Source: Promethearchaeota archaeon (GTDB taxonomy: Archaea; Asgardarchaeota; Lokiarchaeia; Sigyniarchaeales; SOKP01). Taken from it: a stretch of DNA of 64,000 bases. The notes beneath the pieces were generated by a model. The model was given only the letters and a program-made list of their open reading frames with translations. It was not told the origin of the DNA and searched no databases. The position numbers were made by a program, and so were the translations under genes. Shown one piece after another: positions 1 through 64,000 of the stretch (position 1 is the stretch's first letter; each line of letters opens with the position of its first letter). The stretch is taken from positions 10,129 to 74,128 of the forward strand of contig JAUWGH010000005.1 in the NCBI GenBank assembly GCA_030606485.1, given 5' to 3'.

Positions 1-213
1 ATGATCCATGTGAATTTCAAATTTATGAGGAATATCGTCAGAATCATTTTTGCTTTTAATTAATTGCCAAATCTCTTGTTTAACCTTAGTGCTTTCGGTA
101 TTTAAATAATTCAACCCTTTTTCTTGCATAACAACCGCAGCAAGAACGAAAACTTTATTATTTACATCTTTAGGATCTGGAGTTCCCGATTCATCAATAT
201 AAGCAAAATACAT
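1..213 (-). CDS. DUF3800-like protein, N-terminal 71 codons (gene continues beyond left edge)
   Basis: Own translation. ATG at 213..211 (minus) opens a frame still open at base 1: MYFAYIDESGTPDPKDVNNKVFVLAAVVMQEKG... The N-terminal YIDESG followed by a hydrophobic strand matches my memory of the DUF3800 signature. Confidence 0.45.
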   Translation of the reverse strand, partial: MYFAYIDESGTPDPKDVNNKVFVLAAVVMQEKGLNYLNTESTKVKQEIWQLIKSKNDSDDIPHKFEIHMDH

Positions 214-677
214 AAGAATAAATCAATATTTTTAATATTTGATGTACTGATAAGGATACTATTATTAATTATCAATTAACAAATAAATTCCTTATGATTT
301 TGATGACATTCCAAATATAATAATAAACGATCTTAAATTTCTAATTAAGCTAAATATAAGTTTAAAGTCACAAGAGAATTTTGCTTACAAAATCAAATTG
401 AAGGAATAACTTGGTTTAACGGAATTATAGAAGTTTTAATACATTTAGTTAAAGAAAAAATGACTGAGCCAAACACTACAACCTATAAAAGAGACTGCAA
501 AGATCGAATCTATTAGAAGATATAGAAGGTTGTCTTAACAAATTTTTTCCAATTATAAGCCTCAAAAAAGTAATCCGAAAAGTAAAGGCTGATCAAGAGA
601 TAAGGCACTATATGATGAAATTAAAAGTAGCTAGCAATTATATATAATCTTAATTTTATAGAGATATTGAAGAAATT

Positions 678-1517
678 ATGAGTGAAAAAAATCTAGAATT
701 AGCAAAAAAAATTTTACAGCAAGATGTTAGTGCTAGTATTCATTTTTTTGAGAAAAACGATTTCATCTCAATGAATATTGCTGCTAATCGATATTTAGAG
801 AATTGCATAATATTTGATGATTATAGATTATGTCTTTCGGGTGTTTTTATTAAAGATATGGCTAATGATTATATTGGTATAATTAAACACCCTGATAAAT
901 CAAAGAAAATCAATTCAGCTAAAGCAATTGGAAAAATCTTTATCTCAAAGATTAAAGAATATTTTAAAGATTTGAAAGAAGAAAAATTATGGGAAGAATT
1001 TCACAAATATAATCTTAACATTAATGATTTTTTACGAGACGAAATGGATGCCCATTATCGTCGAAATCTTTCATTTTCATCTCAATCTTTCAAATTCTTA
1101 TTAAATTATCTTAAAAATAATATCAGTTATTTATATGTAATTAATAATAGATTTCTTGAAGGTATTAGTTCTATTATGGTTAGAGTTATTAGAAATCATT
1201 CATTTACCATAAATGAATTGAAGATTTACTTATATATTAAATTTCTCGATTTATTATATCAATACCTTTATTATGAAAATTTTAAGAATGATAGTTTAGA
1301 TATTGAGAATATAAAAAAGGAATTACCTATATATCTTGAATATATTAAATCAATAAATGAAGAAAAGGATATTGATGTTATCAATTTTGATAAAAGTTTG
1401 TGGCAAATAGTAAAAAAATGGAGAGAAATGTATATTTTTTATAGAAATATTCCAAGACAAACTAAAGAAGTATTAATTCCTGTAGAAATGAAGAAAGATA
1501 AAAAAAATGAACAATAA
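678..1517 (+). CDS. hypothetical protein, first gene of a three-gene cassette
   Basis: 279-aa ORF with a helical-looking K/N/Y/I/L-rich sequence and a 19-nt gap to the next ORF. No family recognised. Confidence 0.6.
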   Translation: MSEKNLELAKKILQQDVSASIHFFEKNDFISMNIAANRYLENCIIFDDYRLCLSGVFIKDMANDYIGIIKHPDKSKKINSAKAIGKIFISKIKEYFKDLKEEKLWEEFHKYNLNINDFLRDEMDAHYRRNLSFSSQSFKFLLNYLKNNISYLYVINNRFLEGISSIMVRVIRNHSFTINELKIYLYIKFLDLLYQYLYYENFKNDSLDIENIKKELPIYLEYIKSINEEKDIDVINFDKSLWQIVKKWREMYIFYRNIPRQTKEVLIPVEMKKDKKNEQ

Positions 1518-1536
1518 TAATTAATAAATAAAAAAA

Positions 1537-2115
1537 ATGAGCGATAATATTTTTTATCAGGATGCATCATCAGATATAAACGCTGAAGTAATATTACCAA
1601 ATAAATCAAATTTTAATGAAATTCAAAGTACTTCAGCAATTTCTATAACTAAGGATGTTTCAATTATAAAAAATGATGATTCATCTTCTCAAAAAGTTGT
1701 AATTATCGATTCTGACGACTCCCTAAAATTTAAAGAATCATTGATATTGAAATATGCACCTAAAATCTCGTTTGATAAGGATATTAAAGAAGAAATGTAT
1801 CGAAATATTTCATTTAGGAAATTCATTAGTGAAATAGAAAATGGATTGTTTATATTCACAGAAATGCATAATATTTCGTTTGATGCAAAAATTTATTTTC
1901 AACAAGATTGGGAAGTTAAGGATTTAAAAACTATAATTCTTAAAATAAAGTTTCATAACATTCAATTTGAGGCGGAGTTATGGTTATGGGAAGAACTTTC
2001 TCACTTTATAAGAAAAATGTCGAAAATGGCTAAATTTTATGTTAATTCTAAAGAAGAAATTATAGATTTTGAGAATTATAATAAATTATTTTATATTGAA
2101 GTTGATTTAACATAG
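1537..2115 (+). CDS. hypothetical protein, second gene of cassette
   Basis: 192-aa ORF. The N-terminal third is S/D/N-rich and low-complexity, followed by a compact domain (WEVKDLKTIILKIKFHNIQFEAELWLWEEL). Stop TAG 2113-2115 directly abuts the GTG of the next ORF. No GS...DxD nucleotidyltransferase motif seen. Confidence 0.6.
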   Translation: MSDNIFYQDASSDINAEVILPNKSNFNEIQSTSAISITKDVSIIKNDDSSSQKVVIIDSDDSLKFKESLILKYAPKISFDKDIKEEMYRNISFRKFISEIENGLFIFTEMHNISFDAKIYFQQDWEVKDLKTIILKIKFHNIQFEAELWLWEELSHFIRKMSKMAKFYVNSKEEIIDFENYNKLFYIEVDLT

Positions 2116-2508
2116 GTGATATCTTTAACTAACAGCTTTAATCCAGAAATTTTTCTAGATATTGCAAAAAAATTGTTAAACATAACAAAATTAGATGAAA
2201 AAGGAAGATTTAGAACATCTATAAGTAGAGCTTATTATTCAGCTTTTCTATTAACTAGAACGAGATTAGAAAGGAAAGGAATAAATTTTGGAACGGAGGC
2301 TCAGCACAAAGAAGTTAGAGAATACTTAAAAACGATTCACATGGATTATATGGCAGATCAATTGAAAACATTAGCGAATTGTAGAGTAGATGCAGATTAT
2401 TATCTTGTTGATTCAATTAATAAATCAGTTAACAGATCACTCTGCAATAAATGTATCAAAATTGCGGAAACGATTATCGGAAAAATAGAAGATATAAGAA
2501 TTAAATAA
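2116..2508 (+). CDS. HEPN-like small helical protein, third gene of cassette
   Basis: 130 aa. The SRAYYSAFLLTRTRLERKG helix, QHKEVREYL and C-proximal CRVDADYY resemble HEPN-type four-helix proteins. GTG start abuts the upstream stop. Confidence 0.45.
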   Translation: MISLTNSFNPEIFLDIAKKLLNITKLDEKGRFRTSISRAYYSAFLLTRTRLERKGINFGTEAQHKEVREYLKTIHMDYMADQLKTLANCRVDADYYLVDSINKSVNRSLCNKCIKIAETIIGKIEDIRIK

Positions 2509-2671
2509 TAAATTATTAAAATGTTAAAACGTAGTTTATGCGTTTTTATACTATTTTCTTAATAAATCATTGAATTTTTAGATTTTTTACTTATTTCTAT
2601 AAGTTGCAGTTATTTTTCTAAATTATAATTTTCAAAAAGATTTTATTTATTTTATATGAATTAACCGATGA

Positions 2672-2983
2672 ATTGAAAGAAAAAAACAGAAAACCACTGC
2701 GAGAAAAACATCTCCTCAGCATATTCCTAAATTTATAATACAAGCACCCCCCGATGGCATTCCTTATACATTTTCTAATAAGAAAGTTGAAATTGCTGTT
2801 ACAAAAATAATCCATGGAATGGCAGTTACGAATAGAGGAGCGCTTAGAAACCCAGAATCTTTAGATTTCCACGAAAAAATGAGAGAACAACTTCAAAACA
2901 GGTATCTTTTTCTATTTTTTTATTTACTTTCTATAAATAAAAATAGTAATTATATTGATTTTATTCAGATTTTAATTTCTTAA
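2672..2983 (+). pseudogene. open frame without canonical start, possible gene relic
   Basis: Own translation. The frame is open from the TGA at 2669-2671 to TAA 2981-2983: (I)ERKKQKTTARKTSPQHIPKFIIQAPPDGIPYTFSNKKVEIAVTKIIHGMAVTNRGALRNPESLDFHEKMREQLQNRY... It has no ATG/GTG/TTG in the first half. The central 2690-2890 is visibly GC-richer than its flanks, and the tail runs into AT-rich spacer and the 3' end of the 2961..3452 gene. Confidence 0.2.
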
Positions 2984-3452
2984 CTAAATTAATTGCAATC
3001 ATTATTATTCTATCGCTTAAATAGGGTTTTTCTGTTTTCGTGAATTTAATTAAATCATCATCCAATAATTTAGGGTTATTATCTTTGAAGTATAAAATCG
3101 TTGAAATTGCTTGTAGTAAATCGGTTTTATATTTGAAATAAATGGGATGTAAAAAGATATTTTCTCGTATCTTATCCAAGATTTTGGTTTCATATTCTGT
3201 AAGCTTCATGTTTGTTTTTAAAGACATAATTAACTCTGGATTATTGTAATAATCATCAGTTAATTGAGGACAATATGGTCCTTTCTTATAAAGTCCAAAA
3301 TTATATTTCATTTTAACTCCTAGTGATTGAGATATAAAAGTTATTTTTTGAATCATAAGTCTATCTCTAAAATTCTCATCGAATGTAGGATTATTCAAAT
3401 GAAGTTTTAAATATTTAAAAATAGGAATAAGTTTTTCATAATCATTTACCAT
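2961..3452 (-). CDS. Panacea/SocA-like (DUF4065-like) protein
   Basis: 163 aa. RLMIQKITFISQSLGVKMKYNFGLYKKGPYCPQLTDDYY fits the DUF4065 pattern (LQK-hh-Y/F ... F..w..GP..p.ly). It lies 6 nt downstream of a wHTH gene. Confidence 0.4.
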   Translation of the reverse strand: MVNDYEKLIPIFKYLKLHLNNPTFDENFRDRLMIQKITFISQSLGVKMKYNFGLYKKGPYCPQLTDDYYNNPELIMSLKTNMKLTEYETKILDKIRENIFLHPIYFKYKTDLLQAISTILYFKDNNPKLLDDDLIKFTKTEKPYLSDRIIMIAINLVKKLKSE

Positions 3453-3458
3453 TTTTTT

Positions 3459-3794
3459 TTAATCCACCATTTCTTTTAAAAAATCTATCCATTCAATAAT
3501 TTTCTTCAAATTATTTTTTCCCAATTCATTAATCATAAAAATATGTAGCCTTTTTTGGTCAAGTTCAACTTTTATCTTTTTTATATATCCCATTTCAAGT
3601 AAAAAATCAAGATTTGACTGCAATTTTCCATCAGATATGTTTACAAATGTTTTTAATTCCCTAAATTGGAGTCCATCTTTATAAAAGCTGATAAGAAATA
3701 GAAGAATACATCTTGTTAAGTTAAATGCCTTAGAATTTATTTTTTTTGAATTTTCAATTAGACTTTCGATGATATTATCTGAAACAATATTCAT
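3459..3794 (-). CDS. winged-helix transcriptional regulator (MarR/ArsR-like)
   Basis: 111 aa. LTRCILLFLISFYKDGLQFRELKTFVNISDGKLQSNLDFLLEMGYIKK is a typical wHTH recognition-helix/wing pattern. Confidence 0.55.
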   Translation of the reverse strand: MNIVSDNIIESLIENSKKINSKAFNLTRCILLFLISFYKDGLQFRELKTFVNISDGKLQSNLDFLLEMGYIKKIKVELDQKRLHIFMINELGKNNLKKIIEWIDFLKEMVD

Positions 3795-3979
3795 ATTTCT
3801 ATATATAATTTAAAATTTAAATTATTTAAACTATTTGTTTAACTTTGAAAACAAAAGTAAAATCCAAAGTTATATGAATAATGATTTTCTATTGTATAAT
3901 AAATATAATTTAAAAATTATATTATTGAATTTTATGAAATTTCTATTATTAAATAAAACCAAATAAAAGGTGAATTTTT

Positions 3980-4273
3980 ATCGGTAAACATCAAAATATA
4001 AAAGCAATAAGAAAGATAGAAAAAAGATTAGGTGCAAAAGAAAGATCTCAAGGTGTTGACTTTGTCGTTGGTGGCAATGCTTATGAATTTGCAGAAACTA
4101 AAGAAGATATTAGATCATCAATTGGACAACTAAATAAGAGTAGAGTTCCTTGCTCGAAAAAATTAATCATCCCAAACAATTTGGATAAATATGCTAGAGA
4201 AGTAACTCAAGGAACTGGAATTGGAATTGAAAATATATCAGGTAAAGTATTAAAAAGATCCAGAAGAAAATAG
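3980..4273 (+). CDS. small PD-(D/E)xK nuclease-like protein with non-canonical start (ATC 3980, or ATT 3974)
   Basis: Not in ORF track. AGGTGA at 3968-3973 is followed after 6 nt by in-frame ATC. The frame is open to TAG 4271-4273: (M)GKHQNIKAIRKIEKRLGAKERSQGVDFVVGGNAYEFAETKEDIRSSIGQL... The order E ... VDFVV ... EFAETK gives a D-x(n)-E-x-K arrangement like Hjc-type mini nucleases. Confidence 0.35.
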   Translation: MGKHQNIKAIRKIEKRLGAKERSQGVDFVVGGNAYEFAETKEDIRSSIGQLNKSRVPCSKKLIIPNNLDKYAREVTQGTGIGIENISGKVLKRSRRK

Positions 4274-4516
4274 CAGTTAAATGTATTGTCTCTATTAGGA
4301 TGAGTATAATAAGGTCTTGTACAAACCCAATTTCTTCAAAATAATTGATGAATATAAATTTAATTATATAAATTTTAGGTTAGTCATTTGAAAGAAATAA
4401 AAAAATTTCTTCAATGTAATTAATTAACTCTGCTTTAGATAATTTTTCTAATTCTTTATTCAACTGCCTTAATCTATTATAAACTTCTTATATGATAAGT
4501 ACAATAATAAAAATTT

Positions 4517-5665
4517 TTAAAAAGATTTGGTGAAATCTTCAATTCTCTCCATAGCGATTTTGAGATTTTTCATAGAAGTAGCATAAGAAATCCTTAATTT
4601 ATCATCGGAAAAGCTTCCAAAAATAGAACCTGGAACTATTGCCACTCCTTTTTCTTCAATAATTTTCTTTGAGAAATCATCTGAAGAAATTTTAAAATTT
4701 GAGATTCCAGGCATTATATAAAAAGCACCTTTCGGCTTCACCACATCAAACCCCATTTCACTTAATCTTTTATAGCAAAATAACCTTCGAGTATTATAAT
4801 CTTTTAAGATTTTTTCAAAGAATTGTATATCCATTTTTAAAGCCGCGATAAAACCGAACTGGGCGGCATGGTTTGTACCAGCGACAGTATATTGTTGATA
4901 TTTTTCCATAAGTTCAATAATATGTGTAGGTGCTGCGACGTACCCCAAACGGATTCCTGTCGCTGAAAATAACTTTGACATGGCATTAAGTGTTATTGTT
5001 CTTTCTTGCATTCCATTTAATGATGCAGGACTAATATGAATTGCATTATCATACAGATAATTTTCATAAACCTCATCGCATATTAGATATAAATCGTTTT
5101 CAATAACAATATCAACAATAGTTTCAATCTCTTTTTTTGTTAAAACATAACCGGTAGGGTTATTGGGAGAATTAATAAGAATCGCTTTTGTTTTATCTGT
5201 AATCTTATCCTTTATATCATCAATATTGGGACTGAAATCTTCCTTTCTCTTGGACTCAATCACTTTAATCCCGTAAAATATGCCACAATAGAAATAAGAA
5301 ATGAAATTAGGCGAACTCAAAATTAATTCATCGCCCGGATTAAATAGAGTAGCAAATGAAAAGGTGATTGCTTGAGATCCACCATTAGTCACAATTACAT
5401 TATCAGGTCCAACATCTAAATTATTTACCCTTTTTAGTTTTTTAGCAATTAATTCGATTAACTCAGGTTGCCCTCGAGTGGGAGCATACATTGTGATTCC
5501 ATCCTCTAATGCTTTTATATTTGCCTTGATAATTGGTTCTGGTGTCCTAAAATCAGGTTGCCCTATTCCCAGACTAATGACATCTTTTCTGCCGGCTGCG
5601 ATGTTAAACAATTCCCGTATCTGAGATCTGGGGGCTAAGTTTACTTTTTTGGATAATTCTTTCAT
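4517..5665 (-). CDS. class I/II pyridoxal-phosphate aminotransferase (aspartate aminotransferase-like)
   Basis: 382 aa. NSPNNPTGYVL and the PLP-lysine motif NAMSKLFSATGIRLGY. Confidence 0.85.
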   Translation of the reverse strand: MKELSKKVNLAPRSQIRELFNIAAGRKDVISLGIGQPDFRTPEPIIKANIKALEDGITMYAPTRGQPELIELIAKKLKRVNNLDVGPDNVIVTNGGSQAITFSFATLFNPGDELILSSPNFISYFYCGIFYGIKVIESKRKEDFSPNIDDIKDKITDKTKAILINSPNNPTGYVLTKKEIETIVDIVIENDLYLICDEVYENYLYDNAIHISPASLNGMQERTITLNAMSKLFSATGIRLGYVAAPTHIIELMEKYQQYTVAGTNHAAQFGFIAALKMDIQFFEKILKDYNTRRLFCYKRLSEMGFDVVKPKGAFYIMPGISNFKISSDDFSKKIIEEKGVAIVPGSIFGSFSDDKLRISYATSMKNLKIAMERIEDFTKSF

Positions 5666-5834
5666 TAAACATCAAAATAATTTTAATTTAATAATCGATT
5701 TTTAAAATCATACAAAAATACACAATCTCAATATAATTTCTCGCTATTAGAGATTATTTTTATAATACAAAAAACGTTTTTTTAAATATTAATTTTCTTA
5801 ACATCTTTTGGAGAATTTAAATTCGAATTTAATT

Positions 5835-7163
5835 TCAAAATGAGATTGTCAGATTAGGAAATGCAATATATGGAAAAAGAGAATTTGAAGAAAACTCAGT
5901 TTCTTTTGAAATGAATTGACAATTTTTTATCATTTCTAAGACATTTCCGCTTACATTTCCACCTTTTATTGGATTCGAGAATCTACCATTTTTAATGAAA
6001 TATCCATTTCTTATTTCAGCTCCAAAAGAACCTGAAAATTCATCTGGTTCTAGCCATGAACATTTTTCAATATAATAACCTTCTTTCACATTTGAAATCA
6101 TTTCCTCTAAAGAAATATCACCTGGCAAAATTTGAAGATTTGTGTTTCCGTTAGTAATTGAACCATTCTCTGTCCTTATGCCATTTCCAGTTGATATTGT
6201 GTCCCCTAAAATCGCATATTTTTGATCAAATAAACGTTTTTTAAAAATTCCATTCTCAATTATTTCGTTTTTCTGTTGAGCGTTTCCTTCTCCGTCCCAA
6301 GCATTTGTTAGTAACCCTCCCTCAAGTAACCCGTTGTCAATAATAGTAAAATTGTCGGATGCAACTTTCTCATTTAAATTAAATTTAGAAACTTTTTCGT
6401 GAAAAGCTTTTCCCAATGCCTGAAAACCAACAACGGGATTAATCGCATCTTTTAAAAGGCTTGGTGAAAAAATAACAAGGGCTTGTTTCTTTGATTTAGG
6501 AGGTTTTGCTTTTAAGTTATCCTTGGAAATTCTAGCCCACTTTTCTACTCGTTTATTAAAATTTAGATGTTCTCTCTCTTTAATATATTCACTTTCCCAA
6601 TATTCAGATAATTTTCCTTTTTCTTGTGTCTTCAAGGAAAATTCAAGGTAAAAAAAAGTTCTTAAATTATCTAAATCTATTCCATTGCTATTATTTAAAA
6701 ATCTTTTTTGGATATGTATTCTAAAACGACCAAAAGTAGGTGTTACATCTTTATATTCATTGATTTCTGTTATTAACTCTTCACAAATCTCTTTTTTGGC
6801 TCTAAGTGGATCTTTTATTAATTTCTGATCGACTGTACTAATCTGCGAAATTGATTTTTTTTCAGGAAAGTTATATTTAGAAGTAGAGTTATTTTTTGCC
6901 AATAATAAACATGTATTTATATATTTCTCAATTTCTTTAGGATCTATCGAATTTCCCTTAACTATCCCAATTCCGGTCTCAATATTTCTCTGAGATAATA
7001 TCCTAATTATATATTCTAAATCATTTATTTCTCTTTCAGATTCAATTTGATTTTTTAAAAATTGCGTTTCATAAATTTGTTGAGAAATAAGATATATTTC
7101 ATATTCCTCAACATTTTTCGATTGAATAGCTTTTCTAATTAATTCTACTTTTTCATTATTCAT
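5835..7163 (-). CDS. pmbA: PmbA/TldE-family metalloprotease modulator
   Basis: 442 aa, directly downstream of tldD on the same strand. C-terminal G-rich PmbA_TldD fold pattern (GNGIRTENGS..., GGNVSGNVLEM). Confidence 0.8.
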   Translation of the reverse strand: MNNEKVELIRKAIQSKNVEEYEIYLISQQIYETQFLKNQIESEREINDLEYIIRILSQRNIETGIGIVKGNSIDPKEIEKYINTCLLLAKNNSTSKYNFPEKKSISQISTVDQKLIKDPLRAKKEICEELITEINEYKDVTPTFGRFRIHIQKRFLNNSNGIDLDNLRTFFYLEFSLKTQEKGKLSEYWESEYIKEREHLNFNKRVEKWARISKDNLKAKPPKSKKQALVIFSPSLLKDAINPVVGFQALGKAFHEKVSKFNLNEKVASDNFTIIDNGLLEGGLLTNAWDGEGNAQQKNEIIENGIFKKRLFDQKYAILGDTISTGNGIRTENGSITNGNTNLQILPGDISLEEMISNVKEGYYIEKCSWLEPDEFSGSFGAEIRNGYFIKNGRFSNPIKGGNVSGNVLEMIKNCQFISKETEFSSNSLFPYIAFPNLTISF

Positions 7164-7170
7164 CTCTTTT

Positions 7171-8571
7171 TCACCCCGGACTAATTAAAGCATTTTTAAC
7201 TCTAATAAAACTACCACCAGTTGTTACCGGAATGAAGTCTTCAACACCTTTCCCACAAGTTCCTCCATGTAAATTTAAATTATCATTACTAATTGCATCA
7301 ATATTTTGTAATAATTCCAAAACTGGACCGCTTAAAGTAATGGATTTAAGTAATTTCGTTCGTTCGCCATTTTCAATCAAATAACCTTTTTTTGATGTAC
7401 ATTGCATCCCTCCTCCTAATGGATCTTCCATTCCAAAATAACCTCGAGTTGGCATTACTCCATATTTAATTTCTGATATCATCTCATCAAGATCATAGTC
7501 TCCTGGCTCAAAATAGGTGTTAGTCATTCTAACATAAACAGGATGAGCAAAAGATTCTCTTCTTCCATTTCCTTTAGGAATACCGTTTAACAATGAAGCG
7601 GTGTGTCTATTGTGTAAAAATCTTTTTAAAATTCCCCCCTCAACTAAAATGTTTTTCCCAGCAGGAATTCCCTCATCATCAAAAAAATAAGATCCCAATT
7701 CATTTTTTAAATTTGGGGAATCACATATTACACATATTTCAGAAGCAACCTTTTTATTTAATTTATCTTTTAAATAACTTCTATCCCTTAAAATCTGATC
7801 CGCTTCCAATCCATGTCCAAAACTCTCATGTGCTATTAAACCAGCCATATCTGGATCTAAAATGATGGGAAATTTTCCTGAAGGAGGAGTATCAGCCTTT
7901 AACATTTCCAAAGAATTTTTAGCTATTTGTTCTAACTTATTATCAAGTATTTCTTCGATTATCTCAAAACCCTTTTCGCCCCCAGTAGAAAAATAATCGA
8001 AATCTATTGTTGATCCTTCTTTTACAACAGGTTGAATAAAAAATCTAATTCTAGGCAACACCTGCCGCAATTGACATCCTTCATTATTGAAAAAAATGCG
8101 TGTCATTAAACTTTCTGAGTAAAAAATTATTGGATTAATAATTCTTTCATCATATTTTCTTAAATAATTGAAAAAATCTCTTATTTTTTGAATTTTTTCT
8201 TCTATGGGAATATCAGAGGGATTAATCTTGGGTTTTATTTCTTTATTTATCTTCCATGCTTCAAATTCATTTATTTCTTCTCCTTTATTGATAACTTTTG
8301 GTAACTTTTTTTCAATATTTTTTAATTCTGAGACATCTTGTGTAGCAAATTCCTTCCAAGACCCTATAAATGTTCGAGCAACAATTCCTGATTTTTTTGC
8401 ATTTATTGAAATTGATTCCTCAGTAAGCGATTTTTTAATCCTCACTGATGATACGGAATCAAATAAAATATCAAAATATTGATTCTCACGTTTAAAACTA
8501 TTAGAAATTTCCTCAAAAATTACAAAAATCTCTTCATTTGATTTATTACTCATAATTAAACCAAAAATCAT
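7171..8571 (-). CDS. tldD: TldD-family zinc metalloprotease
   Basis: 466 aa with the HESFGHGLEAD (HExxxH) motif. The start may be the second Met, 6 codons in. Confidence 0.85.
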   Translation of the reverse strand: MIFGLIMSNKSNEEIFVIFEEISNSFKRENQYFDILFDSVSSVRIKKSLTEESISINAKKSGIVARTFIGSWKEFATQDVSELKNIEKKLPKVINKGEEINEFEAWKINKEIKPKINPSDIPIEEKIQKIRDFFNYLRKYDERIINPIIFYSESLMTRIFFNNEGCQLRQVLPRIRFFIQPVVKEGSTIDFDYFSTGGEKGFEIIEEILDNKLEQIAKNSLEMLKADTPPSGKFPIILDPDMAGLIAHESFGHGLEADQILRDRSYLKDKLNKKVASEICVICDSPNLKNELGSYFFDDEGIPAGKNILVEGGILKRFLHNRHTASLLNGIPKGNGRRESFAHPVYVRMTNTYFEPGDYDLDEMISEIKYGVMPTRGYFGMEDPLGGGMQCTSKKGYLIENGERTKLLKSITLSGPVLELLQNIDAISNDNLNLHGGTCGKGVEDFIPVTTGGSFIRVKNALISPG

Positions 8572-8689
8572 AAAATTCTATATTAAAAATATAAATTCAA
8601 ACAAGAACAAAAGTATTATTATCGCTTATTTTGTGTACTTATTTTAAAATAAATTTTAATCTAATAAAAATTTTTTAAAAAAAAAGAAA

Positions 8690-9064
8690 TTAATGAATTT
8701 TAGCGCCACATCCTTGGCAAAATTGGGCGCCTCCTTCAAGTTGTTCTCCACAAAATTGACAATATTTCTGTTTTTCAGGTTCTTGAGATACAACAACTTG
8801 ATTTTGAGATTCTTGATTATATTCCACTTCAGTGGTTTGTAGTTGACTAGATTTAATTTGAGGTATATCACCAGGTGATTGTGACGATACAATAGAACCA
8901 CAGTGAATGCACCTATTCTCGCTTTGTGAGTAATAAATCATAAGGTAAATAATTAATCCGATTCCAGCTGTAAAACATAATAAGATTATTGCTAGTAACA
9001 AATTAATATCTTCTCTTGCAAGGAGCACGTTTTGCTTACATTGATTGCAATATCCATAAGTAAT
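8690..9064 (-). CDS. LITAF-like split zinc ribbon / hydrophobic anchor protein with C-terminal zinc ribbon (paralog 3; ATT start proposed)
   Basis: The track ORF starts at GTG 9028, but the frame is open upstream and reads (ATT)TYGYCNQCKQNVLLAREDINL... This aligns with MPYGYCPNCRQNVLLVREDIDW of the neighbour. GAGG at 9076-9073 lies 8 nt before ATT 9064-9062. C-terminus is YCQFCGEQLEGGAQFCQGCGAKI. Confidence 0.6.
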   Translation of the reverse strand: MTYGYCNQCKQNVLLAREDINLLLAIILLCFTAGIGLIIYLMIYYSQSENRCIHCGSIVSSQSPGDIPQIKSSQLQTTEVEYNQESQNQVVVSQEPEKQKYCQFCGEQLEGGAQFCQGCGAKIH

Positions 9065-9120
9065 TTTTAAAGCCTCTTTTCTTCTATTTTTATTTTTTTG
9101 ATTATTTTTATTCTAAAAGA

Positions 9121-9522
9121 TTATATAATTTTTGCACCACAACCAGAACAGAAACGGGCGTTTTCTTCAATTCTCTCGCCACAATACGGGCAATAGCTTG
9201 CTTTTAATTCTTTCTCAGGAGCGATAAATTGATTTTGTGATACTTCATAAATATTTTGTTGACTAGTTTGAACTTCATAGGGTTGAGAAACTTTCTGATA
9301 AGGAGTTTGAACCTCAATAGGCTGAGAATCTTGCTGTAAACCCGGAACTATAGTATAACAGTGCACACATCTATTTTCTGGCTTAGAGTAATAAATTATG
9401 AGGTATATAATTAGTCCACAACCACAAGTGAAACAAATTAGGAAAAATGCCAACATCCAATCAATATCTTCGCGAACAAGAAGCACGTTTTGGCGACAGT
9501 TTGGGCAATATCCATATGGCAT
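9121..9522 (-). CDS. LITAF-like split zinc ribbon / hydrophobic anchor protein with C-terminal zinc ribbon (paralog 2)
   Basis: 133 aa. Layout: CPNC - 13 aa ending W - 23 hydrophobic aa (MLAFFLICFTCGCGLIIYLIIYY) - 6 aa - CVHC, then a Q/P/E/S-rich repeat linker (QPIEVQT / QPYEVQT), then YCPYCGERIEENARFCSGCGAKI. AGGTGT SD lies 8 nt upstream of the ATG. Confidence 0.7.
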   Translation of the reverse strand: MPYGYCPNCRQNVLLVREDIDWMLAFFLICFTCGCGLIIYLIIYYSKPENRCVHCYTIVPGLQQDSQPIEVQTPYQKVSQPYEVQTSQQNIYEVSQNQFIAPEKELKASYCPYCGERIEENARFCSGCGAKII

Positions 9523-9614
9523 TTTTTTCTACACCTAATGTTTTATTTTTAATAACCTTTATTTTTAAAATATCTACTTAGATATTTAAGGGTTCTATAG
9601 ACCAAATATTAATT

Positions 9615-10133
9615 TCAATCTCCTTCATTTAAATCAGCACCACACGAAGAACAGAGTTCTTGTCCCTCATCTGAAATTTTTGAACCACAAAATGGGCAAA
9701 AAGCAATCCTTCTATAAAAAATAACAGCATTTTTAATCTGTGGAATTTCCTGAACCTGTTTAGGTTCTATTAATTTTTCAGTGGTCTCCATCTCTGACTC
9801 TACAGAACCTGTATGGGTCTCTTCAGTGGGAACTGAATACATTTCTTTCGGTAATTCCAAAGTTTTAGTTAAATCTTGACCTGGAGGTATTATCACTACT
9901 ATATTATTACATTTTTTACACCTATTCTTTTTTCTTCTAAAGTATAGATATATCAGCACGGGTGTTGCTAAACCTAATGTAACAATAAGAACTATCGTCC
10001 ATACTAATATTACACTATCTTTAAATGGTTTTCTTTTAATTTCTACATATTTTTTACAAATCGGACAAAAGTTTAACTGATTTTTCGATATCACTGATTT
10101 TTCAATCTCTAATTCTTCTAATTTTATAATCAT
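9615..10133 (-). CDS. LITAF-like split zinc ribbon / hydrophobic anchor protein with C-terminal zinc ribbon (paralog 1)
   Basis: 172 aa. Layout: FCPICKKYVEIKRKPFKDSVILVW - hydrophobic TIVLIVTLGLATPVLIYLYF - RRKKNR - CKKC, then an acidic/T-rich linker, then FCPFCGSKISDEGQELCSSCGADL. Confidence 0.7.
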   Translation of the reverse strand: MIIKLEELEIEKSVISKNQLNFCPICKKYVEIKRKPFKDSVILVWTIVLIVTLGLATPVLIYLYFRRKKNRCKKCNNIVVIIPPGQDLTKTLELPKEMYSVPTEETHTGSVESEMETTEKLIEPKQVQEIPQIKNAVIFYRRIAFCPFCGSKISDEGQELCSSCGADLNEGD

Positions 10134-10140
10134 AAATATT

Positions 10141-11085
10141 TTATTTAACTTTATTTCCCAATTTTTGATTTAATTTTTCATATTCGTCTGGAAAAAATCT
10201 CCGTAATAATCTAATCCAATCAAATCCAATTAACATTGCTCCAGTTATTAATATGAACCACCCAAAGATCCTAATTACTTCAGCTTTAATATGAAAGATA
10301 TGATATGGAAATATATCAACTGGAAAAAAAATGAAAAAAATTCCCATTGATGATAATATTATACCCAAAAAGTAAGTATTTAGAGGTTTTTCAGTATAGA
10401 ACATATTCTTTTTATCATTTATTGTTTCATTATCATCAATACTTGTATTTTTATCAGAATTGAGGGATAAAAATTTAAAATTTATAACATCTTTCCAATC
10501 TCTTCCCACTAAAAAACTCCCGAAATATAAAAGCAGAGTTAGTAATATTATAAAAACGGTTCCAATAATATGAAATTCAGTTATTAATTTTTCTTTAGAA
10601 ATCCAAGTGAGTCTTAATAAAAATAATCCTATCGCTATTAGTATTAAAATTATACCAGCAAATCCTTCATGCACATGATGTCTCCCCTTTATAATATTAC
10701 TTTCAAATTTATGTTGATATTTTGTAATTAGAAATAGTGAATGAACCGAAAAAAAGGGAGCAATGCAACAAACACAAAGTATTATTATAAATCCCCATTG
10801 AAATAGAGTGAGTTTTGAAAAAATTGAGAAATAAACACAAATAACGAAATTATAGATCCAAGCACCAATACTTATGATATTTGAAACAAAAAATAGATAT
10901 TTATATTTCTTATATTTTAAATTTAAGAAGATAATTAAAAAAATCCACCCTACAATAAAAATGAACATACCCTTATATAATTCATTGCCTTGTGGATGTT
11001 GAAAGTAATTCCAGAAGCCAACGCCAATAAAAATAGCAATTAAAATAAAAACTGATAAAATAATAATAGTATATTTTCTATTCAT
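10141..11085 (-). CDS. polytopic membrane protein, unknown function
   Basis: 314 aa with about 8-9 hydrophobic segments. It ends 7 nt before the first zinc-ribbon paralog on the same strand. Confidence 0.65.
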   Translation of the reverse strand: MNRKYTIIILSVFILIAIFIGVGFWNYFQHPQGNELYKGMFIFIVGWIFLIIFLNLKYKKYKYLFFVSNIISIGAWIYNFVICVYFSIFSKLTLFQWGFIIILCVCCIAPFFSVHSLFLITKYQHKFESNIIKGRHHVHEGFAGIILILIAIGLFLLRLTWISKEKLITEFHIIGTVFIILLTLLLYFGSFLVGRDWKDVINFKFLSLNSDKNTSIDDNETINDKKNMFYTEKPLNTYFLGIILSSMGIFFIFFPVDIFPYHIFHIKAEVIRIFGWFILITGAMLIGFDWIRLLRRFFPDEYEKLNQKLGNKVK

Positions 11086-11131
11086 TGATTAATTAAGTTT
11101 AATTACAATCTTATTTATTTTTTACATAATA

Positions 11132-11743
11132 ATGGTCAGAGCGTTTATTGTTTTGGAAGGAATTGACGGAAGCGGAACTACAACCCACTCTCAACTATTA
11201 ACTAAATTTTTAGAAGAAAAGGGATTAAATGTCCACTTAACACAAGAACCATCATCAAGTATAATTGGAGATTTACTAAAAAAGATTTTATTGGATGAAA
11301 ATATTCCTCCTGAAACAGATGCTTTGTTATTTGCTGCTGATAGATACATTCATTATATAAATGAAATTGAGAAAAAACTTGAAAATGGATATATTGTAAT
11401 TTCAGATAGATATCTTGAATCTTCAATTGTGTATCAATCTTCTCAAACAGATCAGATTTCAATTGAATGGATTGAAAATATCAACAAATTCGTTGGAATA
11501 CCAGACATAACTATAATTTTAGATTTACCTCCTAAAGTCTCATTAAAAAGAAAATTATCTCATTTAAAATCTACGGGTAAAAATAAAGAAAAATTTGAAA
11601 ATCTAGACTTTTTAGTAAAAGTACGAAACAGATTTTTAGAGAGGGTAAAGGAGAAAGGATATAAAATCATAAATTCTGAGAATTCTATTGAATTGGTTCA
11701 AAATGAAATTCAAAACTATATAAAAAGCCAATTGAAGTTATGA
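11132..11743 (+). CDS. tmk: thymidylate kinase
   Basis: P-loop LEGIDGSGTTT, with DRY motifs (AADRYIHY, ISDRYLESS). Confidence 0.9.
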   Translation: MVRAFIVLEGIDGSGTTTHSQLLTKFLEEKGLNVHLTQEPSSSIIGDLLKKILLDENIPPETDALLFAADRYIHYINEIEKKLENGYIVISDRYLESSIVYQSSQTDQISIEWIENINKFVGIPDITIILDLPPKVSLKRKLSHLKSTGKNKEKFENLDFLVKVRNRFLERVKEKGYKIINSENSIELVQNEIQNYIKSQLKL

Positions 11744-11808
11744 ATAATTAAATAAAATACTTAACTTAAATATATAAATTAAATATCTTTTTATTTATTG
11801 GATTTTAT

Positions 11809-13047
11809 ATGAAAGCCCTAAAACTTATTGCAGACAAATATTTTGATGAGGATATTCTATTTAATCATGTTAAACATTTTTCTTATCCTCGATTATCTGG
11901 ATCTGAAGGTGAAAAGAAAGCAATAAGAGAAGTTGCGGAAACTTTTAAAGAAATTGGTTTTAATGATGCTGAAATAAAGGCAGAAAGTTTTATTTTTTCT
12001 GATTTCTATTCTACAACGTTAATTAAATTTATAATGATGCTTTCTCTTATGAATATGTTCCTGTTTTTTGTCTTCACATATTTTCAGACTATCTTAAACA
12101 CCATTTTAGACTTAGTTTTAATATTAATCTCGGGGATTATTGTATATTTTTTATTAAAAGGTTTAAAGCATCCGGAAGAAACTGCATTTATAGCAAAATA
12201 TTTTGGAAAATTAATTGAATCAAAAAATGTGTTCATAAAAGTTCCTGCAAAAAAAATTGATCCAAATAAAGCCGGAAACATAATATTTTCGGCTCATATT
12301 GATTCAAAATCTCAAGCCTATTCAACAACAATACGTGTTTTTGTTTATAAAGTATGGATATATGCTGGATTTTTTGCAGCAATTTTTATTTTAATAGATA
12401 TCATAATAGACATTGAATGGATAAAAATCGCAGCTAGGATTGCTACAGTTGTAATTATGATAGATAATATAATATTACTGCTTTTAACTACAGGAAATAA
12501 ATCTTCTGGGGCATTAGATAATGCTTGTGGTATGACATGTGTCTTTGAAATTGCAAGATATTTTAGAGAACACCCACTTAATAGTTTTAATGTCTGGTGT
12601 TGTCAATTTGGCGCTGAAGAACTTGGAACTATGGGAAGCCGCAATTTTTGTAAAACTTATGAAGATCAATTTGTAATTGGGAAGATCTTTCAATTCAATT
12701 TTGAGATGCTCGGAATTAAAGGAGTAAAACATAAAGTACAGATGATGGAAAAATATGGCATTCCAAAAAAAAATATCTCTCCCACTTTAATAAAATATTT
12801 AAAAAAAGCTGCCCAAAAAATTGACTTGTATATTGAAGGTTTTTATTTAACAACGGGAGCTCATACTGATACAGTACCTTTTCACCAACGAAACTATGAT
12901 GCAATCGATGTAATGACTCGTGAGAGTGCAATATATGCGCATACAAAAAAAGATACTATAGATAAAGTTGATAAAAGTATTTCAAGAGAAGCATGTTTAA
13001 TAACAGTTCAAGCCGCACTTTTACTTGATAAAAATTTTAAAAAATAA
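11809..13047 (+). CDS. membrane-associated M28-family metallopeptidase
   Basis: 412 aa. FSAHIDSKS (HxD), GALDNACGM, GAEELGTMGS (EE) and HTDTVPFH, with hydrophobic segments between the N-terminal and catalytic parts. Confidence 0.7.
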   Translation: MKALKLIADKYFDEDILFNHVKHFSYPRLSGSEGEKKAIREVAETFKEIGFNDAEIKAESFIFSDFYSTTLIKFIMMLSLMNMFLFFVFTYFQTILNTILDLVLILISGIIVYFLLKGLKHPEETAFIAKYFGKLIESKNVFIKVPAKKIDPNKAGNIIFSAHIDSKSQAYSTTIRVFVYKVWIYAGFFAAIFILIDIIIDIEWIKIAARIATVVIMIDNIILLLLTTGNKSSGALDNACGMTCVFEIARYFREHPLNSFNVWCCQFGAEELGTMGSRNFCKTYEDQFVIGKIFQFNFEMLGIKGVKHKVQMMEKYGIPKKNISPTLIKYLKKAAQKIDLYIEGFYLTTGAHTDTVPFHQRNYDAIDVMTRESAIYAHTKKDTIDKVDKSISREACLITVQAALLLDKNFKK

Positions 13048-13068
13048 AATTAAGTTTATGAATAGACA

Positions 13069-14073
13069 ATGAGTGATTGGATATCTTATTTGAAAGAGGA
13101 TCCAACGGAATGGTTATTAGAACCAGATAATCCCTCTGTAAGATATCTGACTTTAACTGAAATTTTAGAAAAACCTGTTAGTGATCCTCAAGTAAAGAAA
13201 ACAAGAAATGAAATAATGAAAATAGGACCGGTTCCGAAAATCCTTGCAAAGCAAAATAATGAAGGATATTGGGGGCTCGCTGGAGATTTTTATCAGCGGT
13301 CTAAGTATAAAGGAACAGTCTGGTCTCTCATTATATTAGGCGAACTAGGTGCCGATGGAAATGATGAGCGAATTAAAAAAACTTGTGAATTTCTTCTTAA
13401 AATTTCCCAAGATTATGAAAGCGGAGGTTTTTCACATCATGGTGATCTAAATAAAGGAGGTAGACATAATGATATTATTCCATGCTTAACCGGCAATATG
13501 GTTTGGACTATGATTAAGTTTGGTTATTTAGATGACCCAAGAATTCAAAAAGGAATTGACTGGCTTGTAAAATATCAACGTTTTGATGATGGAATAGCAG
13601 AAGCTCCAAAAGGTTGGCCTTATAGATATGAAAAATGTTGGGGAACACACACATGCCATATGGGTGTAGTAAAGACATTAAAGGCACTCGTAGAAATTCC
13701 TCCAAATAAACGCTCCAAAATGATTAAGAATACGATTGAGAACTCAGTTGTCTACTTGTTTAAGCATCATCTCTATAAAAAAAGTCATAATTTGTCTCAA
13801 ATTGCCCACAAAGACTGGATAATTTTTGGATTTCCTCGACTTTGGCAGACTGATGCCTTGGAAATGTTGGAAATTTTAACGGATTTAGGTTATAATGATA
13901 ATAGAATGCAAGATGCCATTGATCTTATGATTAAAAAACAAGATAATGATGGGAAATGGAAGATGGAACGAACCTTCAATGGACGGTTTCAAACAAGTAT
14001 TGAACGAAAAGGAAAACCAAGTAAATGGAATACTATAAACGCACTAAGAGTATTGAAAAGATTATATGGTTAA
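13069..14073 (+). CDS. alpha/alpha-toroid (prenyltransferase/terpene-cyclase-repeat-like) protein
   Basis: 334 aa. EPDNPSVRYLTLTEIL N-terminus and repeated GYWG / GGF / DGKW aromatic-glycine repeats typical of squalene-oxidase-type repeats. Function unknown. Confidence 0.4.
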   Translation: MSDWISYLKEDPTEWLLEPDNPSVRYLTLTEILEKPVSDPQVKKTRNEIMKIGPVPKILAKQNNEGYWGLAGDFYQRSKYKGTVWSLIILGELGADGNDERIKKTCEFLLKISQDYESGGFSHHGDLNKGGRHNDIIPCLTGNMVWTMIKFGYLDDPRIQKGIDWLVKYQRFDDGIAEAPKGWPYRYEKCWGTHTCHMGVVKTLKALVEIPPNKRSKMIKNTIENSVVYLFKHHLYKKSHNLSQIAHKDWIIFGFPRLWQTDALEMLEILTDLGYNDNRMQDAIDLMIKKQDNDGKWKMERTFNGRFQTSIERKGKPSKWNTINALRVLKRLYG

Positions 14074-14109
14074 AAACAATACCTTATATATTCATTTTTA
14101 AATAATTTT

Positions 14110-15387
14110 GTGAATTTATTGACTGAAAATTCTGGAAAAACTATAGCTGAGAAGATTTTAAGCGACCACTCATCTAATAAATCAGTATCACCTGGAGAAT
14201 TTATTGAAGCAGATATAGATCTTGTTATGGTTCATGAACAACTTGGTGGGCGCATCCATAAAGAATATGAAAAACTCGGATTAGATAAAGTATGGGACAC
14301 TGAAAAAATATTTTTTATTCTTGACCATTGGGTACCAGCACCCTCTATAGAAGCGGCTAAAATGCACCAAGATTGTCGAAAATTTGCAAAAAAATATAAG
14401 TTTAAGCATGATCTTGGTATGGATAAGGGAATTTGCCATCAAGTTTTAACAGAATTAGGTTTCGCAAAACCAGGAATGTTAATTGTCGGTTCTGATAGTC
14501 ATACAACAACTTACGGAGCCTTAAATTGTTTCTCAACCGGTATTGGTGCAACGGACGTGTCAGTTGTCTTTGCTACGGGAAAATTATGGTTTATGATCCC
14601 TGAAACACAAAAATTCTTCCTTGAAGGACAATTACGAGAAAAGATAATGTCTAAAGACTTAATTTTGCAAATAATTGGAGATATTTCAACGGGCGGTGCA
14701 GAATATAAATCTATAGAATTTCATGGGGATGGGGCCAAATCTCTCTCAATTGATTCTCGAATGACGGTCTCCAATATGGTGGTAGAAGCAGGAGCAAAAA
14801 GTGGAATATTTATTCCAGATAATAACTTGGTTGAGTGGTTAAAAGGAAGGTCAATATCAAACTATAAACTTACAATGCCTGATGATAATGCAGCATATAC
14901 TGAAGAATTTAATTATAATTTATCTAAAATAGTGCCTGTCGTAGCAAAACCATCAAGTCCTGATAATGTGGTACCTGTATCAGAATTACCAGAAATTAAA
15001 ATTGATCAAGCTTTTTTGGGGAGTTGCACAAATGGACGGTTAGAAGATCTGCGCCAAGCAGCCCAAATTTTAAAAAATAAAAAAATTTATCGGGATGTTA
15101 GATTAATTGTTATTCCAGCTTCAAAAGAAATATATCTAAATGCCATAAAAGAAGGATTAATTGAAATCTTCCTTAATTCCAATGCAATAGTTGGAAATCC
15201 TACTTGCGGACCCTGCTTTGGAGGCCATTTGGGTGTATTAGGACCGGATGAGGTTTGCATTAGCACCACCAATAGAAATTTTATTGGAAGAATGGGTGAT
15301 GTTTCATCAAAAATCTATTTAGCTTCACCAACTACTACAGCTGCTTCAGCGTTAAAAGGAAAAATTGTTGATCCGAGAGAGGTGTAA
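14110..15387 (+). CDS. aconitase-family dehydratase large subunit (3-isopropylmalate / homoaconitate type)
   Basis: 425 aa with a GTG start. VGSDSHTTTYGALN, GSCTNGRLEDL, and CGPCFGGH cluster ligands. Confidence 0.9.
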   Translation: MNLLTENSGKTIAEKILSDHSSNKSVSPGEFIEADIDLVMVHEQLGGRIHKEYEKLGLDKVWDTEKIFFILDHWVPAPSIEAAKMHQDCRKFAKKYKFKHDLGMDKGICHQVLTELGFAKPGMLIVGSDSHTTTYGALNCFSTGIGATDVSVVFATGKLWFMIPETQKFFLEGQLREKIMSKDLILQIIGDISTGGAEYKSIEFHGDGAKSLSIDSRMTVSNMVVEAGAKSGIFIPDNNLVEWLKGRSISNYKLTMPDDNAAYTEEFNYNLSKIVPVVAKPSSPDNVVPVSELPEIKIDQAFLGSCTNGRLEDLRQAAQILKNKKIYRDVRLIVIPASKEIYLNAIKEGLIEIFLNSNAIVGNPTCGPCFGGHLGVLGPDEVCISTTNRNFIGRMGDVSSKIYLASPTTTAASALKGKIVDPREV

Positions 15388-15396
15388 TGCAAGATT

Positions 15397-15888
15397 ATGA
15401 AAGAAATTAAAGGCAAAGTCTTTTTATTCGGTGATGACATTAATACGGATGATATCGTTCCTCATCAGTATTTAAACTTGAGGGATGATAATGAAATTAC
15501 TAAACATACCTTGGAAAATATAAGACCCAATTTTGCAGAATTTGTTAGAGAGGGCGATGTAATCGTTGCAGGTAAAAATTTTGGCTCGGGAAGTTCAAGA
15601 GAAGAAGCCGTCAATGTGCTTAAAACTCTTGGTATAAAAGCAGTAATCGCAGAATCTTTTGCTCGAATATATTTTCGAAACTTAGTAAATCTAGGAATTC
15701 TCGCTATAAAATTAAAAAAAGCAAAGGAACAATTTTCTGAAGGAGATAACATAATTATCACTTTAGATAACGGTGAAATTATAAATCAAACAAAAGATAT
15801 AAGGATCCCAATTGAAAAAATACCTGATTTCTTGCTAAAAATATTGGAATCTGGAGGAATTTTAAATAAAATTAAGAAAAGCAAGTAA
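15397..15888 (+). CDS. aconitase-family dehydratase small subunit (LeuD/HacB type)
   Basis: 163 aa. GKNFGSGSSREEA motif, 9 nt after the large subunit. Confidence 0.9.
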   Translation: MKEIKGKVFLFGDDINTDDIVPHQYLNLRDDNEITKHTLENIRPNFAEFVREGDVIVAGKNFGSGSSREEAVNVLKTLGIKAVIAESFARIYFRNLVNLGILAIKLKKAKEQFSEGDNIIITLDNGEIINQTKDIRIPIEKIPDFLLKILESGGILNKIKKSK

Positions 15889-16049
15889 ATTAATAGAATT
15901 TATTTTTAATTAAATTTATCAGGTATTTTAGGCAAACAAATTATATCTTTTATTTTTCGAAAATTCTTATCGAATGTGTAGATTCGATGTATTCTTTTTT
16001 AAATCGCTGAAATGACAGTATTATTAAAAAAGGGAAATTTAGTTAATAT

Positions 16050-16586
16050 TTACATCAAAGCTTCTATTTCTTTTTGAATATCTTCAATTCTTTTTTTAGA
16101 TTTTAATAGAATTTTACTTCTACCATACTTTTTGAACCATTTATTGAATCTCTGTTGAATAGTAACCTCTTTATGCCCCGTAAAGTGCTTATCGGCTAAA
16201 CATACAATTTTTTCTTCTAGTGTTTGAGGTAAATAGTCTTTTCTTGGTAACCCCACACTTTCCGCATCTTCTGCATCAAGCCCACCAAGAATGTGTCTCT
16301 CACAAATTAACGCTAACTCTTTTGGATACCCCATATTCCTTAAAATTTTACCACCAATAAGAGAATGCTTAAATCCGTGTGTTTTTGAACGCCCAATATC
16401 ATGTATTAGAGCTCCAATTTCTATTAAATTTTTATTGATTTCAGCTCTCTTGATCTTATTTGCAATTTCTAAAGCCTTTTTTGCAACTGCAATTGAATGT
16501 TTTCTAACATGTGCCGGAACTCTGACTTCTTTCAATAATTCTAGCACATGTTCTCTCGAAGGAATTATAAATTCTTCTTGCTTCAT
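16050..16586 (-). CDS. HD-domain (HDIG-type) metal-dependent phosphohydrolase
   Basis: 178 aa. H...ALIHDIGRSK...H..GG pattern. Confidence 0.75.
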   Translation of the reverse strand: MKQEEFIIPSREHVLELLKEVRVPAHVRKHSIAVAKKALEIANKIKRAEINKNLIEIGALIHDIGRSKTHGFKHSLIGGKILRNMGYPKELALICERHILGGLDAEDAESVGLPRKDYLPQTLEEKIVCLADKHFTGHKEVTIQQRFNKWFKKYGRSKILLKSKKRIEDIQKEIEALM

Positions 16587-16717
16587 TTCCTAAGTTTAAG
16601 CCATTGATTTTGAATGTAAAATTGATAAATTTCCAGAAAATTTTTATTAACAGTAATTATTGTAATAATATTATTTTATCCATAATAATCTTTTCAATTC
16701 CTTGAAGTAATACTCAT

Positions 16718-17656
16718 ATGCGAAAAAAGACCTATATCGAACCAGTTTGCGCCTCATGCACGTTTGAAATCGCATGTAAAACACTCAATCTTTCTCTGGA
16801 ACAAACAAATCTTAATAAAGAAAAAAAGAAAGAAATTAAATTTAGAGCAATAAAACAAATTCTCAAAATTCTAGGAGAAGAATTTTCTGAATATAGCTAT
16901 CCCTTTAGATTATCAGCAAAAGTGTATGAATCCATAAAAAATATTACCGGCATAATAGACCCTTATAAAAATCTAAAAGAACTTAGCAATAAAACGATTC
17001 TAAACCTTGAAGACTTCTTTTGGAAGGAAATAAATAAAGGTAATACTTTCAAAGAAAAATTATATTTCGCAATTCTTGGCTCGATAACCGGGAATCTAAT
17101 CGATTTTGGCACTGCCGGCCATCAAATTAACCTAGAACCAGAAAATATTAAACAAAAATTTCATCAAATCAAAACTCATGGATTAAAAATCAATCAAATT
17201 GATAAACTAATCGAAAAACTCCAAAAATACAAAAAAGTATGCTATATACTTGATAATGCCGGCGAAATTGTATTTGATAAAATGGTAATGAGATTATTAA
17301 AAGAAAATGGCATTATATCCACAGCAATCGTAAAAGGAGGATCAATTACAAACGATGCCACATTAGATGACGCAAATATGGTTAAATTAGAAGAATTTGC
17401 AGAAAAGATTATCACTACAGGCTCAAATTCTTATGGTATTGATCCAGAATTAGTGGATCAAAAATTTTTTCAATGGCTTATCAACGAACCATTAATCATT
17501 GCTAAAGGACAAGCAAATCTAGAAACATTCATGTCATTATTTGAAAATATTAAATTAAAAAATGTTTTTTTAGTCCTCCGAGTTAAATGTGATGTATGTG
17601 CCCGCTTAATTGAAAATGTAGATAAAGGAGATAACGTCTTGGAATATATACATTAA
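16718..17656 (+). CDS. DUF89 / ARMT1-like damage-control phosphatase
   Basis: 312 aa. ILDNAGEIVFD and AKGQANLE motifs characteristic of DUF89. Confidence 0.75.
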   Translation: MRKKTYIEPVCASCTFEIACKTLNLSLEQTNLNKEKKKEIKFRAIKQILKILGEEFSEYSYPFRLSAKVYESIKNITGIIDPYKNLKELSNKTILNLEDFFWKEINKGNTFKEKLYFAILGSITGNLIDFGTAGHQINLEPENIKQKFHQIKTHGLKINQIDKLIEKLQKYKKVCYILDNAGEIVFDKMVMRLLKENGIISTAIVKGGSITNDATLDDANMVKLEEFAEKIITTGSNSYGIDPELVDQKFFQWLINEPLIIAKGQANLETFMSLFENIKLKNVFLVLRVKCDVCARLIENVDKGDNVLEYIH

Positions 17657-17793
17657 ATATCTAATAATTTAATGCGCGAATAAAGAAGAAAAAGAAGTTA
17701 AAAATATCTTAGAAATCTTGTAGAAATTAAAATTTCCTTTTTTTTTTTATTTCATTTTATTCTAATCAGAAATGTTATTTTTAGAGTAATTCT

Positions 17794-18303
17794 TTAAAAT
17801 TCTTCATATGGACCGGAGGCAAAACCGAATGTGGAACCTCCAATTAATGAGCCTAGAGTTCCGCCTAAAATAATACCAAATGTAATGATTAAATCTTCAC
17901 CGGAAAATATACTTAGTAAATCTACCCCAGATAAAATGCCAAAAAGAATCCATACAAGAAAATCGATCACAAAAACTAACAATGCAGCTGCAATTCCTCT
18001 TTTAGTTCCCTTAGTGATACAAGCTGCAATTCCTCCCGTAAAAATCCATGCAAGCATATTACCGTTAAATAATCCAATTATTACTCCTACAAAATCAGAG
18101 GGCATATTAGAAAAGAAACCAATTAAATTTAAATCTAACGAAAATGCCTTTCCAATCCATCTATACAGCCCTGTGCTCGGGGAAGTTTGCAAAGTTGTAA
18201 TCATATCGCTGAAATCTATCCAATTGTAAAAACTCCAAGCCAAAAAAAAACTAATAAATATTCCTATGATAATTCCAATAGGTAATCTTCCAATTCTTAC
18301 CAT
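17794..18303 (-). CDS. glycine-rich integral membrane protein, unknown function
   Basis: 169 aa with 4-5 hydrophobic G/I/F-rich segments. Confidence 0.55.
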   Translation of the reverse strand: MVRIGRLPIGIIIGIFISFFLAWSFYNWIDFSDMITTLQTSPSTGLYRWIGKAFSLDLNLIGFFSNMPSDFVGVIIGLFNGNMLAWIFTGGIAACITKGTKRGIAAALLVFVIDFLVWILFGILSGVDLLSIFSGEDLIITFGIILGGTLGSLIGGSTFGFASGPYEEF

Positions 18304-18481
18304 TTTTTTTCTCCTTTTTCTTACAATTTGAAAATTTATTATTTTTTGTACTATTATTTATTTTAAACATAACTTAAGAACTTAAATTTTAATCTTTTTT
18401 TGTAGAAATCAAAAATTATTAAAGTTATATTTTATTAGAGTTTAATATTAAACTTATAAAAGATACTGTGTCAGAGATATT

Positions 18482-19300
18482 ATGTCTGAGAAAAAAGACG
18501 ATGTATTAATAGATGATTTCGATGAGGTTTTTAAGGAAGATTTTGAAGAAATTGAGGAAGAAGAAGTTGAAGAAGAATTTATTATCCCTGTAGAAGAAAA
18601 GCCGGAGGAGGAAGAAATTGAAGAGATGGATGAGGAGATTAAACAGATGTTTTTAAGTAGTGGAATTCATATTGGGACCAAAATTTTATCCGGCAAGTTG
18701 CGAAAGATTCATCTCGAAAACTATGGGTCATCGAATGACTTCATCTATCGCCAGACCAATTACGGGCTCTACGTTCTCAACATTCGCCGAACTGAAGAAA
18801 GACTTCGCATTGCTGCTAAATGGGTTGCGAAATTTCTATTAGAAGGGAAAGCTAAAAGCGAACAATCTAAGATTATAATATCTTCTGTAAGGAGGTATGG
18901 AAAAGAGCCTATAAGAAAATTTGCGGAAGCATTAGGTCCAAATGTAATTGAAAAGGATGTGAGATTTGTTCCCGGTTCGTTGACTAACCCAATTATGGAG
19001 GCTTACATTAAAAACGTTTCATTAGTAATAATCGTTGATCCACATGCAGATAAACAAGCACTGAAAGAAGCAAGAATAGCACGAATTCCAGTTTTATCGC
19101 TTATTGATACGGATGATGATCTTACTGGAGTAGATTTAGCAATTCCGGCAAATAATCGGGGTAAGAAGGCTCTTGGGTTAGTGTTCTTTTTATTGGCTCG
19201 AGAAATACTCAAGATAATAGGTCAAATAAGAACCGATGAGGAATTTCCATATACTAGAGAGGATTTTGAGTCAAAAATAGTTCCTGTAATGCGCGATTAA
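18482..19300 (+). CDS. rps2: ribosomal protein uS2 with acidic N-terminal extension
   Basis: Core motifs GIHIGT, YVLNIRRTEERLRIAAK and DPHADKQALKEARIARIPVLSLIDTDDD. The first ~55 aa are E/D-rich. Confidence 0.9.
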   Translation: MSEKKDDVLIDDFDEVFKEDFEEIEEEEVEEEFIIPVEEKPEEEEIEEMDEEIKQMFLSSGIHIGTKILSGKLRKIHLENYGSSNDFIYRQTNYGLYVLNIRRTEERLRIAAKWVAKFLLEGKAKSEQSKIIISSVRRYGKEPIRKFAEALGPNVIEKDVRFVPGSLTNPIMEAYIKNVSLVIIVDPHADKQALKEARIARIPVLSLIDTDDDLTGVDLAIPANNRGKKALGLVFFLLAREILKIIGQIRTDEEFPYTREDFESKIVPVMRD

Positions 19301-19336
19301 AATAATTTTGATAAATAATATTATTTGTAAATTAAT

Positions 19337-20119
19337 TTGAAAAAAAAAAAAATTAGTTTTTCTGGGAAAGGTGGAGTTGGAAAATCTACTCTTTCAATTT
19401 TTTTTTTAAAATATCTCATTAATAATTATCCCGACTTTGAAATATTAGTCATTGATGCCGATCCCGATTCAAACATAGCCGATCTTTTAGGAATGGAGGT
19501 TCCTTTTAAAGATACGGTGGGTGGAATTACTACCAAGCTAAAGCATCAAATGGCAAACAGGGGTTTACCTCCGGGTATGTCTAAAAATCAAATGTTAGAA
19601 GCGGAAATTTACGATTCACTAATAGAAGAGGACAATTTTGATTTAATGGTAATGGGAAGGAGCGAGGGGGAGGGATGTTATTGTTATATTAACTCAATTT
19701 TAAAGACTATTCTTGATGACATCTCGAAAAATTATTCGATCACAATTTTGGATATGCCGGCTGGACTTGAGCATTTTGCAAGAAAAACTGATAAAGATGT
19801 GGATGATTTGGTTATTGTGACTGACCCCAGTAAGATGAGTTTTCATACAATGAATAGAATTATCGAAATCACTGATGAATTATCGTTAGAGTTTAAAAAT
19901 ATCTGGGTTATCGGAAACAGATTTTCAGACGGAATTAAATCACTTTTAGAAGGAGAGGTCACAAAAATTCACAAAAAAAATGTTAATTTATTAGGTTTTA
20001 TTCCCGAAGATGATGAGATTGGTGAATTTAATTTTATGGGAACGTCGATCTTGGAATTAAAAGAAAACAATAAGGCATTTTTAGAATTTAGTAATATTAT
20101 ATCTAAAATTTTAAAATAA
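19337..20119 (+). CDS. cooC: CooC/AcsF-type nickel-insertion accessory ATPase
   Basis: TTG start. P-loop GKGGVGKST and the CxC metal motif GEGCYCYIN. Confidence 0.8.
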   Translation: MKKKKISFSGKGGVGKSTLSIFFLKYLINNYPDFEILVIDADPDSNIADLLGMEVPFKDTVGGITTKLKHQMANRGLPPGMSKNQMLEAEIYDSLIEEDNFDLMVMGRSEGEGCYCYINSILKTILDDISKNYSITILDMPAGLEHFARKTDKDVDDLVIVTDPSKMSFHTMNRIIEITDELSLEFKNIWVIGNRFSDGIKSLLEGEVTKIHKKNVNLLGFIPEDDEIGEFNFMGTSILELKENNKAFLEFSNIISKILK

Positions 20120-20140
20120 ATAAAACGTATAGGTTTTATT

Positions 20141-21484
20141 ATGACTGAAGAATCTATTCTTAATGAAATTGAATCTAATCGAGAGGAATATATAAAGTTT
20201 TTACAGCGATTAATTCAAATTAATACATATAATCCTCCAGGAAACGAAAAGGATTTGGCTGTTGAGATTGAAAAATATTTGAAAGAAGCCGGTATTGAAA
20301 GTGAGATTTTTACTTTTGGAGATAATCGAGCTAATTTAATCGCCACATTAAATGATAATTTTGATGGCCCTAATCTTCTTTATAATGGGCATATGGATAC
20401 GGTCCCTCCTTCCTCCTTGGATGATTGGAAATATGATCCTCTTTCTGGTTTCATTAAAAGAAACAAGATAATGTATGGGCGTGGAACTACGGATATGAAG
20501 TCAGGATTAGCAGGAATGATCATTGCTTTAAAAATACTCAAAAAATTAAATATAAATCTATCGGGCAATTTAATTTTAAATGCAGTTGCAGATGAGGAAG
20601 TCGGAGGTAAATTAGGAACTAAATGGTGCTTAGATAATAAATTAAAATCGATCAGATGTGATTTTGGAATTGTTGGGGAATCAACAGGTTATAGTCCCTT
20701 ACCAAAAGCGATCATTGTAGGGGAAAAAGGTATTTTACAAGTAAAAGTAGTCACAAATGGCGTTGCGTGTCATAGTTCAATATCTTTTCAGGGGAAAAAT
20801 GCAATTTATATGATGTCAGAGATAATTCAAAATTTAGATAAGATCAAAATTCCTGAAGTTGCTCCTCCGATGCCAGAAAGTAAATTATTAAAACTCTTAA
20901 GTTCGGCTTTCCCAAATGAAGAGATTTTTAATAGAATTTATAATGAACAACCACAATTGGAAAGTATCGTGAAATCACTTTTGCAATCAACAAAAAGTAT
21001 GAATATAATAAAAGGGGGGGTAAAAGAAAATGTTGTTCCAGATTATTGTGAATCAATTATAGATTTTAGGTTGTTACCAGGTCAAAAACCAGAAGTGATT
21101 ATTAATGCATTAAAAAAATTGATTACAGATATTGGATATAAAATTAAAGATAGTCCTAAAGGAGATCCAAACGAAGTTTTTGTTTATTTAGAAATTTTTA
21201 ATATAGCAGAACCTTCATATTGGAAAGATTGGGAGGATTCTCAAGAAATAAAAGACTTTTTTAGTTTAGTAGAGAAAATCTATAGAAAAAAACCAATATA
21301 CTTTTTATTTCCAGGAACAACAGATGCTCAATATTATCGTAATAGCAATTTTTGTCAAAAAGTAATAAATTTTGGTCCTGGAAATGCTGCAACAATGCAC
21401 GCTATAAATGAAAATTTGGAGATTCAAGATTTTATTAATGCTATTAAAGTTTATACTCTATGGGCTTATAATTTCCTAAAATAA
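20141..21484 (+). CDS. M20-family metallopeptidase / deacylase (ArgE/DapE-like)
   Basis: 447 aa. NGHMDTVP, GRGTTDMKSG, ADEEVGG. Confidence 0.85.
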   Translation: MTEESILNEIESNREEYIKFLQRLIQINTYNPPGNEKDLAVEIEKYLKEAGIESEIFTFGDNRANLIATLNDNFDGPNLLYNGHMDTVPPSSLDDWKYDPLSGFIKRNKIMYGRGTTDMKSGLAGMIIALKILKKLNINLSGNLILNAVADEEVGGKLGTKWCLDNKLKSIRCDFGIVGESTGYSPLPKAIIVGEKGILQVKVVTNGVACHSSISFQGKNAIYMMSEIIQNLDKIKIPEVAPPMPESKLLKLLSSAFPNEEIFNRIYNEQPQLESIVKSLLQSTKSMNIIKGGVKENVVPDYCESIIDFRLLPGQKPEVIINALKKLITDIGYKIKDSPKGDPNEVFVYLEIFNIAEPSYWKDWEDSQEIKDFFSLVEKIYRKKPIYFLFPGTTDAQYYRNSNFCQKVINFGPGNAATMHAINENLEIQDFINAIKVYTLWAYNFLK

Positions 21485-21535
21485 AAATTATATTAGTAAT
21501 TTATTTTGGATTTCAGAGTATTTTCCGAATATAAA

Positions 21536-22924
21536 TTAATTTGAATTTATGTAATTTACAATTTCTTTTCTTTTTTTAAGAGATTTTTTTGCAGCATTTT
21601 TAATCATAATTTCCATTTGTTCGTAGTCTTCCGGAGTTTTTTCTCCGATCTGCTTTTTTATTTTAGTGTAAGCAGATTCTCTAAATCTTGGAAGAATTGT
21701 TGCAGACTTTTTATCTGCAAATATAAATTTCACTTCATTTGATTCATCAACAAGACCAATCTCAGAACATTTAATGCCAATATCTTTTAAATCATTGATT
21801 ATATTTTCGCTTATCTTTTCATCACAATATATCAGAAGTGAATCTAACGATATACCTAAATAATCTACTCCCGTTTTATTTAGAAGATCTAAGACTCTGG
21901 GATTCACTAATTCTTTTACTTTTTTCTCTTGAATTAATACCCCGCATTTTGCTTCATAATTAATCTCATATAGATCTCCTCTCAAACCTCCATTAGTCAC
22001 ATCACACATGCAATGGATCTTATCTGTGTAATCAGAAGACAACAATTTCTCACACGCTTTTAAGAATTTAATATTCAGAGTTTCCTTAACAACCTCATGA
22101 TTACCTGAGTAAATCGCAGTAGTTGTGATCGTTCCACCTCCAGCTCCCTCAGTCATTAATATTTTATTGCCGGGAATTATATTTCGTCTAGCTAAAATTT
22201 TTTTACACACACCTACTGCAGCTATTCCCCCCACAAGCCGATCTCCAATTACCATATCACCCCCAATTCTTAAAGTAGACCCTGCAGTTATAGGAACATT
22301 AGTTAATTCGGAAATTGTCGAGATACCAGCCATAAAATCAAACAATTTGCTAATATCTGCGTCATCTCCTAGATGAACATCTACCATAATTGAAATCGGT
22401 TTTGCTCCTTTAACGTATAAATCTCGAAGTGCAGCCCTTGTTACATGAAATCCGCAAATAAATGGAAAATCACTTAATCGAGAGTGAATCCCTTCCATTT
22501 TCGAAACAATTAATACATCTGAACTGGTGAATTTTTTTCCTCTGAAATCACTATAATTCCCCAATTGAATTGCCCCAGCATCATCAAGAGAAGTGGGCGC
22601 TAAAAATGCCTTACTTTTCGTAATAGAAAGCTCAGCTATTAATTTATGCACAAAAAAATCTCCTAGACCCCTACACCCAACTCCTTGTTTTCCAATTGAA
22701 ACATTAGCTGTAGGAATTTCGAGTAGATTTTTAATAAATTTATTTCTTATCGAATTTGTATCACTCTTTACACATTCTTCATAGATTGCATTTGATAATA
22801 ATTCTGCATCTTGAGAAGATATATTTTTGTAATCAAGATATTCTTGCTTTAATCTTTCAATGATTTCAATTTTAGAATTTTGTTTTTTAAGTAAATTTCT
22901 TGTAAGACCTTCTAAATCACTCAT
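21536..22924 (-). CDS. AIR-synthase-related (PurM/HypE/ThiL superfamily) protein
   Basis: 462 aa. SLDDAGAIQL N-domain motif and G-rich ATP-binding segments (GGDMVIGDRLVGG, EGAGGGT). Divergent from the beta-RFAP synthase gene. Confidence 0.65.
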   Translation of the reverse strand: MSDLEGLTRNLLKKQNSKIEIIERLKQEYLDYKNISSQDAELLSNAIYEECVKSDTNSIRNKFIKNLLEIPTANVSIGKQGVGCRGLGDFFVHKLIAELSITKSKAFLAPTSLDDAGAIQLGNYSDFRGKKFTSSDVLIVSKMEGIHSRLSDFPFICGFHVTRAALRDLYVKGAKPISIMVDVHLGDDADISKLFDFMAGISTISELTNVPITAGSTLRIGGDMVIGDRLVGGIAAVGVCKKILARRNIIPGNKILMTEGAGGGTITTTAIYSGNHEVVKETLNIKFLKACEKLLSSDYTDKIHCMCDVTNGGLRGDLYEINYEAKCGVLIQEKKVKELVNPRVLDLLNKTGVDYLGISLDSLLIYCDEKISENIINDLKDIGIKCSEIGLVDESNEVKFIFADKKSATILPRFRESAYTKIKKQIGEKTPEDYEQMEIMIKNAAKKSLKKRKEIVNYINSN

Positions 22925-23018
22925 TTTTGTTTCACAAATTTAATAAACTTAAAAATTAATGATATGCTAGAATATTTGATAGTAGTTATTTATTTTTGTC
23001 AATTGCCTCGGTGAAGTT

Positions 23019-24029
23019 ATAATCAAAATCACTATAAAAACCCCGTGTAGGGTACACTTCTCTTTAATTGATGAGAATGGGTATACTGGCAGAATTGATG
23101 GTGGAATTGGTCTTATGTTAGAATCCCCTAATATTGTGATAGAGGTTTCAGATAATTCTGATGGGTTAAAAATTGAAATTGATGAACCTCATGATGGATT
23201 TTTAACAACCATTAAAGAAAAAACTGAGGCGATAACAAATGCTCTTAATGTTAAAAATAAGAATTACCATTTCATAATTAAGGAATATTATCCAGAACAT
23301 TTAGGAATTGGATCAAAAACTCAATTAAGCTTAGCAATCGGTTTAGCAATAGCTAAATTAGAAGGGGCAAATTTACCCATAGAAAAGATTACCAAAATAG
23401 TTGGGAGAGGAGGTACATCCGGAATTGGGTGGAGGGGTTTTGAACAAGGTGGTTTTATCTTAGATGCGGGGCACGATTTCGGTAATGGAAAAGAGAAAGA
23501 AACTTACTTACCTTCTTCAGCCTCTTCATCAGCAAATCCAGCTTTAACTCTCATTAGATACCCTATTCCTGAGAATTGGAGGTTTGTAGTAATTCTTCCT
23601 AAAGTAAAACAAGGAGCTCATAACCAAGAAGAAGTAAATATTTTCCAAGAATTTGCGCCCATTAATCGAGAAGAAGTTAATGAAGTTTCCCATCAAATTA
23701 TCATGAAAATTTTACCGGGATTAATAAAAAACGATTTAAATTGCTTTGGACAAGGAATAAAACGGATTCAAAAAATTGGTTTCAAGAAAATCGAAATAGA
23801 ATTACAAGATCTAATCGTTAAAAAACTAATGAAATTTTTAGAAGCCGAAGGAGTAAAAGCTTATGGAATGTCCTCTTTTGGACCATGCATAGTTGCAATT
23901 ACTGAAAATGATGAGTCTGCAAACATTTTAAAACCTAAATGTGAAGAATTTCTTAAAGACTTCGGAGGCACTGTGATAATTGCAAAACCTAATAATACTG
24001 GAGCAGAAATAAAAATTGAAGAAGAATAA
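23019..24029 (+). CDS. mptG: beta-ribofuranosylaminobenzene 5'-phosphate (beta-RFAP) synthase, GHMP-kinase fold; ATA/ATC start proposed
   Basis: The track ORF starts at ATG 23115, but the frame is open from 22986 and reads IIKITIKTPCRVHFSLIDENGYTGRIDGGIGLMLESP. That is the conserved family N-terminus (TPsRlHf.liD...GR.dGGiG). GGTGA lies at 23010-23014. GHMP motif is HLGIGSKTQLSLAIG. Confidence 0.75.
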   Translation: MIKITIKTPCRVHFSLIDENGYTGRIDGGIGLMLESPNIVIEVSDNSDGLKIEIDEPHDGFLTTIKEKTEAITNALNVKNKNYHFIIKEYYPEHLGIGSKTQLSLAIGLAIAKLEGANLPIEKITKIVGRGGTSGIGWRGFEQGGFILDAGHDFGNGKEKETYLPSSASSSANPALTLIRYPIPENWRFVVILPKVKQGAHNQEEVNIFQEFAPINREEVNEVSHQIIMKILPGLIKNDLNCFGQGIKRIQKIGFKKIEIELQDLIVKKLMKFLEAEGVKAYGMSSFGPCIVAITENDESANILKPKCEEFLKDFGGTVIIAKPNNTGAEIKIEEE

Positions 24030-24420
24030 CACTGAAGAAAAAATTAAAATTCATTTTGCAAAAGATCTTACGGATAAAGAAAGGGCAACATTTGAGACAG
24101 GTATTAAATTAGGTGCCCTTTATCACATTTTATGCGGAATTCCTATTAATACAAATGAAAATGTCATTAAATCGATTGAAAATGGTATAGAACAAGCAAT
24201 ATCTTGTCAACCTTACGTAAAATCTGTAAAAATAAACCTCAGAAGAGAAAATTTAAAAGGAAAAAAAGAAAATGAATTCGATTACGATGAAATCTCTGGT
24301 AAAACAATAGAAGCTGACCTAGTAGTTCAATTTAAGAAGGTTGAAGTTAAAGCAAAAATAAAATGGATAGAAGATTTTGAATACCCCTTGATGTATATTG
24401 CAGAACTAAATGAACTTTAA
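24016..24420 (+). CDS. mptD: archaeal-type dihydroneopterin aldolase family protein (MptD-like)
   Basis: 134 aa with a TTG start overlapping the upstream gene by 14 nt. ERATFETGIKLGALYH motif. Confidence 0.6.
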   Translation: MKKNNTEEKIKIHFAKDLTDKERATFETGIKLGALYHILCGIPINTNENVIKSIENGIEQAISCQPYVKSVKINLRRENLKGKKENEFDYDEISGKTIEADLVVQFKKVEVKAKIKWIEDFEYPLMYIAELNEL

Positions 24421-24425
24421 TTTCT

Positions 24426-25667
24426 TTAAGTATTTGATGAATATTTATCTAACACATAGACACGATCATTTTCCTTGACAGGAATATCAACTAATATTCC
24501 AATGGTTAATCGATTATCTTTTGATGCTACTGGAGTTTCTGTTACAACCTTTTTCTTAATTTGAAGTGATGATATCTTTTGTCGAAGATAAGTATCGGTT
24601 TTTATTCCCATTATAATTATCTCATCTCCCACTTTTAATTGACCCCATGTAAGTAATATCTTTGCTGCTTTTTTCTTTCGAAAATAACTAAGAACACGCC
24701 CAATTTCCCTTTTTCTAAACTCTGAAACATTTCCAGATGTCTCGCGTTCAATTTCAGTGACTTGGGGTTGACCGAAATAAAACCCCGTAGAAAACCCTCT
24801 ATTATATACTTTATTCAATTCCTTTAACCAGTTTTTTACCTTTTCCTCTGTGAAAGTTCCAGCATAATGTGAGTCTATTGCTTCCCGATAACATTTTGAA
24901 GTTATCTCCACATAAAGTGCATCGCGCATTCTACCCTCAATCTTAAAAGCATCAATATTGGCCTCAATAAGCTGTGGAATATATTCAATCATGCATAAAT
25001 CTTTTGTATTCAAAAAATAAACTCCATCGTAAATAAAACTTTTACCAGTATCATCAGTGACAATCCAACTCCTCCTACAAGGTTGTATACACTTTCCCCT
25101 ATTAGCGGAGAATTCAGATGATTCTAAAACATCGGCTGAGAAATAACATCTTCCTGATATTGAAGTGCATTGTGCCCCATGTACAAAGGTCTCGATTTCT
25201 GCCTTCTTTAATTTCAGTTTAATTTCTTTTATTTGCTTAAGGGAGAGTTCTCTAGCAAGTATAAGCCTATTCGCCCCTAAACTTTCATAATATTTTGCAG
25301 ATATAGAATTTGATATACTTGCTTGTGTTGAAATATGAAAATCAAGGTTTCTTTCTTTTGCTAATTCGATTGCACCTACATCATGAACAATAACCGCGTC
25401 AATTTCTGCGGCTGCAGCCTTATCTAAAACCTGCGCAAGTGTTTCTATTTCATTTTCGTAAATAATAATATTGGTTGTTAGATACGTTTGAATATTATTT
25501 TCATGGCAAAATTTAACAACCTTTGGTAATTCTTCCAATTTAAAATTGTCTGCCATCATTCGCATGTTTAAAATTTCGATTCCGAAATAAACAGCATCAG
25601 CATTGCCCAGCATTGCTTTAAGAGATTTCCAATTCTTTGCGGGGCACATTAATTCTACTCTACTCAT
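24426..25667 (-). CDS. peptidase U32 family protein
   Basis: 413 aa. MCPAKN...GNADAVYFG N-terminus and ETFVHGAQCTSISGRCYFS. Confidence 0.8.
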   Translation of the reverse strand: MSRVELMCPAKNWKSLKAMLGNADAVYFGIEILNMRMMADNFKLEELPKVVKFCHENNIQTYLTTNIIIYENEIETLAQVLDKAAAAEIDAVIVHDVGAIELAKERNLDFHISTQASISNSISAKYYESLGANRLILARELSLKQIKEIKLKLKKAEIETFVHGAQCTSISGRCYFSADVLESSEFSANRGKCIQPCRRSWIVTDDTGKSFIYDGVYFLNTKDLCMIEYIPQLIEANIDAFKIEGRMRDALYVEITSKCYREAIDSHYAGTFTEEKVKNWLKELNKVYNRGFSTGFYFGQPQVTEIERETSGNVSEFRKREIGRVLSYFRKKKAAKILLTWGQLKVGDEIIIMGIKTDTYLRQKISSLQIKKKVVTETPVASKDNRLTIGILVDIPVKENDRVYVLDKYSSNT

Positions 25668-25779
25668 TACTACTCTAATTTATAATTATTTCCTCTCTAA
25701 TTAAATATGTTGCTTTTATAATTCTTAAAAGATAATAATTTCAATTTTAAAATTGTAAAATTAGTATTATGGAATTTTT

Positions 25780-26469
25780 TCAATTAAATTTTATATTTTT
25801 TTCTATATAACTCACTATAAAATCCATAGTTTCTATTGCTTTATCATTTTTAGCAAAATTTTTAATTTGTTCATTATAATACAATATCTTATCATAGATT
25901 TTTTCATACATTTCCTTATTTTCTTTTTTAACTGCAATTTTTAACCTTGTTGCGAGAATAATTGATTCAAGAGCAAGATTTTCAGCCCGGTTTTTAAGAT
26001 GAAATGATTCTTGTATCTTTATAAAATCAATAATTTTAAAATTGGCTTGGAGAACATTATTTTCCCCAAGATGAGTGGCTTTAGTTATTATTTTGTGCTC
26101 ATTCAACTTCCCAAAAATTACTCCCCACGATTCCTTTAAGTAAGGAATTTCATCTTTAAAATCATAATAGGAATCTGGAAATTCTCTTTTAGTTTGACCC
26201 AAATTCTCACCCAATAACGCGGCCTGTGCATAGAAATAAATATTATCAACAAAATTGATTGAAACATATGTAAATTTAATCAAATTCTTATATGTATCTG
26301 TCTCAAGATACGGAGTCATCTGAAATGTATTATTATCAAGGAATTTAACGCCCATACAAGCAGAATTGGGTAAAATAATTTTTTCCTTTTCTAATTTTGT
26401 AAGAGTTACAGCAATTGCTTCGTATAGACGATTAAAGTTAATTCCGAATAATTCTTTAATGCTGCTCAT
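25780..26469 (-). CDS. DUF447-like (split-barrel) protein
   Basis: 229 aa. The N-terminal pattern LFG...YEAIAVT...PNSACMGV...TYKNL...SINFVDN resembles DUF447 as I remember it. Confidence 0.4.
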   Translation of the reverse strand: MSSIKELFGINFNRLYEAIAVTLTKLEKEKIILPNSACMGVKFLDNNTFQMTPYLETDTYKNLIKFTYVSINFVDNIYFYAQAALLGENLGQTKREFPDSYYDFKDEIPYLKESWGVIFGKLNEHKIITKATHLGENNVLQANFKIIDFIKIQESFHLKNRAENLALESIILATRLKIAVKKENKEMYEKIYDKILYYNEQIKNFAKNDKAIETMDFIVSYIEKNIKFN

Positions 26470-26523
26470 AGTTCAATTTATTTAAAAATGAAATATATAA
26501 AAAAGTTGTTTATTTAAAATTAT

Positions 26524-27849
26524 TTATTTTTTAATCAATGATTCGAGTCTTTTTGTAAATATTTTTTCTGTTGCATCCATTTCAGGTACAACATTTTTAA
26601 GCACGCCAATCCAAAAGAAGGGAATAAGAATCCAAAAGAAAATTGATATTAACATTCCATAAACAAAACCAAATGTATCAGCAAAAATCGAACCGATCAA
26701 GGGGCCTATAGCTCTTCCAATAATATCAAAGAAATTAGAGGTTGCAAGCACTGTCCCACGATGTTCAGGAAGGTTTAAATCTACGACCGTTGCATACCAA
26801 TTACCATTTACAGCGCCATTTATAAATATTCCAATCATGAACAATATTAACCAAATTAGAATTCCGGGCATTAAATCCGGAGCTCTAAATGGTATAATTA
26901 AAGCAATGAAGATAAATGGAATAGGAACTATATTTCCCAATAATGCAAGTTTTACACGTGCTTTTTTGCTGCCTTTTTTGAATTGTTTATCTCCAATAAA
27001 ACCAAATACTATAGTCCCAATTAGTGTGGCAAGTAGAATGAGTATTAAATAAATCAAAGTTACATCAGAAGAAATCCCATGATAGTCTTCCATATAAGCA
27101 AAGAGCAAAAATAATATAATACCAGTGGGAATTGTATCAACGAAATTAATAATTAACCAAATATTGGCTTTCTTTTTAAAGATTACTTTCAGGTCAGAAA
27201 AATTTATCCTATATGTATATTCCAATGCATCTTTTTCAAGCATATATGAATAATCTCTGCCAGCTCGAGATGGTTCTCTGAAAAAAATAAAGAGTAGAGC
27301 ACTAATAAACCCGGCAATGCCTATAATTGAATAAGAAATACGCCAATCAATATTACCTAGAAATGTTGCTAAACCCGTTCCGACGACCATTCCTATTAAC
27401 GATGATATTGAAAAGAAAGAGAAACCCTTAGATCGATCCTCTTTAGAGACAATATCACCAATCAATGAGAAGATACACGGAATCAGAGCGCCATATCCAA
27501 TTCCTGTCATGATAGTTAAGAAGAGAAACAAAAAATATCCATTCAAATCTGGCGGAATGAAGATAGTAATAAATGAAAATATTGAAAAAATTATCGTTCC
27601 AATGAAAACAATCCATTTTCTTATTATTTTATCTGCTAAAAAGCCAAATATTAACATTGCTATTCCTGTTAAGATAGTAAATGAAAATGTGAGTATTCCT
27701 AAGGGAGTAGTATTTCCTCCAAATCCAAAATAGTTTGAAATAATGAGGAGATTTGGAGAAATCATATTTGAAATGGATGAAATTAACGTAACGATCGTTA
27801 TAAACAAAATTATTGATAAAATGGGGATATTTTTTGAATTAGCATTCAT
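26524..27849 (-). CDS. MFS transporter
   Basis: 441 aa, about 12 TM segments, central cytoplasmic loop. Confidence 0.8.
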   Translation of the reverse strand: MNANSKNIPILSIILFITIVTLISSISNMISPNLLIISNYFGFGGNTTPLGILTFSFTILTGIAMLIFGFLADKIIRKWIVFIGTIIFSIFSFITIFIPPDLNGYFLFLFLTIMTGIGYGALIPCIFSLIGDIVSKEDRSKGFSFFSISSLIGMVVGTGLATFLGNIDWRISYSIIGIAGFISALLFIFFREPSRAGRDYSYMLEKDALEYTYRINFSDLKVIFKKKANIWLIINFVDTIPTGIILFLLFAYMEDYHGISSDVTLIYLILILLATLIGTIVFGFIGDKQFKKGSKKARVKLALLGNIVPIPFIFIALIIPFRAPDLMPGILIWLILFMIGIFINGAVNGNWYATVVDLNLPEHRGTVLATSNFFDIIGRAIGPLIGSIFADTFGFVYGMLISIFFWILIPFFWIGVLKNVVPEMDATEKIFTKRLESLIKK

Positions 27850-27927
27850 ACTATTAATTTAATTAGGATTGTATAAAAAGATTCAATTTGATTAAAAACA
27901 AGTTCTAATTTCCAAATTTAAACTCTT

Positions 27928-28731
27928 TTAAAAAGGTCCTTTTATGAAACCTCCATCTACTTGAATAACCGTTCCGGTTATATAACTAGCCTTTTCGGAC
28001 GCTAAAAATATGACTAAATTGGCAAGCTCTTCAGGTTTTCCCAATCGACCTAAGGGAATTTGGTTTGTCCATGATTTTTTAACTTCTATTTCCGATTTTC
28101 CTGTTTCTTTAGCAGTTTTTTTAATTAATACTTTCATTCTATCGGTTAAATTTGGTCCAGGACATACGATATTGACTAAAATATTATCTTTTGCATATTC
28201 GCTAGCGAGAGTTTTTGCATAACCAACAATCCCAAGGCGTGTTGTATTTGATAAAACCAAATTTTTTAAAGGTTGCTTTACTGAAACTGAAGTTATTGCT
28301 ATAATCCTACCTGATTTTTGCTTCTGCATTATTGGCAATATCATTCGAGTAATCCAAATAAAAGAAAGTAAATTCAAATCAATAGAATTTAACCACTCTT
28401 TTTTAGTAATTTTATTTGTTGGACCCGATGGTGGACCTCCAGCGTTATGCACTAAAATATCAATTCTCCCAAATTCTTCTATGACTTTATCAACAAGATT
28501 CTTTATATCGCCTTCTTTCAATAAATCTGCAATTACCAAAATAACTTTATTTCCTTTCATTATGGATTTAATTTGTTCAATTTCTTTTTTTGCTTTTTCT
28601 AAATTCTCCATTGATCTACTACAAATCACAACATTTACTCCTTCTTCATAAAGACCTTTAGCACAAGCTAACCCTAACCCCTTACTTGATGCTAAAACTA
28701 AAGCAACCTTTCGTTCCAATCCTAAATTCAT
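27928..28731 (-). CDS. short-chain dehydrogenase/reductase (FabG-like)
   Basis: 267 aa. N-terminal Rossmann LASSKGLGLACA, NAGGPP, and C-terminal ITGTVIQVDGG. Confidence 0.85.
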   Translation of the reverse strand: MNLGLERKVALVLASSKGLGLACAKGLYEEGVNVVICSRSMENLEKAKKEIEQIKSIMKGNKVILVIADLLKEGDIKNLVDKVIEEFGRIDILVHNAGGPPSGPTNKITKKEWLNSIDLNLLSFIWITRMILPIMQKQKSGRIIAITSVSVKQPLKNLVLSNTTRLGIVGYAKTLASEYAKDNILVNIVCPGPNLTDRMKVLIKKTAKETGKSEIEVKKSWTNQIPLGRLGKPEELANLVIFLASEKASYITGTVIQVDGGFIKGPF

Positions 28732-28840
28732 AAATAATCTCTCATTTTCTATTACTAATTATGTCAGTTTTATTACTTAAATTATTTTTTTATTAGAATT
28801 AAATTATTTCCCTATTTTTTTTATGAAATAACATATTTTT

Positions 28841-28926
28841 AATATATCATTTTCCAATATATCAATCTCCGATATATTTAAATATCCTTTCTTCTATGAA
28901 TTATATATATCTAAACAGATATATAT
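28841..28926. promoter_or_regulatory. candidate operator region between divergent SDR and padR genes
   Basis: About 2.5 tandem copies of a 15-nt unit (aatatatcattttcc / aatatatcaatctcc / gatatattt...) at 28841-28887. A perfect 10-nt inverted repeat atatatatct-aaac-agatatatat lies at 28903-28926. Confidence 0.3.
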
Positions 28927-28985
28927 AAAAAAATATATATTTTGAATAGATTAATAATTTGTTTAAATTGGTGAATTAAAAAAAA

Positions 28986-29633
28986 ATGTTTTTTGGCAAG
29001 AGATTCAGCGGATATCATGGCGGTCATTCATCAGGATTGGATATATTAGTATTATCAATGATAAAGAACAATGATGGTATTTCTGGATATGAAATAATTC
29101 AAAAAATAAATAGAAAATTTAAAAATGTATGGAGAGCTTCATCCGGTACAATTTATCCACTCTTAAATCGATTAGCAGAACAACAATTCGTTGATATTGA
29201 GGAAAAAACTGAAAATAATAGATTAAAAAAGATTTATAGGATCACCAAAAGGGGCATTGAAGGATTAAAAAAAGTGTTAGAAAATAATCTCCAACCAAAT
29301 ATAGATACGCTTGGTGATTATATACAAACAGTTTTAAAGGCAATACCAAGTAAAAAACATTTTGAACAAATGTTTGGCTGCTTTCCTTATACATTTCCAG
29401 AATACCCAAAACTTGATAAAAAAATTGACAAATCTGACTATTCTCCACGTAATATAGAACGAATTGAAAGTATCATTCAGGAATTAGAAGAGAAAAAAAT
29501 ATACTTTACAGATAGAATTCACAAGCTTGATAATAGTTTAGAGGATTATAAAAAAATTCTCGAGAAACTCAAGAAAGAAAAAGAAAAACATACAAAAATT
29601 ATTCCAATAATCGATGATGATGAAGAATTCTAG
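28986..29633 (+). CDS. PadR-family transcriptional regulator with long coiled C-terminal extension
   Basis: ISGYEIIQKINRKFKNVWRASSGTIYPLLNRLAEQQFV. GGTGA SD lies 12 nt upstream. Confidence 0.8.
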   Translation: MFFGKRFSGYHGGHSSGLDILVLSMIKNNDGISGYEIIQKINRKFKNVWRASSGTIYPLLNRLAEQQFVDIEEKTENNRLKKIYRITKRGIEGLKKVLENNLQPNIDTLGDYIQTVLKAIPSKKHFEQMFGCFPYTFPEYPKLDKKIDKSDYSPRNIERIESIIQELEEKKIYFTDRIHKLDNSLEDYKKILEKLKKEKEKHTKIIPIIDDDEEF

Positions 29634-29693
29634 AAATTTAATCAAATTAAATGAATTTAATAAATAAGAATAATAAAAAAGAGGAAAAAAAAA

Positions 29694-30194
29694 ATGTGTT
29701 TTGAAGGAAGCTTTAATCCACAATTTCGGCATAGCCATTTTCGATGTTCTCCACATGATATCGCAGCATTAAAGGGAATGATTTTTAAAGGTATGAAACA
29801 CGGTATGAAATTTTTTGAAGGCTGGGTACCTTACGATATACAAGAACATGAGAATGAATATTTAATCACTATTCCATTGCCAGGACTAACTAAAGACGAT
29901 GTTAAAGTTTCAATTGTTGGGAGGAATTTAAATATCACTGCAAAAAGATCAAAATCTGATGAGAAAGAAGGTGTGAGTGATGAAAGTAAAAAATCTTATG
30001 GAGTATATGGAGCACCATTTTTCATGGATTTTTTCTCACGGATGAGTAAAAAGGATATTAATCTTGATATTCCCTTACAAATTGATGCAGATGAAAACAT
30101 GGTTAAATCAAAAATGGCTAATGGGCTCTTAGAAATAAAAATTGGAAAAAAGCTAGCAAAAAATATTGACATAAATACTGAAGGAAACGATTAA
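29694..30194 (+). CDS. Hsp20/alpha-crystallin small heat-shock protein
   Basis: PYDIQEHENEYLITIPLPGLTKDDVKVSIVGRNLNITAKR ... NGLLEIKI. AGAGGA SD lies 9 nt upstream. Confidence 0.8.
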   Translation: MCFEGSFNPQFRHSHFRCSPHDIAALKGMIFKGMKHGMKFFEGWVPYDIQEHENEYLITIPLPGLTKDDVKVSIVGRNLNITAKRSKSDEKEGVSDESKKSYGVYGAPFFMDFFSRMSKKDINLDIPLQIDADENMVKSKMANGLLEIKIGKKLAKNIDINTEGND

Positions 30195-30429
30195 TAGAAT
30201 CTTTAATAAAATTAATGGCGGAGCGCTTAAGAATAAATGATTTATCGCTTCAACGGGAATAGAATTGAAAATTCATAATTCTGAAGCACCCTATTAATAA
30301 TATTTTTTTTAATTATTATACTTTTTTCAAGATATTATATTAAGATTAAAATAAACAGTTGTTTGAATTTAAAATACAATTTCACACAAAAAAAGATACT
30401 AAAAAAATTAAATCAAATAATAAAAATTT

Positions 30430-30666
30430 TTATCTTCTAATTTTTCTTGCTTCTCGTTCAACTTCCCTTAATAAAACGATATCATCTAAACGAACTGGTC
30501 CCTTAACGTTGCGAGTTAAAATTCTGTTTTTATCCGGCCCTTCTAAGATCCTGACCTTGACTTGCATTATCTCCCCTGTCATCCCAGTCTTTCCGACAAC
30601 CTGAATGACCTGAGCCGGATAGGATCGATCTACATACCCTTCTTTACCCTTTTCTCTTTTACTCAA
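30430..30666 (-). CDS. rps28e: ribosomal protein eS28
   Basis: 78 aa with a TTG start. [27 protein letters not shown]...[22 protein letters not shown]. Confidence 0.9.
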
Positions 30667-30686
30667 TAAATCTCAACTTGATGTTT

Positions 30687-31055
30687 CTACTTTAATTTAA
30701 CAACTTGGCTGATAATATCTTTAATTGCTGCTACATTATCTTCTCCAGGTATAATTATAGCAAGAGAGGATGTATCAATTTTTAAACCCACCGCTTTTCC
30801 CAAATCTTTTTTTGTGTTAACATAAATATATGGAATGTTCTTCTCATCACAGAGCAAGGGTAAATGGAAAACAACTTCTGGTGGATCAACATCTTCGGCA
30901 ATGATAACTAATTTAGCAATGCCGCGTTCAATGGATTTAGTAACTTCATTCATTCCCTTTTTAATTTTTGTTTCAGGAGTGCTCGAAATGTTTGAAATTG
31001 TATCAATTACTTTTTTTTTTAATTTATCAGGTATATTAATTTTAACATAACTCAT
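30687..31055 (-). CDS. rpl7ae: ribosomal protein eL8/L7Ae (K-turn binding)
   Basis: 122 aa. [48 protein letters not shown]. Confidence 0.95.
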
Positions 31056-31276
31056 TTTTTTAAAAAACCTCCTTCAAATATTCTATAATATTTTCATTAA
31101 TCATAGGATAATTCCTTAAATAAATCATTTTAATTAAAATTTATTATAATTTCTTATTGGTTTTCACAAATAATTTTTGTCTTATTTTCTTTAAAATAAA
31201 AACAGATTAATAATTTTTATGACTAAGAGATATGTTATGAAGAATATTTGACTTTTATTTAGAAGATGATTTTAAA

Positions 31277-32773
31277 ATGAGAGGTAAAAATATGGATTGG
31301 CTGGAACAACCTAGAATTTATGAAATAAACACTTGGCTTTGGCTTCAAGCTTTATCAAATATTTATAAACACGAAATTACGCTTAATAATATCCCTCCTG
31401 AGGTTTTCGGTCAAGAATTAAAATTTTTCGATGTTATTTGGCTTATGGGTGTCTGGGAACGCAGTCCTCAAAGTAGAGAAATTGCTCTTAACCACACTGG
31501 CTTACAACAGGAATATCATAAAGCTTTAAGTGATTTTAAGACAGAAGATGTTGTAGGCTCGCCCTATTCCATCTTTGACTATCACGTAGATCCTCATCTT
31601 GGTGGTGAAGATGGTTTAAAAAACTTCCGTAAACAATTAACCGAACGAAATATGCATTTATTACTAGATTACGTACCAAACCATGTAGCTGTTGATCACC
31701 CCTGGATTTTAGAAAAACCAGATATATTCATAAAAGGAAATATTAATGATTATAGAGCACATCCAATTGAATTTTTTAGTACTAATGATCATATTTATGC
31801 ACATGGAAAGGATCCTAATTTCTTTCCACCTTGGACGGATACAGTGCAAATAAACGCATTTTCATCGGTTGCCCGAAAGAAAGCAATAAATATTTTACTC
31901 AACATTGCTGAACAATGTGATGGTGTTCGTTGTGATATGGCAATGTTAATGATTAATCATGTTTTTAGTCGTACTTGGGGTGAAAGAGCGGGACCTCGAC
32001 CAGAGAAAGGCTTTTGGCGGGAAGTAATCCCTGAGATTTTGAAAAAATTTCCAGACTTTTTATTTATTGCAGAAGTATATTGGAATATGGAATGGGAATT
32101 ACAGCAACAAGGATTTAATTTTTGCTATGATAAACGGTTGTATGATCGTATGCTGCACGAGAGAGCTGAAACGATTTATATTCATCTCTGTGCAGAATGG
32201 GATTATCAAAGGAAACTTTTACGCTTTATTGAAAATCATGATGAACTTAGAGCAATAACGGTATTTGGTGAAGAACGTTCTCGAGCAGCTGCAATTATAA
32301 GTCTCACTTTACCTGGTGCAAAATTAGTCCATGAAGGACAAATGAAGGGGTATAAAGTAAAAATACCGGTTCAATTAGGAAGGCGTCCAGTTGAGGATAA
32401 TAACCAAGATCTCTTAGAATTTTATCAAAAACTATTAAATGTTGCATCTGCAGAGGAATTAACCAAAGGTAAATGGGCTCTCTGTAAGATTGAGCCTATA
32501 AATACTGAAAATTACACATATACTAATTTAATTTCTTATCAATGGATGTCCAAAGAACAGCATCATCTTATAGTTGTAAATTACAGTCCAAATCCTGCGC
32601 AAGGACATGTTAGAATTGAAGAATTAAATTACGATACTTATGATTGGATTTTTACTGATTTACTAACACAAAAAAGATTTATCTATAAGGGCAAAGATCT
32701 TGATACTTATGGTCTTTACGTCGATCTTTCTGCTTGGGGCGGTCACATATTTTATATAAAGCGAATTGATTAA
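31277..32773 (+). CDS. GH13 alpha-amylase-family glycoside hydrolase
   Basis: Conserved regions DYVPNH, GVRCDMA, FIAEVYW and FIENHDE. The true start may be ATG 31292, with AGAGGT 6 nt upstream. Confidence 0.85.
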   Translation: MRGKNMDWLEQPRIYEINTWLWLQALSNIYKHEITLNNIPPEVFGQELKFFDVIWLMGVWERSPQSREIALNHTGLQQEYHKALSDFKTEDVVGSPYSIFDYHVDPHLGGEDGLKNFRKQLTERNMHLLLDYVPNHVAVDHPWILEKPDIFIKGNINDYRAHPIEFFSTNDHIYAHGKDPNFFPPWTDTVQINAFSSVARKKAINILLNIAEQCDGVRCDMAMLMINHVFSRTWGERAGPRPEKGFWREVIPEILKKFPDFLFIAEVYWNMEWELQQQGFNFCYDKRLYDRMLHERAETIYIHLCAEWDYQRKLLRFIENHDELRAITVFGEERSRAAAIISLTLPGAKLVHEGQMKGYKVKIPVQLGRRPVEDNNQDLLEFYQKLLNVASAEELTKGKWALCKIEPINTENYTYTNLISYQWMSKEQHHLIVVNYSPNPAQGHVRIEELNYDTYDWIFTDLLTQKRFIYKGKDLDTYGLYVDLSAWGGHIFYIKRID

Positions 32774-32825
32774 ATTATTCAATGAATTGTTCCATAAGAA
32801 ATAGATTGATTTAATCTATGTCTTA

Positions 32826-33674
32826 TTATTCTCTAAGGAATGATTGTATACTTGAATTAACTAATTCAGGATCATCGTGCATAACCCAATGAGATGCGTT
32901 CTCAATTCTAACAATTTTAAGATCTTTAATAAAATCTTCTAATCCTTCGAGTACTTTAGGCAATACAAATATATCTTTCATACCGAATATAACTAAAGTT
33001 GGGACATTAATTATTCCAGACCATTCCTCATAGCTACGATTTGCCTTGTAATAATTTACTCCTCCAGTTAATGCGCCTGGTTGGGACCATGCTTCTATAT
33101 ATTTTTCTTTATCAAATTCACTAAATGCTTTTTTATTTTTTGCTGTACCAAAAACAGACAATTGTAAAGCTTGAAAATTATTTTCAAAGAGAAAACTTTC
33201 ACCTTCTTTTAAAAATCTGACGATATATCCACTGGCTTTCTTTTGGTCGTTATCTTTTGTAATTAACTTTCTAAATATTTTTGGATGGGGCGCATTTAAT
33301 ATTATTAATTTTTTTAATATTTCAGGGTATTTCTCGGCTAATGCCCACGATACCATTCCACCCCAATCATGTCCTGCAAGATTAAATTTAGTAAAACCTA
33401 ATTTTTCGCTTAAACCTTTAATATCTTCTATTAAAATATCTAATTTATAATTTTCAATTCCATCCGGTTTATCGGAAAGATTATAACCTCGCATATCAGG
33501 AACAATTAATTGAAACTTATCTTTTAACCCTAAAATTATATTTTTCCAACCATACCAAAAATCTGGAAATCCATGTAGTAATATGAGAGGTTCTCCAGAA
33601 CCAGTAATAATTGTATGAAGGGTAATTCCATTTATTTTAATATATTTTTCTTCGATTTCATTAAATATTTCCAT
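32826..33674 (-). CDS. alpha/beta hydrolase, epoxide-hydrolase/haloalkane-dehalogenase-like
   Basis: 282 aa. LLHGFPDFWYGW and nucleophile elbow LAGHDWGG. Confidence 0.8.
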   Translation of the reverse strand: MEIFNEIEEKYIKINGITLHTIITGSGEPLILLHGFPDFWYGWKNIILGLKDKFQLIVPDMRGYNLSDKPDGIENYKLDILIEDIKGLSEKLGFTKFNLAGHDWGGMVSWALAEKYPEILKKLIILNAPHPKIFRKLITKDNDQKKASGYIVRFLKEGESFLFENNFQALQLSVFGTAKNKKAFSEFDKEKYIEAWSQPGALTGGVNYYKANRSYEEWSGIINVPTLVIFGMKDIFVLPKVLEGLEDFIKDLKIVRIENASHWVMHDDPELVNSSIQSFLRE

Positions 33675-33743
33675 AATATTTATTCACAATATTCATTAAA
33701 ATAAAAACAATTTAAATCTAAATTAATAATTTAATTAATAGAA

Positions 33744-33847
33744 TGGGATGGGAGGGATTCGAACCCCCGACCTCTTGGCCCCCAGCCAAGAATTACGCTG
33801 TAAAGAATAAGTCTTTACAGAATCATACCAAGCTAGACCACCATCCC
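33744..33847 (-). tRNA. tRNA-Pro(GGG) with 30-nt intron at non-canonical position 25/26
   Basis: Minus-strand read: GGGATGG TG GTCT AGCTTGGTA TGAT [tCTGTAAAG ACTTATT CTTTACAG CGTAAT] T CTTGG CTGGGGG CCAAG AGGTC GGGGG TTCGAAT CCCTC CCATCCC A. Anticodon GGG, G37, A73, no encoded CCA. The intron is plus-strand 33792-33821. Confidence 0.75.
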
Positions 33848-33975
33848 ATATTTAATAGAGGTTAATTCGCAAAGTAGGTTCTTTATTTCTATTAGTAAAA
33901 CACAATATAAATTTTTTATAATATTTCAAAAAAAATATTTAAATTTTCCATCAATTTAAAAAATAGAGTATAATA

Positions 33976-34266
33976 ATGAGAAAGAGAACGCCATATCTTA
34001 TTTTTTGGCCCCAGTATTTTGATAAGAATCGAACAATCAATCAAGGTCGTAGATTACCTAAAAATCTTGCAATTGAAAAGGTAACTTTAGATGATATAGA
34101 GAAGGCGGTGAAAGCATTAGGTTATGAATATAAAATTGAAAATACTTCAAGATATCCAAAGACATGGTGGGATAACCCGGGGCGTATTCTCATTGATTCT
34201 AAAGGCAAAAAGAAAAGAAAAATATTATTTGAAATCGCAAAGCAAATCAGGAAAATAAAAAGTTAA
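33976..34266 (+). CDS. srp19: signal recognition particle protein SRP19
   Basis: 96 aa. IFWPQYFDKNRTINQGRRLPK. Confidence 0.85.
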   Translation: MRKRTPYLIFWPQYFDKNRTINQGRRLPKNLAIEKVTLDDIEKAVKALGYEYKIENTSRYPKTWWDNPGRILIDSKGKKKRKILFEIAKQIRKIKS

Positions 34267-34286
34267 GTAATAGGGGAGAAAAAAAA

Positions 34287-34661
34287 ATACACGAGTTTGC
34301 TTTTGCATCACAAATTTATCAAACTGCCTTAAACACAGCTATAAAATATAATGCTATTAAAATTACAGAAGTATTTTTAGAAATTGGAGAATTTACTCTT
34401 ATTGTTCCTGAACTTTTAAAACAATCATTTAAAATGGCGACAACAGGAACTATTGCAGAAGGTGCTAAACTAAACATGCAAGTCACTCCTGGAGAAATTC
34501 AATGTAATAAGTGCGGTAAAATAACGACAATTAGCTTTAAAGAAACAGATGCTTTAACGGGGTTGCTGTTATTTAAATGTAAGTTTTGTGATTCTACAGA
34601 TACCAAAATTATTAAAGGAAAATCCGCAATTGTGAAAAATATAAAAATAGAAACAGACTGA
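34287..34661 (+). CDS. hypA: hydrogenase nickel-insertion protein HypA; ATA start proposed
   Basis: The track ORF starts at ATG 34434, but the frame is open from 34233 and reads (ATA)HEFAFASQIYQTALNTAIKYNAIKITEVFLEIGEFTLIVPELLKQSF..., the conserved HypA N-terminus (MHE...). The C-terminal zinc site is CNKCG ... CKFCDS. GGGGAG at 34273-34278 lies 8 nt before the ATA. Confidence 0.75.
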   Translation: MHEFAFASQIYQTALNTAIKYNAIKITEVFLEIGEFTLIVPELLKQSFKMATTGTIAEGAKLNMQVTPGEIQCNKCGKITTISFKETDALTGLLLFKCKFCDSTDTKIIKGKSAIVKNIKIETD

Positions 34662-35045
34662 TTATTCTTTTATAAGAACTGCGTTAATAATGCCGTCTTG
34701 ACCAGGGCGACTTGTTATTTTCGCTAATCCTTTCTCAGTATGAATTATTGCTCCTTTAGTTATAATATGCCTTCGAGAAAGATCTTTAGAGGCGGGATTT
34801 TCCTCAAATCTGAGAATTTTAGTTTTTTCAGTTTTTTTACTTAATGGGTCTGTTAGATTGCAAAAGGAGTTTGAAAATAATTTTAATTTATAATTCCCAC
34901 CAAGAACTCTTTGTTTTTTCTTTTTCTCTGTTCCAATTGTTGTTTCTATTGGAGGACTTGCAAGCTCTCTTTTTCTCTTTTTTCCAAAATGTTTATACTT
35001 TTTTCCAGTATATTTTCTTTTACTTCTTTTTTGCGACCTTGCCAT
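34662..35045 (-). CDS. rps8e: ribosomal protein eS8
   Basis: The real start is the internal Met of the 170-aa track ORF: MARSQKRSKRKYTGKKYKHFGKKRKRELASPP ... GGNYKLKL. Confidence 0.85.
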   Translation of the reverse strand: MARSQKRSKRKYTGKKYKHFGKKRKRELASPPIETTIGTEKKKKQRVLGGNYKLKLFSNSFCNLTDPLSKKTEKTKILRFEENPASKDLSRRHIITKGAIIHTEKGLAKITSRPGQDGIINAVLIKE

Positions 35046-35162
35046 ATTTCTTTTAATTTTTAAAATCTTTAAAATTTTATGATTTTTGGTATATAGAGAA
35101 AAAAAATAAATATTAAAGAACTCATTATTACTTAAATTATATAAAAGATTGTGTAAGCAATT

Positions 35163-35801
35163 ATGAACGAACACATTTTAAAGAATAAATTTGATACACA
35201 GACATTAGATAATGTTATCAAAACAGGTACAACTACGGTTGCAATTAAAATAAAAGATGGCGTGGTTGTAGGTACTGAATCTCAAGCAACAGCGGGATAT
35301 TTTGTTGCAACAAAACAAGCCCAGAAATTGTTCAAAATAAACGATTTCTGTGCTGCCACGATTAGCGGTGGTGTAGCTGATTGTCAATATGTTGTGAATC
35401 AAGCCATTGCTTTATCTAATCTTAAGACTGTCGAAGAAGAAAAGATCCCTGAACCGAAATATGTTGCTAATACCGTTAGGAATCTACTTTATCAGGGGCG
35501 TTCATATTTTCTTACCTTAATGATAATTGCAGGGTATTCAGAGAAAGAAGGCATAGGAATGCTATATGGGATCGACCTTCTTGGAACTTTATATGAAGAA
35601 GAAAAGTTCATAAGTTTTGGTTCTGGTTCTCCCTACTCTCTCGGAGTTTTGGAAACAGAATGGAAAGAAAATATGACTGCTCCAGAGGGATTAAAATTGG
35701 TAGAAAAAGCAATAACTTCATCCCGAGCAAGAGATGCAGGTTCAGGTTATAAAATACAATTAGCGACCATAACAAAAAGCGGATTTAAGCAAAAGAAATA
35801 A
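35163..35801 (+). CDS. psmB: proteasome beta subunit
   Basis: Propeptide, then the TGTTTVAIK active-site Thr, then GSGS. Confidence 0.9.
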   Translation: MNEHILKNKFDTQTLDNVIKTGTTTVAIKIKDGVVVGTESQATAGYFVATKQAQKLFKINDFCAATISGGVADCQYVVNQAIALSNLKTVEEEKIPEPKYVANTVRNLLYQGRSYFLTLMIIAGYSEKEGIGMLYGIDLLGTLYEEEKFISFGSGSPYSLGVLETEWKENMTAPEGLKLVEKAITSSRARDAGSGYKIQLATITKSGFKQKK

Positions 35802-36281
35802 TTATTTTTGAATCTTTACATCTATTTGAATTATACCATCTTTTAAAAATAAGAATCCATTCAGTTTTTTCTTTTTTCCATCAATAATTGTCCAAATTTG
35901 ATGTTTAAATCTTAGATCTCCCCAATCATAAAGCATTCTCATATAATTAGAATCAACTCCACTTGGCATTGCAGAACCTGGATGAGAATGAAAAATGCTA
36001 ATTAATCTTAAATTAAATTTTTTTGCTGCTTCTTCAAAAATCTCGTTAAATTTTTCCAAATTATCCATTAAAAAAGCAACTGGAGAGGGTTTTGATGATT
36101 TTATACACTCAAATTTTTTCGCAGAATAGATGTATTGATATCCCTCTTCATTTTTTAACTCTTGAATATCTCCAAAAATCAAACCGCATGATTCATTAGG
36201 TGAAGCGTTCCTTGAACATTCCTGTAATTGAAAGAAAATCTTCTCTGGAATAATTATTTTAATATTTTTTTCGAATTTCAT
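35802..36281 (-). CDS. JAMM/MPN+ metalloprotease domain protein
   Basis: 159 aa. ESCGLIFG and HSHPGSAMPSGVD (HxH...S..D). Confidence 0.75.
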   Translation of the reverse strand: MKFEKNIKIIIPEKIFFQLQECSRNASPNESCGLIFGDIQELKNEEGYQYIYSAKKFECIKSSKPSPVAFLMDNLEKFNEIFEEAAKKFNLRLISIFHSHPGSAMPSGVDSNYMRMLYDWGDLRFKHQIWTIIDGKKKKLNGFLFLKDGIIQIDVKIQK

Positions 36282-36306
36282 TTTATCTATATAATCTTAG
36301 TGTGAT

Positions 36307-37053
36307 TTAATCCATATTAAAAAAGCTTAATGCAGAATTTATTGCAACTAATCGTGCAATTCTTTCTTCTATTATGCCTTTTTGATTTTTTTCGATATTT
36401 TCTTTAATATCTATGCTACTCCCTCCAATAATAATAGTATCTTTATTCTGAAGGCTTAATTCTTTATATAAATAATCTTGAATATCTTCGGTAATAGAAA
36501 AATCATAGATAAAATTTGATTTATCTTTATATTCAGGTAATTTTAATTGTTTATCCTCATATATTAAACAAGTTGCACCAATATTATTCACTTTAATGGT
36601 GCATTCATTTTTTCCAATCTTAATTTTTAAATCATCTACTAAATCTTTAATTTTTATGGATGCATCTCTCTGCGCCATTCCATCAGTCAATTTATTGAAC
36701 ACATCTTTTATTTGAGCAATGTAAAAACTATGTCCGAATGCCATTTTTGATAAAATTATATTTCCTTTTCTAATACTTACAATTTTTTCCTTTATTTTTT
36801 TTAAAATATCCTTTCCCTTGACACTTAAAGTATGACCTTTTCTCTGTGTTTCTTTTTTAATCATATTATTCTCTTTTAATTTATTAAAAATTGATTTGGC
36901 CATACCTGATGAGATTAATAATTCTTCTTGTAGTTTATACCTTCCAAATCCTTTAAGATGTTCTTCGAATAGAAACAAAGTGAGAACTAGATGAACATAT
37001 TTAAAATTGGGTTTTAGTGTTTTACTTACATAAAATTTCTTAAATGATTCCAA
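36307..37053 (-). CDS. wHTH-containing putative regulator (DUF4443-like)
   Basis: 248 aa. N-terminal GRYKLQEELLISSGMAKSIFNKLKENNMIKK ... GHTLSVKG wHTH pattern. The C-terminal domain is unknown. Confidence 0.35.
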   Translation of the reverse strand: MESFKKFYVSKTLKPNFKYVHLVLTLFLFEEHLKGFGRYKLQEELLISSGMAKSIFNKLKENNMIKKETQRKGHTLSVKGKDILKKIKEKIVSIRKGNIILSKMAFGHSFYIAQIKDVFNKLTDGMAQRDASIKIKDLVDDLKIKIGKNECTIKVNNIGATCLIYEDKQLKLPEYKDKSNFIYDFSITEDIQDYLYKELSLQNKDTIIIGGSSIDIKENIEKNQKGIIEERIARLVAINSALSFFNMD

Positions 37054-37097
37054 GGATTTTTACACCTAGAATTATGAAGTATAATTATTTTTGATAT

Positions 37098-38402
37098 TCA
37101 TAAAAACCTTATGAATTTGATTTTTTCTGCGTTTTCATATAAATCATTTGAAGGAGCTTTTGTTAATCTTTTTAATTTCATCATTCGAGAATTGCAAAAA
37201 TAAATTGATTCAAATTCAGACTTTTCACTCTCTTTTTTGCCCGGAACTAGCATTAATCTTGCTGTCAATGGTTTTTCTAATGATAAACCTAAAGATGCAA
37301 GATCTAATAGTATGTAAAAAATCTCTCTCTCACTTACATCCCCTTGCAATGGTACGCAATCAAGTCCGGTTCCACAAGTTGCAGAATAAAGTAATAATGA
37401 ATCAATTGTATATTTTCCTTCATCCAACCTTTTGGATAAAACAGAATCTTCAAGAATTGGTTGCATGAATCCTGAGAAACCAATTTTTTTAATATTTAAA
37501 GATTTTATAATATTCATTATCATTGAAACAGCAAAAAATGTACCTTGGGCACCAAAATATTCAATACCCATTTCTTCGATCACTTTACCGATACTTTTTA
37601 AATCTTCAGGAAATGGAGCAGGAGAAAAATCAATACCATGAAATAGAATATTGAATTTTTTCTCACAATTCTCACAAATATTTGAAATGTTCTTAAATAT
37701 CTCTTCAAATTTGGATTTGAGCTTTTTCTGAAAATCATGCAAGCTATCTGAGTGCTGTAAGGTTGATACTACTTCATCGGCCATTTCTAATGCTATTGAG
37801 AATTTTGGTTTATCTGATAAGTGATAAGAAGCAGGGAAAAATGGTGTATCTTCTGGTACATTAACATTTACACAGAATTTATGAGAATAAAATGGTTTAT
37901 TGACTGGGATTTGCTTTATTATACTCGCACAATCTTTTATTGAAAGAAGATTAATTCCATATTTTTGAGAAGCAACTTGAATGGAAGTAAAAAGATTTTC
38001 ATAATCTTCAAGAATCCTTGGAACATTTTTGAGAAATTTTTGCTCTATTGAACCATAATTCTCAAACTCATCAGCCAAAATAGTTAGACAAGCGACTAAG
38101 TCAATATTGACCTTTTTACAATGGGAAATTAATAATTCTATTCCTTTTCTAAGATTGTTCAAATTTTCGTTAAAATTTGAGTTCTCTTTCAAAAAGGGAT
38201 TTCCTTCTTTTTGATATAATGGTTGAGTACAAATCCTTGTAGTTTGTATTTCTATTCCAATTTTTTCGAATCTCTCTTTTAATTCATCTAATAATTCTTT
38301 AAAAGTCTGAAACTGAACATCTAAAACTGATTCTAAGCTTTTAATTCCTAGAGGCTGATAAAAGGGAAATTGTAATCCAATCGTAATAGCTCTTATTTTC
38401 AT
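37098..38402 (-). CDS. DUF711 / UPF0210 family protein
   Basis: 434 aa. MKIRAITIGL N-terminus and overall length are typical of UPF0210. Confidence 0.55.
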   Translation of the reverse strand: MKIRAITIGLQFPFYQPLGIKSLESVLDVQFQTFKELLDELKERFEKIGIEIQTTRICTQPLYQKEGNPFLKENSNFNENLNNLRKGIELLISHCKKVNIDLVACLTILADEFENYGSIEQKFLKNVPRILEDYENLFTSIQVASQKYGINLLSIKDCASIIKQIPVNKPFYSHKFCVNVNVPEDTPFFPASYHLSDKPKFSIALEMADEVVSTLQHSDSLHDFQKKLKSKFEEIFKNISNICENCEKKFNILFHGIDFSPAPFPEDLKSIGKVIEEMGIEYFGAQGTFFAVSMIMNIIKSLNIKKIGFSGFMQPILEDSVLSKRLDEGKYTIDSLLLYSATCGTGLDCVPLQGDVSEREIFYILLDLASLGLSLEKPLTARLMLVPGKKESEKSEFESIYFCNSRMMKLKRLTKAPSNDLYENAEKIKFIRFL

Positions 38403-38434
38403 CTATTTCTAAAACCAGTAAATGTTTTTTAAAT

Positions 38435-38695
38435 TTACTGCGCCAGATTTAAAAATACGATATTATCTCCTCTTATTACAATCCGGCCAAGATTTTCATT
38501 CTCTTCCCTTATATTCCCATCATCATCCTGATACTCAAATATCTGAGTTGCTTCCTCCAAAAAAAGGTTTAAGTGCTCATCATAACCCTTCAATTTTGCG
38601 CGAAAAAGTCTATTTTTTTTAACCTTTATTAGTATAACTTTATCAATACTACCTCTTAAAAAATCAAGGGGTTTATGTTGTTGGCGGCTGTGCAT
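38435..38695 (-). CDS. Sm-like archaeal protein (LSm/SmAP) with acidic loop insertion
   Basis: 86 aa. Sm1 is LIKVKKNRLFRAKLKGYDEHLNLFLEEA and Sm2 is RIVIRGDNIVFL, separated by EYQDDDGNIREENENLG. Confidence 0.85.
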   Translation of the reverse strand: MHSRQQHKPLDFLRGSIDKVILIKVKKNRLFRAKLKGYDEHLNLFLEEATQIFEYQDDDGNIREENENLGRIVIRGDNIVFLNLAQ

Positions 38696-39019
38696 CCTTT
38701 TTAAATACCTATCTCTTTAAAAAAAATTTTAATCCTATTTTATTTTAAAATTATACTAATTAAAACCTTTTGTAAATTTATGGATCTTAAATAATATATA
38801 AAAAGAAGAATTGGTATAAAATTAGGTTTTAATAGAAAAAATTAACTTTTATAGTGACTATTGATAAAATTAGTAATATAAAATGATTTATTGCACTGTA
38901 AAAAATTTAAAGAAAAAAATTTTAGTAATAAGGCTATTAAAATTGACAGAAAATATTACTATAATATTTGCAACTTAGTAAAGCCAAATTAATATTGAAT
39001 TTATTTGGTGAATATAAAA

Positions 39020-39111
39020 GGACCCGTCGCGAAGCCCGGATCTCGCACCACCCTCCTAAGATGATCTTCGGGGTAAGGTGGTTTACGGGGGTTCAAATCC
39101 CTCCGGGTCCG
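39020..39111 (+). tRNA. tRNA-Arg(CCU) with 17-nt intron at canonical 37/38
   Basis: GGACCCG TC GCGA AGCCCGGATC TCGC A CCACC CTCCTA [AGATGATCTTCGGGGTA] A GGTGG TTTAC GGGGG TTCAAAT CCCTC CGGGTCC G. Confidence 0.85.
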
Positions 39112-39120
39112 CTAAAAATC

Positions 39121-39129
39121 TTTTTTTTT
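39121..39129 (+). terminator. oligo-T tract downstream of tRNA-Arg
   Basis: A T9 run begins 10 nt after the tRNA 3' end. Archaeal RNA polymerase terminates at oligo-T. Confidence 0.5.
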
Positions 39130-39673
39130 CTTAAAAAATTTGTCGGATTCTTAAATAAAAATTTTAGAATATGAAAAAAATCTGAGATTTTATTGCTATT
39201 TTTATAGTTAGCGCAAAAATAATAGAGTAATTAAAGTTTAATATTATTTAAAAATAAGATTGGGGTTCTTATAGCTTTTCACTTTATAGAAAATCTATTA
39301 TCTTATTAAATTTTAATGCTTATGCTGCTCATTTATCATAAGAAAGAATTATTATTGCATCGTATCACCTCCGAGGAGCTCCCTCAATTGTGGAAAAGAA
39401 TTCCCAAATCGGGAAAATAAAATGGAAAGCATTCCCAAATACTCCTGTAGTGGATGGGATAGAGGCTATCGGACTGTAGCCACAAGTAGTTTATCAAGAT
39501 ATAATTGATAATATTATTTGAAATAAAATGAGTACAGTTTTACTTGTTTTAATGGTCTAATTCCTTGTAAATAAAAATAAAATTCCCATATTATAGAAAT
39601 TTTAACTGAAATAGAATTTAAAAATAAAAAGTCTCGTAAAAAAATAGAGTAAAATCAAAGAGGAGATAAATAA

Positions 39674-40984
39674 ATGTTGGGACTTAGTATTATAATAACA
39701 TTTATTTTAAGTGGACTTATTTTCTTTTTAATATATTTTTGTCGCAAAAAATGGTGTAAAAATAGCAATAGAGGTATTTGTACGGATTTAAAATTTATTG
39801 GAAAATTTGCTAAGGTAAAAAAAAATTTAGCAATTGTTTTAATTATATTTATTGGTGCAAGTATAATTTGCTGTTGTCATAATATTAGTAATCGCTTTGC
39901 TTTCTTAAGAATGGACATTTCTGGTCATTCAGAATGGCGTGATTCAAACGGACAAATGTATTTATATGTTGAAGCTGATAATCATTATGATTTGGGTTAT
40001 CAAACAGGCTATGCTCTTTCATATAAAATCTTAGCTATGAAAGCTCTACTGTTAATATCTTCAAGTTCTTATGGATTGTCTTATTTTGATATTGAAAAAA
40101 TATGCAACGAGTATGATTCTTATATCCCAGAAAATTATAAACAAGAAATACTGGGAATGAGTGAGGGGGCTACCGCAGGGTGTGGTTTTTTGATTTCCTA
40201 TACGGATATATTAGTTCAATCAGTATTTATTGAAGCTTTATATGGTAGACACATTCCTTCTGAATTATCAATTATGTCTGATTTCGGTTGCACAGCACTT
40301 GGAGCTATAAATAACGATGGAAGCATTCTTGTGGGTCAGAATATGGATCTTATTAAACCTATGGGCTCACTCCAATCATTTGTGTTACATAAGTTAGGAA
40401 ACGACCCATTGGTTTTTACCCATCGTTTAGGGGGGGGAACTTCACCCATGGGAAAAAACGAATATGGATTAGTATTAACCGTTAATTTGGTGCAAACAAA
40501 AGAAGTTGCTCCCTATACGATTCCAACTTTTGTTTTAGTTCGGGAGGGTCTGGTAAAAGAAAAAAGTATTGAGGGGCTATATAATACCCTTTTTCCAAAT
40601 AATTCAAGTTCATATAGTCATAATTTCATAATTGCAAACAGTAGTTCAATACTCGCAGTACAGTCTTTACCTCACAACCAAACAAAAACATATCCAACTA
40701 ACACAATTGTATTTACTAATACCTTTTTAAATCCATTTTGGCAAGATACTCTATTAGATCCTCAATATTCAAAAGAAAGGCAATCATATGCAGAGGCACT
40801 ACTATTAGAAGCTTATGAAGATAATAAATTAACAGAAGAGGAGCTAATTAAAATTTTAGGAGATGAACCCATAATATGTCGAAATGAAAATGGATTTTTT
40901 TCTATGGGAACCATTAGTTTTATGACTTATAACTCATTTGGTATCGGAACACCCAATGGCAATAGGGGTTCAATTCCAATTTAG
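39674..40984 (+). CDS. membrane-anchored peptidase C45 / acyl-CoA:6-APA acyltransferase-like Ntn hydrolase
   Basis: 436 aa with two N-terminal hydrophobic segments. DFGCTALGAINNDGSILVGQNMDL has the nucleophile Cys context. GAGGAG SD. Confidence 0.6.
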   Translation: MLGLSIIITFILSGLIFFLIYFCRKKWCKNSNRGICTDLKFIGKFAKVKKNLAIVLIIFIGASIICCCHNISNRFAFLRMDISGHSEWRDSNGQMYLYVEADNHYDLGYQTGYALSYKILAMKALLLISSSSYGLSYFDIEKICNEYDSYIPENYKQEILGMSEGATAGCGFLISYTDILVQSVFIEALYGRHIPSELSIMSDFGCTALGAINNDGSILVGQNMDLIKPMGSLQSFVLHKLGNDPLVFTHRLGGGTSPMGKNEYGLVLTVNLVQTKEVAPYTIPTFVLVREGLVKEKSIEGLYNTLFPNNSSSYSHNFIIANSSSILAVQSLPHNQTKTYPTNTIVFTNTFLNPFWQDTLLDPQYSKERQSYAEALLLEAYEDNKLTEEELIKILGDEPIICRNENGFFSMGTISFMTYNSFGIGTPNGNRGSIPI

Positions 40985-41079
40985 ATTGTACTTAATCTTT
41001 TTAATTTATTTAATCATAAAGTTGCAAAATCTTATTACAGTTTGCTTATATTTATAACGCTTATTTAAATTTAGATCCT

Positions 41080-41610
41080 ATGGATCTATGGAAAAATATT
41101 CCATCTGGAGATAGCCCTCCAGAAATTTTAAATGCTGTTATAGAAGTCATCAGTGGATCTCGAGACAAATATGAATATAAAAATGAATGGGAAACCTTTG
41201 TTCTAGACAGAGTAATTCCATCATCAGTGGTTTTCCCTATTGAATATGGGTTTATACCTCAAACATGGTCTGAAGATAACGATCCGCTTGATATAATGGT
41301 ATTAAGTTATGAACCGCTTGAAGTTGGATGTGTTGTTAGGGTAAAAGTTATCGGCGCTTTAATAATGGAAGATGAGCATGGTGATGATCCCAAAATATTA
41401 TCTGTTCTTGTAAATGATGCGAGATTTGAAGGTTTTATAGATATAAATGATGTCCATAAACATAAATTAAAAGAAATACAAGAGTTTTATGAAACTTACA
41501 AAAGACTAGAGCCACATAAATTTGTAAAATTTAAAGAATGGCGAAATGCCGCAGAAGCAAAAAGGATAGTAGATTATTCAATTAAGCGATTTGAAGAATT
41601 AAATTTATAA
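41080..41610 (+). CDS. ppa: inorganic pyrophosphatase (family I)
   Basis: NAVIEVISGSRDKYEY, DPLDIMVL, DDPKIL. Confidence 0.9.
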   Translation: MDLWKNIPSGDSPPEILNAVIEVISGSRDKYEYKNEWETFVLDRVIPSSVVFPIEYGFIPQTWSEDNDPLDIMVLSYEPLEVGCVVRVKVIGALIMEDEHGDDPKILSVLVNDARFEGFIDINDVHKHKLKEIQEFYETYKRLEPHKFVKFKEWRNAAEAKRIVDYSIKRFEELNL

Positions 41611-41630
41611 TAGGCATAAATATATCGAAA

Positions 41631-42488
41631 ATGGGAAAAAATAATAACTCAAAATATATATCAATAATTATATTCTCTCCATTTGGAAATACATTAAAAA
41701 TTGGAGAATATATACAAAAAATTCTTACTGAATCTAATCAGCAGTGTAAATTATTTAATTTAACTGGAAAATCATGGCAGGAGATCTCATCTTTTAAATA
41801 TTCTTTGATTGAAAAGAGTGATTTACTTGTAATTGGATCAGCAGTTTACGCCTGGAAAGTTGTAAAACCAATTAAAATGTTTATTGATAATCTTCCAATA
41901 AATAAAAACGGAAAGGCAGTATTTTTTACAACTTATGGATTAATTACCGGCTATACTCTTTTCAATGGAGCCAATTTATTACGCAAAAAAGGTTATAAAG
42001 TTCTTGCTTGCTTAAAAGTTCCTGCTCGACATTCAATGATATTCAAGAAAGAAGATGATATTTATTTGAATCGACCAAATCAACAAGATATGAAAAAAAT
42101 CTCGAAATTTTCAAAACTTATTATAAAATTATTAAATAAATTTCCAAATTGGGAATTATCTTTTAAAAAATTAGATTATCATTCATGGAAAGTTAAATTG
42201 TTGTATAAGTTTATGATAAAACGATTTGGTATGGCTCTCCTTCCAAGCACTTATTTCAATCATAAGAAATGCATAAAGTGCGGTAAATGTGCAAAAGCTT
42301 GTTCTGTTCAAATTATTAAATTAGTCCCCTATCCTAAGAAATTCGGACATTGTATTAAATGTTATAATTGTGTGTGGTCTTGCCCCGTAGATGCCGTTAA
42401 ATCTCGAACATTTTGGATTTTTCATTTTTTTCACAAATTTTTAGGATATATTTATCACGAGATTCCAGAAACTAAGATATATGTATAA
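41631..42488 (+). CDS. flavodoxin-like plus 2x[4Fe-4S] ferredoxin fusion (EFR1-type)
   Basis: 285 aa. N-terminal flavodoxin-like IIIFSPFGNT and C-terminal CIKCGKCAKAC ... CIKCYNCVWSCP. Confidence 0.65.
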   Translation: MGKNNNSKYISIIIFSPFGNTLKIGEYIQKILTESNQQCKLFNLTGKSWQEISSFKYSLIEKSDLLVIGSAVYAWKVVKPIKMFIDNLPINKNGKAVFFTTYGLITGYTLFNGANLLRKKGYKVLACLKVPARHSMIFKKEDDIYLNRPNQQDMKKISKFSKLIIKLLNKFPNWELSFKKLDYHSWKVKLLYKFMIKRFGMALLPSTYFNHKKCIKCGKCAKACSVQIIKLVPYPKKFGHCIKCYNCVWSCPVDAVKSRTFWIFHFFHKFLGYIYHEIPETKIYV

Positions 42489-42719
42489 ATATCGCATATT
42501 CATTCAAATCTAGAGTTTTTTAAAAAAAATCTGCAAAATTTTATTTTCATTTTTTTTATCTAATTATTTTATTTAAAGCAACTTGGCTCTAATATGATTT
42601 CTTTTTAAATGTGCTATTTTTTAAATCAATTGGAAAAAATAGACAACTTAAAGATAATAAGACGAAAAATTTTAATAAAAAAAAAATTTTAAAAATAAAA
42701 TTTTATAGAGAAATCATCA

Positions 42720-43049
42720 TTAGGGTGCCGTTAATCCAACTAATGGCATAGCTTCAACTAGATCATAAGCTATATTGATTCGATAGCGAAATCCTTCGAT
42801 GGGTGACATCATTAGCAGGCGATTAGAAGCTATATCCATAGCTTCTTTAACTTTTCCTGGTTGAACAGAATATATGGTAATACTATGCATACCCTCTTGA
42901 ACTGCCCATACCGCTGAGGGTACAACCGGCTTAGATATGGTTCTATCGTCAGGATATTTTTGCATTGCTTCGAGATATATTTTTCCGATTTCCTCTGATT
43001 TATTTGGAGGCCACCAATGTTCTGTTATAATTAATACCAACTTTCTCAA
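42720..43049 (-). CDS. hypothetical small protein
   Basis: 109-aa ORF. No family recognised. Confidence 0.5.
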   Translation of the reverse strand: MRKLVLIITEHWWPPNKSEEIGKIYLEAMQKYPDDRTISKPVVPSAVWAVQEGMHSITIYSVQPGKVKEAMDIASNRLLMMSPIEGFRYRINIAYDLVEAMPLVGLTAP

Positions 43050-43131
43050 TTCCTTAATTTTTTTTTAAAAATCTGGATTACAATGGTGATTAAAAAATAT
43101 TATAATTAAATATTTATATTTTACTTACGTT

Positions 43132-43320
43132 TTGTATTTTTTTATAAAGTTTATGCGTAATAAGAATATTAAAGTTAAAATTGAGCATGGACATGCCTCC
43201 CAGAGATCAGACGATTATTCTTCGACAGCGTATTGGTATCAGAAAGAACCACATAAAAAATTTAAGCAACTCTTACCAGTGATTGAGAGATTACCTAAAG
43301 ATGAGCCAAAAGAGTTATAA
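43132..43320 (+). pseudogene. 3'-terminal relic of a DUF2961/GH172-like gene (copy A)
   Basis: The 62-aa ORF ends ...IKVKIEHGHASQRSDDYSSTAYWYQKEPHKKFKQLLPVIERLP. This matches the conserved C-terminus of the roughly 350-400-aa DUF2961 family as I remember it, and the rest of the gene is absent. Confidence 0.5.
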
Positions 43321-43334
43321 TAATCAATATACTT

Positions 43335-44744
43335 TCAGATTTTATGAAAATAATACCTATCAAATGTTAGGTGTATTTTATCTGTTTTTTCATCAATAAA
43401 AAATTGAACCTTTATTTTTCGATTTGGATATGCAACTGGAACGTAAAATTTTAATTCTTCTAAATTTTCAGGAGCTAATGGTAAATTTCTTGGTTTAGGT
43501 TCAATAGGATCTTTAATTTTTGCAAAAAGAACACCATTATCAAGTGAAATATCCATAGTTTGCAATTCTTTGTAGATTTTATATTTTCCTGTTAATGACT
43601 TTAATTTTTTATGAATATTTATTAATGGAGCGGCTTCATCAAAATCTTTATCTAAAAGAATTGCGAGAAAAATACGAGCAATTGACCCTAGAACAATTGA
43701 TGCATCACTATTAGCTCCAATAATAACACCAATCTTTTGGTCTGGAATGATAGCTAAAAATGCAGTAGAAGTTCCTACATTTCCGCCATGTTGTAATAAT
43801 TTATATCCAAGAAAGTTTTTTTCTATAATCCAACCATAGCCATACCAAGAATCTCCCACACCATAACTAGTTTCTTCCGGGATTTTTATATAAGGAGTCC
43901 ACATTTTCTCTAATGAGGATTTTTGAATGATTTGTGATTGGTTAAATTTTCCTCCATTAATTAGAGCAATAATATAATTTTGTATTTCTCTTACTGTGCT
44001 TAATAACCCTCCAGGTGCATACACAATCTTATCAAATGGATGCATAGCATCTTTAACGAGTTTATCATCATCAGAGGGGAGGTATCCAGTTAAAACATCA
44101 TCTTCTTTTTCAAAATTCTGCTTTAAATAGGTTGATCTATTCATTTCAAGCGGTTTTAGAATATTTTCTTTAATATAATCTTCGAATTTCATATTGGTAA
44201 TTTTTTTAACAATCAATCCAAGGCATGTAAACATATCATTATTATAGAAGAAGTATTTTCCTGGCGAACCGAATATTTCTGTATTTGCATTATTAATATG
44301 AAGCAAAAAATCATCCCAACTACTCATAGGAATGATTGGATCTAAAGATCCTAATTGTCGTATTAATGCAACTACATTACCATCAAGTTCAGGAATTCCT
44401 GCAGAATGAGAAAATATATGAAAAATCTTTATGGGGTTGTTCTTTTTACCTAATTTGAAATTTAAATACTTACCTACAGGATCTTGTATATCAATTTTCT
44501 CTTGTTCATAGAGTTGCATTACTGCCAAAGTTGTAAAAGATTTTGAAATAGACCCAATTCCAAATAGAGTATCTGGAGTAAAAGGAAGGTTTTTTTCTAA
44601 GTTTCTTGCACCAAATCCTTTAGCATATATAGATTTTCCATCTTTTACAACTCCAATGGAAAGACCAGGAATTTTAAATTCTCTCATTATCTCGACTATT
44701 ATTTGTTCAACTTCCTCAAATTGAGTTTCGCTCATATTTCTCAC
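43335..44744 (-). CDS. serine hydrolase, beta-lactamase / D-aminopeptidase-like (S12 family)
   Basis: 469 aa. SxxK GSISKSF, YxN FYNNDMF, HGG triad element, extra C-terminal beta domain. Confidence 0.8.
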   Translation of the reverse strand: MRNMSETQFEEVEQIIVEIMREFKIPGLSIGVVKDGKSIYAKGFGARNLEKNLPFTPDTLFGIGSISKSFTTLAVMQLYEQEKIDIQDPVGKYLNFKLGKKNNPIKIFHIFSHSAGIPELDGNVVALIRQLGSLDPIIPMSSWDDFLLHINNANTEIFGSPGKYFFYNNDMFTCLGLIVKKITNMKFEDYIKENILKPLEMNRSTYLKQNFEKEDDVLTGYLPSDDDKLVKDAMHPFDKIVYAPGGLLSTVREIQNYIIALINGGKFNQSQIIQKSSLEKMWTPYIKIPEETSYGVGDSWYGYGWIIEKNFLGYKLLQHGGNVGTSTAFLAIIPDQKIGVIIGANSDASIVLGSIARIFLAILLDKDFDEAAPLINIHKKLKSLTGKYKIYKELQTMDISLDNGVLFAKIKDPIEPKPRNLPLAPENLEELKFYVPVAYPNRKIKVQFFIDEKTDKIHLTFDRYYFHKI

Positions 44745-44843
44745 ATTTAAAAAATAACCTACATAATAATAAGTCGAGAATATTTTTTTATTATTTGATT
44801 TTAATAGAAAAAAATTAAATTATTGTTAGAATTATTGTTAAAA

Positions 44844-45971
44844 ATGAATCCAAATAATTCTTTAAAAATAAATAGTGTTGATCTCTTTAAACTCAATATT
44901 CCTATGAAATTTCCGTTCAAAATCTCATTAGGCACGAGTTATGAAGCAAATAATGTGTTAGTTCGAATTAATACAAATAAGGATATTTATGGACTTGGAG
45001 AAGCATGTTCCTCATTAAGAATTACTGGTGATACTCAAAACACTGTTTATGAAGCAGGAATATTGATAGCTAAAGTTATTAAGGGTAAAGATCCATTAGC
45101 AATAGATACTCGTATGAAAGAAATTAATCAAACTATTGTTAAACAAACTCAAATTAAATCAGCATTTAATATTGCGCTTTATGATATTTTAGGTAAAGCA
45201 ACAGGAGTTCCTCTTTATGTTATATTAGGTGGCGAAAAACGAGATATCTTCACAGATTACACAATCGGCATTCAAGAAAATCTGGAGACTGCCATTAATG
45301 AAGTTAAAAATAGTATTGATATGGGTTTTTCAGCGATAAAGTTGAAAGTTGGATTAAATAAAAGGATGGATATAGAACTAATTAAGAAAATAAGAGAAGA
45401 AGTAAATAAAGATATTTCAATTCGAATTGATACAAACCAAGGTTGGGATTTAACAACGGCTATAGAGGTTCTTAAAGCAATGAAACCTTATAACCTAGAA
45501 TATGCTGAGCAACCTCTTGCATACTGGGATTATGAAAATATGCGTCGATTAAGGGAAATGGAAATAGCTCCAATTTGTGCAGATGAATCTGTATTCGATC
45601 ACCATGATGCATTTAAATTAGCTTCAATGGGAGCATGCGACTACTTAAATATTAAGCTGGGCAAATCTGGAGGTATTACTACTGCTCTTAAAATAAATGC
45701 TATCGCAGAAAGTTGTGGAATGAAATGTATGATCGGATGTTTTGGTGAATCTCGATTGGGGTTAACTGCAGCGGCTCACTTTGTAAGCGCTAATCCTAAT
45801 GTAATTTTTGTTGACTTAGATTCTGCTTTAATGCATAAAGAGGACCCTGTTATAGGGGGAATTGAGTATAATGTAAAAGATAATGGTAAAATTATTATTC
45901 CTGATTCTCCTGGTCATGGAGCAGATATTAAAGAAGAATTTCTTAAAAATTTAGAGAAAACAACAATTTAA
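44844..45971 (+). CDS. dipeptide epimerase (enolase superfamily, L-Ala-D/L-Glu epimerase-like)
   Basis: AIKLKVG, IRIDTNQGW, AEQP and CADES metal/acid-base positions. The track ORF starts at TTG 44823 and ATG 44844 is preferred. Confidence 0.75.
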   Translation: MNPNNSLKINSVDLFKLNIPMKFPFKISLGTSYEANNVLVRINTNKDIYGLGEACSSLRITGDTQNTVYEAGILIAKVIKGKDPLAIDTRMKEINQTIVKQTQIKSAFNIALYDILGKATGVPLYVILGGEKRDIFTDYTIGIQENLETAINEVKNSIDMGFSAIKLKVGLNKRMDIELIKKIREEVNKDISIRIDTNQGWDLTTAIEVLKAMKPYNLEYAEQPLAYWDYENMRRLREMEIAPICADESVFDHHDAFKLASMGACDYLNIKLGKSGGITTALKINAIAESCGMKCMIGCFGESRLGLTAAAHFVSANPNVIFVDLDSALMHKEDPVIGGIEYNVKDNGKIIIPDSPGHGADIKEEFLKNLEKTTI

Positions 45972-46245
45972 TGGATACTTCATCTCATATTTACTAGTAG
46001 ATTAATACAAATCAAAAAAAGTTAAGAAATCTATTAAATTTAAATCAAATATTACTTAGAATTTTCTTGATTTTGTTATTATAATTTGAGAAAATTTATT
46101 AATTTCAGAAATTTCTTTAATAATTTTAAGTTTTTTTATAGTTTACTTAATAATTATGATTCTAATGAATTATTTAAATTTTTTAAAAAACAGAATAAGA
46201 TTATACCAAAATTAAAAAAATTATAATCAAACAAATGGTACAAAA

Positions 46246-48072
46246 ATGACAGATCCTAATGCTATTGAAAATAATCCTTTTAAGGAATTAGGTGAAATTC
46301 CAGAGAAAAAATATCACGATGGTTATAAAATTAGCTCAACTTATATCCCAATGAGAGACGGAATAAAAATTGCATCCACCATTTGCCTTCCTAAAGGTTT
46401 GTCTTCTAGTGAAAAATTACCTACGTTATTGGTGCAAACACGGTATTGGAGAGCAATGGAACTTCGAATTCCTTTTAGATGGATTTTGGATGATGTAATA
46501 TCCTCTACACCTAATCCAGAAATTTATACAAGTCGAGGTTATGCAATAGTTTATACAGATGTGAGAGGAACTGGTGCATCAGAAGGTACAAGACCACATC
46601 CTTGGTATATTGATGAAATCAAAGATGGAGCTGATGTTGTTGATTGGATTATTTCTCAACCATGGTCAGATGGAAATGTAGTTTCTAATGGAATATCGTA
46701 TTCAGGTATTTGCTCAGAATTTTTTGCTTTAAATAATCATCCTGCTGTTAAGGCTATTATGCCGGGACATGCTATGTGGGATGCATATATAGATATTGCT
46801 TTTCCTGGAGGGTGTTATGATTGGAAATTTATGGAAATATGGTCTTTCTTTGGAAAAAATTTGGATAAAAATAATCCTAAAGTTTTCAAGCAATTACTTC
46901 CTGTAGTTTGGTTAATTGCAAAAGGAGTTGAACCTGTTGATTCGGATAAAGACCTAAAAATTTTAATTGGGGCTTTGAATCAACATAAATCTAATAAATA
47001 TGTTTATGAAATGACGCTTGATAAAAACTATAGAGATGAACCTCTCCCTGATGGTACTAAAATCATTGATACATGTATTTATCCACATAAAGAAGAGCTT
47101 GAAAAAACAAGAGTTCCTATTCTTGCTTGGTGTTCATGGCTTGATTCTGGTTATGTAGATGTAATTATACATCGATTTGCCAATTTAGATAATCCCCAGA
47201 TCGCTATTTTAGGTGATTGGAATCATGGAGCTAGTTATCCCGCAAATCAATTTTTTCCTGAAAGAGTGAAAGTAACTCCTTCTCCAAAAGAACGTATTAA
47301 TGCTTGGATTAATTTTTTTGATAAATGCGTGAAAGGTAATGGTATACAAGGAAAAACACTTTATTATTATACTATGGTGGAAGAAAAATGGAAAAAAACT
47401 ATTTTATGGCCACCAAAGGGACAAAAAATGCAAAGATGGTACCTTTCGGAAAACAATTCATTATCAAGAACTTTACCTCAAATCAAATCTGGTGCAGATT
47501 CCTATAAAATAAATTTCCGCGCTACTACAGGGAGAAATAATCGTTGGTGGACTTTATTAGGCTTACCAATAATCTATGAAAATAGAATAAAAATGGATGA
47601 AAAATTGCTTACTTTTACAAGCGAACCATTAGAAGAGGATTTGGAAATTACTGGACATAGTATTGTTAATATATACATTTCTTCAACTCATGAAGATAAT
47701 GCTATATATGTATATTTAGAAGATATTGATGAAAAAGGAAATGTAACTTACATTAGTGATGGTCAACTTCGTGTTATCCATCGAAAAATTTCGACAGATA
47801 AACCGCCATATAAAATATTCATACCATATCATACATATAATAAGGAAGATGCTCAACCACTTACTCCTGGTGAGATTGCAGAATTAAAATTTGGACTACA
47901 TGCAACTTCTGTTGTTATTCGTAAAAACCACAGAATTAGAATTGCTATTGCTGGTCATGATAAAGATACTTTTTATCGTTATCCCTCAAAAGGTAGACCA
48001 ACAATTAAAATTGAAAGAAATGAGAAGTTTGCTTCCTATATTGACCTTCCTATAATTAAAAAAGAAATTTAA
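46246..48072 (+). CDS. CocE/NonD-family hydrolase (S15 X-Pro dipeptidyl-peptidase-like)
   Basis: 608 aa. Nucleophile elbow GISYSG, YTDVRGTGASEG, C-terminal jelly-roll domain. Confidence 0.8.
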   Translation: MTDPNAIENNPFKELGEIPEKKYHDGYKISSTYIPMRDGIKIASTICLPKGLSSSEKLPTLLVQTRYWRAMELRIPFRWILDDVISSTPNPEIYTSRGYAIVYTDVRGTGASEGTRPHPWYIDEIKDGADVVDWIISQPWSDGNVVSNGISYSGICSEFFALNNHPAVKAIMPGHAMWDAYIDIAFPGGCYDWKFMEIWSFFGKNLDKNNPKVFKQLLPVVWLIAKGVEPVDSDKDLKILIGALNQHKSNKYVYEMTLDKNYRDEPLPDGTKIIDTCIYPHKEELEKTRVPILAWCSWLDSGYVDVIIHRFANLDNPQIAILGDWNHGASYPANQFFPERVKVTPSPKERINAWINFFDKCVKGNGIQGKTLYYYTMVEEKWKKTILWPPKGQKMQRWYLSENNSLSRTLPQIKSGADSYKINFRATTGRNNRWWTLLGLPIIYENRIKMDEKLLTFTSEPLEEDLEITGHSIVNIYISSTHEDNAIYVYLEDIDEKGNVTYISDGQLRVIHRKISTDKPPYKIFIPYHTYNKEDAQPLTPGEIAELKFGLHATSVVIRKNHRIRIAIAGHDKDTFYRYPSKGRPTIKIERNEKFASYIDLPIIKKEI

Positions 48073-48103
48073 TAATATCATTATCAAATGAAGTGATAAA
48101 AAA

Positions 48104-48457
48104 ATGGAAGAAATAATTCCTTCTTTAAGAAATATATTAAAACAAGCCATTGAACATAAAGTTGATGAAAATAACTTAAAAATTACTTTAATTGTTAAAA
48201 AAGAAGTAAAAGGACCTTTAGCAGAACCAGATGAAGTTATAACAATGTTTCAAATGTTAGGTGAATTAAAAGAAGAAATTCCTATGGAGATAAACATTGA
48301 CAATAAAGCTCAAAAGATTAATATAAAATTTCAAACTAAAGAAGATTTAAATAAAATTAGAGCGATTATAAATACCATTTGGGATAATACTGTTGATCTT
48401 TTGGAAGAATTTATTGCTGGAGATTTAACCCGATTGAAAGATATTCCTGATTATTGA
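48104..48457 (+). CDS. hypothetical small acidic protein
   Basis: 117-aa ORF 31 nt after the CocE/NonD gene. No family recognised. Confidence 0.5.
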   Translation: MEEIIPSLRNILKQAIEHKVDENNLKITLIVKKEVKGPLAEPDEVITMFQMLGELKEEIPMEINIDNKAQKINIKFQTKEDLNKIRAIINTIWDNTVDLLEEFIAGDLTRLKDIPDY

Positions 48458-48500
48458 TAATTAAAATAATAAATTGTCTTAATAAAAGAGAGAAATTGTA

Positions 48501-48628
48501 AAAGTTTGAACACAGACATATAGATTGCAGATCAGACGATTATTTCTCAACTGCGTATTGGTATCAAACAGAACCCATAAAAAATTTAATTAACTCTTAC
48601 CGGTGAATGAAAGATTACCCAGAGATGA
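48501..48628 (+). pseudogene. degenerate 3'-terminal relic of a DUF2961/GH172-like gene (copy B)
   Basis: 48529-48628 aligns by eye with 43204-43303 at roughly 85 percent identity, with a 1-nt deletion. It reads ...RSDDYFSTAYWYQTEP then loses frame and stops. Confidence 0.5.
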
Positions 48629-48673
48629 ACTATAAGAAATATATATTACCCAATAAAAAAAATTTTAATTTTA

Positions 48674-50065
48674 TTAATTTTTAAGAGCAGAAGTGAGTCT
48701 TTTCCTTTTTTGCTGATGAATTTCTTCTAATCTTACTTGAAGATCTTTTAATCTATCTCCATATAATGGATAAAAATATATAACAATTAAGCTGATTAAT
48801 GAAGCAACAGCCGGAACTAAAAGAAACAATATTTTAATTCCAAATAATGCTTCAGGGGTCTGAATTATTTCACCTTGTGCATAACCATAGGTAGTTAAAA
48901 TTATTGTGGCAATTATTGGCCCAAGACTTTGTGCTGGCTTAGTAAAAAAAGCATTCATACCAAGAAACATCCCTTCTCTGCGAGTACCTTGATTTACTTC
49001 ATCTTCATCCATGCTGAGACTCATGATCGGTACAGTAAACACACTATAACCTCCAAAAAACGTTGTCCAGATAAAACCGAACCAAATTAATGATTCTGTT
49101 ATCGGATTTAAAATTAAAATAAATGTAATGAAAGCTCCTATAACTTTTAATATTCCAAATCGCAAAATAATTTTTTTCATGCTCCATTTGGATCTCAATT
49201 TCATACAAAGATAATTTGAACCATAGCCAATAAATAGAAAAACGCAAAAAAATAAAGCTATTGCTAAACCTGGATCAATACCAAGTATAAAAATATATGT
49301 AAAAAGGTAACTAAATCCAATAGAGCTATTAAATACACTGCAAAAATTATATCCGATAAAAACCAAGAATGATTTTAATTTAAGTGTTTTCTTGATGGAT
49401 TTCCATAGAGGAAAAACTTCGTCTTTTTGAAATTCTGGCTTTTCTTCAGACGTTTTTACAACAATCCAATAACAAATAATTGAAACAATTGCAATAATTG
49501 TATTTAAAATTTGAAACCATGGAAATCCTGCTACTTTAAAAATTGGCAAAATGAAAAAAAAAGGTAATACGCCAATTACAGCCCAAATTAAAACAAAAAA
49601 ATTAATTTTATTACGTTCATCGATATCCGTGGTCATTTCTGGCATAAGAGCCATCCAACAGAGAACTACGAGGGTTAACATCGTATCATATGCACAAATA
49701 CTCACTACAAAATGAATGAAAAGTAATATCTGATTTTCAGGACCTACAAATGGAAAAAATGTAAATATAAGAGTTAGCCCCCAGATTGGAGCACCCCATT
49801 TAATATAAGGTAATCTTCGACCTCCCCACTTTTTTCGATCTGTTCGGTCAGAAAGCTGACCAAGTAGAGGATCGTTAATTGCATTAACAATTGCATATAT
49901 TATTTGACCAACGATAAAATATATGGGTAACAGTTGTAAATCATCAAAGAAAAATTCAACATAATATAATGTGAAAACAAACCCAAGTAATGCCATAGGA
50001 ATGCCACCAAATGAATATCCTAGCATTTGTTTATTGGTGAGTTTCTCGGATTTGTTATTTTCCAT
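48674..50065 (-). CDS. GPH/MFS-type cation symporter
   Basis: 463 aa, about 12 TMs, with a GQLSDRTDRKKWGGRRLPY loop typical of glycoside-pentoside-hexuronide-type carriers. Confidence 0.7.
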   Translation of the reverse strand: MENNKSEKLTNKQMLGYSFGGIPMALLGFVFTLYYVEFFFDDLQLLPIYFIVGQIIYAIVNAINDPLLGQLSDRTDRKKWGGRRLPYIKWGAPIWGLTLIFTFFPFVGPENQILLFIHFVVSICAYDTMLTLVVLCWMALMPEMTTDIDERNKINFFVLIWAVIGVLPFFFILPIFKVAGFPWFQILNTIIAIVSIICYWIVVKTSEEKPEFQKDEVFPLWKSIKKTLKLKSFLVFIGYNFCSVFNSSIGFSYLFTYIFILGIDPGLAIALFFCVFLFIGYGSNYLCMKLRSKWSMKKIILRFGILKVIGAFITFILILNPITESLIWFGFIWTTFFGGYSVFTVPIMSLSMDEDEVNQGTRREGMFLGMNAFFTKPAQSLGPIIATIILTTYGYAQGEIIQTPEALFGIKILFLLVPAVASLISLIVIYFYPLYGDRLKDLQVRLEEIHQQKRKRLTSALKN

Positions 50066-50157
50066 TAATTATCATTTATTTATTTTTTAAATTAATATTT
50101 CTTATTCCATTTTGAACTATTTAATAATTATCAAGGAAAAAAATTTTAAAAAAAATT

Positions 50158-52122
50158 CTAAATATTAGTTTCCATTAAAATTTTTTTGCGTTTTCGAATA
50201 ATTTTAAAAATTATCAACAACCCCACTGGTACACTGCAAGCAATAATTATTACAATTATAATAAATACAATAACAGGGTTTTCAACATTTGCTTTTAATG
50301 ATTCAATATCAACAGAACTTAATTGAACTAATACATTTTCATTGTATATTAAACTCACTTCAGTTGGATTAATTGTCATTGGTATGGAAAAAGTCGTAGT
50401 ACTATTTATCCAAACATTTTCATTGAATAAAATTTGTCCATTTGCGTCATATACCTGAAGTGGAATTTGTTGAGAATAAGGATAATTATTATTTGCTTCA
50501 TTGAGGTCTTCAACAGTAATATATAGTATGCTCTGATACAAATCGTAAATAACACTCGTAAAAACATAGTTGGGGAGATATGGATTATCAAACCAAGGCA
50601 AAAAGAACCAATCCAATGATGTCCCAACGATATCCTCAAAACACTGCTGTAAATCTGATAATAAAGCAATTTTATATTGATATCGCTCAAAGTAGAGCTT
50701 TAATCCTATGAAAAAATTAACATCACCGATACTATTACGAAGTTTTTCTAAAATCAAGGGAGCTTTTTTATATGCAATATACCAATAATCAGTATATTTT
50801 GTATAACACTCATATATCGATTGATTTATTCTATTTGGTAGTTCCTCTTCTGCGTAATAAGTCCTTACTTTATCGATATATAATTCATCTTGAAAATATT
50901 TCCAATCAGAATGATATATCTCAGCATAATAGTCTGTCGACCAACAAGCGAGCATCTCATCTAAAAAACCCCAGTCTACTTCATCATTTCCCACAAGATT
51001 AAACCACCACTGATGACTAGTCTCATGTACGATAAACATCTCGAGAAACCATTGTGGATAATTCCAATAATCTATAGATTCTGTTATATAAACTTGATTT
51101 GGGTATTCCATGCCACCAAAAAATGAATACTCCTCAACAATGTTAAATGTAGAATAAGGATATATACCAAAGATTTCATTATATAAGGTAAAAGCATTAA
51201 TACCATAATCTAAGGCATAGTTCTTCCAAATAGATTGGGATTTTGGCAAGTAATAAGTGGAAATATTAACACCATTTACTATCTTGGAATCAATCATAAA
51301 ATATTTTGAAGCTGAAAATGTAACCTCTCGAACAGGATAAATCGTATCAAAATGATAGAGAGCATTTAATCCATTAACCTTTTTTTCAACTAATTTACCT
51401 GTTGCAGCTACTACAAATCCAATAGGCACTTCAACAAACAAGTTATAATAAGCCATATCAAAATAGAATGGATCTCCTACATCCAAATATGGATCTATAT
51501 TCCAACCATCAAACTTATCATATACGCATGGCATAGGATAAAAACCTGAAAATTTATAAATTCGAGATTGGTTGGAATCTTCTCCGTGTGAATTTGCTCT
51601 ATCAATACCCCCATCTGGTAGTGTAGCAATAAATCTAATAATAAATGAAACCCGCTGAAATGATTCTAAAGTGGTGTCTAAAGTCACCCACATAATTTGA
51701 TCCCCTGAATCTACTTCAAATGTGAGAGCGATGTCGGAGTTATCTGCTTTTGTTACATTTAGAATTTCAATATTACCTATTCTACTTTCAAACTCCATAC
51801 CGGATAAATAGAGATGAAATGGAAGTTTTTCAAAACTTTCGGCATCATTATTATAAAAATCAACACTCAAATTTCCTTGAACACTTGAAGTGGTTTCATC
51901 TAATTTTACGGATAGAATATAACTTGAGAAATTTCCCTCAATTAAAGCCAAATTTGGAGACTCTTTAATCTCTATAAGATCCCCATCAGAAACGAAAATT
52001 TTCTCTTGTGATGAGTTGGAAAAACTTGGAAGAAAAATCAGATAAGAAATTCCGCATAAATTGAAATAAGTAAGCAGAATTATAAGAAGAAATCGATAAA
52101 TATTTTTCATTTTAAATATCAA
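50158..52122 (-). CDS. M1-family aminopeptidase with N-terminal signal/anchor and C-terminal TM anchor
   Basis: 654 aa. GMEYPN, then HETSHQWW-x-E with 18 residues between the second His and Glu (HExxH-x18-E). Confidence 0.8.
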   Translation of the reverse strand: MIFKMKNIYRFLLIILLTYFNLCGISYLIFLPSFSNSSQEKIFVSDGDLIEIKESPNLALIEGNFSSYILSVKLDETTSSVQGNLSVDFYNNDAESFEKLPFHLYLSGMEFESRIGNIEILNVTKADNSDIALTFEVDSGDQIMWVTLDTTLESFQRVSFIIRFIATLPDGGIDRANSHGEDSNQSRIYKFSGFYPMPCVYDKFDGWNIDPYLDVGDPFYFDMAYYNLFVEVPIGFVVAATGKLVEKKVNGLNALYHFDTIYPVREVTFSASKYFMIDSKIVNGVNISTYYLPKSQSIWKNYALDYGINAFTLYNEIFGIYPYSTFNIVEEYSFFGGMEYPNQVYITESIDYWNYPQWFLEMFIVHETSHQWWFNLVGNDEVDWGFLDEMLACWSTDYYAEIYHSDWKYFQDELYIDKVRTYYAEEELPNRINQSIYECYTKYTDYWYIAYKKAPLILEKLRNSIGDVNFFIGLKLYFERYQYKIALLSDLQQCFEDIVGTSLDWFFLPWFDNPYLPNYVFTSVIYDLYQSILYITVEDLNEANNNYPYSQQIPLQVYDANGQILFNENVWINSTTTFSIPMTINPTEVSLIYNENVLVQLSSVDIESLKANVENPVIVFIIIVIIIACSVPVGLLIIFKIIRKRKKILMETNI

Positions 52123-52180
52123 AACTATAAAATAAACAAGTTTTATTAACTTTATTTTATCTTTTTTAATTATCCTTGAT

Positions 52181-53020
52181 TTAAACTCTTTTCTTATATT
52201 CTTCTAATAACCGTTCTGGAGAAATATATCCTCGAATATTTTTTGGACCTTTAAAATATACTGCTTTAGGAAATAATTTAAAATAAAGAGCATTTGTAGG
52301 GCAATTTCGGGTACATTTAAAACAGATCATGCATCTATTGTGATCGATTATTAGTTTTTCATTAAAAGATATTGCTCCTGTGGGGCATCCTTTCTCACAA
52401 GTTTTGCATTGGATGCATTTTTCTGAGTTAAATCCAAACAAACGACTTAAAATGTTATAAGATGGTCTTTCTAATACTTTAAAGTAAGCATAAATTACTC
52501 TACTAAATGGCATAGGTATTGATGACCAATCTAAAGTGCCTTTTCCCAATCTTATTATTTTACCAAGTTTAATTCCAAATTGAAAAGATCTTTCAATACT
52601 TCTTCTTGACCACATAACATATTTAAATAAATTCGTTTCAAATAGTGAATCCCTTGTAGGAACTATTATTTCAATTGCCCCGATAAACTCACAATTTTTT
52701 AGTTCCAATGTTTTTCTTATGTTTCTAATTGATGGTCCAGGAAGTCCAGCACTCGTATCGAATAAAAAAAATTTTATTTTTCGATTAACCCTTGGAATTT
52801 TTTTAACCCAATCTCTAATATTGGGAGTGAAAGACATGGCATAAACTGGGGCTCCAATTCCAAATACATTAATTCTATTAAAATCTAAATTCTTTTCCTT
52901 TAAAGAATTAAATGGAATCAATTCAGTTTCAAAATTAGCGAATTTTAACCCTTCACTAATTAATTGAGCTATGTATTCTGTATTACCAGAAGATGAAAAA
53001 TATATAATTGGAATTTTCAT
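52181..53020 (-). CDS. flavodoxin-like plus 2x[4Fe-4S] ferredoxin fusion (EFR1-type), paralog of 41631..42488
   Basis: 279 aa. MKIPIIYFSSSGNT flavodoxin N-terminus and CIQCKTCEKGCP ... CMICFKCTRNCP. Confidence 0.65.
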   Translation of the reverse strand: MKIPIIYFSSSGNTEYIAQLISEGLKFANFETELIPFNSLKEKNLDFNRINVFGIGAPVYAMSFTPNIRDWVKKIPRVNRKIKFFLFDTSAGLPGPSIRNIRKTLELKNCEFIGAIEIIVPTRDSLFETNLFKYVMWSRRSIERSFQFGIKLGKIIRLGKGTLDWSSIPMPFSRVIYAYFKVLERPSYNILSRLFGFNSEKCIQCKTCEKGCPTGAISFNEKLIIDHNRCMICFKCTRNCPTNALYFKLFPKAVYFKGPKNIRGYISPERLLEEYKKRV

Positions 53021-53108
53021 TATCTAATTATTTTATAGTTTTTAGCAAAAAAAAATTTGGCGATTAATCAATATTCGCCTATTTGAATTTTAATTTATTT
53101 AGAATCTT

Positions 53109-53780
53109 TTAATAGACCCAACCAAGAATTCCCAAGCAAACTATATTGGCTATTATGGCAAATCCATAAATAATTCCCAAAACTTTAAGTTTATTCTTAT
53201 TGTCTCTCATGTCATGTACCCAAAATGTAACAACATAGAAGTGAAAGTATCCGAGAAAAAAAATCAACCAAATCCCAGCGATAGAAGCGTTCCAAAAGGG
53301 ATATTCCCAAACTAAAAGACCTCCAATATTCAAAAGAACCTCCACGAAAACACAAAAAACTGAAAATCCTATAGATAAGGCCCAGCGATTCGGAATTCCC
53401 AAAATTTTTGCATTCTTATCTTCTGGAAGTGCATTTGCGAAAACGATGCCCGATATTAAGAACATGAAAACAATTTCAACGTTCCAACCCATCATTATCC
53501 GCAATGCTGTTTCCCCTGGGGTAGTCCAAAACGCTGAATGTTGTGTAAGATGATATACCCAACCATTCCAAGTTTCATTGATAAAATCCATGCCAAAAAG
53601 AGCCAGACCAGAATAAACAACATTCCAATTACCAGATTCACGGGCTTTCTTGATCTCGATAGTATAGATATATAAAACAATCGCAAGGAGGGGGATTACA
53701 TACCATTTAAGCGTTGAAAGATCTCTAAGCCCCTCCAGCGCCTGTAGTGAAGCTTCTGTACTCATATTTATCAAAACCAT
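53109..53780 (-). CDS. integral membrane protein, unknown function
   Basis: 223 aa, about 6 TM segments, W/H-rich loops (NETWNGWVYHLTQHSAFW, FWVHDMRD). Confidence 0.6.
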   Translation of the reverse strand: MVLINMSTEASLQALEGLRDLSTLKWYVIPLLAIVLYIYTIEIKKARESGNWNVVYSGLALFGMDFINETWNGWVYHLTQHSAFWTTPGETALRIMMGWNVEIVFMFLISGIVFANALPEDKNAKILGIPNRWALSIGFSVFCVFVEVLLNIGGLLVWEYPFWNASIAGIWLIFFLGYFHFYVVTFWVHDMRDNKNKLKVLGIIYGFAIIANIVCLGILGWVY

Positions 53781-53895
53781 TAATTTTTATTTAATAAGTA
53801 ATTTGCCTTAACGATTTATAAAATTATATGATAAGCTTTTTACAATGAATATTAATTAAAAAATTAGCGAATTCTACCTAAGTATAGATTTATAT

Positions 53896-54396
53896 TTATT
53901 TTTCAATTAATTTGCATAATTTATTTTTTAATTCTTTTTTTTCAGTTAATGAAAGATTTTTTGAATCTTTTCCCATTGTATCGTAGTAATCGAGAGGAAT
54001 ATTCTCTGAAAGTGAAAGAATTAGAATTATTGCATTTTGAATTAAATTCTTAATCTCAATTAAATTACTTGATTTTTCTTTCTTCTTAAATAATTTCATA
54101 AGTTCAATTATCATTGATTCCTTCCATCTCTCTGTTTCTTCTGCGTTTCTATTTTTCGAAGAAAAAAATTGAAGGATTTTATCATAATAATCAATTTCCG
54201 AGAAATTATCAAAATCTTTCATTTTTAATTGCATACCTCTTAACCCTATCATAATTCTCCCATTTAAATTTCGATAAAAAAATAAGATTTTTTTAATAAA
54301 ATTGGTACTATAATTTTCTATTAAAATTAATGTATTCCAATTTTTGTCCTCATTTTTAATATATTTATAAAGTAGGAAGAAATATAGGACATCCAA
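53896..54396 (-). CDS. hypothetical protein
   Basis: 166-aa ORF. A later Met (MQLKMKDFDNF...) is a possible true start. No family recognised. Confidence 0.45.
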   Translation of the reverse strand: MDVLYFFLLYKYIKNEDKNWNTLILIENYSTNFIKKILFFYRNLNGRIMIGLRGMQLKMKDFDNFSEIDYYDKILQFFSSKNRNAEETERWKESMIIELMKLFKKKEKSSNLIEIKNLIQNAIILILSLSENIPLDYYDTMGKDSKNLSLTEKKELKNKLCKLIEK

Positions 54397-54432
54397 TTTA
54401 TTAAATGAGAAAAAAGAAAAGAACTTAGATAA

Positions 54433-54687
54433 TTACCAAGATATCTTTATTGCCTTTTCAGGGCATGCTTTAACACAATAGAAACAGCGCGTACAAACAG
54501 AGGGCCATACTGGTGTGATTCGCCAATATTGTGGATTATATGGATCCTCTTCTTTATAACCTAACGCTTCATGCATCAAAAAGACACATGGATCACATAC
54601 TTCAAGACATTTATGGCAATCTCTGGGGTCGACCTTCCCATTCTCTCCACATTTTGAATAATCAATTCTTATTTTTGTTTTACTCAT
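54433..54687 (-). CDS. small 2x[4Fe-4S]-type ferredoxin-like protein
   Basis: 84 aa. CHKCLEVCDPC and CTRCFYCVKACP. Confidence 0.7.
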   Translation of the reverse strand: MSKTKIRIDYSKCGENGKVDPRDCHKCLEVCDPCVFLMHEALGYKEEDPYNPQYWRITPVWPSVCTRCFYCVKACPEKAIKISW

Positions 54688-54695
54688 ATAATCAC

Positions 54696-55568
54696 CTAGT
54701 ATTTTCCATCAAATCCTGGATATTCTTCTCGTGGAATAAGGCGAAGTGCATCATTTTTGCATGCATGCCGGCATATACCGCATCCAAAACATTTATCATA
54801 ATCTATTATAACTCTATCTATTGAGGGAATATAGCGTATAGCACTGAATTGACACATGGATACGCATGCTTTACATCCCTCGCATTTATCTTGGTCTAAT
54901 TGGATAATATATTCTGCTTTATAGACTACATTCAAATCGAAATTATTTCTAAGACGAAGTCCGCCACATTCAGGGCTTTCACACGAGCATATAGCACATA
55001 TATAGGGGACCGGCTGAAACCATACGGAAGCAATATATCCCTTTTTGTTATGCTCTTCCAATCTTTGCATAGCTTCTTCGCGATCAATTCGTACTACTCT
55101 ATTTTTTGGAATAAAACGAGGAAGTTTCTCAATAATCTCAGATAAAATACCAAAATTGATACAAACTGCTTCTTTTTTTCCCCGCTGCATCCAACGGCAC
55201 ATACAATAATTTTCGATAATCGGTTCTGCAGCTAATTCAGAGAGAATAATTTTGCCATCTTCTAAAGGAATAACTTGTCCAAAATGACCATCAGCTCTCA
55301 AAGGATTTCTTTTTTTGGTCTCTTCCTTATGAATCATCCCCTCAACCACCCGACGTATCACTCTCCCTATAATAGGCATTTTAAGTTTATATCCCAGACC
55401 TATAGAAGAAAGTCCCATTATCTTTCTAATAAAAACCGTCTCAAAATTCATCCATTGCTCTGTTAAATAATCTTCTAAATTTAAATCCTTGGCAAGTTGA
55501 TCGGAATAATTTTTGGCGTTCATATACCATTTCTTACCCGCTCCATGTTTCATACACCAATCACACAT
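54696..55568 (-). CDS. Fe-S protein with N-terminal CxxC and C-terminal 4Fe-4S dicluster domain
   Basis: 290 aa. MCDWCMKHGAGKKWY N-terminus and CEGCKACVSMC plus CFGCGICRHAC. GAGG SD lies about 10 nt upstream. Confidence 0.7.
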   Translation of the reverse strand: MCDWCMKHGAGKKWYMNAKNYSDQLAKDLNLEDYLTEQWMNFETVFIRKIMGLSSIGLGYKLKMPIIGRVIRRVVEGMIHKEETKKRNPLRADGHFGQVIPLEDGKIILSELAAEPIIENYCMCRWMQRGKKEAVCINFGILSEIIEKLPRFIPKNRVVRIDREEAMQRLEEHNKKGYIASVWFQPVPYICAICSCESPECGGLRLRNNFDLNVVYKAEYIIQLDQDKCEGCKACVSMCQFSAIRYIPSIDRVIIDYDKCFGCGICRHACKNDALRLIPREEYPGFDGKY

Positions 55569-55804
55569 ATTAAAAAAGCCTCATTTATTTATTTATTTAT
55601 TTGTTAATTTTTTTTTTAATTATTAATTAATTTGTAATAACATCAACTTCAATTTATATAAAGATTTCTGGAACTTGAATCAATTAGAATAAATTACGTT
55701 ATTAATATCTTCAAATCTCCTATAAATAATAAGGTGTTGCATAGGAAAAGATTTTTTCTATGCTAGATTTCATGGCAATCAATAAATATGGAAGGGAAAA
55801 AAAA

Positions 55805-56725
55805 TTAATCGAATTTAACAGTGCGTAAATACTCTGCCATGCCCGTTCCAATTTCACCTGTGTCAATAGATTCCATAATAACCATCTGTTCAAATAATTC
55901 AGTATAACCTCCTGGAAACTCTCTTGCAAATCGTATGTGACTGTTTTGTTCCATTCGTTTTGATTTGATTGAATATGATTTTCCTTCGACATCTGTGATA
56001 ACATACATTGACGTAAGAGGACTTTGAAATTGATCAGCATCATTAATAGTTTTAATTTCCAGCTGAGCTAGTGGAATATTACCTTTATCATTTGCAATAT
56101 ACCCTGAAAGGTTAACTTTTTTCTTTTCATAATCTTTTCGGAATGCGCATGACCATTTTTTGAATTGGAAATGACCGGCGAACCATTTATCAAATTGATG
56201 CCAATCTCTATACCCCCAACTTTTATCTCGTTCACCAAAACCGCGAATTGTTCTGATACTATTATCTTTATACTTTATTTCACCTGTAACTATTCCTGAC
56301 GCTTCGAAATGCTGATGCCAAGATTCAGAGGAATCTTTTCCAAAAACATAAGGTGAAAATCTCGTTTCAAAAGTCAAGTTAAATTCGAATTTTCTGCATT
56401 TATAATCTATCTCCCATGTTTGGAAGGGTTTAATCATTTTATAGGTGAGTTTATTATCTCTTAACATGATAGTAATATCATTCACGTAATTTTCTAAAGA
56501 GGGTTCCTTATAATAAACTTCCATTTTGTTGTCCAAGAAAAGAACAAAAACAAGTTCTCTTTTTTTATCATTAGGTAATATTCCAATTGTAGAAAAACCT
56601 GAAATTTTGTTTTTAAGGTCCGCCCAATTGAAATAATAAGATTCTCTCCATTTTAAATCGTTATTAGGTTTGTGGAGTAGTTCAAAATCTTCTGATAATA
56701 GACGATTATTATCTTTTAGTACCAT
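55805..56725 (-). CDS. AttH/CrtC-like (lipocalin-type beta-barrel, DUF7064-like) protein
   Basis: 306 aa. WRESYYFNW near the N-terminus and GFGERDKSWGYRDW match the hydroxyneurosporene-synthase/AttH-like pattern as I remember it. Confidence 0.45.
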   Translation of the reverse strand: MVLKDNNRLLSEDFELLHKPNNDLKWRESYYFNWADLKNKISGFSTIGILPNDKKRELVFVLFLDNKMEVYYKEPSLENYVNDITIMLRDNKLTYKMIKPFQTWEIDYKCRKFEFNLTFETRFSPYVFGKDSSESWHQHFEASGIVTGEIKYKDNSIRTIRGFGERDKSWGYRDWHQFDKWFAGHFQFKKWSCAFRKDYEKKKVNLSGYIANDKGNIPLAQLEIKTINDADQFQSPLTSMYVITDVEGKSYSIKSKRMEQNSHIRFAREFPGGYTELFEQMVIMESIDTGEIGTGMAEYLRTVKFD

Positions 56726-56730
56726 TAAAA

Positions 56731-57888
56731 TTAATCCTCAGCTAGTAAATATAATGAGGGTCCTTCTTTAGCTACCTGTCGTTTACTTCTGAATAGTCTA
56801 GGTATGCCAGGATCAAAATCGCTTTCCATGAAGATTGGAACGTATTTATTCATCGTTCGTTCTGTGAGTTCCCAGTTTATTTGGTCTGTGATACCTACAA
56901 AATTAGTATACCTCGCATATCCATAACAATAGGCAAATGCTCCCGCAATTAAACATTGTTTCCTATCCCATTTTGAGAATTTAAGAAATAATTCTTTATT
57001 AGCTTTCACCGCATAATCACTAAATGCATCTAGGACATCAAACTCAATAGGTTTCACCTTGGTTCCATCTCGTGTAAATAAGGCAACACCTGTTATATTT
57101 TCTGAATAATTAAGTGGTGTAGTAGTCATTGTTGCGAAATCATCAAATTTTGCATCTACATCTTTTAATCTAAATGCAAAAGCGATATTACTAAAAGGTG
57201 CCTTTGCTTCAGTAGCCGACCATGGAAAGTGTGGTTTTTTACCGTCATATAGATGCATAATTTCTCTGAAGATCATAATTTCATTCTCACTGATTCTATA
57301 GGGTCCGTGGTCACATATTTTTGCTCTTGCTTCACATTCATCAAGAAATGAGACAACTTCAAGATTCGCCATTATTTTCTTAATCTCTACAGCCTTTTTA
57401 CTAGTTACATCTATGATTTGATTTATCGACCATTCTATATCAGGTTGATTTAAAACAATATTTATCTTATTTGAATCATAAACAGTCGGTTTTTCATCAA
57501 GGAAATATGAAGAAGCTAAACATTTCCAGAAATCAAGAATAAACATAGTTTGTTCCCTCTTCTCTCTAGTTTCACTTTTTGGATCTCCATTATCTCTCTG
57601 GATTTCTCCCATCCTGCCAACCATATAATATAACGGAATATAGAACAGAGATAATGCATGGAGTTCTGAGAGAATCTTTCTACTCTCTTTCCCCATACGC
57701 TCCGGTGTGGTTTTTTCCGATACTTTTTTTAAAATATCATAAAGCATATCATAGGAGTTATAAAAAGAAACACAAACATAAGCAGTTACTGGAAACAGTT
57801 GTGATTCCAAAAGACCTCTTTTCTTAACTTGGTAATCTATAATTTCAGAAATATGAGAAATAAGATCATTTACTTCTTTGATATTCAT
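56731..57888 (-). CDS. hypothetical protein, 5 nt upstream of the AttH-like gene
   Basis: 385-aa ORF. No family recognised. Confidence 0.6.
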   Translation of the reverse strand: MNIKEVNDLISHISEIIDYQVKKRGLLESQLFPVTAYVCVSFYNSYDMLYDILKKVSEKTTPERMGKESRKILSELHALSLFYIPLYYMVGRMGEIQRDNGDPKSETREKREQTMFILDFWKCLASSYFLDEKPTVYDSNKINIVLNQPDIEWSINQIIDVTSKKAVEIKKIMANLEVVSFLDECEARAKICDHGPYRISENEIMIFREIMHLYDGKKPHFPWSATEAKAPFSNIAFAFRLKDVDAKFDDFATMTTTPLNYSENITGVALFTRDGTKVKPIEFDVLDAFSDYAVKANKELFLKFSKWDRKQCLIAGAFAYCYGYARYTNFVGITDQINWELTERTMNKYVPIFMESDFDPGIPRLFRSKRQVAKEGPSLYLLAED

Positions 57889-58226
57889 ATTAACACAAAT
57901 CTAAAGTTTTAAAAATATATTATAATTTTAAACTTATTATTATTTAACTATTTATTTAACTAAATCTCGGAATTAAATGATTGAGATTATCAAAAAAAAC
58001 CCCAAGTTTTTAATTGTATTTTTTTTAACACAAATTCATTATTTTTTATGAAATGGTTGTAATATTATATAGAAAATATTATATAGTTAAAGAATATTAA
58101 ATTTCTTTGAATAATTAATTCCCTTTTAAAAAAGATGTAGTTGCAAGGGAATACATTATTATTAAAAAAAAAATTTAAAATTGAGTGAATTTTAAATAGA
58201 AATATTCCATATAGGTGTAAATTTTT

Positions 58227-59114
58227 ATGGGATCAGAAAAAAGAGACTATATTGAAAAAATAAAAAAATCTGAAGAAAAATACCGCACACTTATTAATAG
58301 TATAGTAGATGTTATTATAGAATTAGATTCAAGTGGAACATTTACTTTTGTAAATCCGCGAGTTTTTGATTTGTTTGGGTATCAACCGGAAGAAATGATT
58401 GGAATAAATGCATTTAATTTCGTCCATCCAGAAGATATACCAGAAATTGCAAAAAAAATGAACGATGCAATATATTCAAGAGAAATTATAGAAGTTATCT
58501 ATAGAACACGCCATAAAGATGGACATTATATTGTAGTTCAAGCGAGAGGAGGGATGTATAATGATAATGAAAAAATCAAATTTATTGGAGTTATTAGAGA
58601 TTATAGCGAACTAAAAGAAGCAGAACAAAAAATAAAAGAATCCCAAGAAAATTATAAAGAATTATATAAAAAGTTAGAACAAAAAGTCTCAGAAACAACC
58701 ATAGATTTTAAGGAATCAGAAAAAAAATTTCGTCATTTATTTGAAACATCTCCATTTGCGATATTTCTACTAAAATTTATAGGTATAATTATAGACTGCA
58801 ATTCTGTTGCTGAAAGATTATTTAACCTAAAAAAAGATGAAATAATTGGCAGAAATTTTCTAGAACTGGCAGCATTTCCTTCAAAAGCATATACTAAGAT
58901 TGAGAATGCTTATAAAAAGTTGTGTAGAGGAGAAAAGTTAAATCCTATTGAGATTCAAATTCATACCGAAGATGATGAATTAATTTGGGTGAATGTTATA
59001 AATACTTTAGTTAAATTACACAATGAAATCCAAATTCAAGTTATCGTTCAAGATATTTCTGAGCAAAAACTAACTGAAAAGGCTTTGCAACCTTCAGAGC
59101 AAGAAAGTCCTTAA
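58227..59114 (+). CDS. tandem PAS-domain protein without recognisable output domain
   Basis: 295 aa. Two PAS S-box-like units (EEKYRTLINSIVDVIIELD..., EKKFRHLFETSPFAIFLL...) are joined by a coiled linker. Confidence 0.7.
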   Translation: MGSEKRDYIEKIKKSEEKYRTLINSIVDVIIELDSSGTFTFVNPRVFDLFGYQPEEMIGINAFNFVHPEDIPEIAKKMNDAIYSREIIEVIYRTRHKDGHYIVVQARGGMYNDNEKIKFIGVIRDYSELKEAEQKIKESQENYKELYKKLEQKVSETTIDFKESEKKFRHLFETSPFAIFLLKFIGIIIDCNSVAERLFNLKKDEIIGRNFLELAAFPSKAYTKIENAYKKLCRGEKLNPIEIQIHTEDDELIWVNVINTLVKLHNEIQIQVIVQDISEQKLTEKALQPSEQESP

Positions 59115-59234
59115 TTTAAAATAGTTTTATTTTCATTTCAACTTCAATTGTGAAATATTTAATTAGATTCTTTATACTATAATTTAATTTCCTCAATTGT
59201 TCTTAAATATTTTAGTAAAGATTAATCTTTCTAT

Positions 59235-60056
59235 TTATTTCGGTTTTATGGCTTGAATTTTTATACTTTGAATGGTATGGTTAAGATCTTTAATTACCCC
59301 TTTTTCTGAATGTTGATTAACCAATAAATCAATTGTGAAGGAAGATTCCCCTAAAATATCAATATCTTGAAAGCCAGCTTCTCTTATAAACTCTAGATAC
59401 TGCTCTTTTAGAACTGCACCAGCGACACAACTAACATATGCCGCAGAATTATTTTTGATGAACTCCGGTAATTCCTTTAAAAGTACGATATCTGAAACCA
59501 TCATCCTTCCTCCTGGCTTTAACACCCTAAAGGCTTCCTGAAATACCCTTTCTTTTTCTGGTGAAAGATTAATCACACAATTCGAAATAATAACATCTAC
59601 TGAATTATCTGCAACCGGTAAATTTTCAATCTCACCGAGCCTAAATTCTACATTTTCATAATTCCCCTTCTCTGCATTTTCTCTAGCTTTATCGATCATA
59701 TCTGGTGTCATATCTACTCCTATAATTTTTCCACTTTTGCCTACCCTATTCGCTGCAAGAAAACAATCAAATCCTGCTCCTGAACCCAAATCAAGAATAT
59801 GATCTCCTTCCTTTAATGAAGCAAGAGCTACTGGATTCCCACAACCAAGACCTAGATTTGCCCCTTCAGGAACATTTCTAAGATCTTCATCTGTGTATCC
59901 AATCTTCTTACTTATATTTTCGGTAGAAGTATCACAACCACAATACGAGTTTGTAGTAGGAAAACTTGAATTTATAGGAGTACAACATAATATTGATTGT
60001 TTTGCTATTCTTCCATAATTTTTTCTTACAATTTTTTTAACATCTTTTTCATCCAT
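59235..60056 (-). CDS. arsM: arsenite S-adenosylmethionine methyltransferase-like
   Basis: 273 aa. VRKNYGRIA..., cysteine pairs (CC, CGC), SAM motif ILDLGSGAGFDCF, NCVINL. Confidence 0.75.
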   Translation of the reverse strand: MDEKDVKKIVRKNYGRIAKQSILCCTPINSSFPTTNSYCGCDTSTENISKKIGYTDEDLRNVPEGANLGLGCGNPVALASLKEGDHILDLGSGAGFDCFLAANRVGKSGKIIGVDMTPDMIDKARENAEKGNYENVEFRLGEIENLPVADNSVDVIISNCVINLSPEKERVFQEAFRVLKPGGRMMVSDIVLLKELPEFIKNNSAAYVSCVAGAVLKEQYLEFIREAGFQDIDILGESSFTIDLLVNQHSEKGVIKDLNHTIQSIKIQAIKPK

Positions 60057-60086
60057 TTTTTTCTCACTTTAAAAAATCTTAATATA

Positions 60087-60374
60087 TTATTTATTATTGA
60101 TATCCTGCACCATCGGACCGAGAAAATTCCTTACCATTCCTCCCAAATACTCAACCTTAATTAAAGATAAGCAACAGACTTCCCCATTTTTTTTCATACT
60201 TACAACTGCAAATTTCTCACCCTCATTAATATTTGCTTTCTCCCTTAAATCTTTAGAAAAATATATTTGCCCCTTACTATCTAGGGTTACCACTGATTCA
60301 ACTCTACAACAAGTAGAATTCATTTTCTCAGGTTCGCAACAAATCTCTTCTTTTTCTTTTTTTTGTGAACTCAT
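60087..60374 (-). CDS. cysteine-pair-containing SpoVT/AbrB-like small protein
   Basis: 95 aa. Two CC pairs (EICCEPE, STCCRVES), then VVTLDSKGQIYFSKDLREKANINEGEKFAV (AbrB-type swapped-hairpin pattern). It lies 30 nt upstream of arsM. Confidence 0.5.
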   Translation of the reverse strand: MSSQKKEKEEICCEPEKMNSTCCRVESVVTLDSKGQIYFSKDLREKANINEGEKFAVVSMKKNGEVCCLSLIKVEYLGGMVRNFLGPMVQDINNK

Positions 60375-60692
60375 ATTTACATATAATAATTCTTTGGGGA
60401 TATTTAAACTCTACGGATTCTCCGGAATATCCAGAAATTAAAAATTATGATAGATTTAATTTTACTACTATTCTATGAAAAATCATTAGAGTAAAAATAA
60501 GAATCATAAATAAATTCCGTTAGCTTCTCAATAAAGACGTAAATATAGATTTTTCAATTGTGAAATTTATTTTAGAAATAATTGCTTTTTTAAAAATCTC
60601 ATATAAAAATTATGAATAAAAAACTGAAATTAAGAAGAAAAAATTAAGTAAATAAAATCATCAAGATAATTAACTTAGATTTAAATTTATTG

Positions 60693-61220
60693 TTATTTTA
60701 TATGTGCGTTATTGTGAGTCCTACAAATTCTAGGAAACCATCTAGCCACTCTCTCGGTATAACTTACCCAATCTTGTCCAAATCGTCTTTTTAAATTAGG
60801 TTCCTCAATATAAACGATAAATCCATGTATTGCAAGAATCAAAATTGGTAGTATAATAAACATTGCTACAAGATCCAGAAGAAATCCAAGACCTGCAAAA
60901 AAAAAAAATTGACCCTCCATCATAGGGTTCCTTACATGTCCATATGGTCCATAAGTGACCAACCTCTTGGTAGGCTCAGAAAACCCAGTAGTTCCCTGGC
61001 CTATCTTAAATTGAAGCAAACAACTCCAGAAGATAAGAAACAACCCAAAAGCAGACAATATAAGACCAAATATCCTGAACAAAAAGTTGAATAAATTTGG
61101 TAATTTCAAAACATTATTAAGCCATATTGCAAAAAAGATTACAAAGAAATACTCACAAATTACTCCAATGTAATGTGCAATAGTTCCTAATCTTTTTGCA
61201 TTGATTTTTATTCTCTTCAC
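60693..61220 (-). CDS. ICMT/PEMT-like membrane methyltransferase
   Basis: 175 aa with a GTG start and 4-5 TMs. GPYGHVRNPMMEG motif. Confidence 0.65.
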   Translation of the reverse strand: MKRIKINAKRLGTIAHYIGVICEYFFVIFFAIWLNNVLKLPNLFNFLFRIFGLILSAFGLFLIFWSCLLQFKIGQGTTGFSEPTKRLVTYGPYGHVRNPMMEGQFFFFAGLGFLLDLVAMFIILPILILAIHGFIVYIEEPNLKRRFGQDWVSYTERVARWFPRICRTHNNAHIK

Positions 61221-61478
61221 AATTTTAACCTTACCTATACTTCAGCGGGAGTCACTGAATGGTCCTCCTTTTTATAATGCTAAGGATAATTTTATATAAC
61301 TCGTTTATATACTAATTCCATATAATATTTAATAAAACTAATATTTTGTATTTTTTTAAATGTCTATATCATATTCCCTATCCATTTTACTCTTAATTCA
61401 ATTAAAATAATTGGTAATTGTAAGACTGGGAATTTATGTGAGTGTAGTGAATTATATACACCATATTATAGCTACATT

Positions 61479-62093
61479 TTAGCTTTTCTGAAACACTATA
61501 GTATGATTTTTTAATATTACTCCTTTAGGCTGCTCTTTATATATAATTTCAAAGTTATTTTCCTTTAAAAAATGGATTATATCATTAATTGTATACACAC
61601 CATAGTTCTTCACGATAGGATTAAAAATTCTAATAGAATTTACCAGGTTACCAACTATTACAAATATATTTGAATATGCGAGGTCAGAGAAAATAAGAAA
61701 ACCTTTTGGCTTTAAAACTCGATTAATTTCTTTCAATGCCCTATCCCAATCATTTATATGGTGCATAACCCATAATAATAAGATAATCTCAAATTTATTA
61801 TTCTCAAATGGAAGTTTTAAAGCATCTGCTTCAATAAATTTTAAATTTTCATTCATTTTAGTATATATTTTTGCTATTTTAATCTGCTCTTGATCTAAAT
61901 CAGTTCCGACAACATCCATCTTATATTTCATATTCAAATGTGCGGAAACTACTCCGACTCCACATCCGATTTCCAATACTTTATTAACATTACTTAAATC
62001 AACTTTACTAAACAATTGATCAATAAGTTCTATATTCTTTTGAGCATGCCGTTTACTATTAACAAACTTCTTTTCTATTTTAATCATTTTCAT
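61479..62093 (-). CDS. class I SAM-dependent methyltransferase
   Basis: 204 aa. VLEIGCGVGVVS motif I and LKPKGFLIFSD. Confidence 0.8.
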   Translation of the reverse strand: MKMIKIEKKFVNSKRHAQKNIELIDQLFSKVDLSNVNKVLEIGCGVGVVSAHLNMKYKMDVVGTDLDQEQIKIAKIYTKMNENLKFIEADALKLPFENNKFEIILLLWVMHHINDWDRALKEINRVLKPKGFLIFSDLAYSNIFVIVGNLVNSIRIFNPIVKNYGVYTINDIIHFLKENNFEIIYKEQPKGVILKNHTIVFQKS

Positions 62094-62555
62094 TTATTAA
62101 CCACCAATTGCATTTCAATTAACGTTAAAGATACCAGTTAATCACATCTTGCAATTCCTTTTATCTAGATAGTAATATTACTAAAAAATAATATCTTCAA
62201 AATTATGAGAGTATCTATTCATTATAAATTTCGATAAAAATATGAAATATTTTATAAAAAAATTAAAATTTACTTTATTAATAGTATTTTTGTAGTCCAA
62301 TTTTTTCAATTTTTTATAATTTCTATTCATTAAAATTAACTAAGTCTAATTAAAAATAGAATTCGAAGTTCTATTCGTAATATTGCCCCTAATGATACTG
62401 ATAATGTATATAATTGTTTAAATGCTATTGGCTATTTGCCTACTAGTTATTTCATTGATTAAAAATAATTAAAAATTAAGGAAAACCTAATAAAAAATAT
62501 TTTATAAAGAAAAAAAAAAGAAAAAGTTAAAAAATTTGAATTTTTTTAATTAAAT

Positions 62556-62768
62556 TTATAATGTGCTGATTGAAAGTTCCATGTCAGACAGTGTTAATTT
62601 CTTTCTATGGGCGTGTCGGCAAAATTCTAGAGCTTTACAAGTGACAGCTTTTGCTAAGTTTTCAAGATATCCAATTAATGCGTCTACTGCATCTTTTGCA
62701 ACCATTTCAGCGCCATTATTCTTCATAAGTGAGCGAATTGGGCTCCATGCAAATACTTTTTTGGCCAT
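62556..62768 (-). CDS. archaeal histone-fold protein
   Basis: 70 aa. PIRSLMKNNGAEMVAKDAV...AHRKKLTLSDMELS parallels HMf-type histones (GAERVS ... GRKTI..eDI). Confidence 0.8.
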   Translation of the reverse strand: MAKKVFAWSPIRSLMKNNGAEMVAKDAVDALIGYLENLAKAVTCKALEFCRHAHRKKLTLSDMELSISTL

Positions 62769-62887
62769 AATTTATTTCCTCCAATTTTTTAATTTTAAGA
62801 TTTTTTAATATTAAATTTTAAGGTGTTCTATTTATCATTTCTTCTTTCTCATTAATAAATGTTGCGATAAATAGTAGTTTGGTTAAA

Positions 62888-62953
62888 ATTTTTGATGCCT
62901 CGACAAAAATATTGATTTTCTATAAGTATGATGCTGGAAACATCTCTGAGCCA
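62888..62953 (+). ncRNA. candidate C/D-box sRNA (weak)
   Basis: TTGATGC (62892-62898) - 13 nt - TTGA - 12 nt - ATGATGC - 11 nt - CTGA (62946-62949). It is a locally GC-richer patch in an AT-rich spacer, and both C-like boxes deviate from RUGAUGA at the last base. Confidence 0.2.
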
Positions 62954-63331
62954 TTAAATCAGAGATCTCAAACTAAAATTAGAAAATTGAGAATATGAAA
63001 GGCGACTAAAAAAAATAATGCCATAAACCCAAACTAATCGTTAAAGAAATTTAAAAATTCACAAATTATTATAACAAATCTTCACGAAAATAGCCTAAGA
63101 AAAAAGATTTTAAATCTCTAAAATTATTAATGTTCTGATAATCCATGTTTAAAATTATTTGCGAATATTCTAATTAAAATTAGTTTTTAGATTATTTATT
63201 GTAGATAAATTAATTTGTTAAATCTTGAGATTAATAGTTAATTAATTCAAGTATGTCAGTAGCCATATGCTTCTTTTTTTTAAGTTTTAATTTTCCTTAA
63301 AATTTGAAAAAAAAAAGAGATATAAAAAAAA

Positions 63332-63799
63332 TTATAATTGAGTGCCGCAACGGAAGCAGAATTTTGCATTGGGGTTAACTTCAATGCCACATTCCGGACA
63401 GAATTTACCTTTTTCCATTTTTGTGGGTGCATTCGGTGTAATCACATCTCCTAATTTTTGCCCGCATTGTTCACAGAATTTGGCTTCTCCCATAACTTTC
63501 ACACCACAAGAAGGACATCTAGATAGAATTTTCATTCCACAATTATTACAAAATTGAGATGTACCTTCAAGCCTTTTCCCACACTTTGGGCAAATTTTTA
63601 TACTTCCCTCAGTAAAATATTGAATCGTGGTAACAAGAACAGCAATTAAAACTCCAAAAACAGGAAACCACATCCAAAACTGCCACACTCCGAAAATAGT
63701 CACTGTAAGCATGATCATAACAATTATTACAATAATTAATGCTGTAAATGAACCAATGACTGCTTCTCTATATTCTAGTTTAGATTTAATATTTACCAT
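63332..63799 (-). CDS. membrane protein with four tandem C-terminal zinc ribbons
   Basis: 155 aa. Two TMs, then CPKCG..FCNNCG, CPSCG..FCEQCG, CPECG..FCFRCG. Confidence 0.7.
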   Translation of the reverse strand: MVNIKSKLEYREAVIGSFTALIIVIIVMIMLTVTIFGVWQFWMWFPVFGVLIAVLVTTIQYFTEGSIKICPKCGKRLEGTSQFCNNCGMKILSRCPSCGVKVMGEAKFCEQCGQKLGDVITPNAPTKMEKGKFCPECGIEVNPNAKFCFRCGTQL

Positions 63800-63967
63800 A
63801 ACATTTTCTCCTTTAATTTTAAATAGTAATTTATTTAATTATTTTTAAATCTTCTATGAACCAATTTTTATCAATAAAAATTTGAGTTATTTGCATTTTT
63901 AATTGTTCTGATATACTTATTTTTTAAATAATGTTCTAAAATATTATTATTAGGTGTGTGAATTAAT

Positions 63968-64000
63968 ATGGAAAAAAAAAAGATTGCTATTATTAAGGGG
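63968..64000 (+). CDS. start of an ORF truncated by the window edge
   Basis: AGGTGTG SD lies about 10 nt upstream of ATG 63968. The ORF reads MEKKKIAIIKG... and cannot be identified. Confidence 0.3.
   Translation, partial: MEKKKIAIIKG

Follow-up and report, generated by a model that had tools for sequence, protein, structure and literature searches.

What does an operon do in which a HEPN-like protein is encoded directly behind two proteins that resemble nothing familiar? The question is raised by three plus-strand reading frames near the start of the window (the whole 64,000-nucleotide stretch of Promethearchaeota DNA that was analysed), which an earlier note had proposed as an undescribed defence or toxin-antitoxin module. 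The reading frames lie where they had been placed: P1 at 678-1517 (279 aa), P2 at 1537-2115 (192 aa) and P3 at 2116-2508 (130 aa). The sequence has a gap of 19 nucleotides between P1 and P2 (1518-1536) and none between P2 and P3, the TAG stop of P2 (2113-2115) being followed directly by the GTG start of P3 at 2116, so the tight packing described earlier is correct in each detail. Ahead of F8 and P10, which are invariant in P3, this GTG is the sole start codon; at the corresponding position, homologues carry either ATG or GTG. The comparison with related loci indicates that P1, P2 and P3 are genuine genes and not chance reading frames, because 20-35 homologue clusters (45-94% identity) exist for each of them and their sizes and spacing are repeated at every related locus. 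A TATA-box-like element, TTATATATAA, is read at 638-647 on the plus strand, about 31-40 nucleotides 5' of the P1 ATG, and is a candidate archaeal promoter of the operon; a T-rich tract (TTTTT...TTTT) at 2543-2560 on the same strand, 35 nucleotides past the P3 stop, is possibly an archaeal oligo-T terminator. The scan for hairpin terminators found none at the operon, such scans being uninformative for an archaeon, and the sigma-70 promoter scan is not applicable to archaea. The GC content of the operon falls within the lowest 3% of the window, in favour of mobility; its GC3 is the same as that of the host genes, which speaks against it.

The assignment of P3 to HEPN-like proteins was confirmed, since its match to the Pfam family PF05168 spans positions 5-116 of the 117 in the profile and reaches 34.2 bits where 22 are required. 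Orthologues in loci L017-L020 and L010 match the same family at 22.5-30.4 bits, the threshold being passed in four distant relatives at the level of phyla. Along its whole length the P3 profile can be aligned with the solved "HEPN domain-containing protein" chains 9xbd and 9xbc (E 0.002-0.015) and has a weak direct match to 2hsb (E 0.36); PHROGs returned one family without a function, and PADLOC only a weak match to HEPN_IX (6e-4). The canonical Rx4-6H motif is absent from P3, where R90-V-D-A-D94-Y95 has no His within 4-6 residues. In 33 diverse sequences R33, R38, Y40, Y41, F44, H64, R90 and D94 are invariant, and the column of the canonical His holds Asp in all 33, with Tyr (Y95) in 32 of them. 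The HEPN-T pattern, as defined by Anantharaman et al. (2013, PMC3710099), keeps the Arg of the motif but has Asp or no counterpart where its His would be, together with another His of strong conservation on the N-terminal side; for this AF0298-type family an alternative His-based active site has been proposed, and its known members are standalone, fused or linked to a minimal nucleotidyltransferase (MNT), or located near restriction-modification operons, a linkage to P1 and P2 not being given there (PMC3710099). P3 keeps the motif Arg (R90), has Asp (D94) in place of the His, carries the second conserved His (H64) on the N-terminal side and passes the Pfam threshold, features that assign it to the AF0298-type (HEPN-T) subfamily. 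To our knowledge, RNase activity has never been demonstrated for this family. P3 lacks the canonical His and is of the AF0298 type, and RNase activity is therefore plausible but unproven; P3 may plausibly be described as a predicted RNase effector or toxin.

P3 could instead be a binding domain, a role that Anantharaman et al. (PMC3710099) consider for HEPN domains lacking the motif. It would then be a non-catalytic nucleotide- or RNA-binding subunit, comparable to those in kanamycin nucleotidyltransferase or sacsin, and P1 would be the real enzyme or effector. The missing canonical His agrees with this proposal. The polar residues of P3 are invariant, however, unlike those of degenerate binding-only HEPNs, and the slot of P3 is taken in sister branches by the bona fide effectors SIR2 and HNH. 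An enzymatic P1 could be seen in N37, R38, R169 and R249, which are invariant among sequences 18-68% identical to P1 of the window, and in the conserved motif G-I-L-N-E-x-x-R169-x4-[H/Y]174-G; against it, P1 has no profile similarity to HEPN or to any Pfam family. Overall, this explanation is considered quite improbable. P1 as a cryptic HEPN protein, with R169-x4-H174 as its motif, was considered separately and is not supported, the hhalign probability against the P3 family being 0.2%, and among 66 P1 members and their consensus the only match to a HEPN-clan Pfam family was a single one to SWT1_3rd (E 0.01). Given the strong divergence among HEPN families and the low confidence of the P1 model in its C-terminal half, a slight probability is still assigned to it.

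P1 is a soluble protein of a new family, all-alpha in an AlphaFold model of moderate confidence (pLDDT 68). It has no match in Pfam, NCBIfam, PADLOC, PHROGs or the PDB; its profile retrieved only designed helical bundles from PDB sequences, and Foldseek against PDB and viral libraries gave nothing significant, the hits being generic helical repeats. In PADLOC-DB v2.0.0 neither P1 nor P2 has a match, and the 66 P1 members gave scattered single hits with E of at least 0.001. P2 likewise matches none of the five resources named for P1, whether searched by sequence or with Foldseek, the best Foldseek hit in the PDB being a non-significant OsmC/Ohr-like one (E 0.02, TM ~0.3). Since neither protein has detectable homologues of known function or a significant Foldseek match, the roles proposed for them are based on position and co-occurrence; on these grounds P1 is proposed to be a sensor or regulatory subunit.

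Two parts can be distinguished in P2. Residues 1-70 (1537-1746, plus strand) are Ser/Asp-rich and predicted to be disordered (pLDDT 25-35 in the AlphaFold model), and residues 71-192 with the stop codon (1747-2115, plus strand) make up the P2C domain, which is modelled with a pLDDT of ~90 in the ferredoxin-like order b-a-b-b-a-b. P2C has a conserved loop (D-x-E-x-P-E-W in the family, QQDWE in the window) and a conserved C-terminus, N-x-x-F-Y-I-x-x-D-L. Full-length P2 (~285 aa) consists of a basic helical N-domain, an acidic linker and the C-domain; residues 1-70 of P2 in the window correspond to the acidic linker, and the N-domain is absent. Relative to these two-domain proteins, which represent the ancestral state, P2 of the window is truncated. 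The missing N-domain is the one that elsewhere goes with P1, and its absence weighs, as regards the coupling of P1 to P2 in this locus, against the interpretation favoured below.

P2C is found solely beside HEPN-T proteins, and the HEPN of these loci is in turn always accompanied by P2C and usually by P1. P2C is followed by HEPN, within about 14 nucleotides or overlapping, in 32 of the 41 informative P1 loci; the pair is kept without P1 in L009 and L014, occurs behind an unrelated first gene in L010 and is fused in frame in one natural P2-P3 protein of 323 aa (P0238). An 850-nucleotide gap in the two-gene variant L009 was searched for a decayed P1 pseudogene, and tblastn gave no signal. An interaction between P2 and P3 is supported because of this co-occurrence and the fusion, and P2C is proposed to be the cognate neutraliser or adaptor of P3. 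The nearest known arrangement is HEPN-MNT (type VII toxin-antitoxin; Shewanella HepT-MntA, Aphanizomenon HEPN-MNT, PADLOC PDC-M05), in which a small HEPN is also coupled downstream of a small cognate partner and which shares the occasional fusions of partner and HEPN, archaeal abundance, patchiness and mobility. The partner there is an MNT, whereas P2 has neither PF01909 nor GS...DxD; in addition, a third gene, P1, is present here, and the HEPN is of the AF0298 type and not DUF86 with Rx4H. A lack of a nucleotidyltransferase partner had been noted from the sequence, and it holds in the searches: the Pfam models NTP_transf_2 and Polbeta match neither P1, P2 nor the family consensus sequences, no adjacent PF01909 nucleotidyltransferase with GSx10DxD is provided by P1 or P2, and their Foldseek hits contain no MNT. 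P2 as a degenerate MNT was likewise rejected, given the lack of a Pfam hit, the ferredoxin-like order and no MNT in the top 50 Foldseek hits in the PDB. As the partner is not an MNT, neutralisation of the AMPylation type is not expected. AbiV, the abortive-infection HEPN of Lactococcus (type III toxin-antitoxin-like), is inhibited by an RNA, whereas the upstream partner here is a conserved protein domain; the lactococcal protein has the motif RNHKSKH and no equivalent of P1, and P3 has no AbiV match in Pfam or PADLOC.

A second layer of modularity is seen at the other end of the operon. Instead of HEPN, the gene behind P1 and the P2 N-domain encodes SIR2_2 in L022 and HNH in L023 and L065, and the P2 N-domain keeps its association with P1 in these loci despite the different third gene. 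The SIR2 exchange is a single locus, and the two HNH cases come from one lineage, their P1 proteins being 73% identical. Because SIR2 and HNH occupy the position of P3 in sister branches, the third gene can be interpreted as an effector slot. A conserved core, here P1 and the P2 N-domain, combined with swappable effectors (HEPN, SIR2, HNH) is shared with Lamassu, Avs/AVAST, CBASS and short pAgo; the core proteins here differ in having no NTPase, SMC, cyclase or Argonaute, and effector exchange is seen in few lineages, which sets the module apart from those modular defence systems.

The earlier note had asked whether the trio is a unit beyond its source genome, and this is the case. The order P1, P2, HEPN recurs in Asgard archaea, Bathyarchaeota, Nitrososphaerota and one viral contig, in the 32 of 41 informative loci mentioned above, and the trio is a member of a broad archaeal family that is neither a one-off nor specific to Loki; a 16-sequence subset of the 66-sequence P1 alignment served for the genome scan. 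A gene order kept across several archaeal phyla could also be taken as the mark of a lineage-conserved housekeeping complex of TACK and Asgard archaea, acting in RNA processing or regulation and not in conflict. In agreement with that, the neighbours in one Loki context (L005-L008) are ordinary genes of metabolism and the ribosome, none of them obviously linked to defence or mobility, and thaumarchaeal loci have P1 and the middle gene but no effector that could be recognised. On the other hand, none of the three genes matches a housekeeping family in Pfam, NCBIfam or PADLOC, and clustering at 50% leaves the P1 family only ~200 representatives among 1.84 billion. Some loci lack P1, and the third gene can be exchanged. 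The flanks are non-syntenic even between close relatives; the Loki clade shows six kinds of flank, which differ even where P1 is 94% identical. Five of these six contexts have defence, toxin-antitoxin or mobile-element neighbours (DUF3800, HEPN_RiboL-PSP, SLFN/AlbA_2, DUF4145, CARF/Cas02710, resolvase/integrase and MNT-HEPN), restriction-modification genes are also among the neighbours of trio loci, and one copy on an IMG/VR contig lies beside a head-scaffold-like gene. The suggestion that the trio sits in variable islands, often with defence or mobile-element genes, is thereby made plausible, and a housekeeping role is regarded as very improbable.

In the window itself, the description of the neighbours was only partly correct. 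The 5' part of a DUF3800 gene (PF12686) at 1-213 on the minus strand lies outside the module; the gene occupies 4363-5184 (minus strand) in the numbering of L001, which is offset from the window by 4971, and extends upstream past the window edge. Beyond it, upstream of the window, lie HEPN_RiboL-PSP-like and SLFN/AlbA_2 genes. On the other side, a convergent pair at 2961-3794 on the minus strand consists of a 163-aa reading frame (2961-3452) and a 111-aa protein (3459-3794) whose winged helix is confirmed by Pfam. The 163-aa frame had been called Panacea-like, yet Pfam detects no Panacea/DUF4065 in it and a weak DarG-like match is the most that was found; the "mini nuclease-like" neighbour has no support. 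The pair is possibly a separate toxin-antitoxin-like pair outside the conserved module, and it is missing from the other trio loci compared.

Mobility raises the further possibility that the operon is a plain addiction (toxin-antitoxin) module, which would stabilise mobile elements or islands and have no antiviral role, with P3 as toxin, P2 as labile antitoxin and P1 in an accessory role as regulator or chaperone, analogous to tripartite toxin-antitoxin-chaperone systems. The tight two-gene P2C-HEPN units, the resolvase and integrase genes beside the module in L082 and L010, the copy on a viral contig and the disordered region of P2, typical of labile antitoxins, are all consistent with it. 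However, a core that also pairs with SIR2 and HNH, as P1 and the P2 N-domain do, fits sensor-effector defence better than simple toxin-antitoxin pairs, and Pfam detects in P1 or P2 of the window no DNA-binding domain, through which the antitoxins of type II systems usually autoregulate. We consider pure addiction unlikely; it overlaps mechanistically with the conflict reading, and sequence alone cannot separate the two.

With a little better than even confidence, we favour the interpretation of the operon as a modular and so far undescribed conflict system of archaea, either for defence or as a toxin-antitoxin system. The original proposal is supported in so far as P3 matches HEPN profiles, housekeeping matches are lacking and the trio recurs elsewhere; the defence role is inferred from context and modularity. 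The trio is absent from the family, defence-system and structure libraries searched, and literature searches (tripartite HEPN, archaeal HEPN/SIR2/HNH, UPF0332, AF0298, 9xbd) found no description of the module. In the proposed mechanism P3 is the effector: HEPN-T would dimerise and cleave RNA through a non-canonical site formed by R90/D94/Y95 and H64. P2C would bind P3 and either keep it inactive or act as its adaptor to the other components, the stop-start coupling would fix the ratio of P2 to P3, and the disordered acidic, Ser-rich stretch of P2 could serve regulation or confer lability. P1, helical and soluble and with Arg at three invariant positions, would act upstream as the sensor or regulator that sets when P3 is freed. 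Release, triggered for example by infection or by loss of a mobile element, would lead to RNA degradation and growth arrest, with an antiviral outcome in the former case. A more far-reaching version, which we offer tentatively and think rather less probable, is that P1 represents a new class of infection sensor without a known fold, that the two-domain P2 is an adaptor with its N-domain docked to P1 and a C-domain specific for the effector, which would be a HEPN-T RNase in most lineages and SIR2 or HNH in others, and that the whole is a new archaea-centred family of immune systems of which the Loki form is a streamlined derivative.

The module is a concrete and testable candidate, consisting of three small soluble proteins, two of them of unknown fold. 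With its two layers of modularity, P1 paired with the P2 N-domain and P2C paired with HEPN, it is simple enough to lend itself to work on the coupling of effectors to sensors. Even if addiction were its sole function, it would still represent a new class of protein antitoxin for HEPN toxins. The active site of AF0298-type HEPN proteins is only predicted, and the module would give the first functional handle on these proteins; if the more far-reaching version is true, they would gain their first functional context and regulatory partner, and a native archaeal system would be added to a defence repertoire that is known mostly from bacteria.

Three genes lie on the forward strand at 678-1517 (P1, 279 aa, ATG start), 1537-2115 (P2, 192 aa, ATG start) and 2116-2508 (P3, 130 aa, GTG start), exactly where the earlier note had placed them, and with the spacing it described: 19 nt separate P1 from P2, and the GTG of P3 directly abuts the TAG stop codon of P2 (2113-2115). 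No other possible start codon precedes the invariant residues F8 and P10, and homologues of P3 begin with M or V at the equivalent position. A putative TATA-like element, TTATATATAA (638-647), and a T-rich tract 3' of the P3 stop codon (2543-2560) were read directly from the sequence. No hydrophobic segment of sufficient length to span a membrane is present in P1, P2 or P3. The host archaeon is AT-rich (29% GC in the window); at 24.0% GC, the operon falls within the lowest 3% of windows of its size, and its GC3 is not distinctive. Positions 1-4400 have 24.2% GC vs 29.7% in the rest of the window, with no distinctive GC3 in the genes located there. The nearest homologues of the trio proteins come from marine-sediment metagenomes, 'LCGC14' records among them. 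Elsewhere in the window, two tRNA genes are over-long, at 33744-33847 (reverse strand, 104 nt) and 39020-39112 (forward strand, 93 nt), which implies introns in both; Rfam found only the former and ARAGORN only the latter (tRNA-Arg CCT).

The third protein had been described as HEPN-like, and its match to Pfam PF05168, which runs nearly end to end, scores 34.2 bits against a cut-off of 22. The P3 family profile aligns over its full length with 9xbd/9xbc, solved chains named 'HEPN domain-containing protein' (E 0.002-0.015), partially with a retron HEPN effector and weakly with AF0298/2hsb. The canonical histidine of the Rx4-6H motif is not present in P3, where the motif reads R90-V-D-A-D94-Y95. 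In AF0298-type HEPN proteins the motif Arg is retained and the His is typically replaced by Asp, and a second strongly conserved His, N-terminal to the motif, possibly provides an alternative active site (Anantharaman et al., PMC3710099). P3 is a member of this subfamily (HEPN-T). Among 33 diverse P3 sequences, no variation occurs at R33, R38, Y40, Y41, F44, H64, R90 or D94, and 32 carry Y95; the candidate catalytic site is clearly under selection, and RNase activity of P3 is a plausible prediction from its sequence.

Neither P1 nor P2 matches any family in Pfam, NCBIfam, PHROGs or the PADLOC models. The AlphaFold2 model of P1 is all-helical (11 helices, mean pLDDT 68, averaging ~86 over the first 120 residues); Foldseek returned nothing significant for it against the PDB and a viral library, and the P1 profile found only designed helical bundles among PDB sequences. 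P1 belongs to a sizeable family: the sequences found by a full HMM search cluster at 50% into 202 representatives, almost all of them 280-300 aa long and aligned from end to end. In 66 members that are 18-68% identical to the window P1, N37, R38, R169 and R249 are invariant, G55, W105, Y127 and Y196 are nearly so, and R169 is located in a conserved motif, G-I-L-N-E-x-x-R169-x4-[H/Y]-G (H in 48 members, Y in 12). Although this R-x4-H spacing is suggestive of a hidden HEPN domain, that reading was not adopted: aligned profile to profile with the P3 family, P1 scored a probability of 0.2%, and no HEPN-clan Pfam match was found in the 66 members or their consensus except for a single SWT1_3rd at E 0.01. 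In the P2 model, residues 1-70 are disordered and residues 71-192 form a confident α/β domain (pLDDT ~90) in the order β-α-β-β-α-β, for which Foldseek against the PDB found nothing significant. P1 and P2 represent new families, for which no relatives of known structure were detectable. The proposal that the two upstream proteins are unrecognised and lack a nucleotidyltransferase motif holds in both parts, the first by family libraries and Foldseek. HEPN-MNT systems, in which HEPN is partnered by a minimal nucleotidyltransferase (MNT), are the nearest architectural analogue of the trio, but the nucleotidyltransferase that defines them proved absent on testing, and the trio is therefore not a HEPN-MNT system.

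The operon is conserved. In every Loki-clade contig examined, genes of 279-280, 189-192 and 127-130 aa occur with identical spacing. Scans with a P1 sub-alignment detected loci in Nitrososphaerales, Bathyarchaeota, Nitrosopumilus and other Nitrososphaerota, one further locus in a MAG labelled Binatia, 54 metagenomic contigs and one IMG/VR contig. The latter, a predicted viral contig (UViG_3300034406_000076), carries a complete P1-P2-HEPN module at 4965-7103, and a nearby ORF (941-1381, reverse strand) matches a PHROG head-scaffolding family (E 3e-11). Once the ORFs of all loci had been annotated by HMM, 41 unique P1 loci were found to extend 1.5 kb or more downstream; in 32 of them P1 was followed by a P2 homologue and then HEPN-T, always with an overlap or a gap of at most 14 nt at the P2-P3 junction. 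The trio is thus conserved as a unit outside its source genome, across several archaeal phyla.

Comparison of these loci shows that P2 is a two-domain protein, a proposed adaptor. P2 proteins outside the Loki clade (~285 aa) consist of a basic helical N-terminal region (P2N), an acidic Ser-rich linker and the C-terminal domain (P2C); the window form is truncated, retaining the linker as its disordered residues and P2C, with P2N missing. In the loci examined, including the 32 standard ones, P2C occurs only beside HEPN-T, and this obligate pairing persists without P1 in L009 and L014, two-gene variants for which a tblastn search detected no remnant of P1. It recurs in a distant, tightly packed trio (L010, 6857-8423; 196/180/140 aa; also in L011-L013), which starts with a gene unrelated to P1 and continues with a diverged homologue of P2C (180 aa) and a HEPN-T (140 aa); resolvase, integrase and MmeI-type restriction-modification genes lie next to this trio. 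In a close relative of the window, P2 and P3 are joined in one 323-aa frame (P0238, junction ...IDLE-Q-A-ISLTNSF...), the TAG stop and GTG start having become sense codons for Gln and Ala; P0238 comes from a single ENA contig of 1544 nt and may represent either a true fusion or an artefact of assembly or sequencing. P2N accompanies P1 even in loci without HEPN, where a P2N-only middle protein is followed by an alternative effector: SIR2_2 in L022 (6856-7833; 34.6 bits, cut-off 24.5) and an HNH endonuclease in L023 (2802-3434; 25.0 bits) and L065 (2360-2992; 30.6 bits; cut-off 21.4 for both), the last two being a single lineage sampled twice (P1 73% identical). In a thaumarchaeal branch with unconserved outer flanks, what comes after P1 and the middle gene is a conserved gene of ~140 aa, sometimes two, transcribed convergently on the reverse strand (L021 6816-7646, L061 1990-2846, L024 7077-7861, L063 2659-3078, L067 2333-2779). 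It has no family assignment, carries the motifs CTN..L.K..Y.D, GY.H and A..NLD..F, and may represent a fourth type of partner or effector.

The six Loki-clade contexts are all different. In the window and the overlapping locus L001, DUF3800 (as the earlier note had it), HEPN_RiboL-PSP-like and SLFN/AlbA_2 genes are located upstream and a winged-helix pair downstream; the others have DUF4145 and AlbA_2 (L080, P1 94% identical), AlbA_2-HATPase-TPR-S1 and CARF/Cas02710 (L002), a resolvase and an integrase fragment (L082), an MNT-HEPN pair and GrpE (L084), or a ribosomal protein, CoA ligase, NifU and Arf GTPases (L005-L008). Among the genes flanking the distant loci are those for a HerA-like ATPase, a Cas3-like helicase and AAA_14-DUF4143. 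Taken together, the varied flanks and the low operon GC suggest that the module is mobile and often resides in islands. Three of the six contexts have SLFN/AlbA_2 genes, of three different architectures, at a distance of 1-3 genes from the trio (L001 2052-3230, L080 7515-8861, L002 11009-13258), which may reflect island co-residence or a functional link. The convergent downstream pair (2961-3794, reverse strand) consists of a 163-aa ORF abutting a 111-aa HTH_34 gene; of the 'wHTH/Panacea-like' description only the winged helix stands, as the 163-aa protein has no Panacea/DUF4065 match. Its only PADLOC match is weak and DarG-like (E 3.8e-4), and the two genes may be a separate toxin-antitoxin-like pair. 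Related loci are rich in Arf/Ras-type GTPases and LRR proteins. Close to the two-gene variant L009, in a Loki-related MAG, a 787-aa protein of eukaryotic-signature type (8873-11236, reverse strand) matches E3_UFM1_ligase, DDRGK, PCI and VPS28-like Pfam families. Together with the AT-rich composition, the putative tRNA introns and the sediment homologues, such genes point to a probable Lokiarchaeia-like Asgard host.

No description of the P1-P2-HEPN module was found in the open-access literature searched. The trio is predicted to be a conflict module built on HEPN, in which the partner proteins are new and effectors are exchanged in a modular way; we infer every functional step. P3 dimers would cleave RNA, and P2C would bind P3, neutralising or adapting it; the stop-start coupling could ensure matched synthesis of P2 and P3. 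The disordered acidic region of P2 may be a labile or regulatory element, and P1 would sense the trigger and control release. The module is widespread among archaea that have been little explored and is small enough for testing, and the two proteins in it without detectable relatives of known structure add to its interest.

Follow-up and report, generated by a model that had tools for sequence, protein, structure and literature searches.

Can a gene of an Asgard archaeon begin at AUA, AUU or AUC? The question is raised by a stretch of 64,000 nucleotides (the window) from a genome of the Promethearchaeota (Lokiarchaeota) with 29% GC. A preliminary description of the window pointed to four loci in which a purine-rich Shine-Dalgarno (SD) sequence precedes an in-frame ATA, ATT or ATC (ATH in the DNA, AUH in the mRNA). 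All four are present in the sequence as described: hypA, mptG, the second of two tandem zinc-ribbon paralogues (Zn2) and the gene of a conserved 97-aa protein (Table 1). Genuine near-cognate initiation and a systematic G-to-A/T consensus error at ATG starts were offered as explanations. From the comparison with homologues, we consider it very probable that the four loci are functional genes translated from the near-cognate codons. We infer that the ribosome would initiate at AUH with methionine as the first residue, and that the output would be lower or regulated. The window holds about 67 genes, and these four (6%) stand beside 53 with ATG, seven with TTG and three with GTG starts.

Table 1. 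Features of the loci with ATH codons in the window. Duplex energies were calculated with an assumed 16S tail.
Feature	Position	Strand	Remarks
SD of 97-aa gene, AGGTGA	3968..3973	+	6-nt spacer to ATC; -8.5 kcal/mol
97-aa conserved protein gene	3980..4273	+	putative start ATC 3980
Zinc-ribbon membrane protein, paralogue 2 (Zn2)	8690..9064	-	putative start ATT 9064-9062
SD of paralogue 2, GAGG	9073..9076	-	8 nt upstream of ATT; -5.8 kcal/mol
Zinc-ribbon paralogue 1, tandem	9121..9522	-	start ATG 9522-9520 in window strain
SD of mptG, GGTGA	23010..23014	+	7 nt before ATC 23022; -7.6 kcal/mol
mptG, beta-ribofuranosylaminobenzene 5'-phosphate synthase	23022..24029	+	putative start ATC 23022
SD of hypA, GGGGAG	34273..34278	+	8 nt before ATA; -7.2 kcal/mol
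hypA, hydrogenase nickel metallochaperone, 124 aa	34287..34661	+	putative start ATA 34287

Conserved N-termini at the four loci

At each locus the ATH codon lies exactly opposite the initiator Met of the homologues or of the paralogue. In-frame stops occur 2-18 codons 5' of it, and the frame offers no canonical start either at the conserved N-terminus or before it. The earlier statement that the open frames lack a canonical start is correct up to that point and fails beyond it, where the first ATG, GTG or TTG follows 12, 31, 49 or 67 codons after the ATH codon (ORF codons 28, 43, 67 and 69). Conserved N-terminal sequence had been claimed for three of the loci and was found there; it also backs the fourth, the 97-aa gene.

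The N-terminal Met-His-Glu of HypA is its nickel site, and the N-terminus must therefore be at the ATA codon. Position 1 of the profiles TIGR00100 and NF001976 falls on this codon. The match to TIGR00100 (88.5 bits, cut-off 88.1) runs over profile positions 1-114 from the ATA codon, includes the N-terminal (M)HE and is accompanied by both zinc site motifs, CNKCG and CKFCD. Two NCBI entries, MCK4280970.1 and MCK4237589.1, begin at the ATA codon. The corresponding codon is TTG in the sister lineage, and in more distant relatives the first residue is M.

MptG matches the equivalog profile NF040726 over its full length (349.1 bits, cut-off 328, profile 1-327), and the gene is directly followed on its 3' side by that of MptD (DHNA). 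The preliminary description had left the start between ATA 23019 and ATC 23022. When aligned with 80 orthologues (xMKIRITTPCRI), the Met falls on ATC 23022, which stands opposite the ATG of 71 of them, and strain 6H3_1 has ACA in place of ATA 23019; the start is therefore assigned to ATC 23022 and not to ATA 23019. This ATC is kept in loci L017, L018 and L019, the last two of which also conserve the GGTGA, and it was found in the MAGs 2R3_4, 6H3_1 and ABR01 from other studies. The mptG of L073 starts with ATT, independently of the ATC lineage. For mptG and the 97-aa gene, exact matches to the neighbouring proteins led to no contigs beyond those of the same sample; the independent loci were obtained from scans of GTDB and metagenomes.

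The ATT of Zn2 lies opposite the ATG of paralogue 1 (LK-I-TYGYCNQC against KK-M-PYGYCPNC). It is retained in strain L097 and in lineage L098, which is about 71% identical and whose orthologue has GGAGG as its SD. In L098 both paralogues start with ATT. Paralogue 1 starts with ATG in the window strain and with ATT in L097 and L098; judged from these sequences, this is a real, reversible ATG/ATT polymorphism within one species.

Ten homologues of the 97-aa protein (among them P0121-P0127) begin with MGKHQN, the M falling on ATC 3980, and an in-frame TGA within the SD itself (3971-3973) closes the frame upstream. Among 15 loci of this family, the start is ATC in seven (six besides the window), ATA in two (L101 and L105) and ATG in six, which gives ATH in 9/15. 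The leaders are otherwise near-identical, with AGTGA in front of ATG and GGTGA in front of ATA. The AF2 model has a pLDDT of 93 over the entire ORF. No match to the protein was found in Pfam or NCBIfam, nor any sequence match in the PDB. The preliminary description had called this ORF nuclease-like. The best Foldseek matches, XisH (2inb, E = 0.18) and YaeQ (E = 0.59), are not significant and hint only faintly at a fold of the PD-(D/E)XK type.

The prediction that automated annotation would truncate or miss such genes was confirmed. HypA is called with 75 aa in nine of ten contigs. In public assemblies MptG is called with 304 aa, a loss of 31 residues, Zn2 with 112 aa from a GTG past the first CxxC, and the 97-aa gene is missing altogether from the calls.

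Recurrence of ATH starts and their coupling to Shine-Dalgarno sequences

It had been suggested that the combination of an SD with AUH be counted against a shuffled expectation. No excess was seen: GGTGA-N4-8-ATH was observed 34 times, against 27.7±5.4 in shuffled sequences. Since its frequency is not above expectation, the bare motif is no evidence by itself. The signal is, as far as sequence comparison can tell, the alignment to the Met of homologues together with the lack of an alternative start and the conservation across lineages. SD strength does distinguish the four genes within the window. Their spacers are 6-8 nt and their duplexes range between -5.8 and -8.5 kcal/mol, where the background of the window averages -2.2 kcal/mol, all calculated with a 16S 3' end that was assumed and not taken from this genome; the four differ from the 63 canonical genes at p = 0.008.

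Two further features of the window were set aside. ORF 43090-43320, with ATT behind GGTGAT, is a C-terminal remnant of a DUF2961/GH172-like gene. The tRNA beside hypA (33744-33847), considered as an odd initiator, looks by eye like an intron-bearing tRNA-Pro(GGG) and so is irrelevant.

For a wider census, the stop-to-stop ORFs of the window and of 82 loci, 83 sources together, were all clustered. An automatic count of start codons was swamped by conserved antisense ORFs and one-column alignment shifts, and the counts given here come from families of clear sense identity that were read by hand; these are neighbours of mptG, not randomly chosen families, and their counts lack phylogenetic independence. 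In reverse rubrerythrin, GGTGA is followed after 6 nt by ATT, ATC or ATA in 13 of 14 species, with an in-frame stop directly upstream in nine of the 13. The response regulator has ATH in five of 15 species (ATA in three, ATC in two), and DUF447 in two of 76 (ATT in L037 and L041). The preliminary description had placed AUH starts in this organism. They are present here but are not peculiar to it, being spread through the phylum in these families. ATH may make up roughly 3-6% of the Promethearchaeota starts sampled, a rough rate because the automatic census failed and it derives from hand-read families only.

The non-canonical codons at the aligned starts are 32 ATH and a single other (GTA). 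With the assumed 16S tail, the SD duplexes of the 32 ATH starts average -7.5 kcal/mol, with 91% of them at -6 or lower; for 84 ATG starts of the same families the mean is -1.2 kcal/mol, and 2% reach that value. The GUG/UUG starts of these families, with a mean of -5.7 kcal/mol, also have stronger SDs than the AUG starts. ATH starts nearly always lie 4-8 nt 3' of a strong SD, whereas same-family ATG starts mostly have none. Among ATG-starting mptG genes a strong SD occurs in 1/71, whereas both independent ATH lineages carry GGTGA. Switches between ATG, TTG and ATH have occurred repeatedly in the families examined, together with a gain or strengthening of the SD, which makes these initiation sites a clear example of compensatory evolution.

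Alternative explanations for the ATH codons

Among the alternatives, some other form of recoding ranks first, although we regard it as very unlikely. The coding regions would then be reached by termination-reinitiation behind an upstream ORF, by a frameshift from an upstream frame or through a mini-ORF opened by a GTG inside the SD. The arrangement of some loci is compatible with this: hypA begins 20 nt past the stop of SRP19, Zn2 begins 56 nt past paralogue 1, and the GTG within the SD of mptG opens GTG AAG TTA TAA, with a stop that runs into the ATC (TAATC). However, this mini-ORF layout is absent at the other loci, and mptG and the 97-aa gene each follow a divergently transcribed neighbour and have no upstream ORF on their own strand. 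Reinitiation would moreover still need ATH as the start and is therefore a variant of AUH initiation rather than an alternative to it.

A slightly smaller chance is given to start-codon loss, by which the four genes would be recent untranslated pseudogenes. One change at the third position turns ATG into ATH without touching the SD, so the signature of SD and ATH alone would also fit such a loss. Mutation in a 29% GC genome favors G to A/T, and the nearest relatives of hypA carry TTG or ATG. However, no copy contains a frameshift or a stop, and purifying values of dN/dS were obtained between lineages that both have ATH: 0.15 at dS 0.28 for hypA (window versus lineage L011), 0.14 at dS 0.34 for mptG (window versus ABR01; all mptG comparisons 0.14-0.15) and 0.24 for Zn2 (window versus L098). 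The sharing of ATT by both zinc-ribbon paralogues across lineages of about 71% identity and the near universality of ATH in the rubrerythrin family also argue against loss. The SD is gained or strengthened exactly where ATH occurs, which is unexpected for dead genes, and the mptG in question is the sole copy seen and lies in an operon with mptD.

It is very improbable that the true start is instead the first canonical codon (ATG, GTG or TTG) further along the frame and that the proteins lack their N-terminal part, as the Prodigal-type calls of hypA, mptG and Zn2 would have it. HypA would lose the MHE nickel site and half of the protein, MptG its conserved N-terminal strand TPCR(I/V)H and the zinc ribbon its first CxxC, while the 97-aa protein would be reduced to its last 29 residues. 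The stretches 5' of the downstream codons are conserved as protein sequence. The internal ATG chosen by gene callers for hypA is not conserved, being ATA in L011, and SDs are found at the ATH codons and not at the downstream ones.

Assembly or consensus error, with ATG as the true codon, can be practically dismissed. The ATA of hypA does follow a run of eight A's, and the window and the Logan contigs L015/L016 come from one sample. However, 10 contigs of the species, from at least nine samples and three assembly pipelines (ENA, Logan and an NCBI MAG included), agree on this ATA, and it recurs in L011 at 90% DNA identity. The ATC of mptG recurs in three MAGs of other projects, and JGI and GenBank metagenome contigs from many sites contain ATH starts of the 97-aa family. 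Three different substitutions of G (to A, C or T) are involved, and 38 other start codons agree across the same assemblies, the polymorphism of paralogue 1 being the sole exception.

Of the two explanations first offered, the consensus error is thus contradicted by independent assemblies, and genuine AUH initiation is favored by the comparison, in which ATH is conserved with dN/dS of 0.14-0.24, recurs independently and is coupled to strong SDs.

A possible mode of initiation and its relation to known systems

AUH initiation could be explained as follows. A strong SD duplex (GGTGA, AGGTG or GGAG(G)), with its 3' end 4-8 nt before the AUH codon, would anchor the small ribosomal subunit, and that codon would then occupy the P site. 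Met-tRNAi would pair through the first two positions of AUH, the mismatch at the third being tolerated, and the extra energy of the SD would compensate for the weaker codon-anticodon pairing and for discrimination by aIF1.

Published work contains points against this reading. For Sulfolobus, discrimination of archaeal aIF1 against AUU in vitro is reported (cited in PMC4705826), and reviews give AUG, GUG and UUG as the only archaeal starts and describe SDs as rare in Lokiarchaea (PMC7531240; PMC12993045). A search of the open-access literature found AUH starts reported for no Asgard archaeon, although absence there is not proof.

In bacteria, infC and pcnB of E. coli have AUU/AUH starts, and NCBI translation table 11 includes ATT, ATC and ATA among its start codons; such starts make up about 0.1% or less in E. 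coli. The present genes most likely belong to this known kind of SD-led AUH start, here in an archaeal, strong-SD-coupled and Promethearchaeota-wide form. As in bacteria, the mRNA is SD-led, AUH is the sole start of the main ORF and is presumably read by the initiator tRNA, and the strength of the start would be weak and dependent on context. In contrast to bacteria, the machinery is archaeal (aIF1, aIF1A and aIF2) with neither IF3 nor fMet, AUH accounts for a few percent of starts, and the coupling to a strong SD is all-or-none in a phylum in which SDs are otherwise rare. The genes are also not initiation factors: the four of the window encode HypA, MptG, a zinc-ribbon membrane protein and the 97-aa protein, with no self-discriminating fidelity factor of the infC type among them.

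Mitochondria, with AT-rich genomes, routinely use the same three codons as starts, but their mRNAs have no leader, AUA has been reassigned to Met, and f5C at C34 of tRNA-Met widens decoding. Asgard archaea are the archaea closest to eukaryotes, in which near-cognate starts (CUG, ACG, AUU and others) are tuned by eIF1 and eIF5. The factors are homologous (aIF1 to eIF1, aIF2 to eIF2), and AUU, AUA and AUC are usable there as well. Unlike the archaeal genes, however, eukaryotic mRNAs are scanned in a Kozak context without an SD, and the near-cognates mostly serve uORFs or N-terminal extensions and seldom provide a conserved protein with its sole start. Archaeal GUG and UUG starts resemble AUH in being non-AUG starts on SD-led mRNAs and, in the families examined, in having stronger SDs than AUG; they differ in that their mismatch is at the first position and is accepted (PMC7531240), whereas AUH, with its third-position mismatch, is not listed for archaea.

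It is conceivable, though rather doubtful, that AUA, AUU and AUC form a regular fourth class of starts in Loki-type Asgard archaea, comprising a few percent of genes, strictly paired with strong SDs and constituting a distinct, tunable mode of initiation. The output of this class might depend on aIF1, much as the AUU-started infC depends on IF3. The genes for aIF1, aIF2 and the initiator tRNA, like the 16S 3' end, lie outside the window. If such a class exists, it would be a prokaryotic equivalent of the near-cognate initiation that eIF1 controls in eukaryotes.

For annotation, the finding means that Prodigal-type callers, which accept ATG, GTG and TTG only, would shorten or omit a few percent of the genes of Promethearchaeota. 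Asgard gene inventories, metabolic reconstructions and counts of eukaryotic signature proteins would inherit this start-calling error. A conserved AUH class with strong SDs also suggests that the stringency of start selection in these archaea is governed by the sum of the SD and codon-anticodon energies. AUH starts may offer a concrete system, open to experiment, among the archaea nearest to eukaryotes, in which the homologous factors eIF1 and eIF2 govern near-cognate initiation.

Start codons at the four loci

Four genes of the window were described as opening with ATA, ATT or ATC (ATH; AUH in the mRNA) behind a Shine-Dalgarno (SD) sequence, and inspection of the sequence with alignment of homologues and paralogues confirmed all four.

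Positions within the window of the start codons and other features discussed
Feature	Position	Strand	Start codon
hypA	34287	+	ATA
mptG	23022	+	ATC
Zinc-ribbon paralogue 2 (Zn2)	9064-9062	-	ATT
97-aa gene	3980	+	ATC
Zinc-ribbon paralogue 1 (tandem gene)	9121..9522 (start 9520-9522)	-	ATG
Mini-ORF upstream of mptG	23011-23024	+	GTG
Ribosomal protein S28e	30430-30672	-	TTG
DUF4443-like gene	36307-37059	-	TTG
106-aa protein	42720-43064	-	TTG
tRNA-Pro(GGG), by eye	33744-33847	-	
tRNA-Arg(CCT)	39020-39112	+	
Gene-free stretch, ~1 kb	38717-39673		
Short ORF	43090-43320	+	
Synteny break with L001-L003	~25779		

The hypA ATA is the first position of both the TIGR00100 and NF001976 alignments and lies 8 nt 3' of GGGGAG. 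All ten contigs of the species share the codon and SD unchanged, as does L011, a Logan contig of a different run with 90% identity to the window, in which the downstream ATG chosen by gene callers is itself ATA. HypA is annotated from the ATA, with 124 aa, in NCBI entries MCK4280970.1 and MCK4237589.1, and is a 75-aa truncation in ten other public versions. HypA homologues bear names such as 'Promethearchaeota archaeon'.

The mptG gene scored above the equivalog cut-off of NF040726 in a profile search. Two adjacent codons had been proposed as its start; the alignment of 80 orthologues from GTDB species representatives ('x-M-K-I-R-I-T-T-P-C-R-I') assigns the Met to the ATC, 7 nt after GGTGA, and not to the ATA at 23019, which is ACA in MAG 6H3_1. 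The ATC is found in this MAG and in 2R3_4 and ABR01, all from other projects. At the same position L073, from an unrelated lineage (58% identical), has ATT behind GGTGA; the remaining orthologues start with ATG (71), TTG (4) or GTG (1). The GTG inside the SD also opens a three-codon mini-ORF, GTG AAG TTA TAA, whose stop overlaps the ATC as TAATC and resembles stop-start coupling motifs. In same-species strains L001-L003 (98.6% identical), synteny with the window breaks and other genes (DUF3795 and a 381-aa protein) lie upstream of the DUF447 gene, so that mptG is not adjacent.

The Zn2 ATT matches the ATG of the tandem paralogue in the alignment and recurs in ENA strain L097 and JGI contig L098. 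Paralogue 1, ATG in the window, has ATT in L097 (99% identical) and L098 (~71% identical); this is a genuine polymorphism within the species, and ATT is probably the older state.

No family in Pfam or NCBIfam matched the 97-aa ORF. Ten homologues (69-79% identity), of which the seven full-length ones begin 'MGKHQN' with the M aligned to the ATC, and an AlphaFold model of all 97 residues (pLDDT 93) indicate a real protein, the predicted fold of which needs the part 5' of any canonical start. In metagenome contigs the family starts with ATG (6), ATA (2) or ATC (6), always with an in-frame TGA two codons upstream, and near-identical leaders pair ATG with AGTGA and ATA with GGTGA. Comparison of family member P0128 with L106-L111 shows the leader ATG AAG TGA TTA ATT ATC, with the in-frame stop within the SD; in one lineage TGG replaces this stop ('MKWLIIGKHQ'), which re-creates an upstream ATG start.

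Elsewhere in the window, Rfam reports a tRNA (42.4 bits) that ARAGORN misses by default and misreads as 'tRNA-Stop(tta)' when introns are allowed. On visual inspection it is a tRNA-Pro(GGG) whose D arm and anticodon arm are separated by ~30 additional nt; these would form an intron in a non-canonical location. The tRNA-Arg(CCT), 93 nt long and within the gene-free stretch, is presumably intron-bearing given this length. A short ORF ending '...HGHASQRSDDYSSTAYWYQKEPH...' weakly matches PF11175 and resembles the residual C-terminal part of a DUF2961/GH172-like gene, probably a pseudogene fragment.

Unlikely readings: dead genes, downstream starts and assembly errors

It is very unlikely that the ATH genes are dead. 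Every ORF copy of the four genes is intact, and dN/dS between ATH-bearing lineages is 0.14-0.24: for hypA, 0.15 against L011 (dS 0.28); for mptG, 0.14 against ABR01 (dS 0.34) and 0.15 against 6H3_1 (dS 0.084); and for Zn2, 0.24 against L098 (dS 1.46). Since both lineages of each pair bear ATH, this divergence postdates the origin of the ATH codons. In addition, the non-canonical codons at aligned starts comprise 32 ATH sites and one GTA exception, and most ATH starts are a transversion away from ATG, a pattern that speaks for functional selection and against random decay.

Translation from downstream canonical codons, as assumed by gene callers, is less probable still. It would cost HypA its Met-His-Glu nickel site, MptG a conserved strand and the Zn2 zinc ribbon its first CxxC, and of the 97-aa protein just the final 29 residues would be left.

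A systematic consensus error, the second explanation offered in the preliminary description, is refuted, because the hypA, mptG and Zn2 codons each recur in contigs or MAGs from other sources, and 38 other start codons in up to ten assemblies disagree solely at zinc-ribbon paralogue 1. Searches by exact protein match assign the window (29% GC, zero Ns) to a Promethearchaeota (Lokiarchaeota) population. Its identity is 100% with a contig assembled by Logan from SRR14876846 (L015/L016), 98.6-99.8% with L001-L010 (scaffolds of six ENA samples, three Logan runs and NCBI MAG GCA_023128565.1) and ~80% with JGI contigs L012-L014. Translational coupling was rejected as a general explanation, since the neighbours that precede mptG and the 97-aa gene are transcribed divergently from them.

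Recurrence and Shine-Dalgarno coupling

In the 80 related loci, the neighbourhood of mptG yielded three more families with ATH starts. Reverse rubrerythrin has GGTG(A), 6 nt and then ATH in 13/14 species (ATT 11, ATC 1, ATA 1), with a stop directly upstream in nine of the 13 and the Pfam RUBY_RBDX domain from residue 8. The response regulator starts with ATG (7), TTG (2), ATA (3), ATC (2) or GTA (1), and DUF447 with ATT in two species, preceded by TAA/TGA stops. The GTA lies at the aligned start of a reverse-strand ORF of L050 (revcomp 4292-4661), 6 nt after a GGTGA that is part of a 9-nt SD, GAGGTGATC (-15.9 kcal/mol), and the first canonical codon after the GTA lies 40 codons downstream; it may be a still more deviant start codon, or the gene may be dead. 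As a rough figure from hand-read families, ATH starts make up 24 of roughly 416 genes (~6%; ~3% without rubrerythrin); in the window they are 4/67. TTG starts are common there (7/67), three of them (table) kept in all strains compared.

The comparison with shuffled sequence proposed in the preliminary description gave no enrichment of bare GGTGA-N4-8-ATH (34 vs 27.7±5.4), so the case for ATH starts must rest on homology and comparison. Duplex energies, computed with an assumed archaeal 16S tail (GAUCACCUCCU), averaged -7.5 kcal/mol at 32 ATH sites (91% at or below -6), -5.7 at seven GTG/TTG sites (57%) and -1.2 at 84 ATG sites of the same families (2%), counts that are phylogenetically non-independent; the coupling nevertheless holds within families and over at least eight separate origins. 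In mptG, GGTGA is present in both independent ATH lineages and a strong SD in only 1/71 ATG-start genes. In the window, a strong SD precedes 24% of 63 canonical starts vs 7.5% of random positions, and the duplexes of the four ATH starts range from -5.8 to -8.5 kcal/mol (p = 0.008, assumed 16S tail). The rule that ATH is accompanied by a strong SD is clear.

The other 70 of the 71 ATG-start mptG orthologues (L020-L096) have no SD and A/T-rich leaders, which suggests that most genes initiate in a leaderless or SD-independent manner.

Probable AUH initiation in Asgard archaea

AUH starts as such are known: bacterial infC and pcnB use them, translation table 11 lists them, and in mitochondria they are routine. 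In the open-access literature we found no report of their systematic use, or its coupling to the SD, in Asgard archaea, which is the new part here. For this species, a collection of 15 billion proteins lacked the full-length MptG, Zn2 and 97-aa products.

Archaeal starts are given in review as AUG, GUG and UUG only, and SD sequences are described as rare in Lokiarchaea (PMC7531240; PMC12993045), with which the SD-less mptG leaders agree. In Haloferax ribosome profiling, near-cognate codons formed ~30% of putative alternative sites and were set aside (PMC7261190). Counting against AUH initiation, aIF1 rejects AUU in Sulfolobus in vitro (cited in PMC4705826).

The retention of ATH across lineages, purifying selection, recurrence and SD coupling support genuine AUH initiation, and SD-anchored initiation by the initiator tRNA is the best-supported reading of these sequences. 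The initiator tRNA would read AUH on an SD-anchored mRNA, the strong SD offsetting the third-position mismatch. Such starts, first proposed for this organism, appear to be used here and more widely, across the phylum.

Follow-up and report, generated by a model that had tools for sequence, protein, structure and literature searches.

An Asgard-wide array of small zinc-ribbon proteins with a candidate LITAF-like membrane anchor at the N-terminus

Three small paralogous genes lying side by side in the Promethearchaeota DNA analyzed here (a contig stretch of 64,000 nucleotides, hereafter the window) are best explained as members of an ancient, Asgard-wide cluster of membrane-associated zinc proteins, in which the N-terminal ~60 residues would constitute a divergent LITAF-like domain (probability of about 0.65 by our own estimate). 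The original prediction of a tandem triplet carrying a CxxC-hydrophobic-CxxC module was real, as all three paralogs (pA, pB, and pC) are open reading frames on the minus strand at the coordinates where it placed them. The array and its surroundings are organized as follows (AF2: AlphaFold2):

8690..9064, minus strand: pC, second type-B paralog, open frame of 124 aa from ATT at 9064-9062
8699..8764, minus strand: pC C-terminal zinc ribbon, CQFCG...CQGCG (Zn_Ribbon_1 27.7 bits, cut-off 25; DZR 30.5 bits)
8900..9049, minus strand: pC split-ribbon module from the six-frame scan (CNQC 9038-9049, CIHC 8900-8911)
8927-9001, minus strand: pC hydrophobic segment, between CNQC and CIHC
9121..9522, minus strand: pB, type-B paralog, ORF of 133 aa with ATG start
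9130..9195, minus strand: pB C-terminal zinc ribbon, CPYCG...CSGCG (Zn_Ribbon_1, PF13240, 35.3 bits, cut-off 25)
9196..9351, minus strand: pB linker, Q/P/E/S-rich, predicted disordered (AF2 pLDDT <50 for residues 64-107)
9352..9510, minus strand: pB candidate LITAF-like module, aa 5-57 (CPNC aa 6-9, CVHC aa 52-55)
9385-9459, minus strand: pB hydrophobic segment, aa 22-46, within this module
9615..10133, minus strand: pA, type-A paralog, ORF of 172 aa from ATG at 10133
9630..9701, minus strand: pA C-terminal four-Cys zinc ribbon, CPFCG...CSSCG (Pfam DZR, Zn_Ribbon_1)
9897..10073, minus strand: pA candidate LITAF-like module, aa 21-79 counted from the ATG (CPIC aa 23-26, CKKC aa 72-75)
9939..10016, minus strand: pA hydrophobic segment SVILVWTIVLIVTLGLATPVLIYLYF, a predicted helical hairpin (AF2)
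10141..11085, minus strand: 314-aa polytopic membrane protein, upstream of pA, present in 3 of 70 related loci
11132-11743, plus strand: tmk, thymidylate kinase (Pfam labels of orthologs), present in 63 of 70 loci
11809-13047, plus strand: M28-family peptidase (Pfam labels of orthologs), present in 54 of 70 loci

Broadly, the paralogs share an N-terminal arrangement of a CxxC knuckle, a flank of 12-13 residues, a hydrophobic segment of 25-26 residues centered on a near-invariant T-x-G, 5-6 polar residues and a second CxxC, followed by a ~45-residue disordered linker and a C-terminal four-Cys zinc ribbon. The order is CPIC, 19 residues ending in W, the hydrophobic stretch, RRKKNR and CKKC in pA; CPNC, 13 residues ending in W, MLAFFLICFTCGCGLIIYLIIYY, SKPENR and CVHC in pB; and CNQC, 13 residues ending in L, LLAIILLCFTAGIGLIIYLMIYY, SQSENR and CIHC in pC. 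The Trp first thought to precede the hydrophobic stretch in every paralog is therefore found in pA and pB but replaced by Leu in pC, and the Cys/Gly-rich character ascribed to two paralogs belongs to pB only, the family consensus being FTAGIG. The classical C-terminal ribbon had been correctly recognized, since pA, pB, and pC each carry a C-terminal CxxC-x(8-12)-CxxC that matches Zn_Ribbon_1 or DZR above the curated gathering threshold (in pA, DZR (PF12773) at 27.8 bits for a cut-off of 27.3, next to Zn_Ribbon_1 at 23.2 bits); an NCBIfam search of the window proteins gave no meaningful match. The QPIEVQT/QPYEVQT repeat is also present, in the pB linker, and went undetected by Tandem Repeats Finder at the DNA level. 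Two PY dipeptides occur in the same linker, and PY is enriched in type-B linkers generally (54/106 observed vs. 19 expected).

When all six frames of the 64-kb window were scanned for a CxxC, 38-50 residues including a hydrophobic 20-mer, and another CxxC, just these three modules were returned, and the spacing between knuckles is constant among relatives (always 42 residues among 89 homologs and 45 within the pA group). Together with the ratio of non-synonymous to synonymous changes (dN/dS), this shows that the module layout is not due to chance. Compared to a related genome, dN/dS ranges from 0.23 to 0.41 for the genes (0.31 for pA, 0.23 for pB, 0.41 for pC) and from 0.14 to 0.26 for the N-terminal modules (0.26 in pC, where all eight Cys are kept), i.e., the genes are under purifying selection, which is strongest in the N-terminal module. 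Within the module, no variation is seen at the four Cys, V12 or R16, and almost none at T31, G33 and R50. The uncharged runs extend over 25-26 residues in pA, pB, and pC, with medians of 20-24.5 by type across 162 Asgard modules.

Evolutionarily, the distribution of these sequences indicates that the cluster is ancient. More than 100 homologs of pB were found, from Asgard MAGs, and a scan of a genome collection identified 70 GTDB species loci (2-4 tandem copies in 60 of them), all from Asgard archaea (Loki, Thor, Hod, Hermod, and Odin), although the scan used very specific type-B patterns, so that "all Asgard" characterizes this subfamily and does not delimit the domain. Split-ribbon modules occur outside Asgard archaea as well, with one relative coming from a Sarcina MAG. 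The paralogs fall into type A (pA), type B (pB and pC, whose modules are 65% identical) and a type C present elsewhere, and an hhalign comparison of type A with type B (97.8%, E 1e-12) indicates that pB and pC are homologous to pA. "Amplified in tandem", the first description of the array, implied a recent event, which does not fit: the array consists of ancient paralog types conserved across Asgard lineages, and types A, B, and C would be older than the split of these lineages. That they were kept side by side suggests distinct roles or co-assembly, so that the paralogs may form hetero-assemblies.

The connection to LITAF was evaluated with the zf-LITAF-like profile of Pfam (PF10601, 70 model positions, gathering threshold of 23.8 bits). 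This profile matched pA end to end (22.0-22.4 bits, E 1.8e-4, model positions 6-66, i.e., 61/70), pB at 15.2 bits (E 0.024, model positions 7-64/70) and pC at 9.4 bits (E 1.6), and none of the three reached the gathering threshold in the profile search. Relatives do pass this threshold, as judged from their best E-values against that of P0185 (27.4 bits, E 3.9e-6), and matches at E ≤ 0.01 were obtained for all 20 members of the type-A group (best 1.7e-8), 49 of the 88 homologs of pB and pA (best 4.3e-6), and 33 of 71 distant relatives fetched with the module profile (best 1.4e-9). The profile check proposed for the original prediction thus came out in its favor for pA and type A but left all three window proteins under the cut-off, and on sequence grounds the family is tied to PF10601 at the profile level while Pfam's own rule does not admit the window proteins as members.

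Alignment of type A, pA included, to vertebrate LITAF domains with hhalign gave probabilities of 76-81% (E 1-2e-5 over 56-61 columns) for a LITAF alignment that was vertebrate-only and narrow (Neff ~1.9). The aligned region spans knuckle 1, anchor, and knuckle 2, and also pairs a Pro from the C-terminal half of the anchor and the Y/F that follows knuckle 2. Reversed-sequence controls scored 8% and 0.5%. Type-B or mixed module alignments, compared to vertebrate LITAF in the same way, matched over a single knuckle only (26% for type B), hence pB and pC are linked to LITAF by way of type A and the Pfam model. The second knuckle of the window proteins reads NRCKKC (pA), NRCVHC (pB), and NRCIHC (pC), the CxxC being invariant and the His and Pro of the H-x-C-P signature missing, whereas type-A orthologs from other Asgard lineages have [YF]CPxC then FY, which hhalign pairs with YCPNC...TYK of LITAF. 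Overall, the LITAF/SIMPLE layout initially recognized is upheld by the profile and hhalign links but not by this signature, and the LITAF-like identity of the N-terminal modules is largely supported by the sequence comparisons.

A domain this short, made mostly of two CxxC motifs and a hydrophobic stretch, might also have been reached twice, in which case the Asgard proteins would share the working principle of LITAF by convergence in a simple motif and not by common descent. The hhalign probability of just 76-81%, the lack of a direct link for type B, the domain order inverted relative to LITAF, and the comparable modules seen in metagenomic proteins, at least one of them bacterial (the Sarcina MAG), are all compatible with an independent origin. 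However, the reversed controls drop to ≤8% even though composition and CxxC pattern are kept, type A reaches E-values of 1.7e-8 against a Pfam model built largely on eukaryotic sequences, and features other than Cys align (the anchor Pro, the [YF]-C-P-x-C of type-A orthologs, and the aromatic residue after knuckle 2). We thus consider convergence unlikely.

Structure predictions bear on the choice between the hairpin anticipated in the original prediction and a single membrane span. AlphaFold2, which models neither membranes nor metals, favored the former, with a helix-break-helix and not one long helix. In the pB module (pLDDT 88-96), strands are predicted at residues 3-6 and 11-16, helices at 22-31 and 35-46 on either side of the break, and a short strand at 51-52; the pA module alone, modeled with moderate confidence (pLDDT 73.6), has strands at 2-5 and 10-16, helices at 23-35 and 38-48, again separated by a break, and a strand at 52-54. 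The N-terminal knuckles (CPIC, CPNC, and CNQC), invariant in 42 aligned modules, are placed at the turn of a beta-hairpin. As the three-residue strand after the pA anchor can pair only with this N-terminal hairpin, the model brings both anchor ends together, and by the same secondary-structure logic the four module Cys would converge.

Fold searches found nothing significant, whether BFVD and PDB were searched with the model of full-length pB or BFVD with the pA module, the second-ranked entry in the latter case being a viral LITAF-domain protein (Singapore grouper iridovirus Q5YFC9, E 0.47, TM 0.39, 63 columns), which is a hint only. No LITAF domain structure was found in the PDB. In the pB model, only the 25 residues of the C-terminal ribbon matched anything, namely generic small ribbons (NZF, RanBP2, and ArnA) at E > 1, and ubiquitin binding was not deduced from these matches.

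Taken as a divergent LITAF-like domain, the module suggests the following organization: the two knuckles around the hydrophobic segment would form one three-stranded zinc ribbon holding one Zn2+, and the segment itself (25-26 residues) would fold back at T-x-G into two short helices of 10-13 residues. This hairpin would enter the cytoplasmic leaflet without crossing the membrane, making the protein monotopic by analogy with human LITAF, for which monotopic topology and zinc binding have been demonstrated experimentally (Ho et al., 2016, PMC5142333). The basic residues adjoining the knuckles (R16, R50, and the K/R-rich collar of pA) might then rest on lipid head groups, and the disordered linker (~45 residues) would keep the second, ordinary four-Cys ribbon on the cytoplasmic side as a probable binding site for a partner. 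The predicted role of such a protein is that of a membrane tether or adaptor.

These could instead be ordinary single-pass proteins whose hydrophobic stretch spans the membrane as a genuine transmembrane helix, leaving the N-terminal CxxC outside and the second one inside, and whose likeness to LITAF is only superficial. Proteins combining a zinc ribbon with a transmembrane helix abound in prokaryotes, 25 hydrophobic residues suffice to span a bilayer (as do the run lengths given above for the window and across types), the window proteins remain under the Pfam threshold, and the flanks of type B, with a weak negative charge on the N side and a weak positive one on the C side, would fit an N-out/C-in orientation. 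These type-B flanks are nearly neutral, as are those of type C, so that charge is uninformative on the topology of both types. In type A, however, both flanks are strongly basic (mean of 4.7 and 3.1 K+R; net charges of +4 and +5 around the pA segment), which argues against translocation of either one, and the positive-inside rule in particular disfavors moving an N flank with 4-6 K/R across the membrane. Moreover, a lone CxxC on each side would have no obvious role, yet none of the four Cys varies and their spacing is constant; in the AlphaFold2 models the helix is interrupted at T-x-G and the strand after the anchor pairs with the N-terminal hairpin; and the full-length matches to PF10601 and in hhalign are sensitive to residue order. 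A single-pass topology with merely superficial likeness thus appears quite improbable.

The gene neighborhood was also considered, as pA, pB, pC and the 314-aa membrane protein had been proposed to form one operon. The four genes are on the same strand in an arrangement retained in the closest relatives, and the gap between pA and the membrane protein gene is indeed 7 nt, as first noted, when counted from the ATG of pA, but 46 nt from its more probable GTG, and 29 nt in L001. Yet the membrane protein occurs in just 3 of the 70 array loci, the array elsewhere directly adjoining the divergent tmk, and the paralogs are separated by AT-rich spacers of ~57 and ~92 nt, with an SD-like motif of its own for each. 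This 314-aa protein (no significant Pfam match, best 20.3 bits and under cut-off; no NCBIfam match) is a lineage-specific neighbor outside the conserved cluster, which weakens the operon idea, and a functional four-gene unit with the small proteins as accessory subunits is very unlikely. The conserved synteny partners across Asgard archaea are tmk and the M28 peptidase, always on the strand opposite to the array; these are housekeeping genes, and the gene context of the Asgard loci indicated no partner.

Start codons had to be reassessed for two of the paralogs. pA probably begins at GTG 10094, giving 159 aa as in its orthologs and the 46-nt gap instead of 7 nt, as the L001 ortholog has an ATG at the equivalent position. 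In pC, the sole canonical start is GTG 9028, which lies downstream of the first CxxC, and ORF callers accordingly report a 112-aa protein without this knuckle. The frame is open back to an ATT (9064-9062) that matches the ATG of pB in a codon-by-codon alignment and is the predicted start of pC. Across four related genomes, the codons upstream of the GTG, CxxC included, are conserved in frame with synonymous changes, AAA-ATT is found four codons before the Cys with GAGG 9 nt upstream, and the internal GTG reads GTA in L002 and L004. That pC is a decaying pseudogene that lost its start codon and N-terminal knuckle, as the lack of any ATG, GTG or TTG upstream of the CxxC and the internal start chosen by gene callers might suggest, is extremely unlikely given this shared upstream region, the dN/dS values cited above, and the eight intact Cys. 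Such ATT starts and short N-termini lead gene callers to drop the first CxxC, which hides the domain and leaves the genes with a generic label ("zinc-ribbon domain-containing proteins" is the NCBI name for the Asgard homologs).

Compared to eukaryotic LITAF/SIMPLE and CDIP1 (PF10601, SM00714), the Asgard modules similarly present a CxxC after a beta-hairpin, a hydrophobic segment of ~25 residues that is rich in small residues and interrupted by Pro or Gly, and a second CxxC; the profile alignment runs end to end, the predicted anchor is helix-break-helix with the knuckles brought together in the model, and a disordered Pro/Gln-rich region is joined to the anchor. They differ in domain order, since in LITAF a PPxY/PSAP region at the N-terminus precedes a C-terminal anchor, whereas here the anchor occupies the N-terminal side and the disordered region the C-terminal one, and in carrying an extra C-terminal zinc ribbon. 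The second knuckle is N-R-C-x-x-C in the window and H-x-C-P-x-C in LITAF, the spacer between knuckles is 42-47 residues here vs. ~49 in human LITAF, and the host is an archaeon without known endosomes. The C-terminal CPxCG-x9-10-CxxCG ribbon resembles that of generic zinc-ribbon proteins (PF13240, PF12773) and scores above the Pfam threshold, but this label covers only the last ~25 residues and leaves out the conserved split ribbon, interrupted by a hydrophobic insert, at the N-terminus. Finally, small metagenomic and bacterial CxxC-hydrophobic-CxxC proteins have the same three-part layout and match the module profile (E 1e-7 to 1e-10), one subgroup reading NHILHLLLTILTGGLWLIVWL...WRCxxCG with weak matches to DUF4234 (PF14018). 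They differ in being mostly module-only (55-90 aa) or in having other C-terminal regions, and many are under the Pfam threshold, the Sarcina example having no PF10601 match at E ≤ 0.01.

As originally supposed, a LITAF-like anchor in archaea appears undescribed, since no co-mention of LITAF with Asgard names was found in the literature searched; the supplements of Asgard ESP papers, where tables were present, contained no LITAF entry (one "litaf" match in such a supplement was a chance string within a protein sequence). LITAF domains have been described as "conserved in eukaryotes" (PMC5142333), i.e., as a eukaryotic invention. A more ambitious reading, which we find possible but doubtful, is that the cluster represents the archaeal ancestor of eukaryotic LITAF/CDIP1, an overlooked eukaryotic-signature anchor with several paralogs already in the last Asgard common ancestor, where it would have tethered cytoplasmic partners, conceivably of the ESCRT/ubiquitin system, via a monotopic zinc-clamped hairpin. 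This reading would include the Hodarchaeales, the proposed sister group of eukaryotes. An array of several conserved LITAF-like paralogs that keeps one chromosomal location in Asgard genomes of the Loki, Thor, Hod, Hermod and Odin types would provide the unusual monotopic anchor of LITAF with a prokaryotic root and add one more candidate to the membrane-remodeling parts older than eukaryotes, and these small, bacterially expressible proteins may offer a way to determine the still-unsolved LITAF fold.

The window holds three tandem minus-strand paralogs, pA (type A), pB and pC (both type B), beside the gene for a membrane protein:

9615-10133, minus strand: pA, ORF of 172 aa from an ATG at 10133
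9121-9522, minus strand: pB, ORF of 133 aa
8690-9028 as listed by ORF calling, minus strand: pC, 112 aa from a GTG
10141-11085, minus strand: 314-aa polytopic membrane protein

All three paralogs share an N-terminal module composed of a first CxxC ("knuckle"), a 12-13-residue flank, a 25-26-residue uncharged hydrophobic run, 5-6 polar residues and a second CxxC, followed by a ~45-residue low-complexity linker and a C-terminal ribbon (CxxCG-x9-10-CxxCG). For pC this holds because its reading frame is open upstream to 9064 and encodes the first CxxC there, the extended start (I-T-Y-G-Y-C-N-Q-C) being a codon-for-codon match to that of pB (M-P-Y-G-Y-C-P-N-C). In a six-frame scan of the whole 64-kb window, pA, pB and pC were the only matches to this pattern. 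The original prediction described the layout accurately overall, but erred in four details. pC carries Leu where a Trp had been reported for all three proteins, and the Cys/Gly-rich hydrophobic run attributed to two paralogs is found in pB and no other; the other two details are the missing canonical start codon of pC and the probable start of pA at 10094.

The pA start is ambiguous, as the ATG at 10133 gives 13 more residues (MIIKLEELEIEKS), an extension present only in the near-identical protein-collection entries P0001 and P0005. The GTG at 10094, a conserved start position, is probably the one used, since 8 of 11 database homologs are 158-159 aa long from there and the ortholog at locus L001 has an ATG at that place. 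Apparent ATT initiation codons were observed for pC (9062-9064) and in related arrays (L007, ~4001 and ~4491, with equivalents in L008, L009 and L010). Neither pC nor eight type-B modules from four related Lokiarchaeia MAGs have an ATG, GTG or TTG anywhere from the preceding stop codon to the first CxxC. These eight and pC have AAA-ATT-xCx-yAT-GGA-TAT-TGY in common, with a Shine-Dalgarno-like GAGG or GGTG 8-10 nt upstream of the ATT; the pB of the window has ATG where its orthologs carry ATT. Gene callers often cut pB/pC homologs to internal starts (P0012-P0014, P0018-P0020, P0037-P0039, P0044, P0065), yielding 121-122-aa "MLLVRED...", 81-aa "MHCY..." and 103/112-aa pC forms. Such products lack the first CxxC, or even the entire anchor, and automatic annotation therefore misses their LITAF-like domain.

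Broadly speaking, profile comparisons firmly support a link to LITAF at the family level, as had been proposed, while the window proteins individually fall short of the Pfam cut-off. The suggested search with PF10601 (zf-LITAF-like) aligned pA over nearly the full model (positions 6-66 of 70; 22.0 bits, E 1.8e-4), but below the Pfam cut-off of 23.8 bits, and scored lower on pB (15.2 bits) and pC (9.4 bits), so that by Pfam's own cut-off none of the three is a member. Across homologs, 49 of 88 match PF10601 at E<=0.01. The module profile retrieved 433 clusters from 1.84 billion representative proteins (E<=1e-3), and 33 of 71 more distant matches also match PF10601 (best E 1.4e-9). Type A, the paralog type containing pA (consensus YAYCxxCxKE..KPKRK..D..YY.VWI...ASxGF..I..L.IY.F..KK..CPxC..L.FY), carries the direct connection: all 20 members match PF10601 (best E 1.7e-8), and against aligned vertebrate LITAF domains the type-A module reached an hhalign probability of 76-81% (E 1-2e-5) over 56-61 columns spanning the first knuckle, the hydrophobic segment, the second knuckle and an aromatic residue after it. 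Reversing either alignment, which keeps composition and CxxC pattern, lowered this to 8% and 0.5%. The human LITAF sequence served as the query for this comparison and was confirmed by 100%-identical database matches and by orthologs named LITAF. Type B aligned directly with LITAF over one knuckle only, and with type A at 97.8% (E 1e-12; reversed controls <=15%). The homology argument for pB and pC therefore runs through type A, together with the Pfam model.

In an AlphaFold2 model of pB (88-sequence alignment), residues 1-60 are predicted at pLDDT 88-96 as strands 3-6 and 11-16, helix 22-31, a break at T-C-G, helix 35-46 and strand 51-52, with a disordered linker (64-107) and a C-terminal ribbon at pLDDT ~80. 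A separate model of the pA module (pLDDT 73.6) has strands 2-5 and 10-16, helices 23-35 and 38-48, and strand 52-54; as this model has no further strand, the last three-residue strand can bond only with the N-terminal hairpin, so that both ends of the hydrophobic segment lie close to each other in the model. Both models predict two helices with a break between them in place of one long helix. The predicted pA arrangement corresponds to the helical hairpin with a split zinc ribbon that has been put forward and tested for human LITAF (PMC5142333). The PDB holds no LITAF domain structure, and fold searches with the window-protein models gave no significant match. Type-A flanks average 4.7 Lys/Arg on the N side and 3.1 on the C side (pA, net +4 and +5), and under the positive-inside rule these basic flanks argue against export of either side; flanks of types B and C are near-neutral, their charge being uninformative on export.

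The window is AT-rich (GC 23-33%) and most closely related to two Promethearchaeota/Promethearchaeia (Lokiarchaeia-type) MAGs, those of isolates 6H3_1 and ABR01. It also carries two long tRNA-like genes, a 104-nt tRNA match by Rfam only (33744-33847, minus) and a 93-nt tRNA-Arg(CCT) by ARAGORN only (39020-39112, plus), both long enough to suggest archaeal tRNAs with introns. The 90%-clustered protein collection includes >100 pB homologs; those that bear an NCBI name are called "zinc-ribbon domain-containing protein" and come from Promethearchaeota, Thorarchaeota or Hodarchaeota. In 89 of the homologous sequences the two N-terminal knuckles lie exactly 42 residues apart, and in the pA group 45 residues apart. 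In the 42-module alignment the four Cys, one Val and one Arg are invariant; nearly so are a Thr-x-Gly at the center of the hydrophobic run and another Arg ahead of the second knuckle. Evolutionarily, dN/dS against the ABR01 genome is 0.31 (pA), 0.23 (pB) and 0.41 (pC) for whole genes vs. 0.14-0.26 for the N-terminal modules alone, which indicates that all three proteins are under purifying selection and that the split ribbon is their most constrained part.

The proposed phyletic survey, run with two type-B peptide patterns on one genome per GTDB species, retrieved 70 loci, all of them Asgard (Promethearchaeota/Lokiarchaeia, Thor-, Hod-, Hermod- and Odinarchaeota). Tandem same-strand copies (2-4) occur in 60 of these, and the types recur in order: type A (45-47 spacer), type B (42 spacer) and often type C (40-43 spacer). 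The tandem arrangement stands, but the cluster is ancient, not the product of a recent amplification. It occupies a fixed chromosomal position, with thymidylate kinase (63/70 loci) and an M28 peptidase (54/70) transcribed divergently and shikimate-pathway genes on the side away from tmk. The gene neighborhood is strongly conserved among Asgard lineages: at the 70 loci (L007-L076), the tmk side has aconitase subunits, M28 peptidase and tmk, divergent from the array (in the window, tmk and the peptidase at 11132-13047), and the other side shikimate dehydrogenase, prephenate dehydrogenase-like, flavin reductase-like and shikimate kinase-like genes. The 314-aa membrane protein (best Pfam score 20.3 bits, below cut-off; no NCBIfam match) is found in 3 of 70 loci, closest relatives only, and seems to be an insertion between tmk and the array that is specific to the window's lineage; the TldD/PmbA pair downstream is a similar case (2-3/70 loci). 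The four-gene operon proposed with this protein is thus no conserved functional unit.

The linkers are otherwise variable and disordered (pB and the L007-L076 homologs), with type-specific short motifs: a conserved FY..PEE.P.PK and then a predicted helical RIL..IE.EKK stretch in type A, SNYQ in type C, and PY dipeptides in type B (54/106 observed vs. 19 expected by shuffling, relatedness ignored), often as NPY or QPY and twice in pB (linker 9196-9351). Three PQPYEV repeats in P0017 suggest that linkers evolve via short repeat expansion. Speculatively, the type-specific motifs may be short binding motifs.

The nearest known family, eukaryotic LITAF/CDIP1, differs from the Asgard proteins in its host, in an inverted domain order and in having no extra C-terminal ribbon, and from the window proteins in that their second knuckle lacks H-x-C-P and their PF10601 scores are sub-threshold. 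Similar modules occur in metagenomic proteins with no assigned organism and in one protein from a Sarcina MAG, so the layout is shared beyond the Asgard archaea and eukaryotes. A probable non-Asgard subgroup (P0208, P0217, P0218, P0223, P0224, P0227, P0229, P0234, P0236, P0240, P0244, P0248) has the same CxxC-hydrophobic-CxxC layout with the motif NHILHLLLTILTGGLWLIVWL...WRCxxCG; some members have weak DUF4234 (PF14018) matches and some C-terminal extensions up to 371 aa. As for novelty, full-text searches turned up no paper that names LITAF alongside Asgard, Loki-, Heimdall-, Thor- or Prometheoarchaea and none that discusses prokaryotic LITAF domains, and the searched supplements of Eme et al. 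2023 list no LITAF entry; some Asgard entries in the protein collection, however, already bear an automatic PF10601 tag.

The analysis shows the architecture, its conservation, purifying selection, the link at profile level and the predicted fold. Beyond this, we infer that both knuckles would bind one zinc and so clamp a helical hairpin at its base, the hairpin inserting into the cytoplasmic leaflet, with knuckle-adjacent basic residues contacting lipid head groups. The flexible linker would offer the second zinc ribbon to some partner in the cytoplasm, and each protein would thus serve as a tether or adaptor with monotopic membrane insertion. Neighboring genes at the array loci gave no pathway clue; the side-by-side conservation of paralog types suggests distinct partners or co-assembly. 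Zinc binding, topology and function are predictions, and the homology and conservation behind these proteins are solid enough to warrant experiments.
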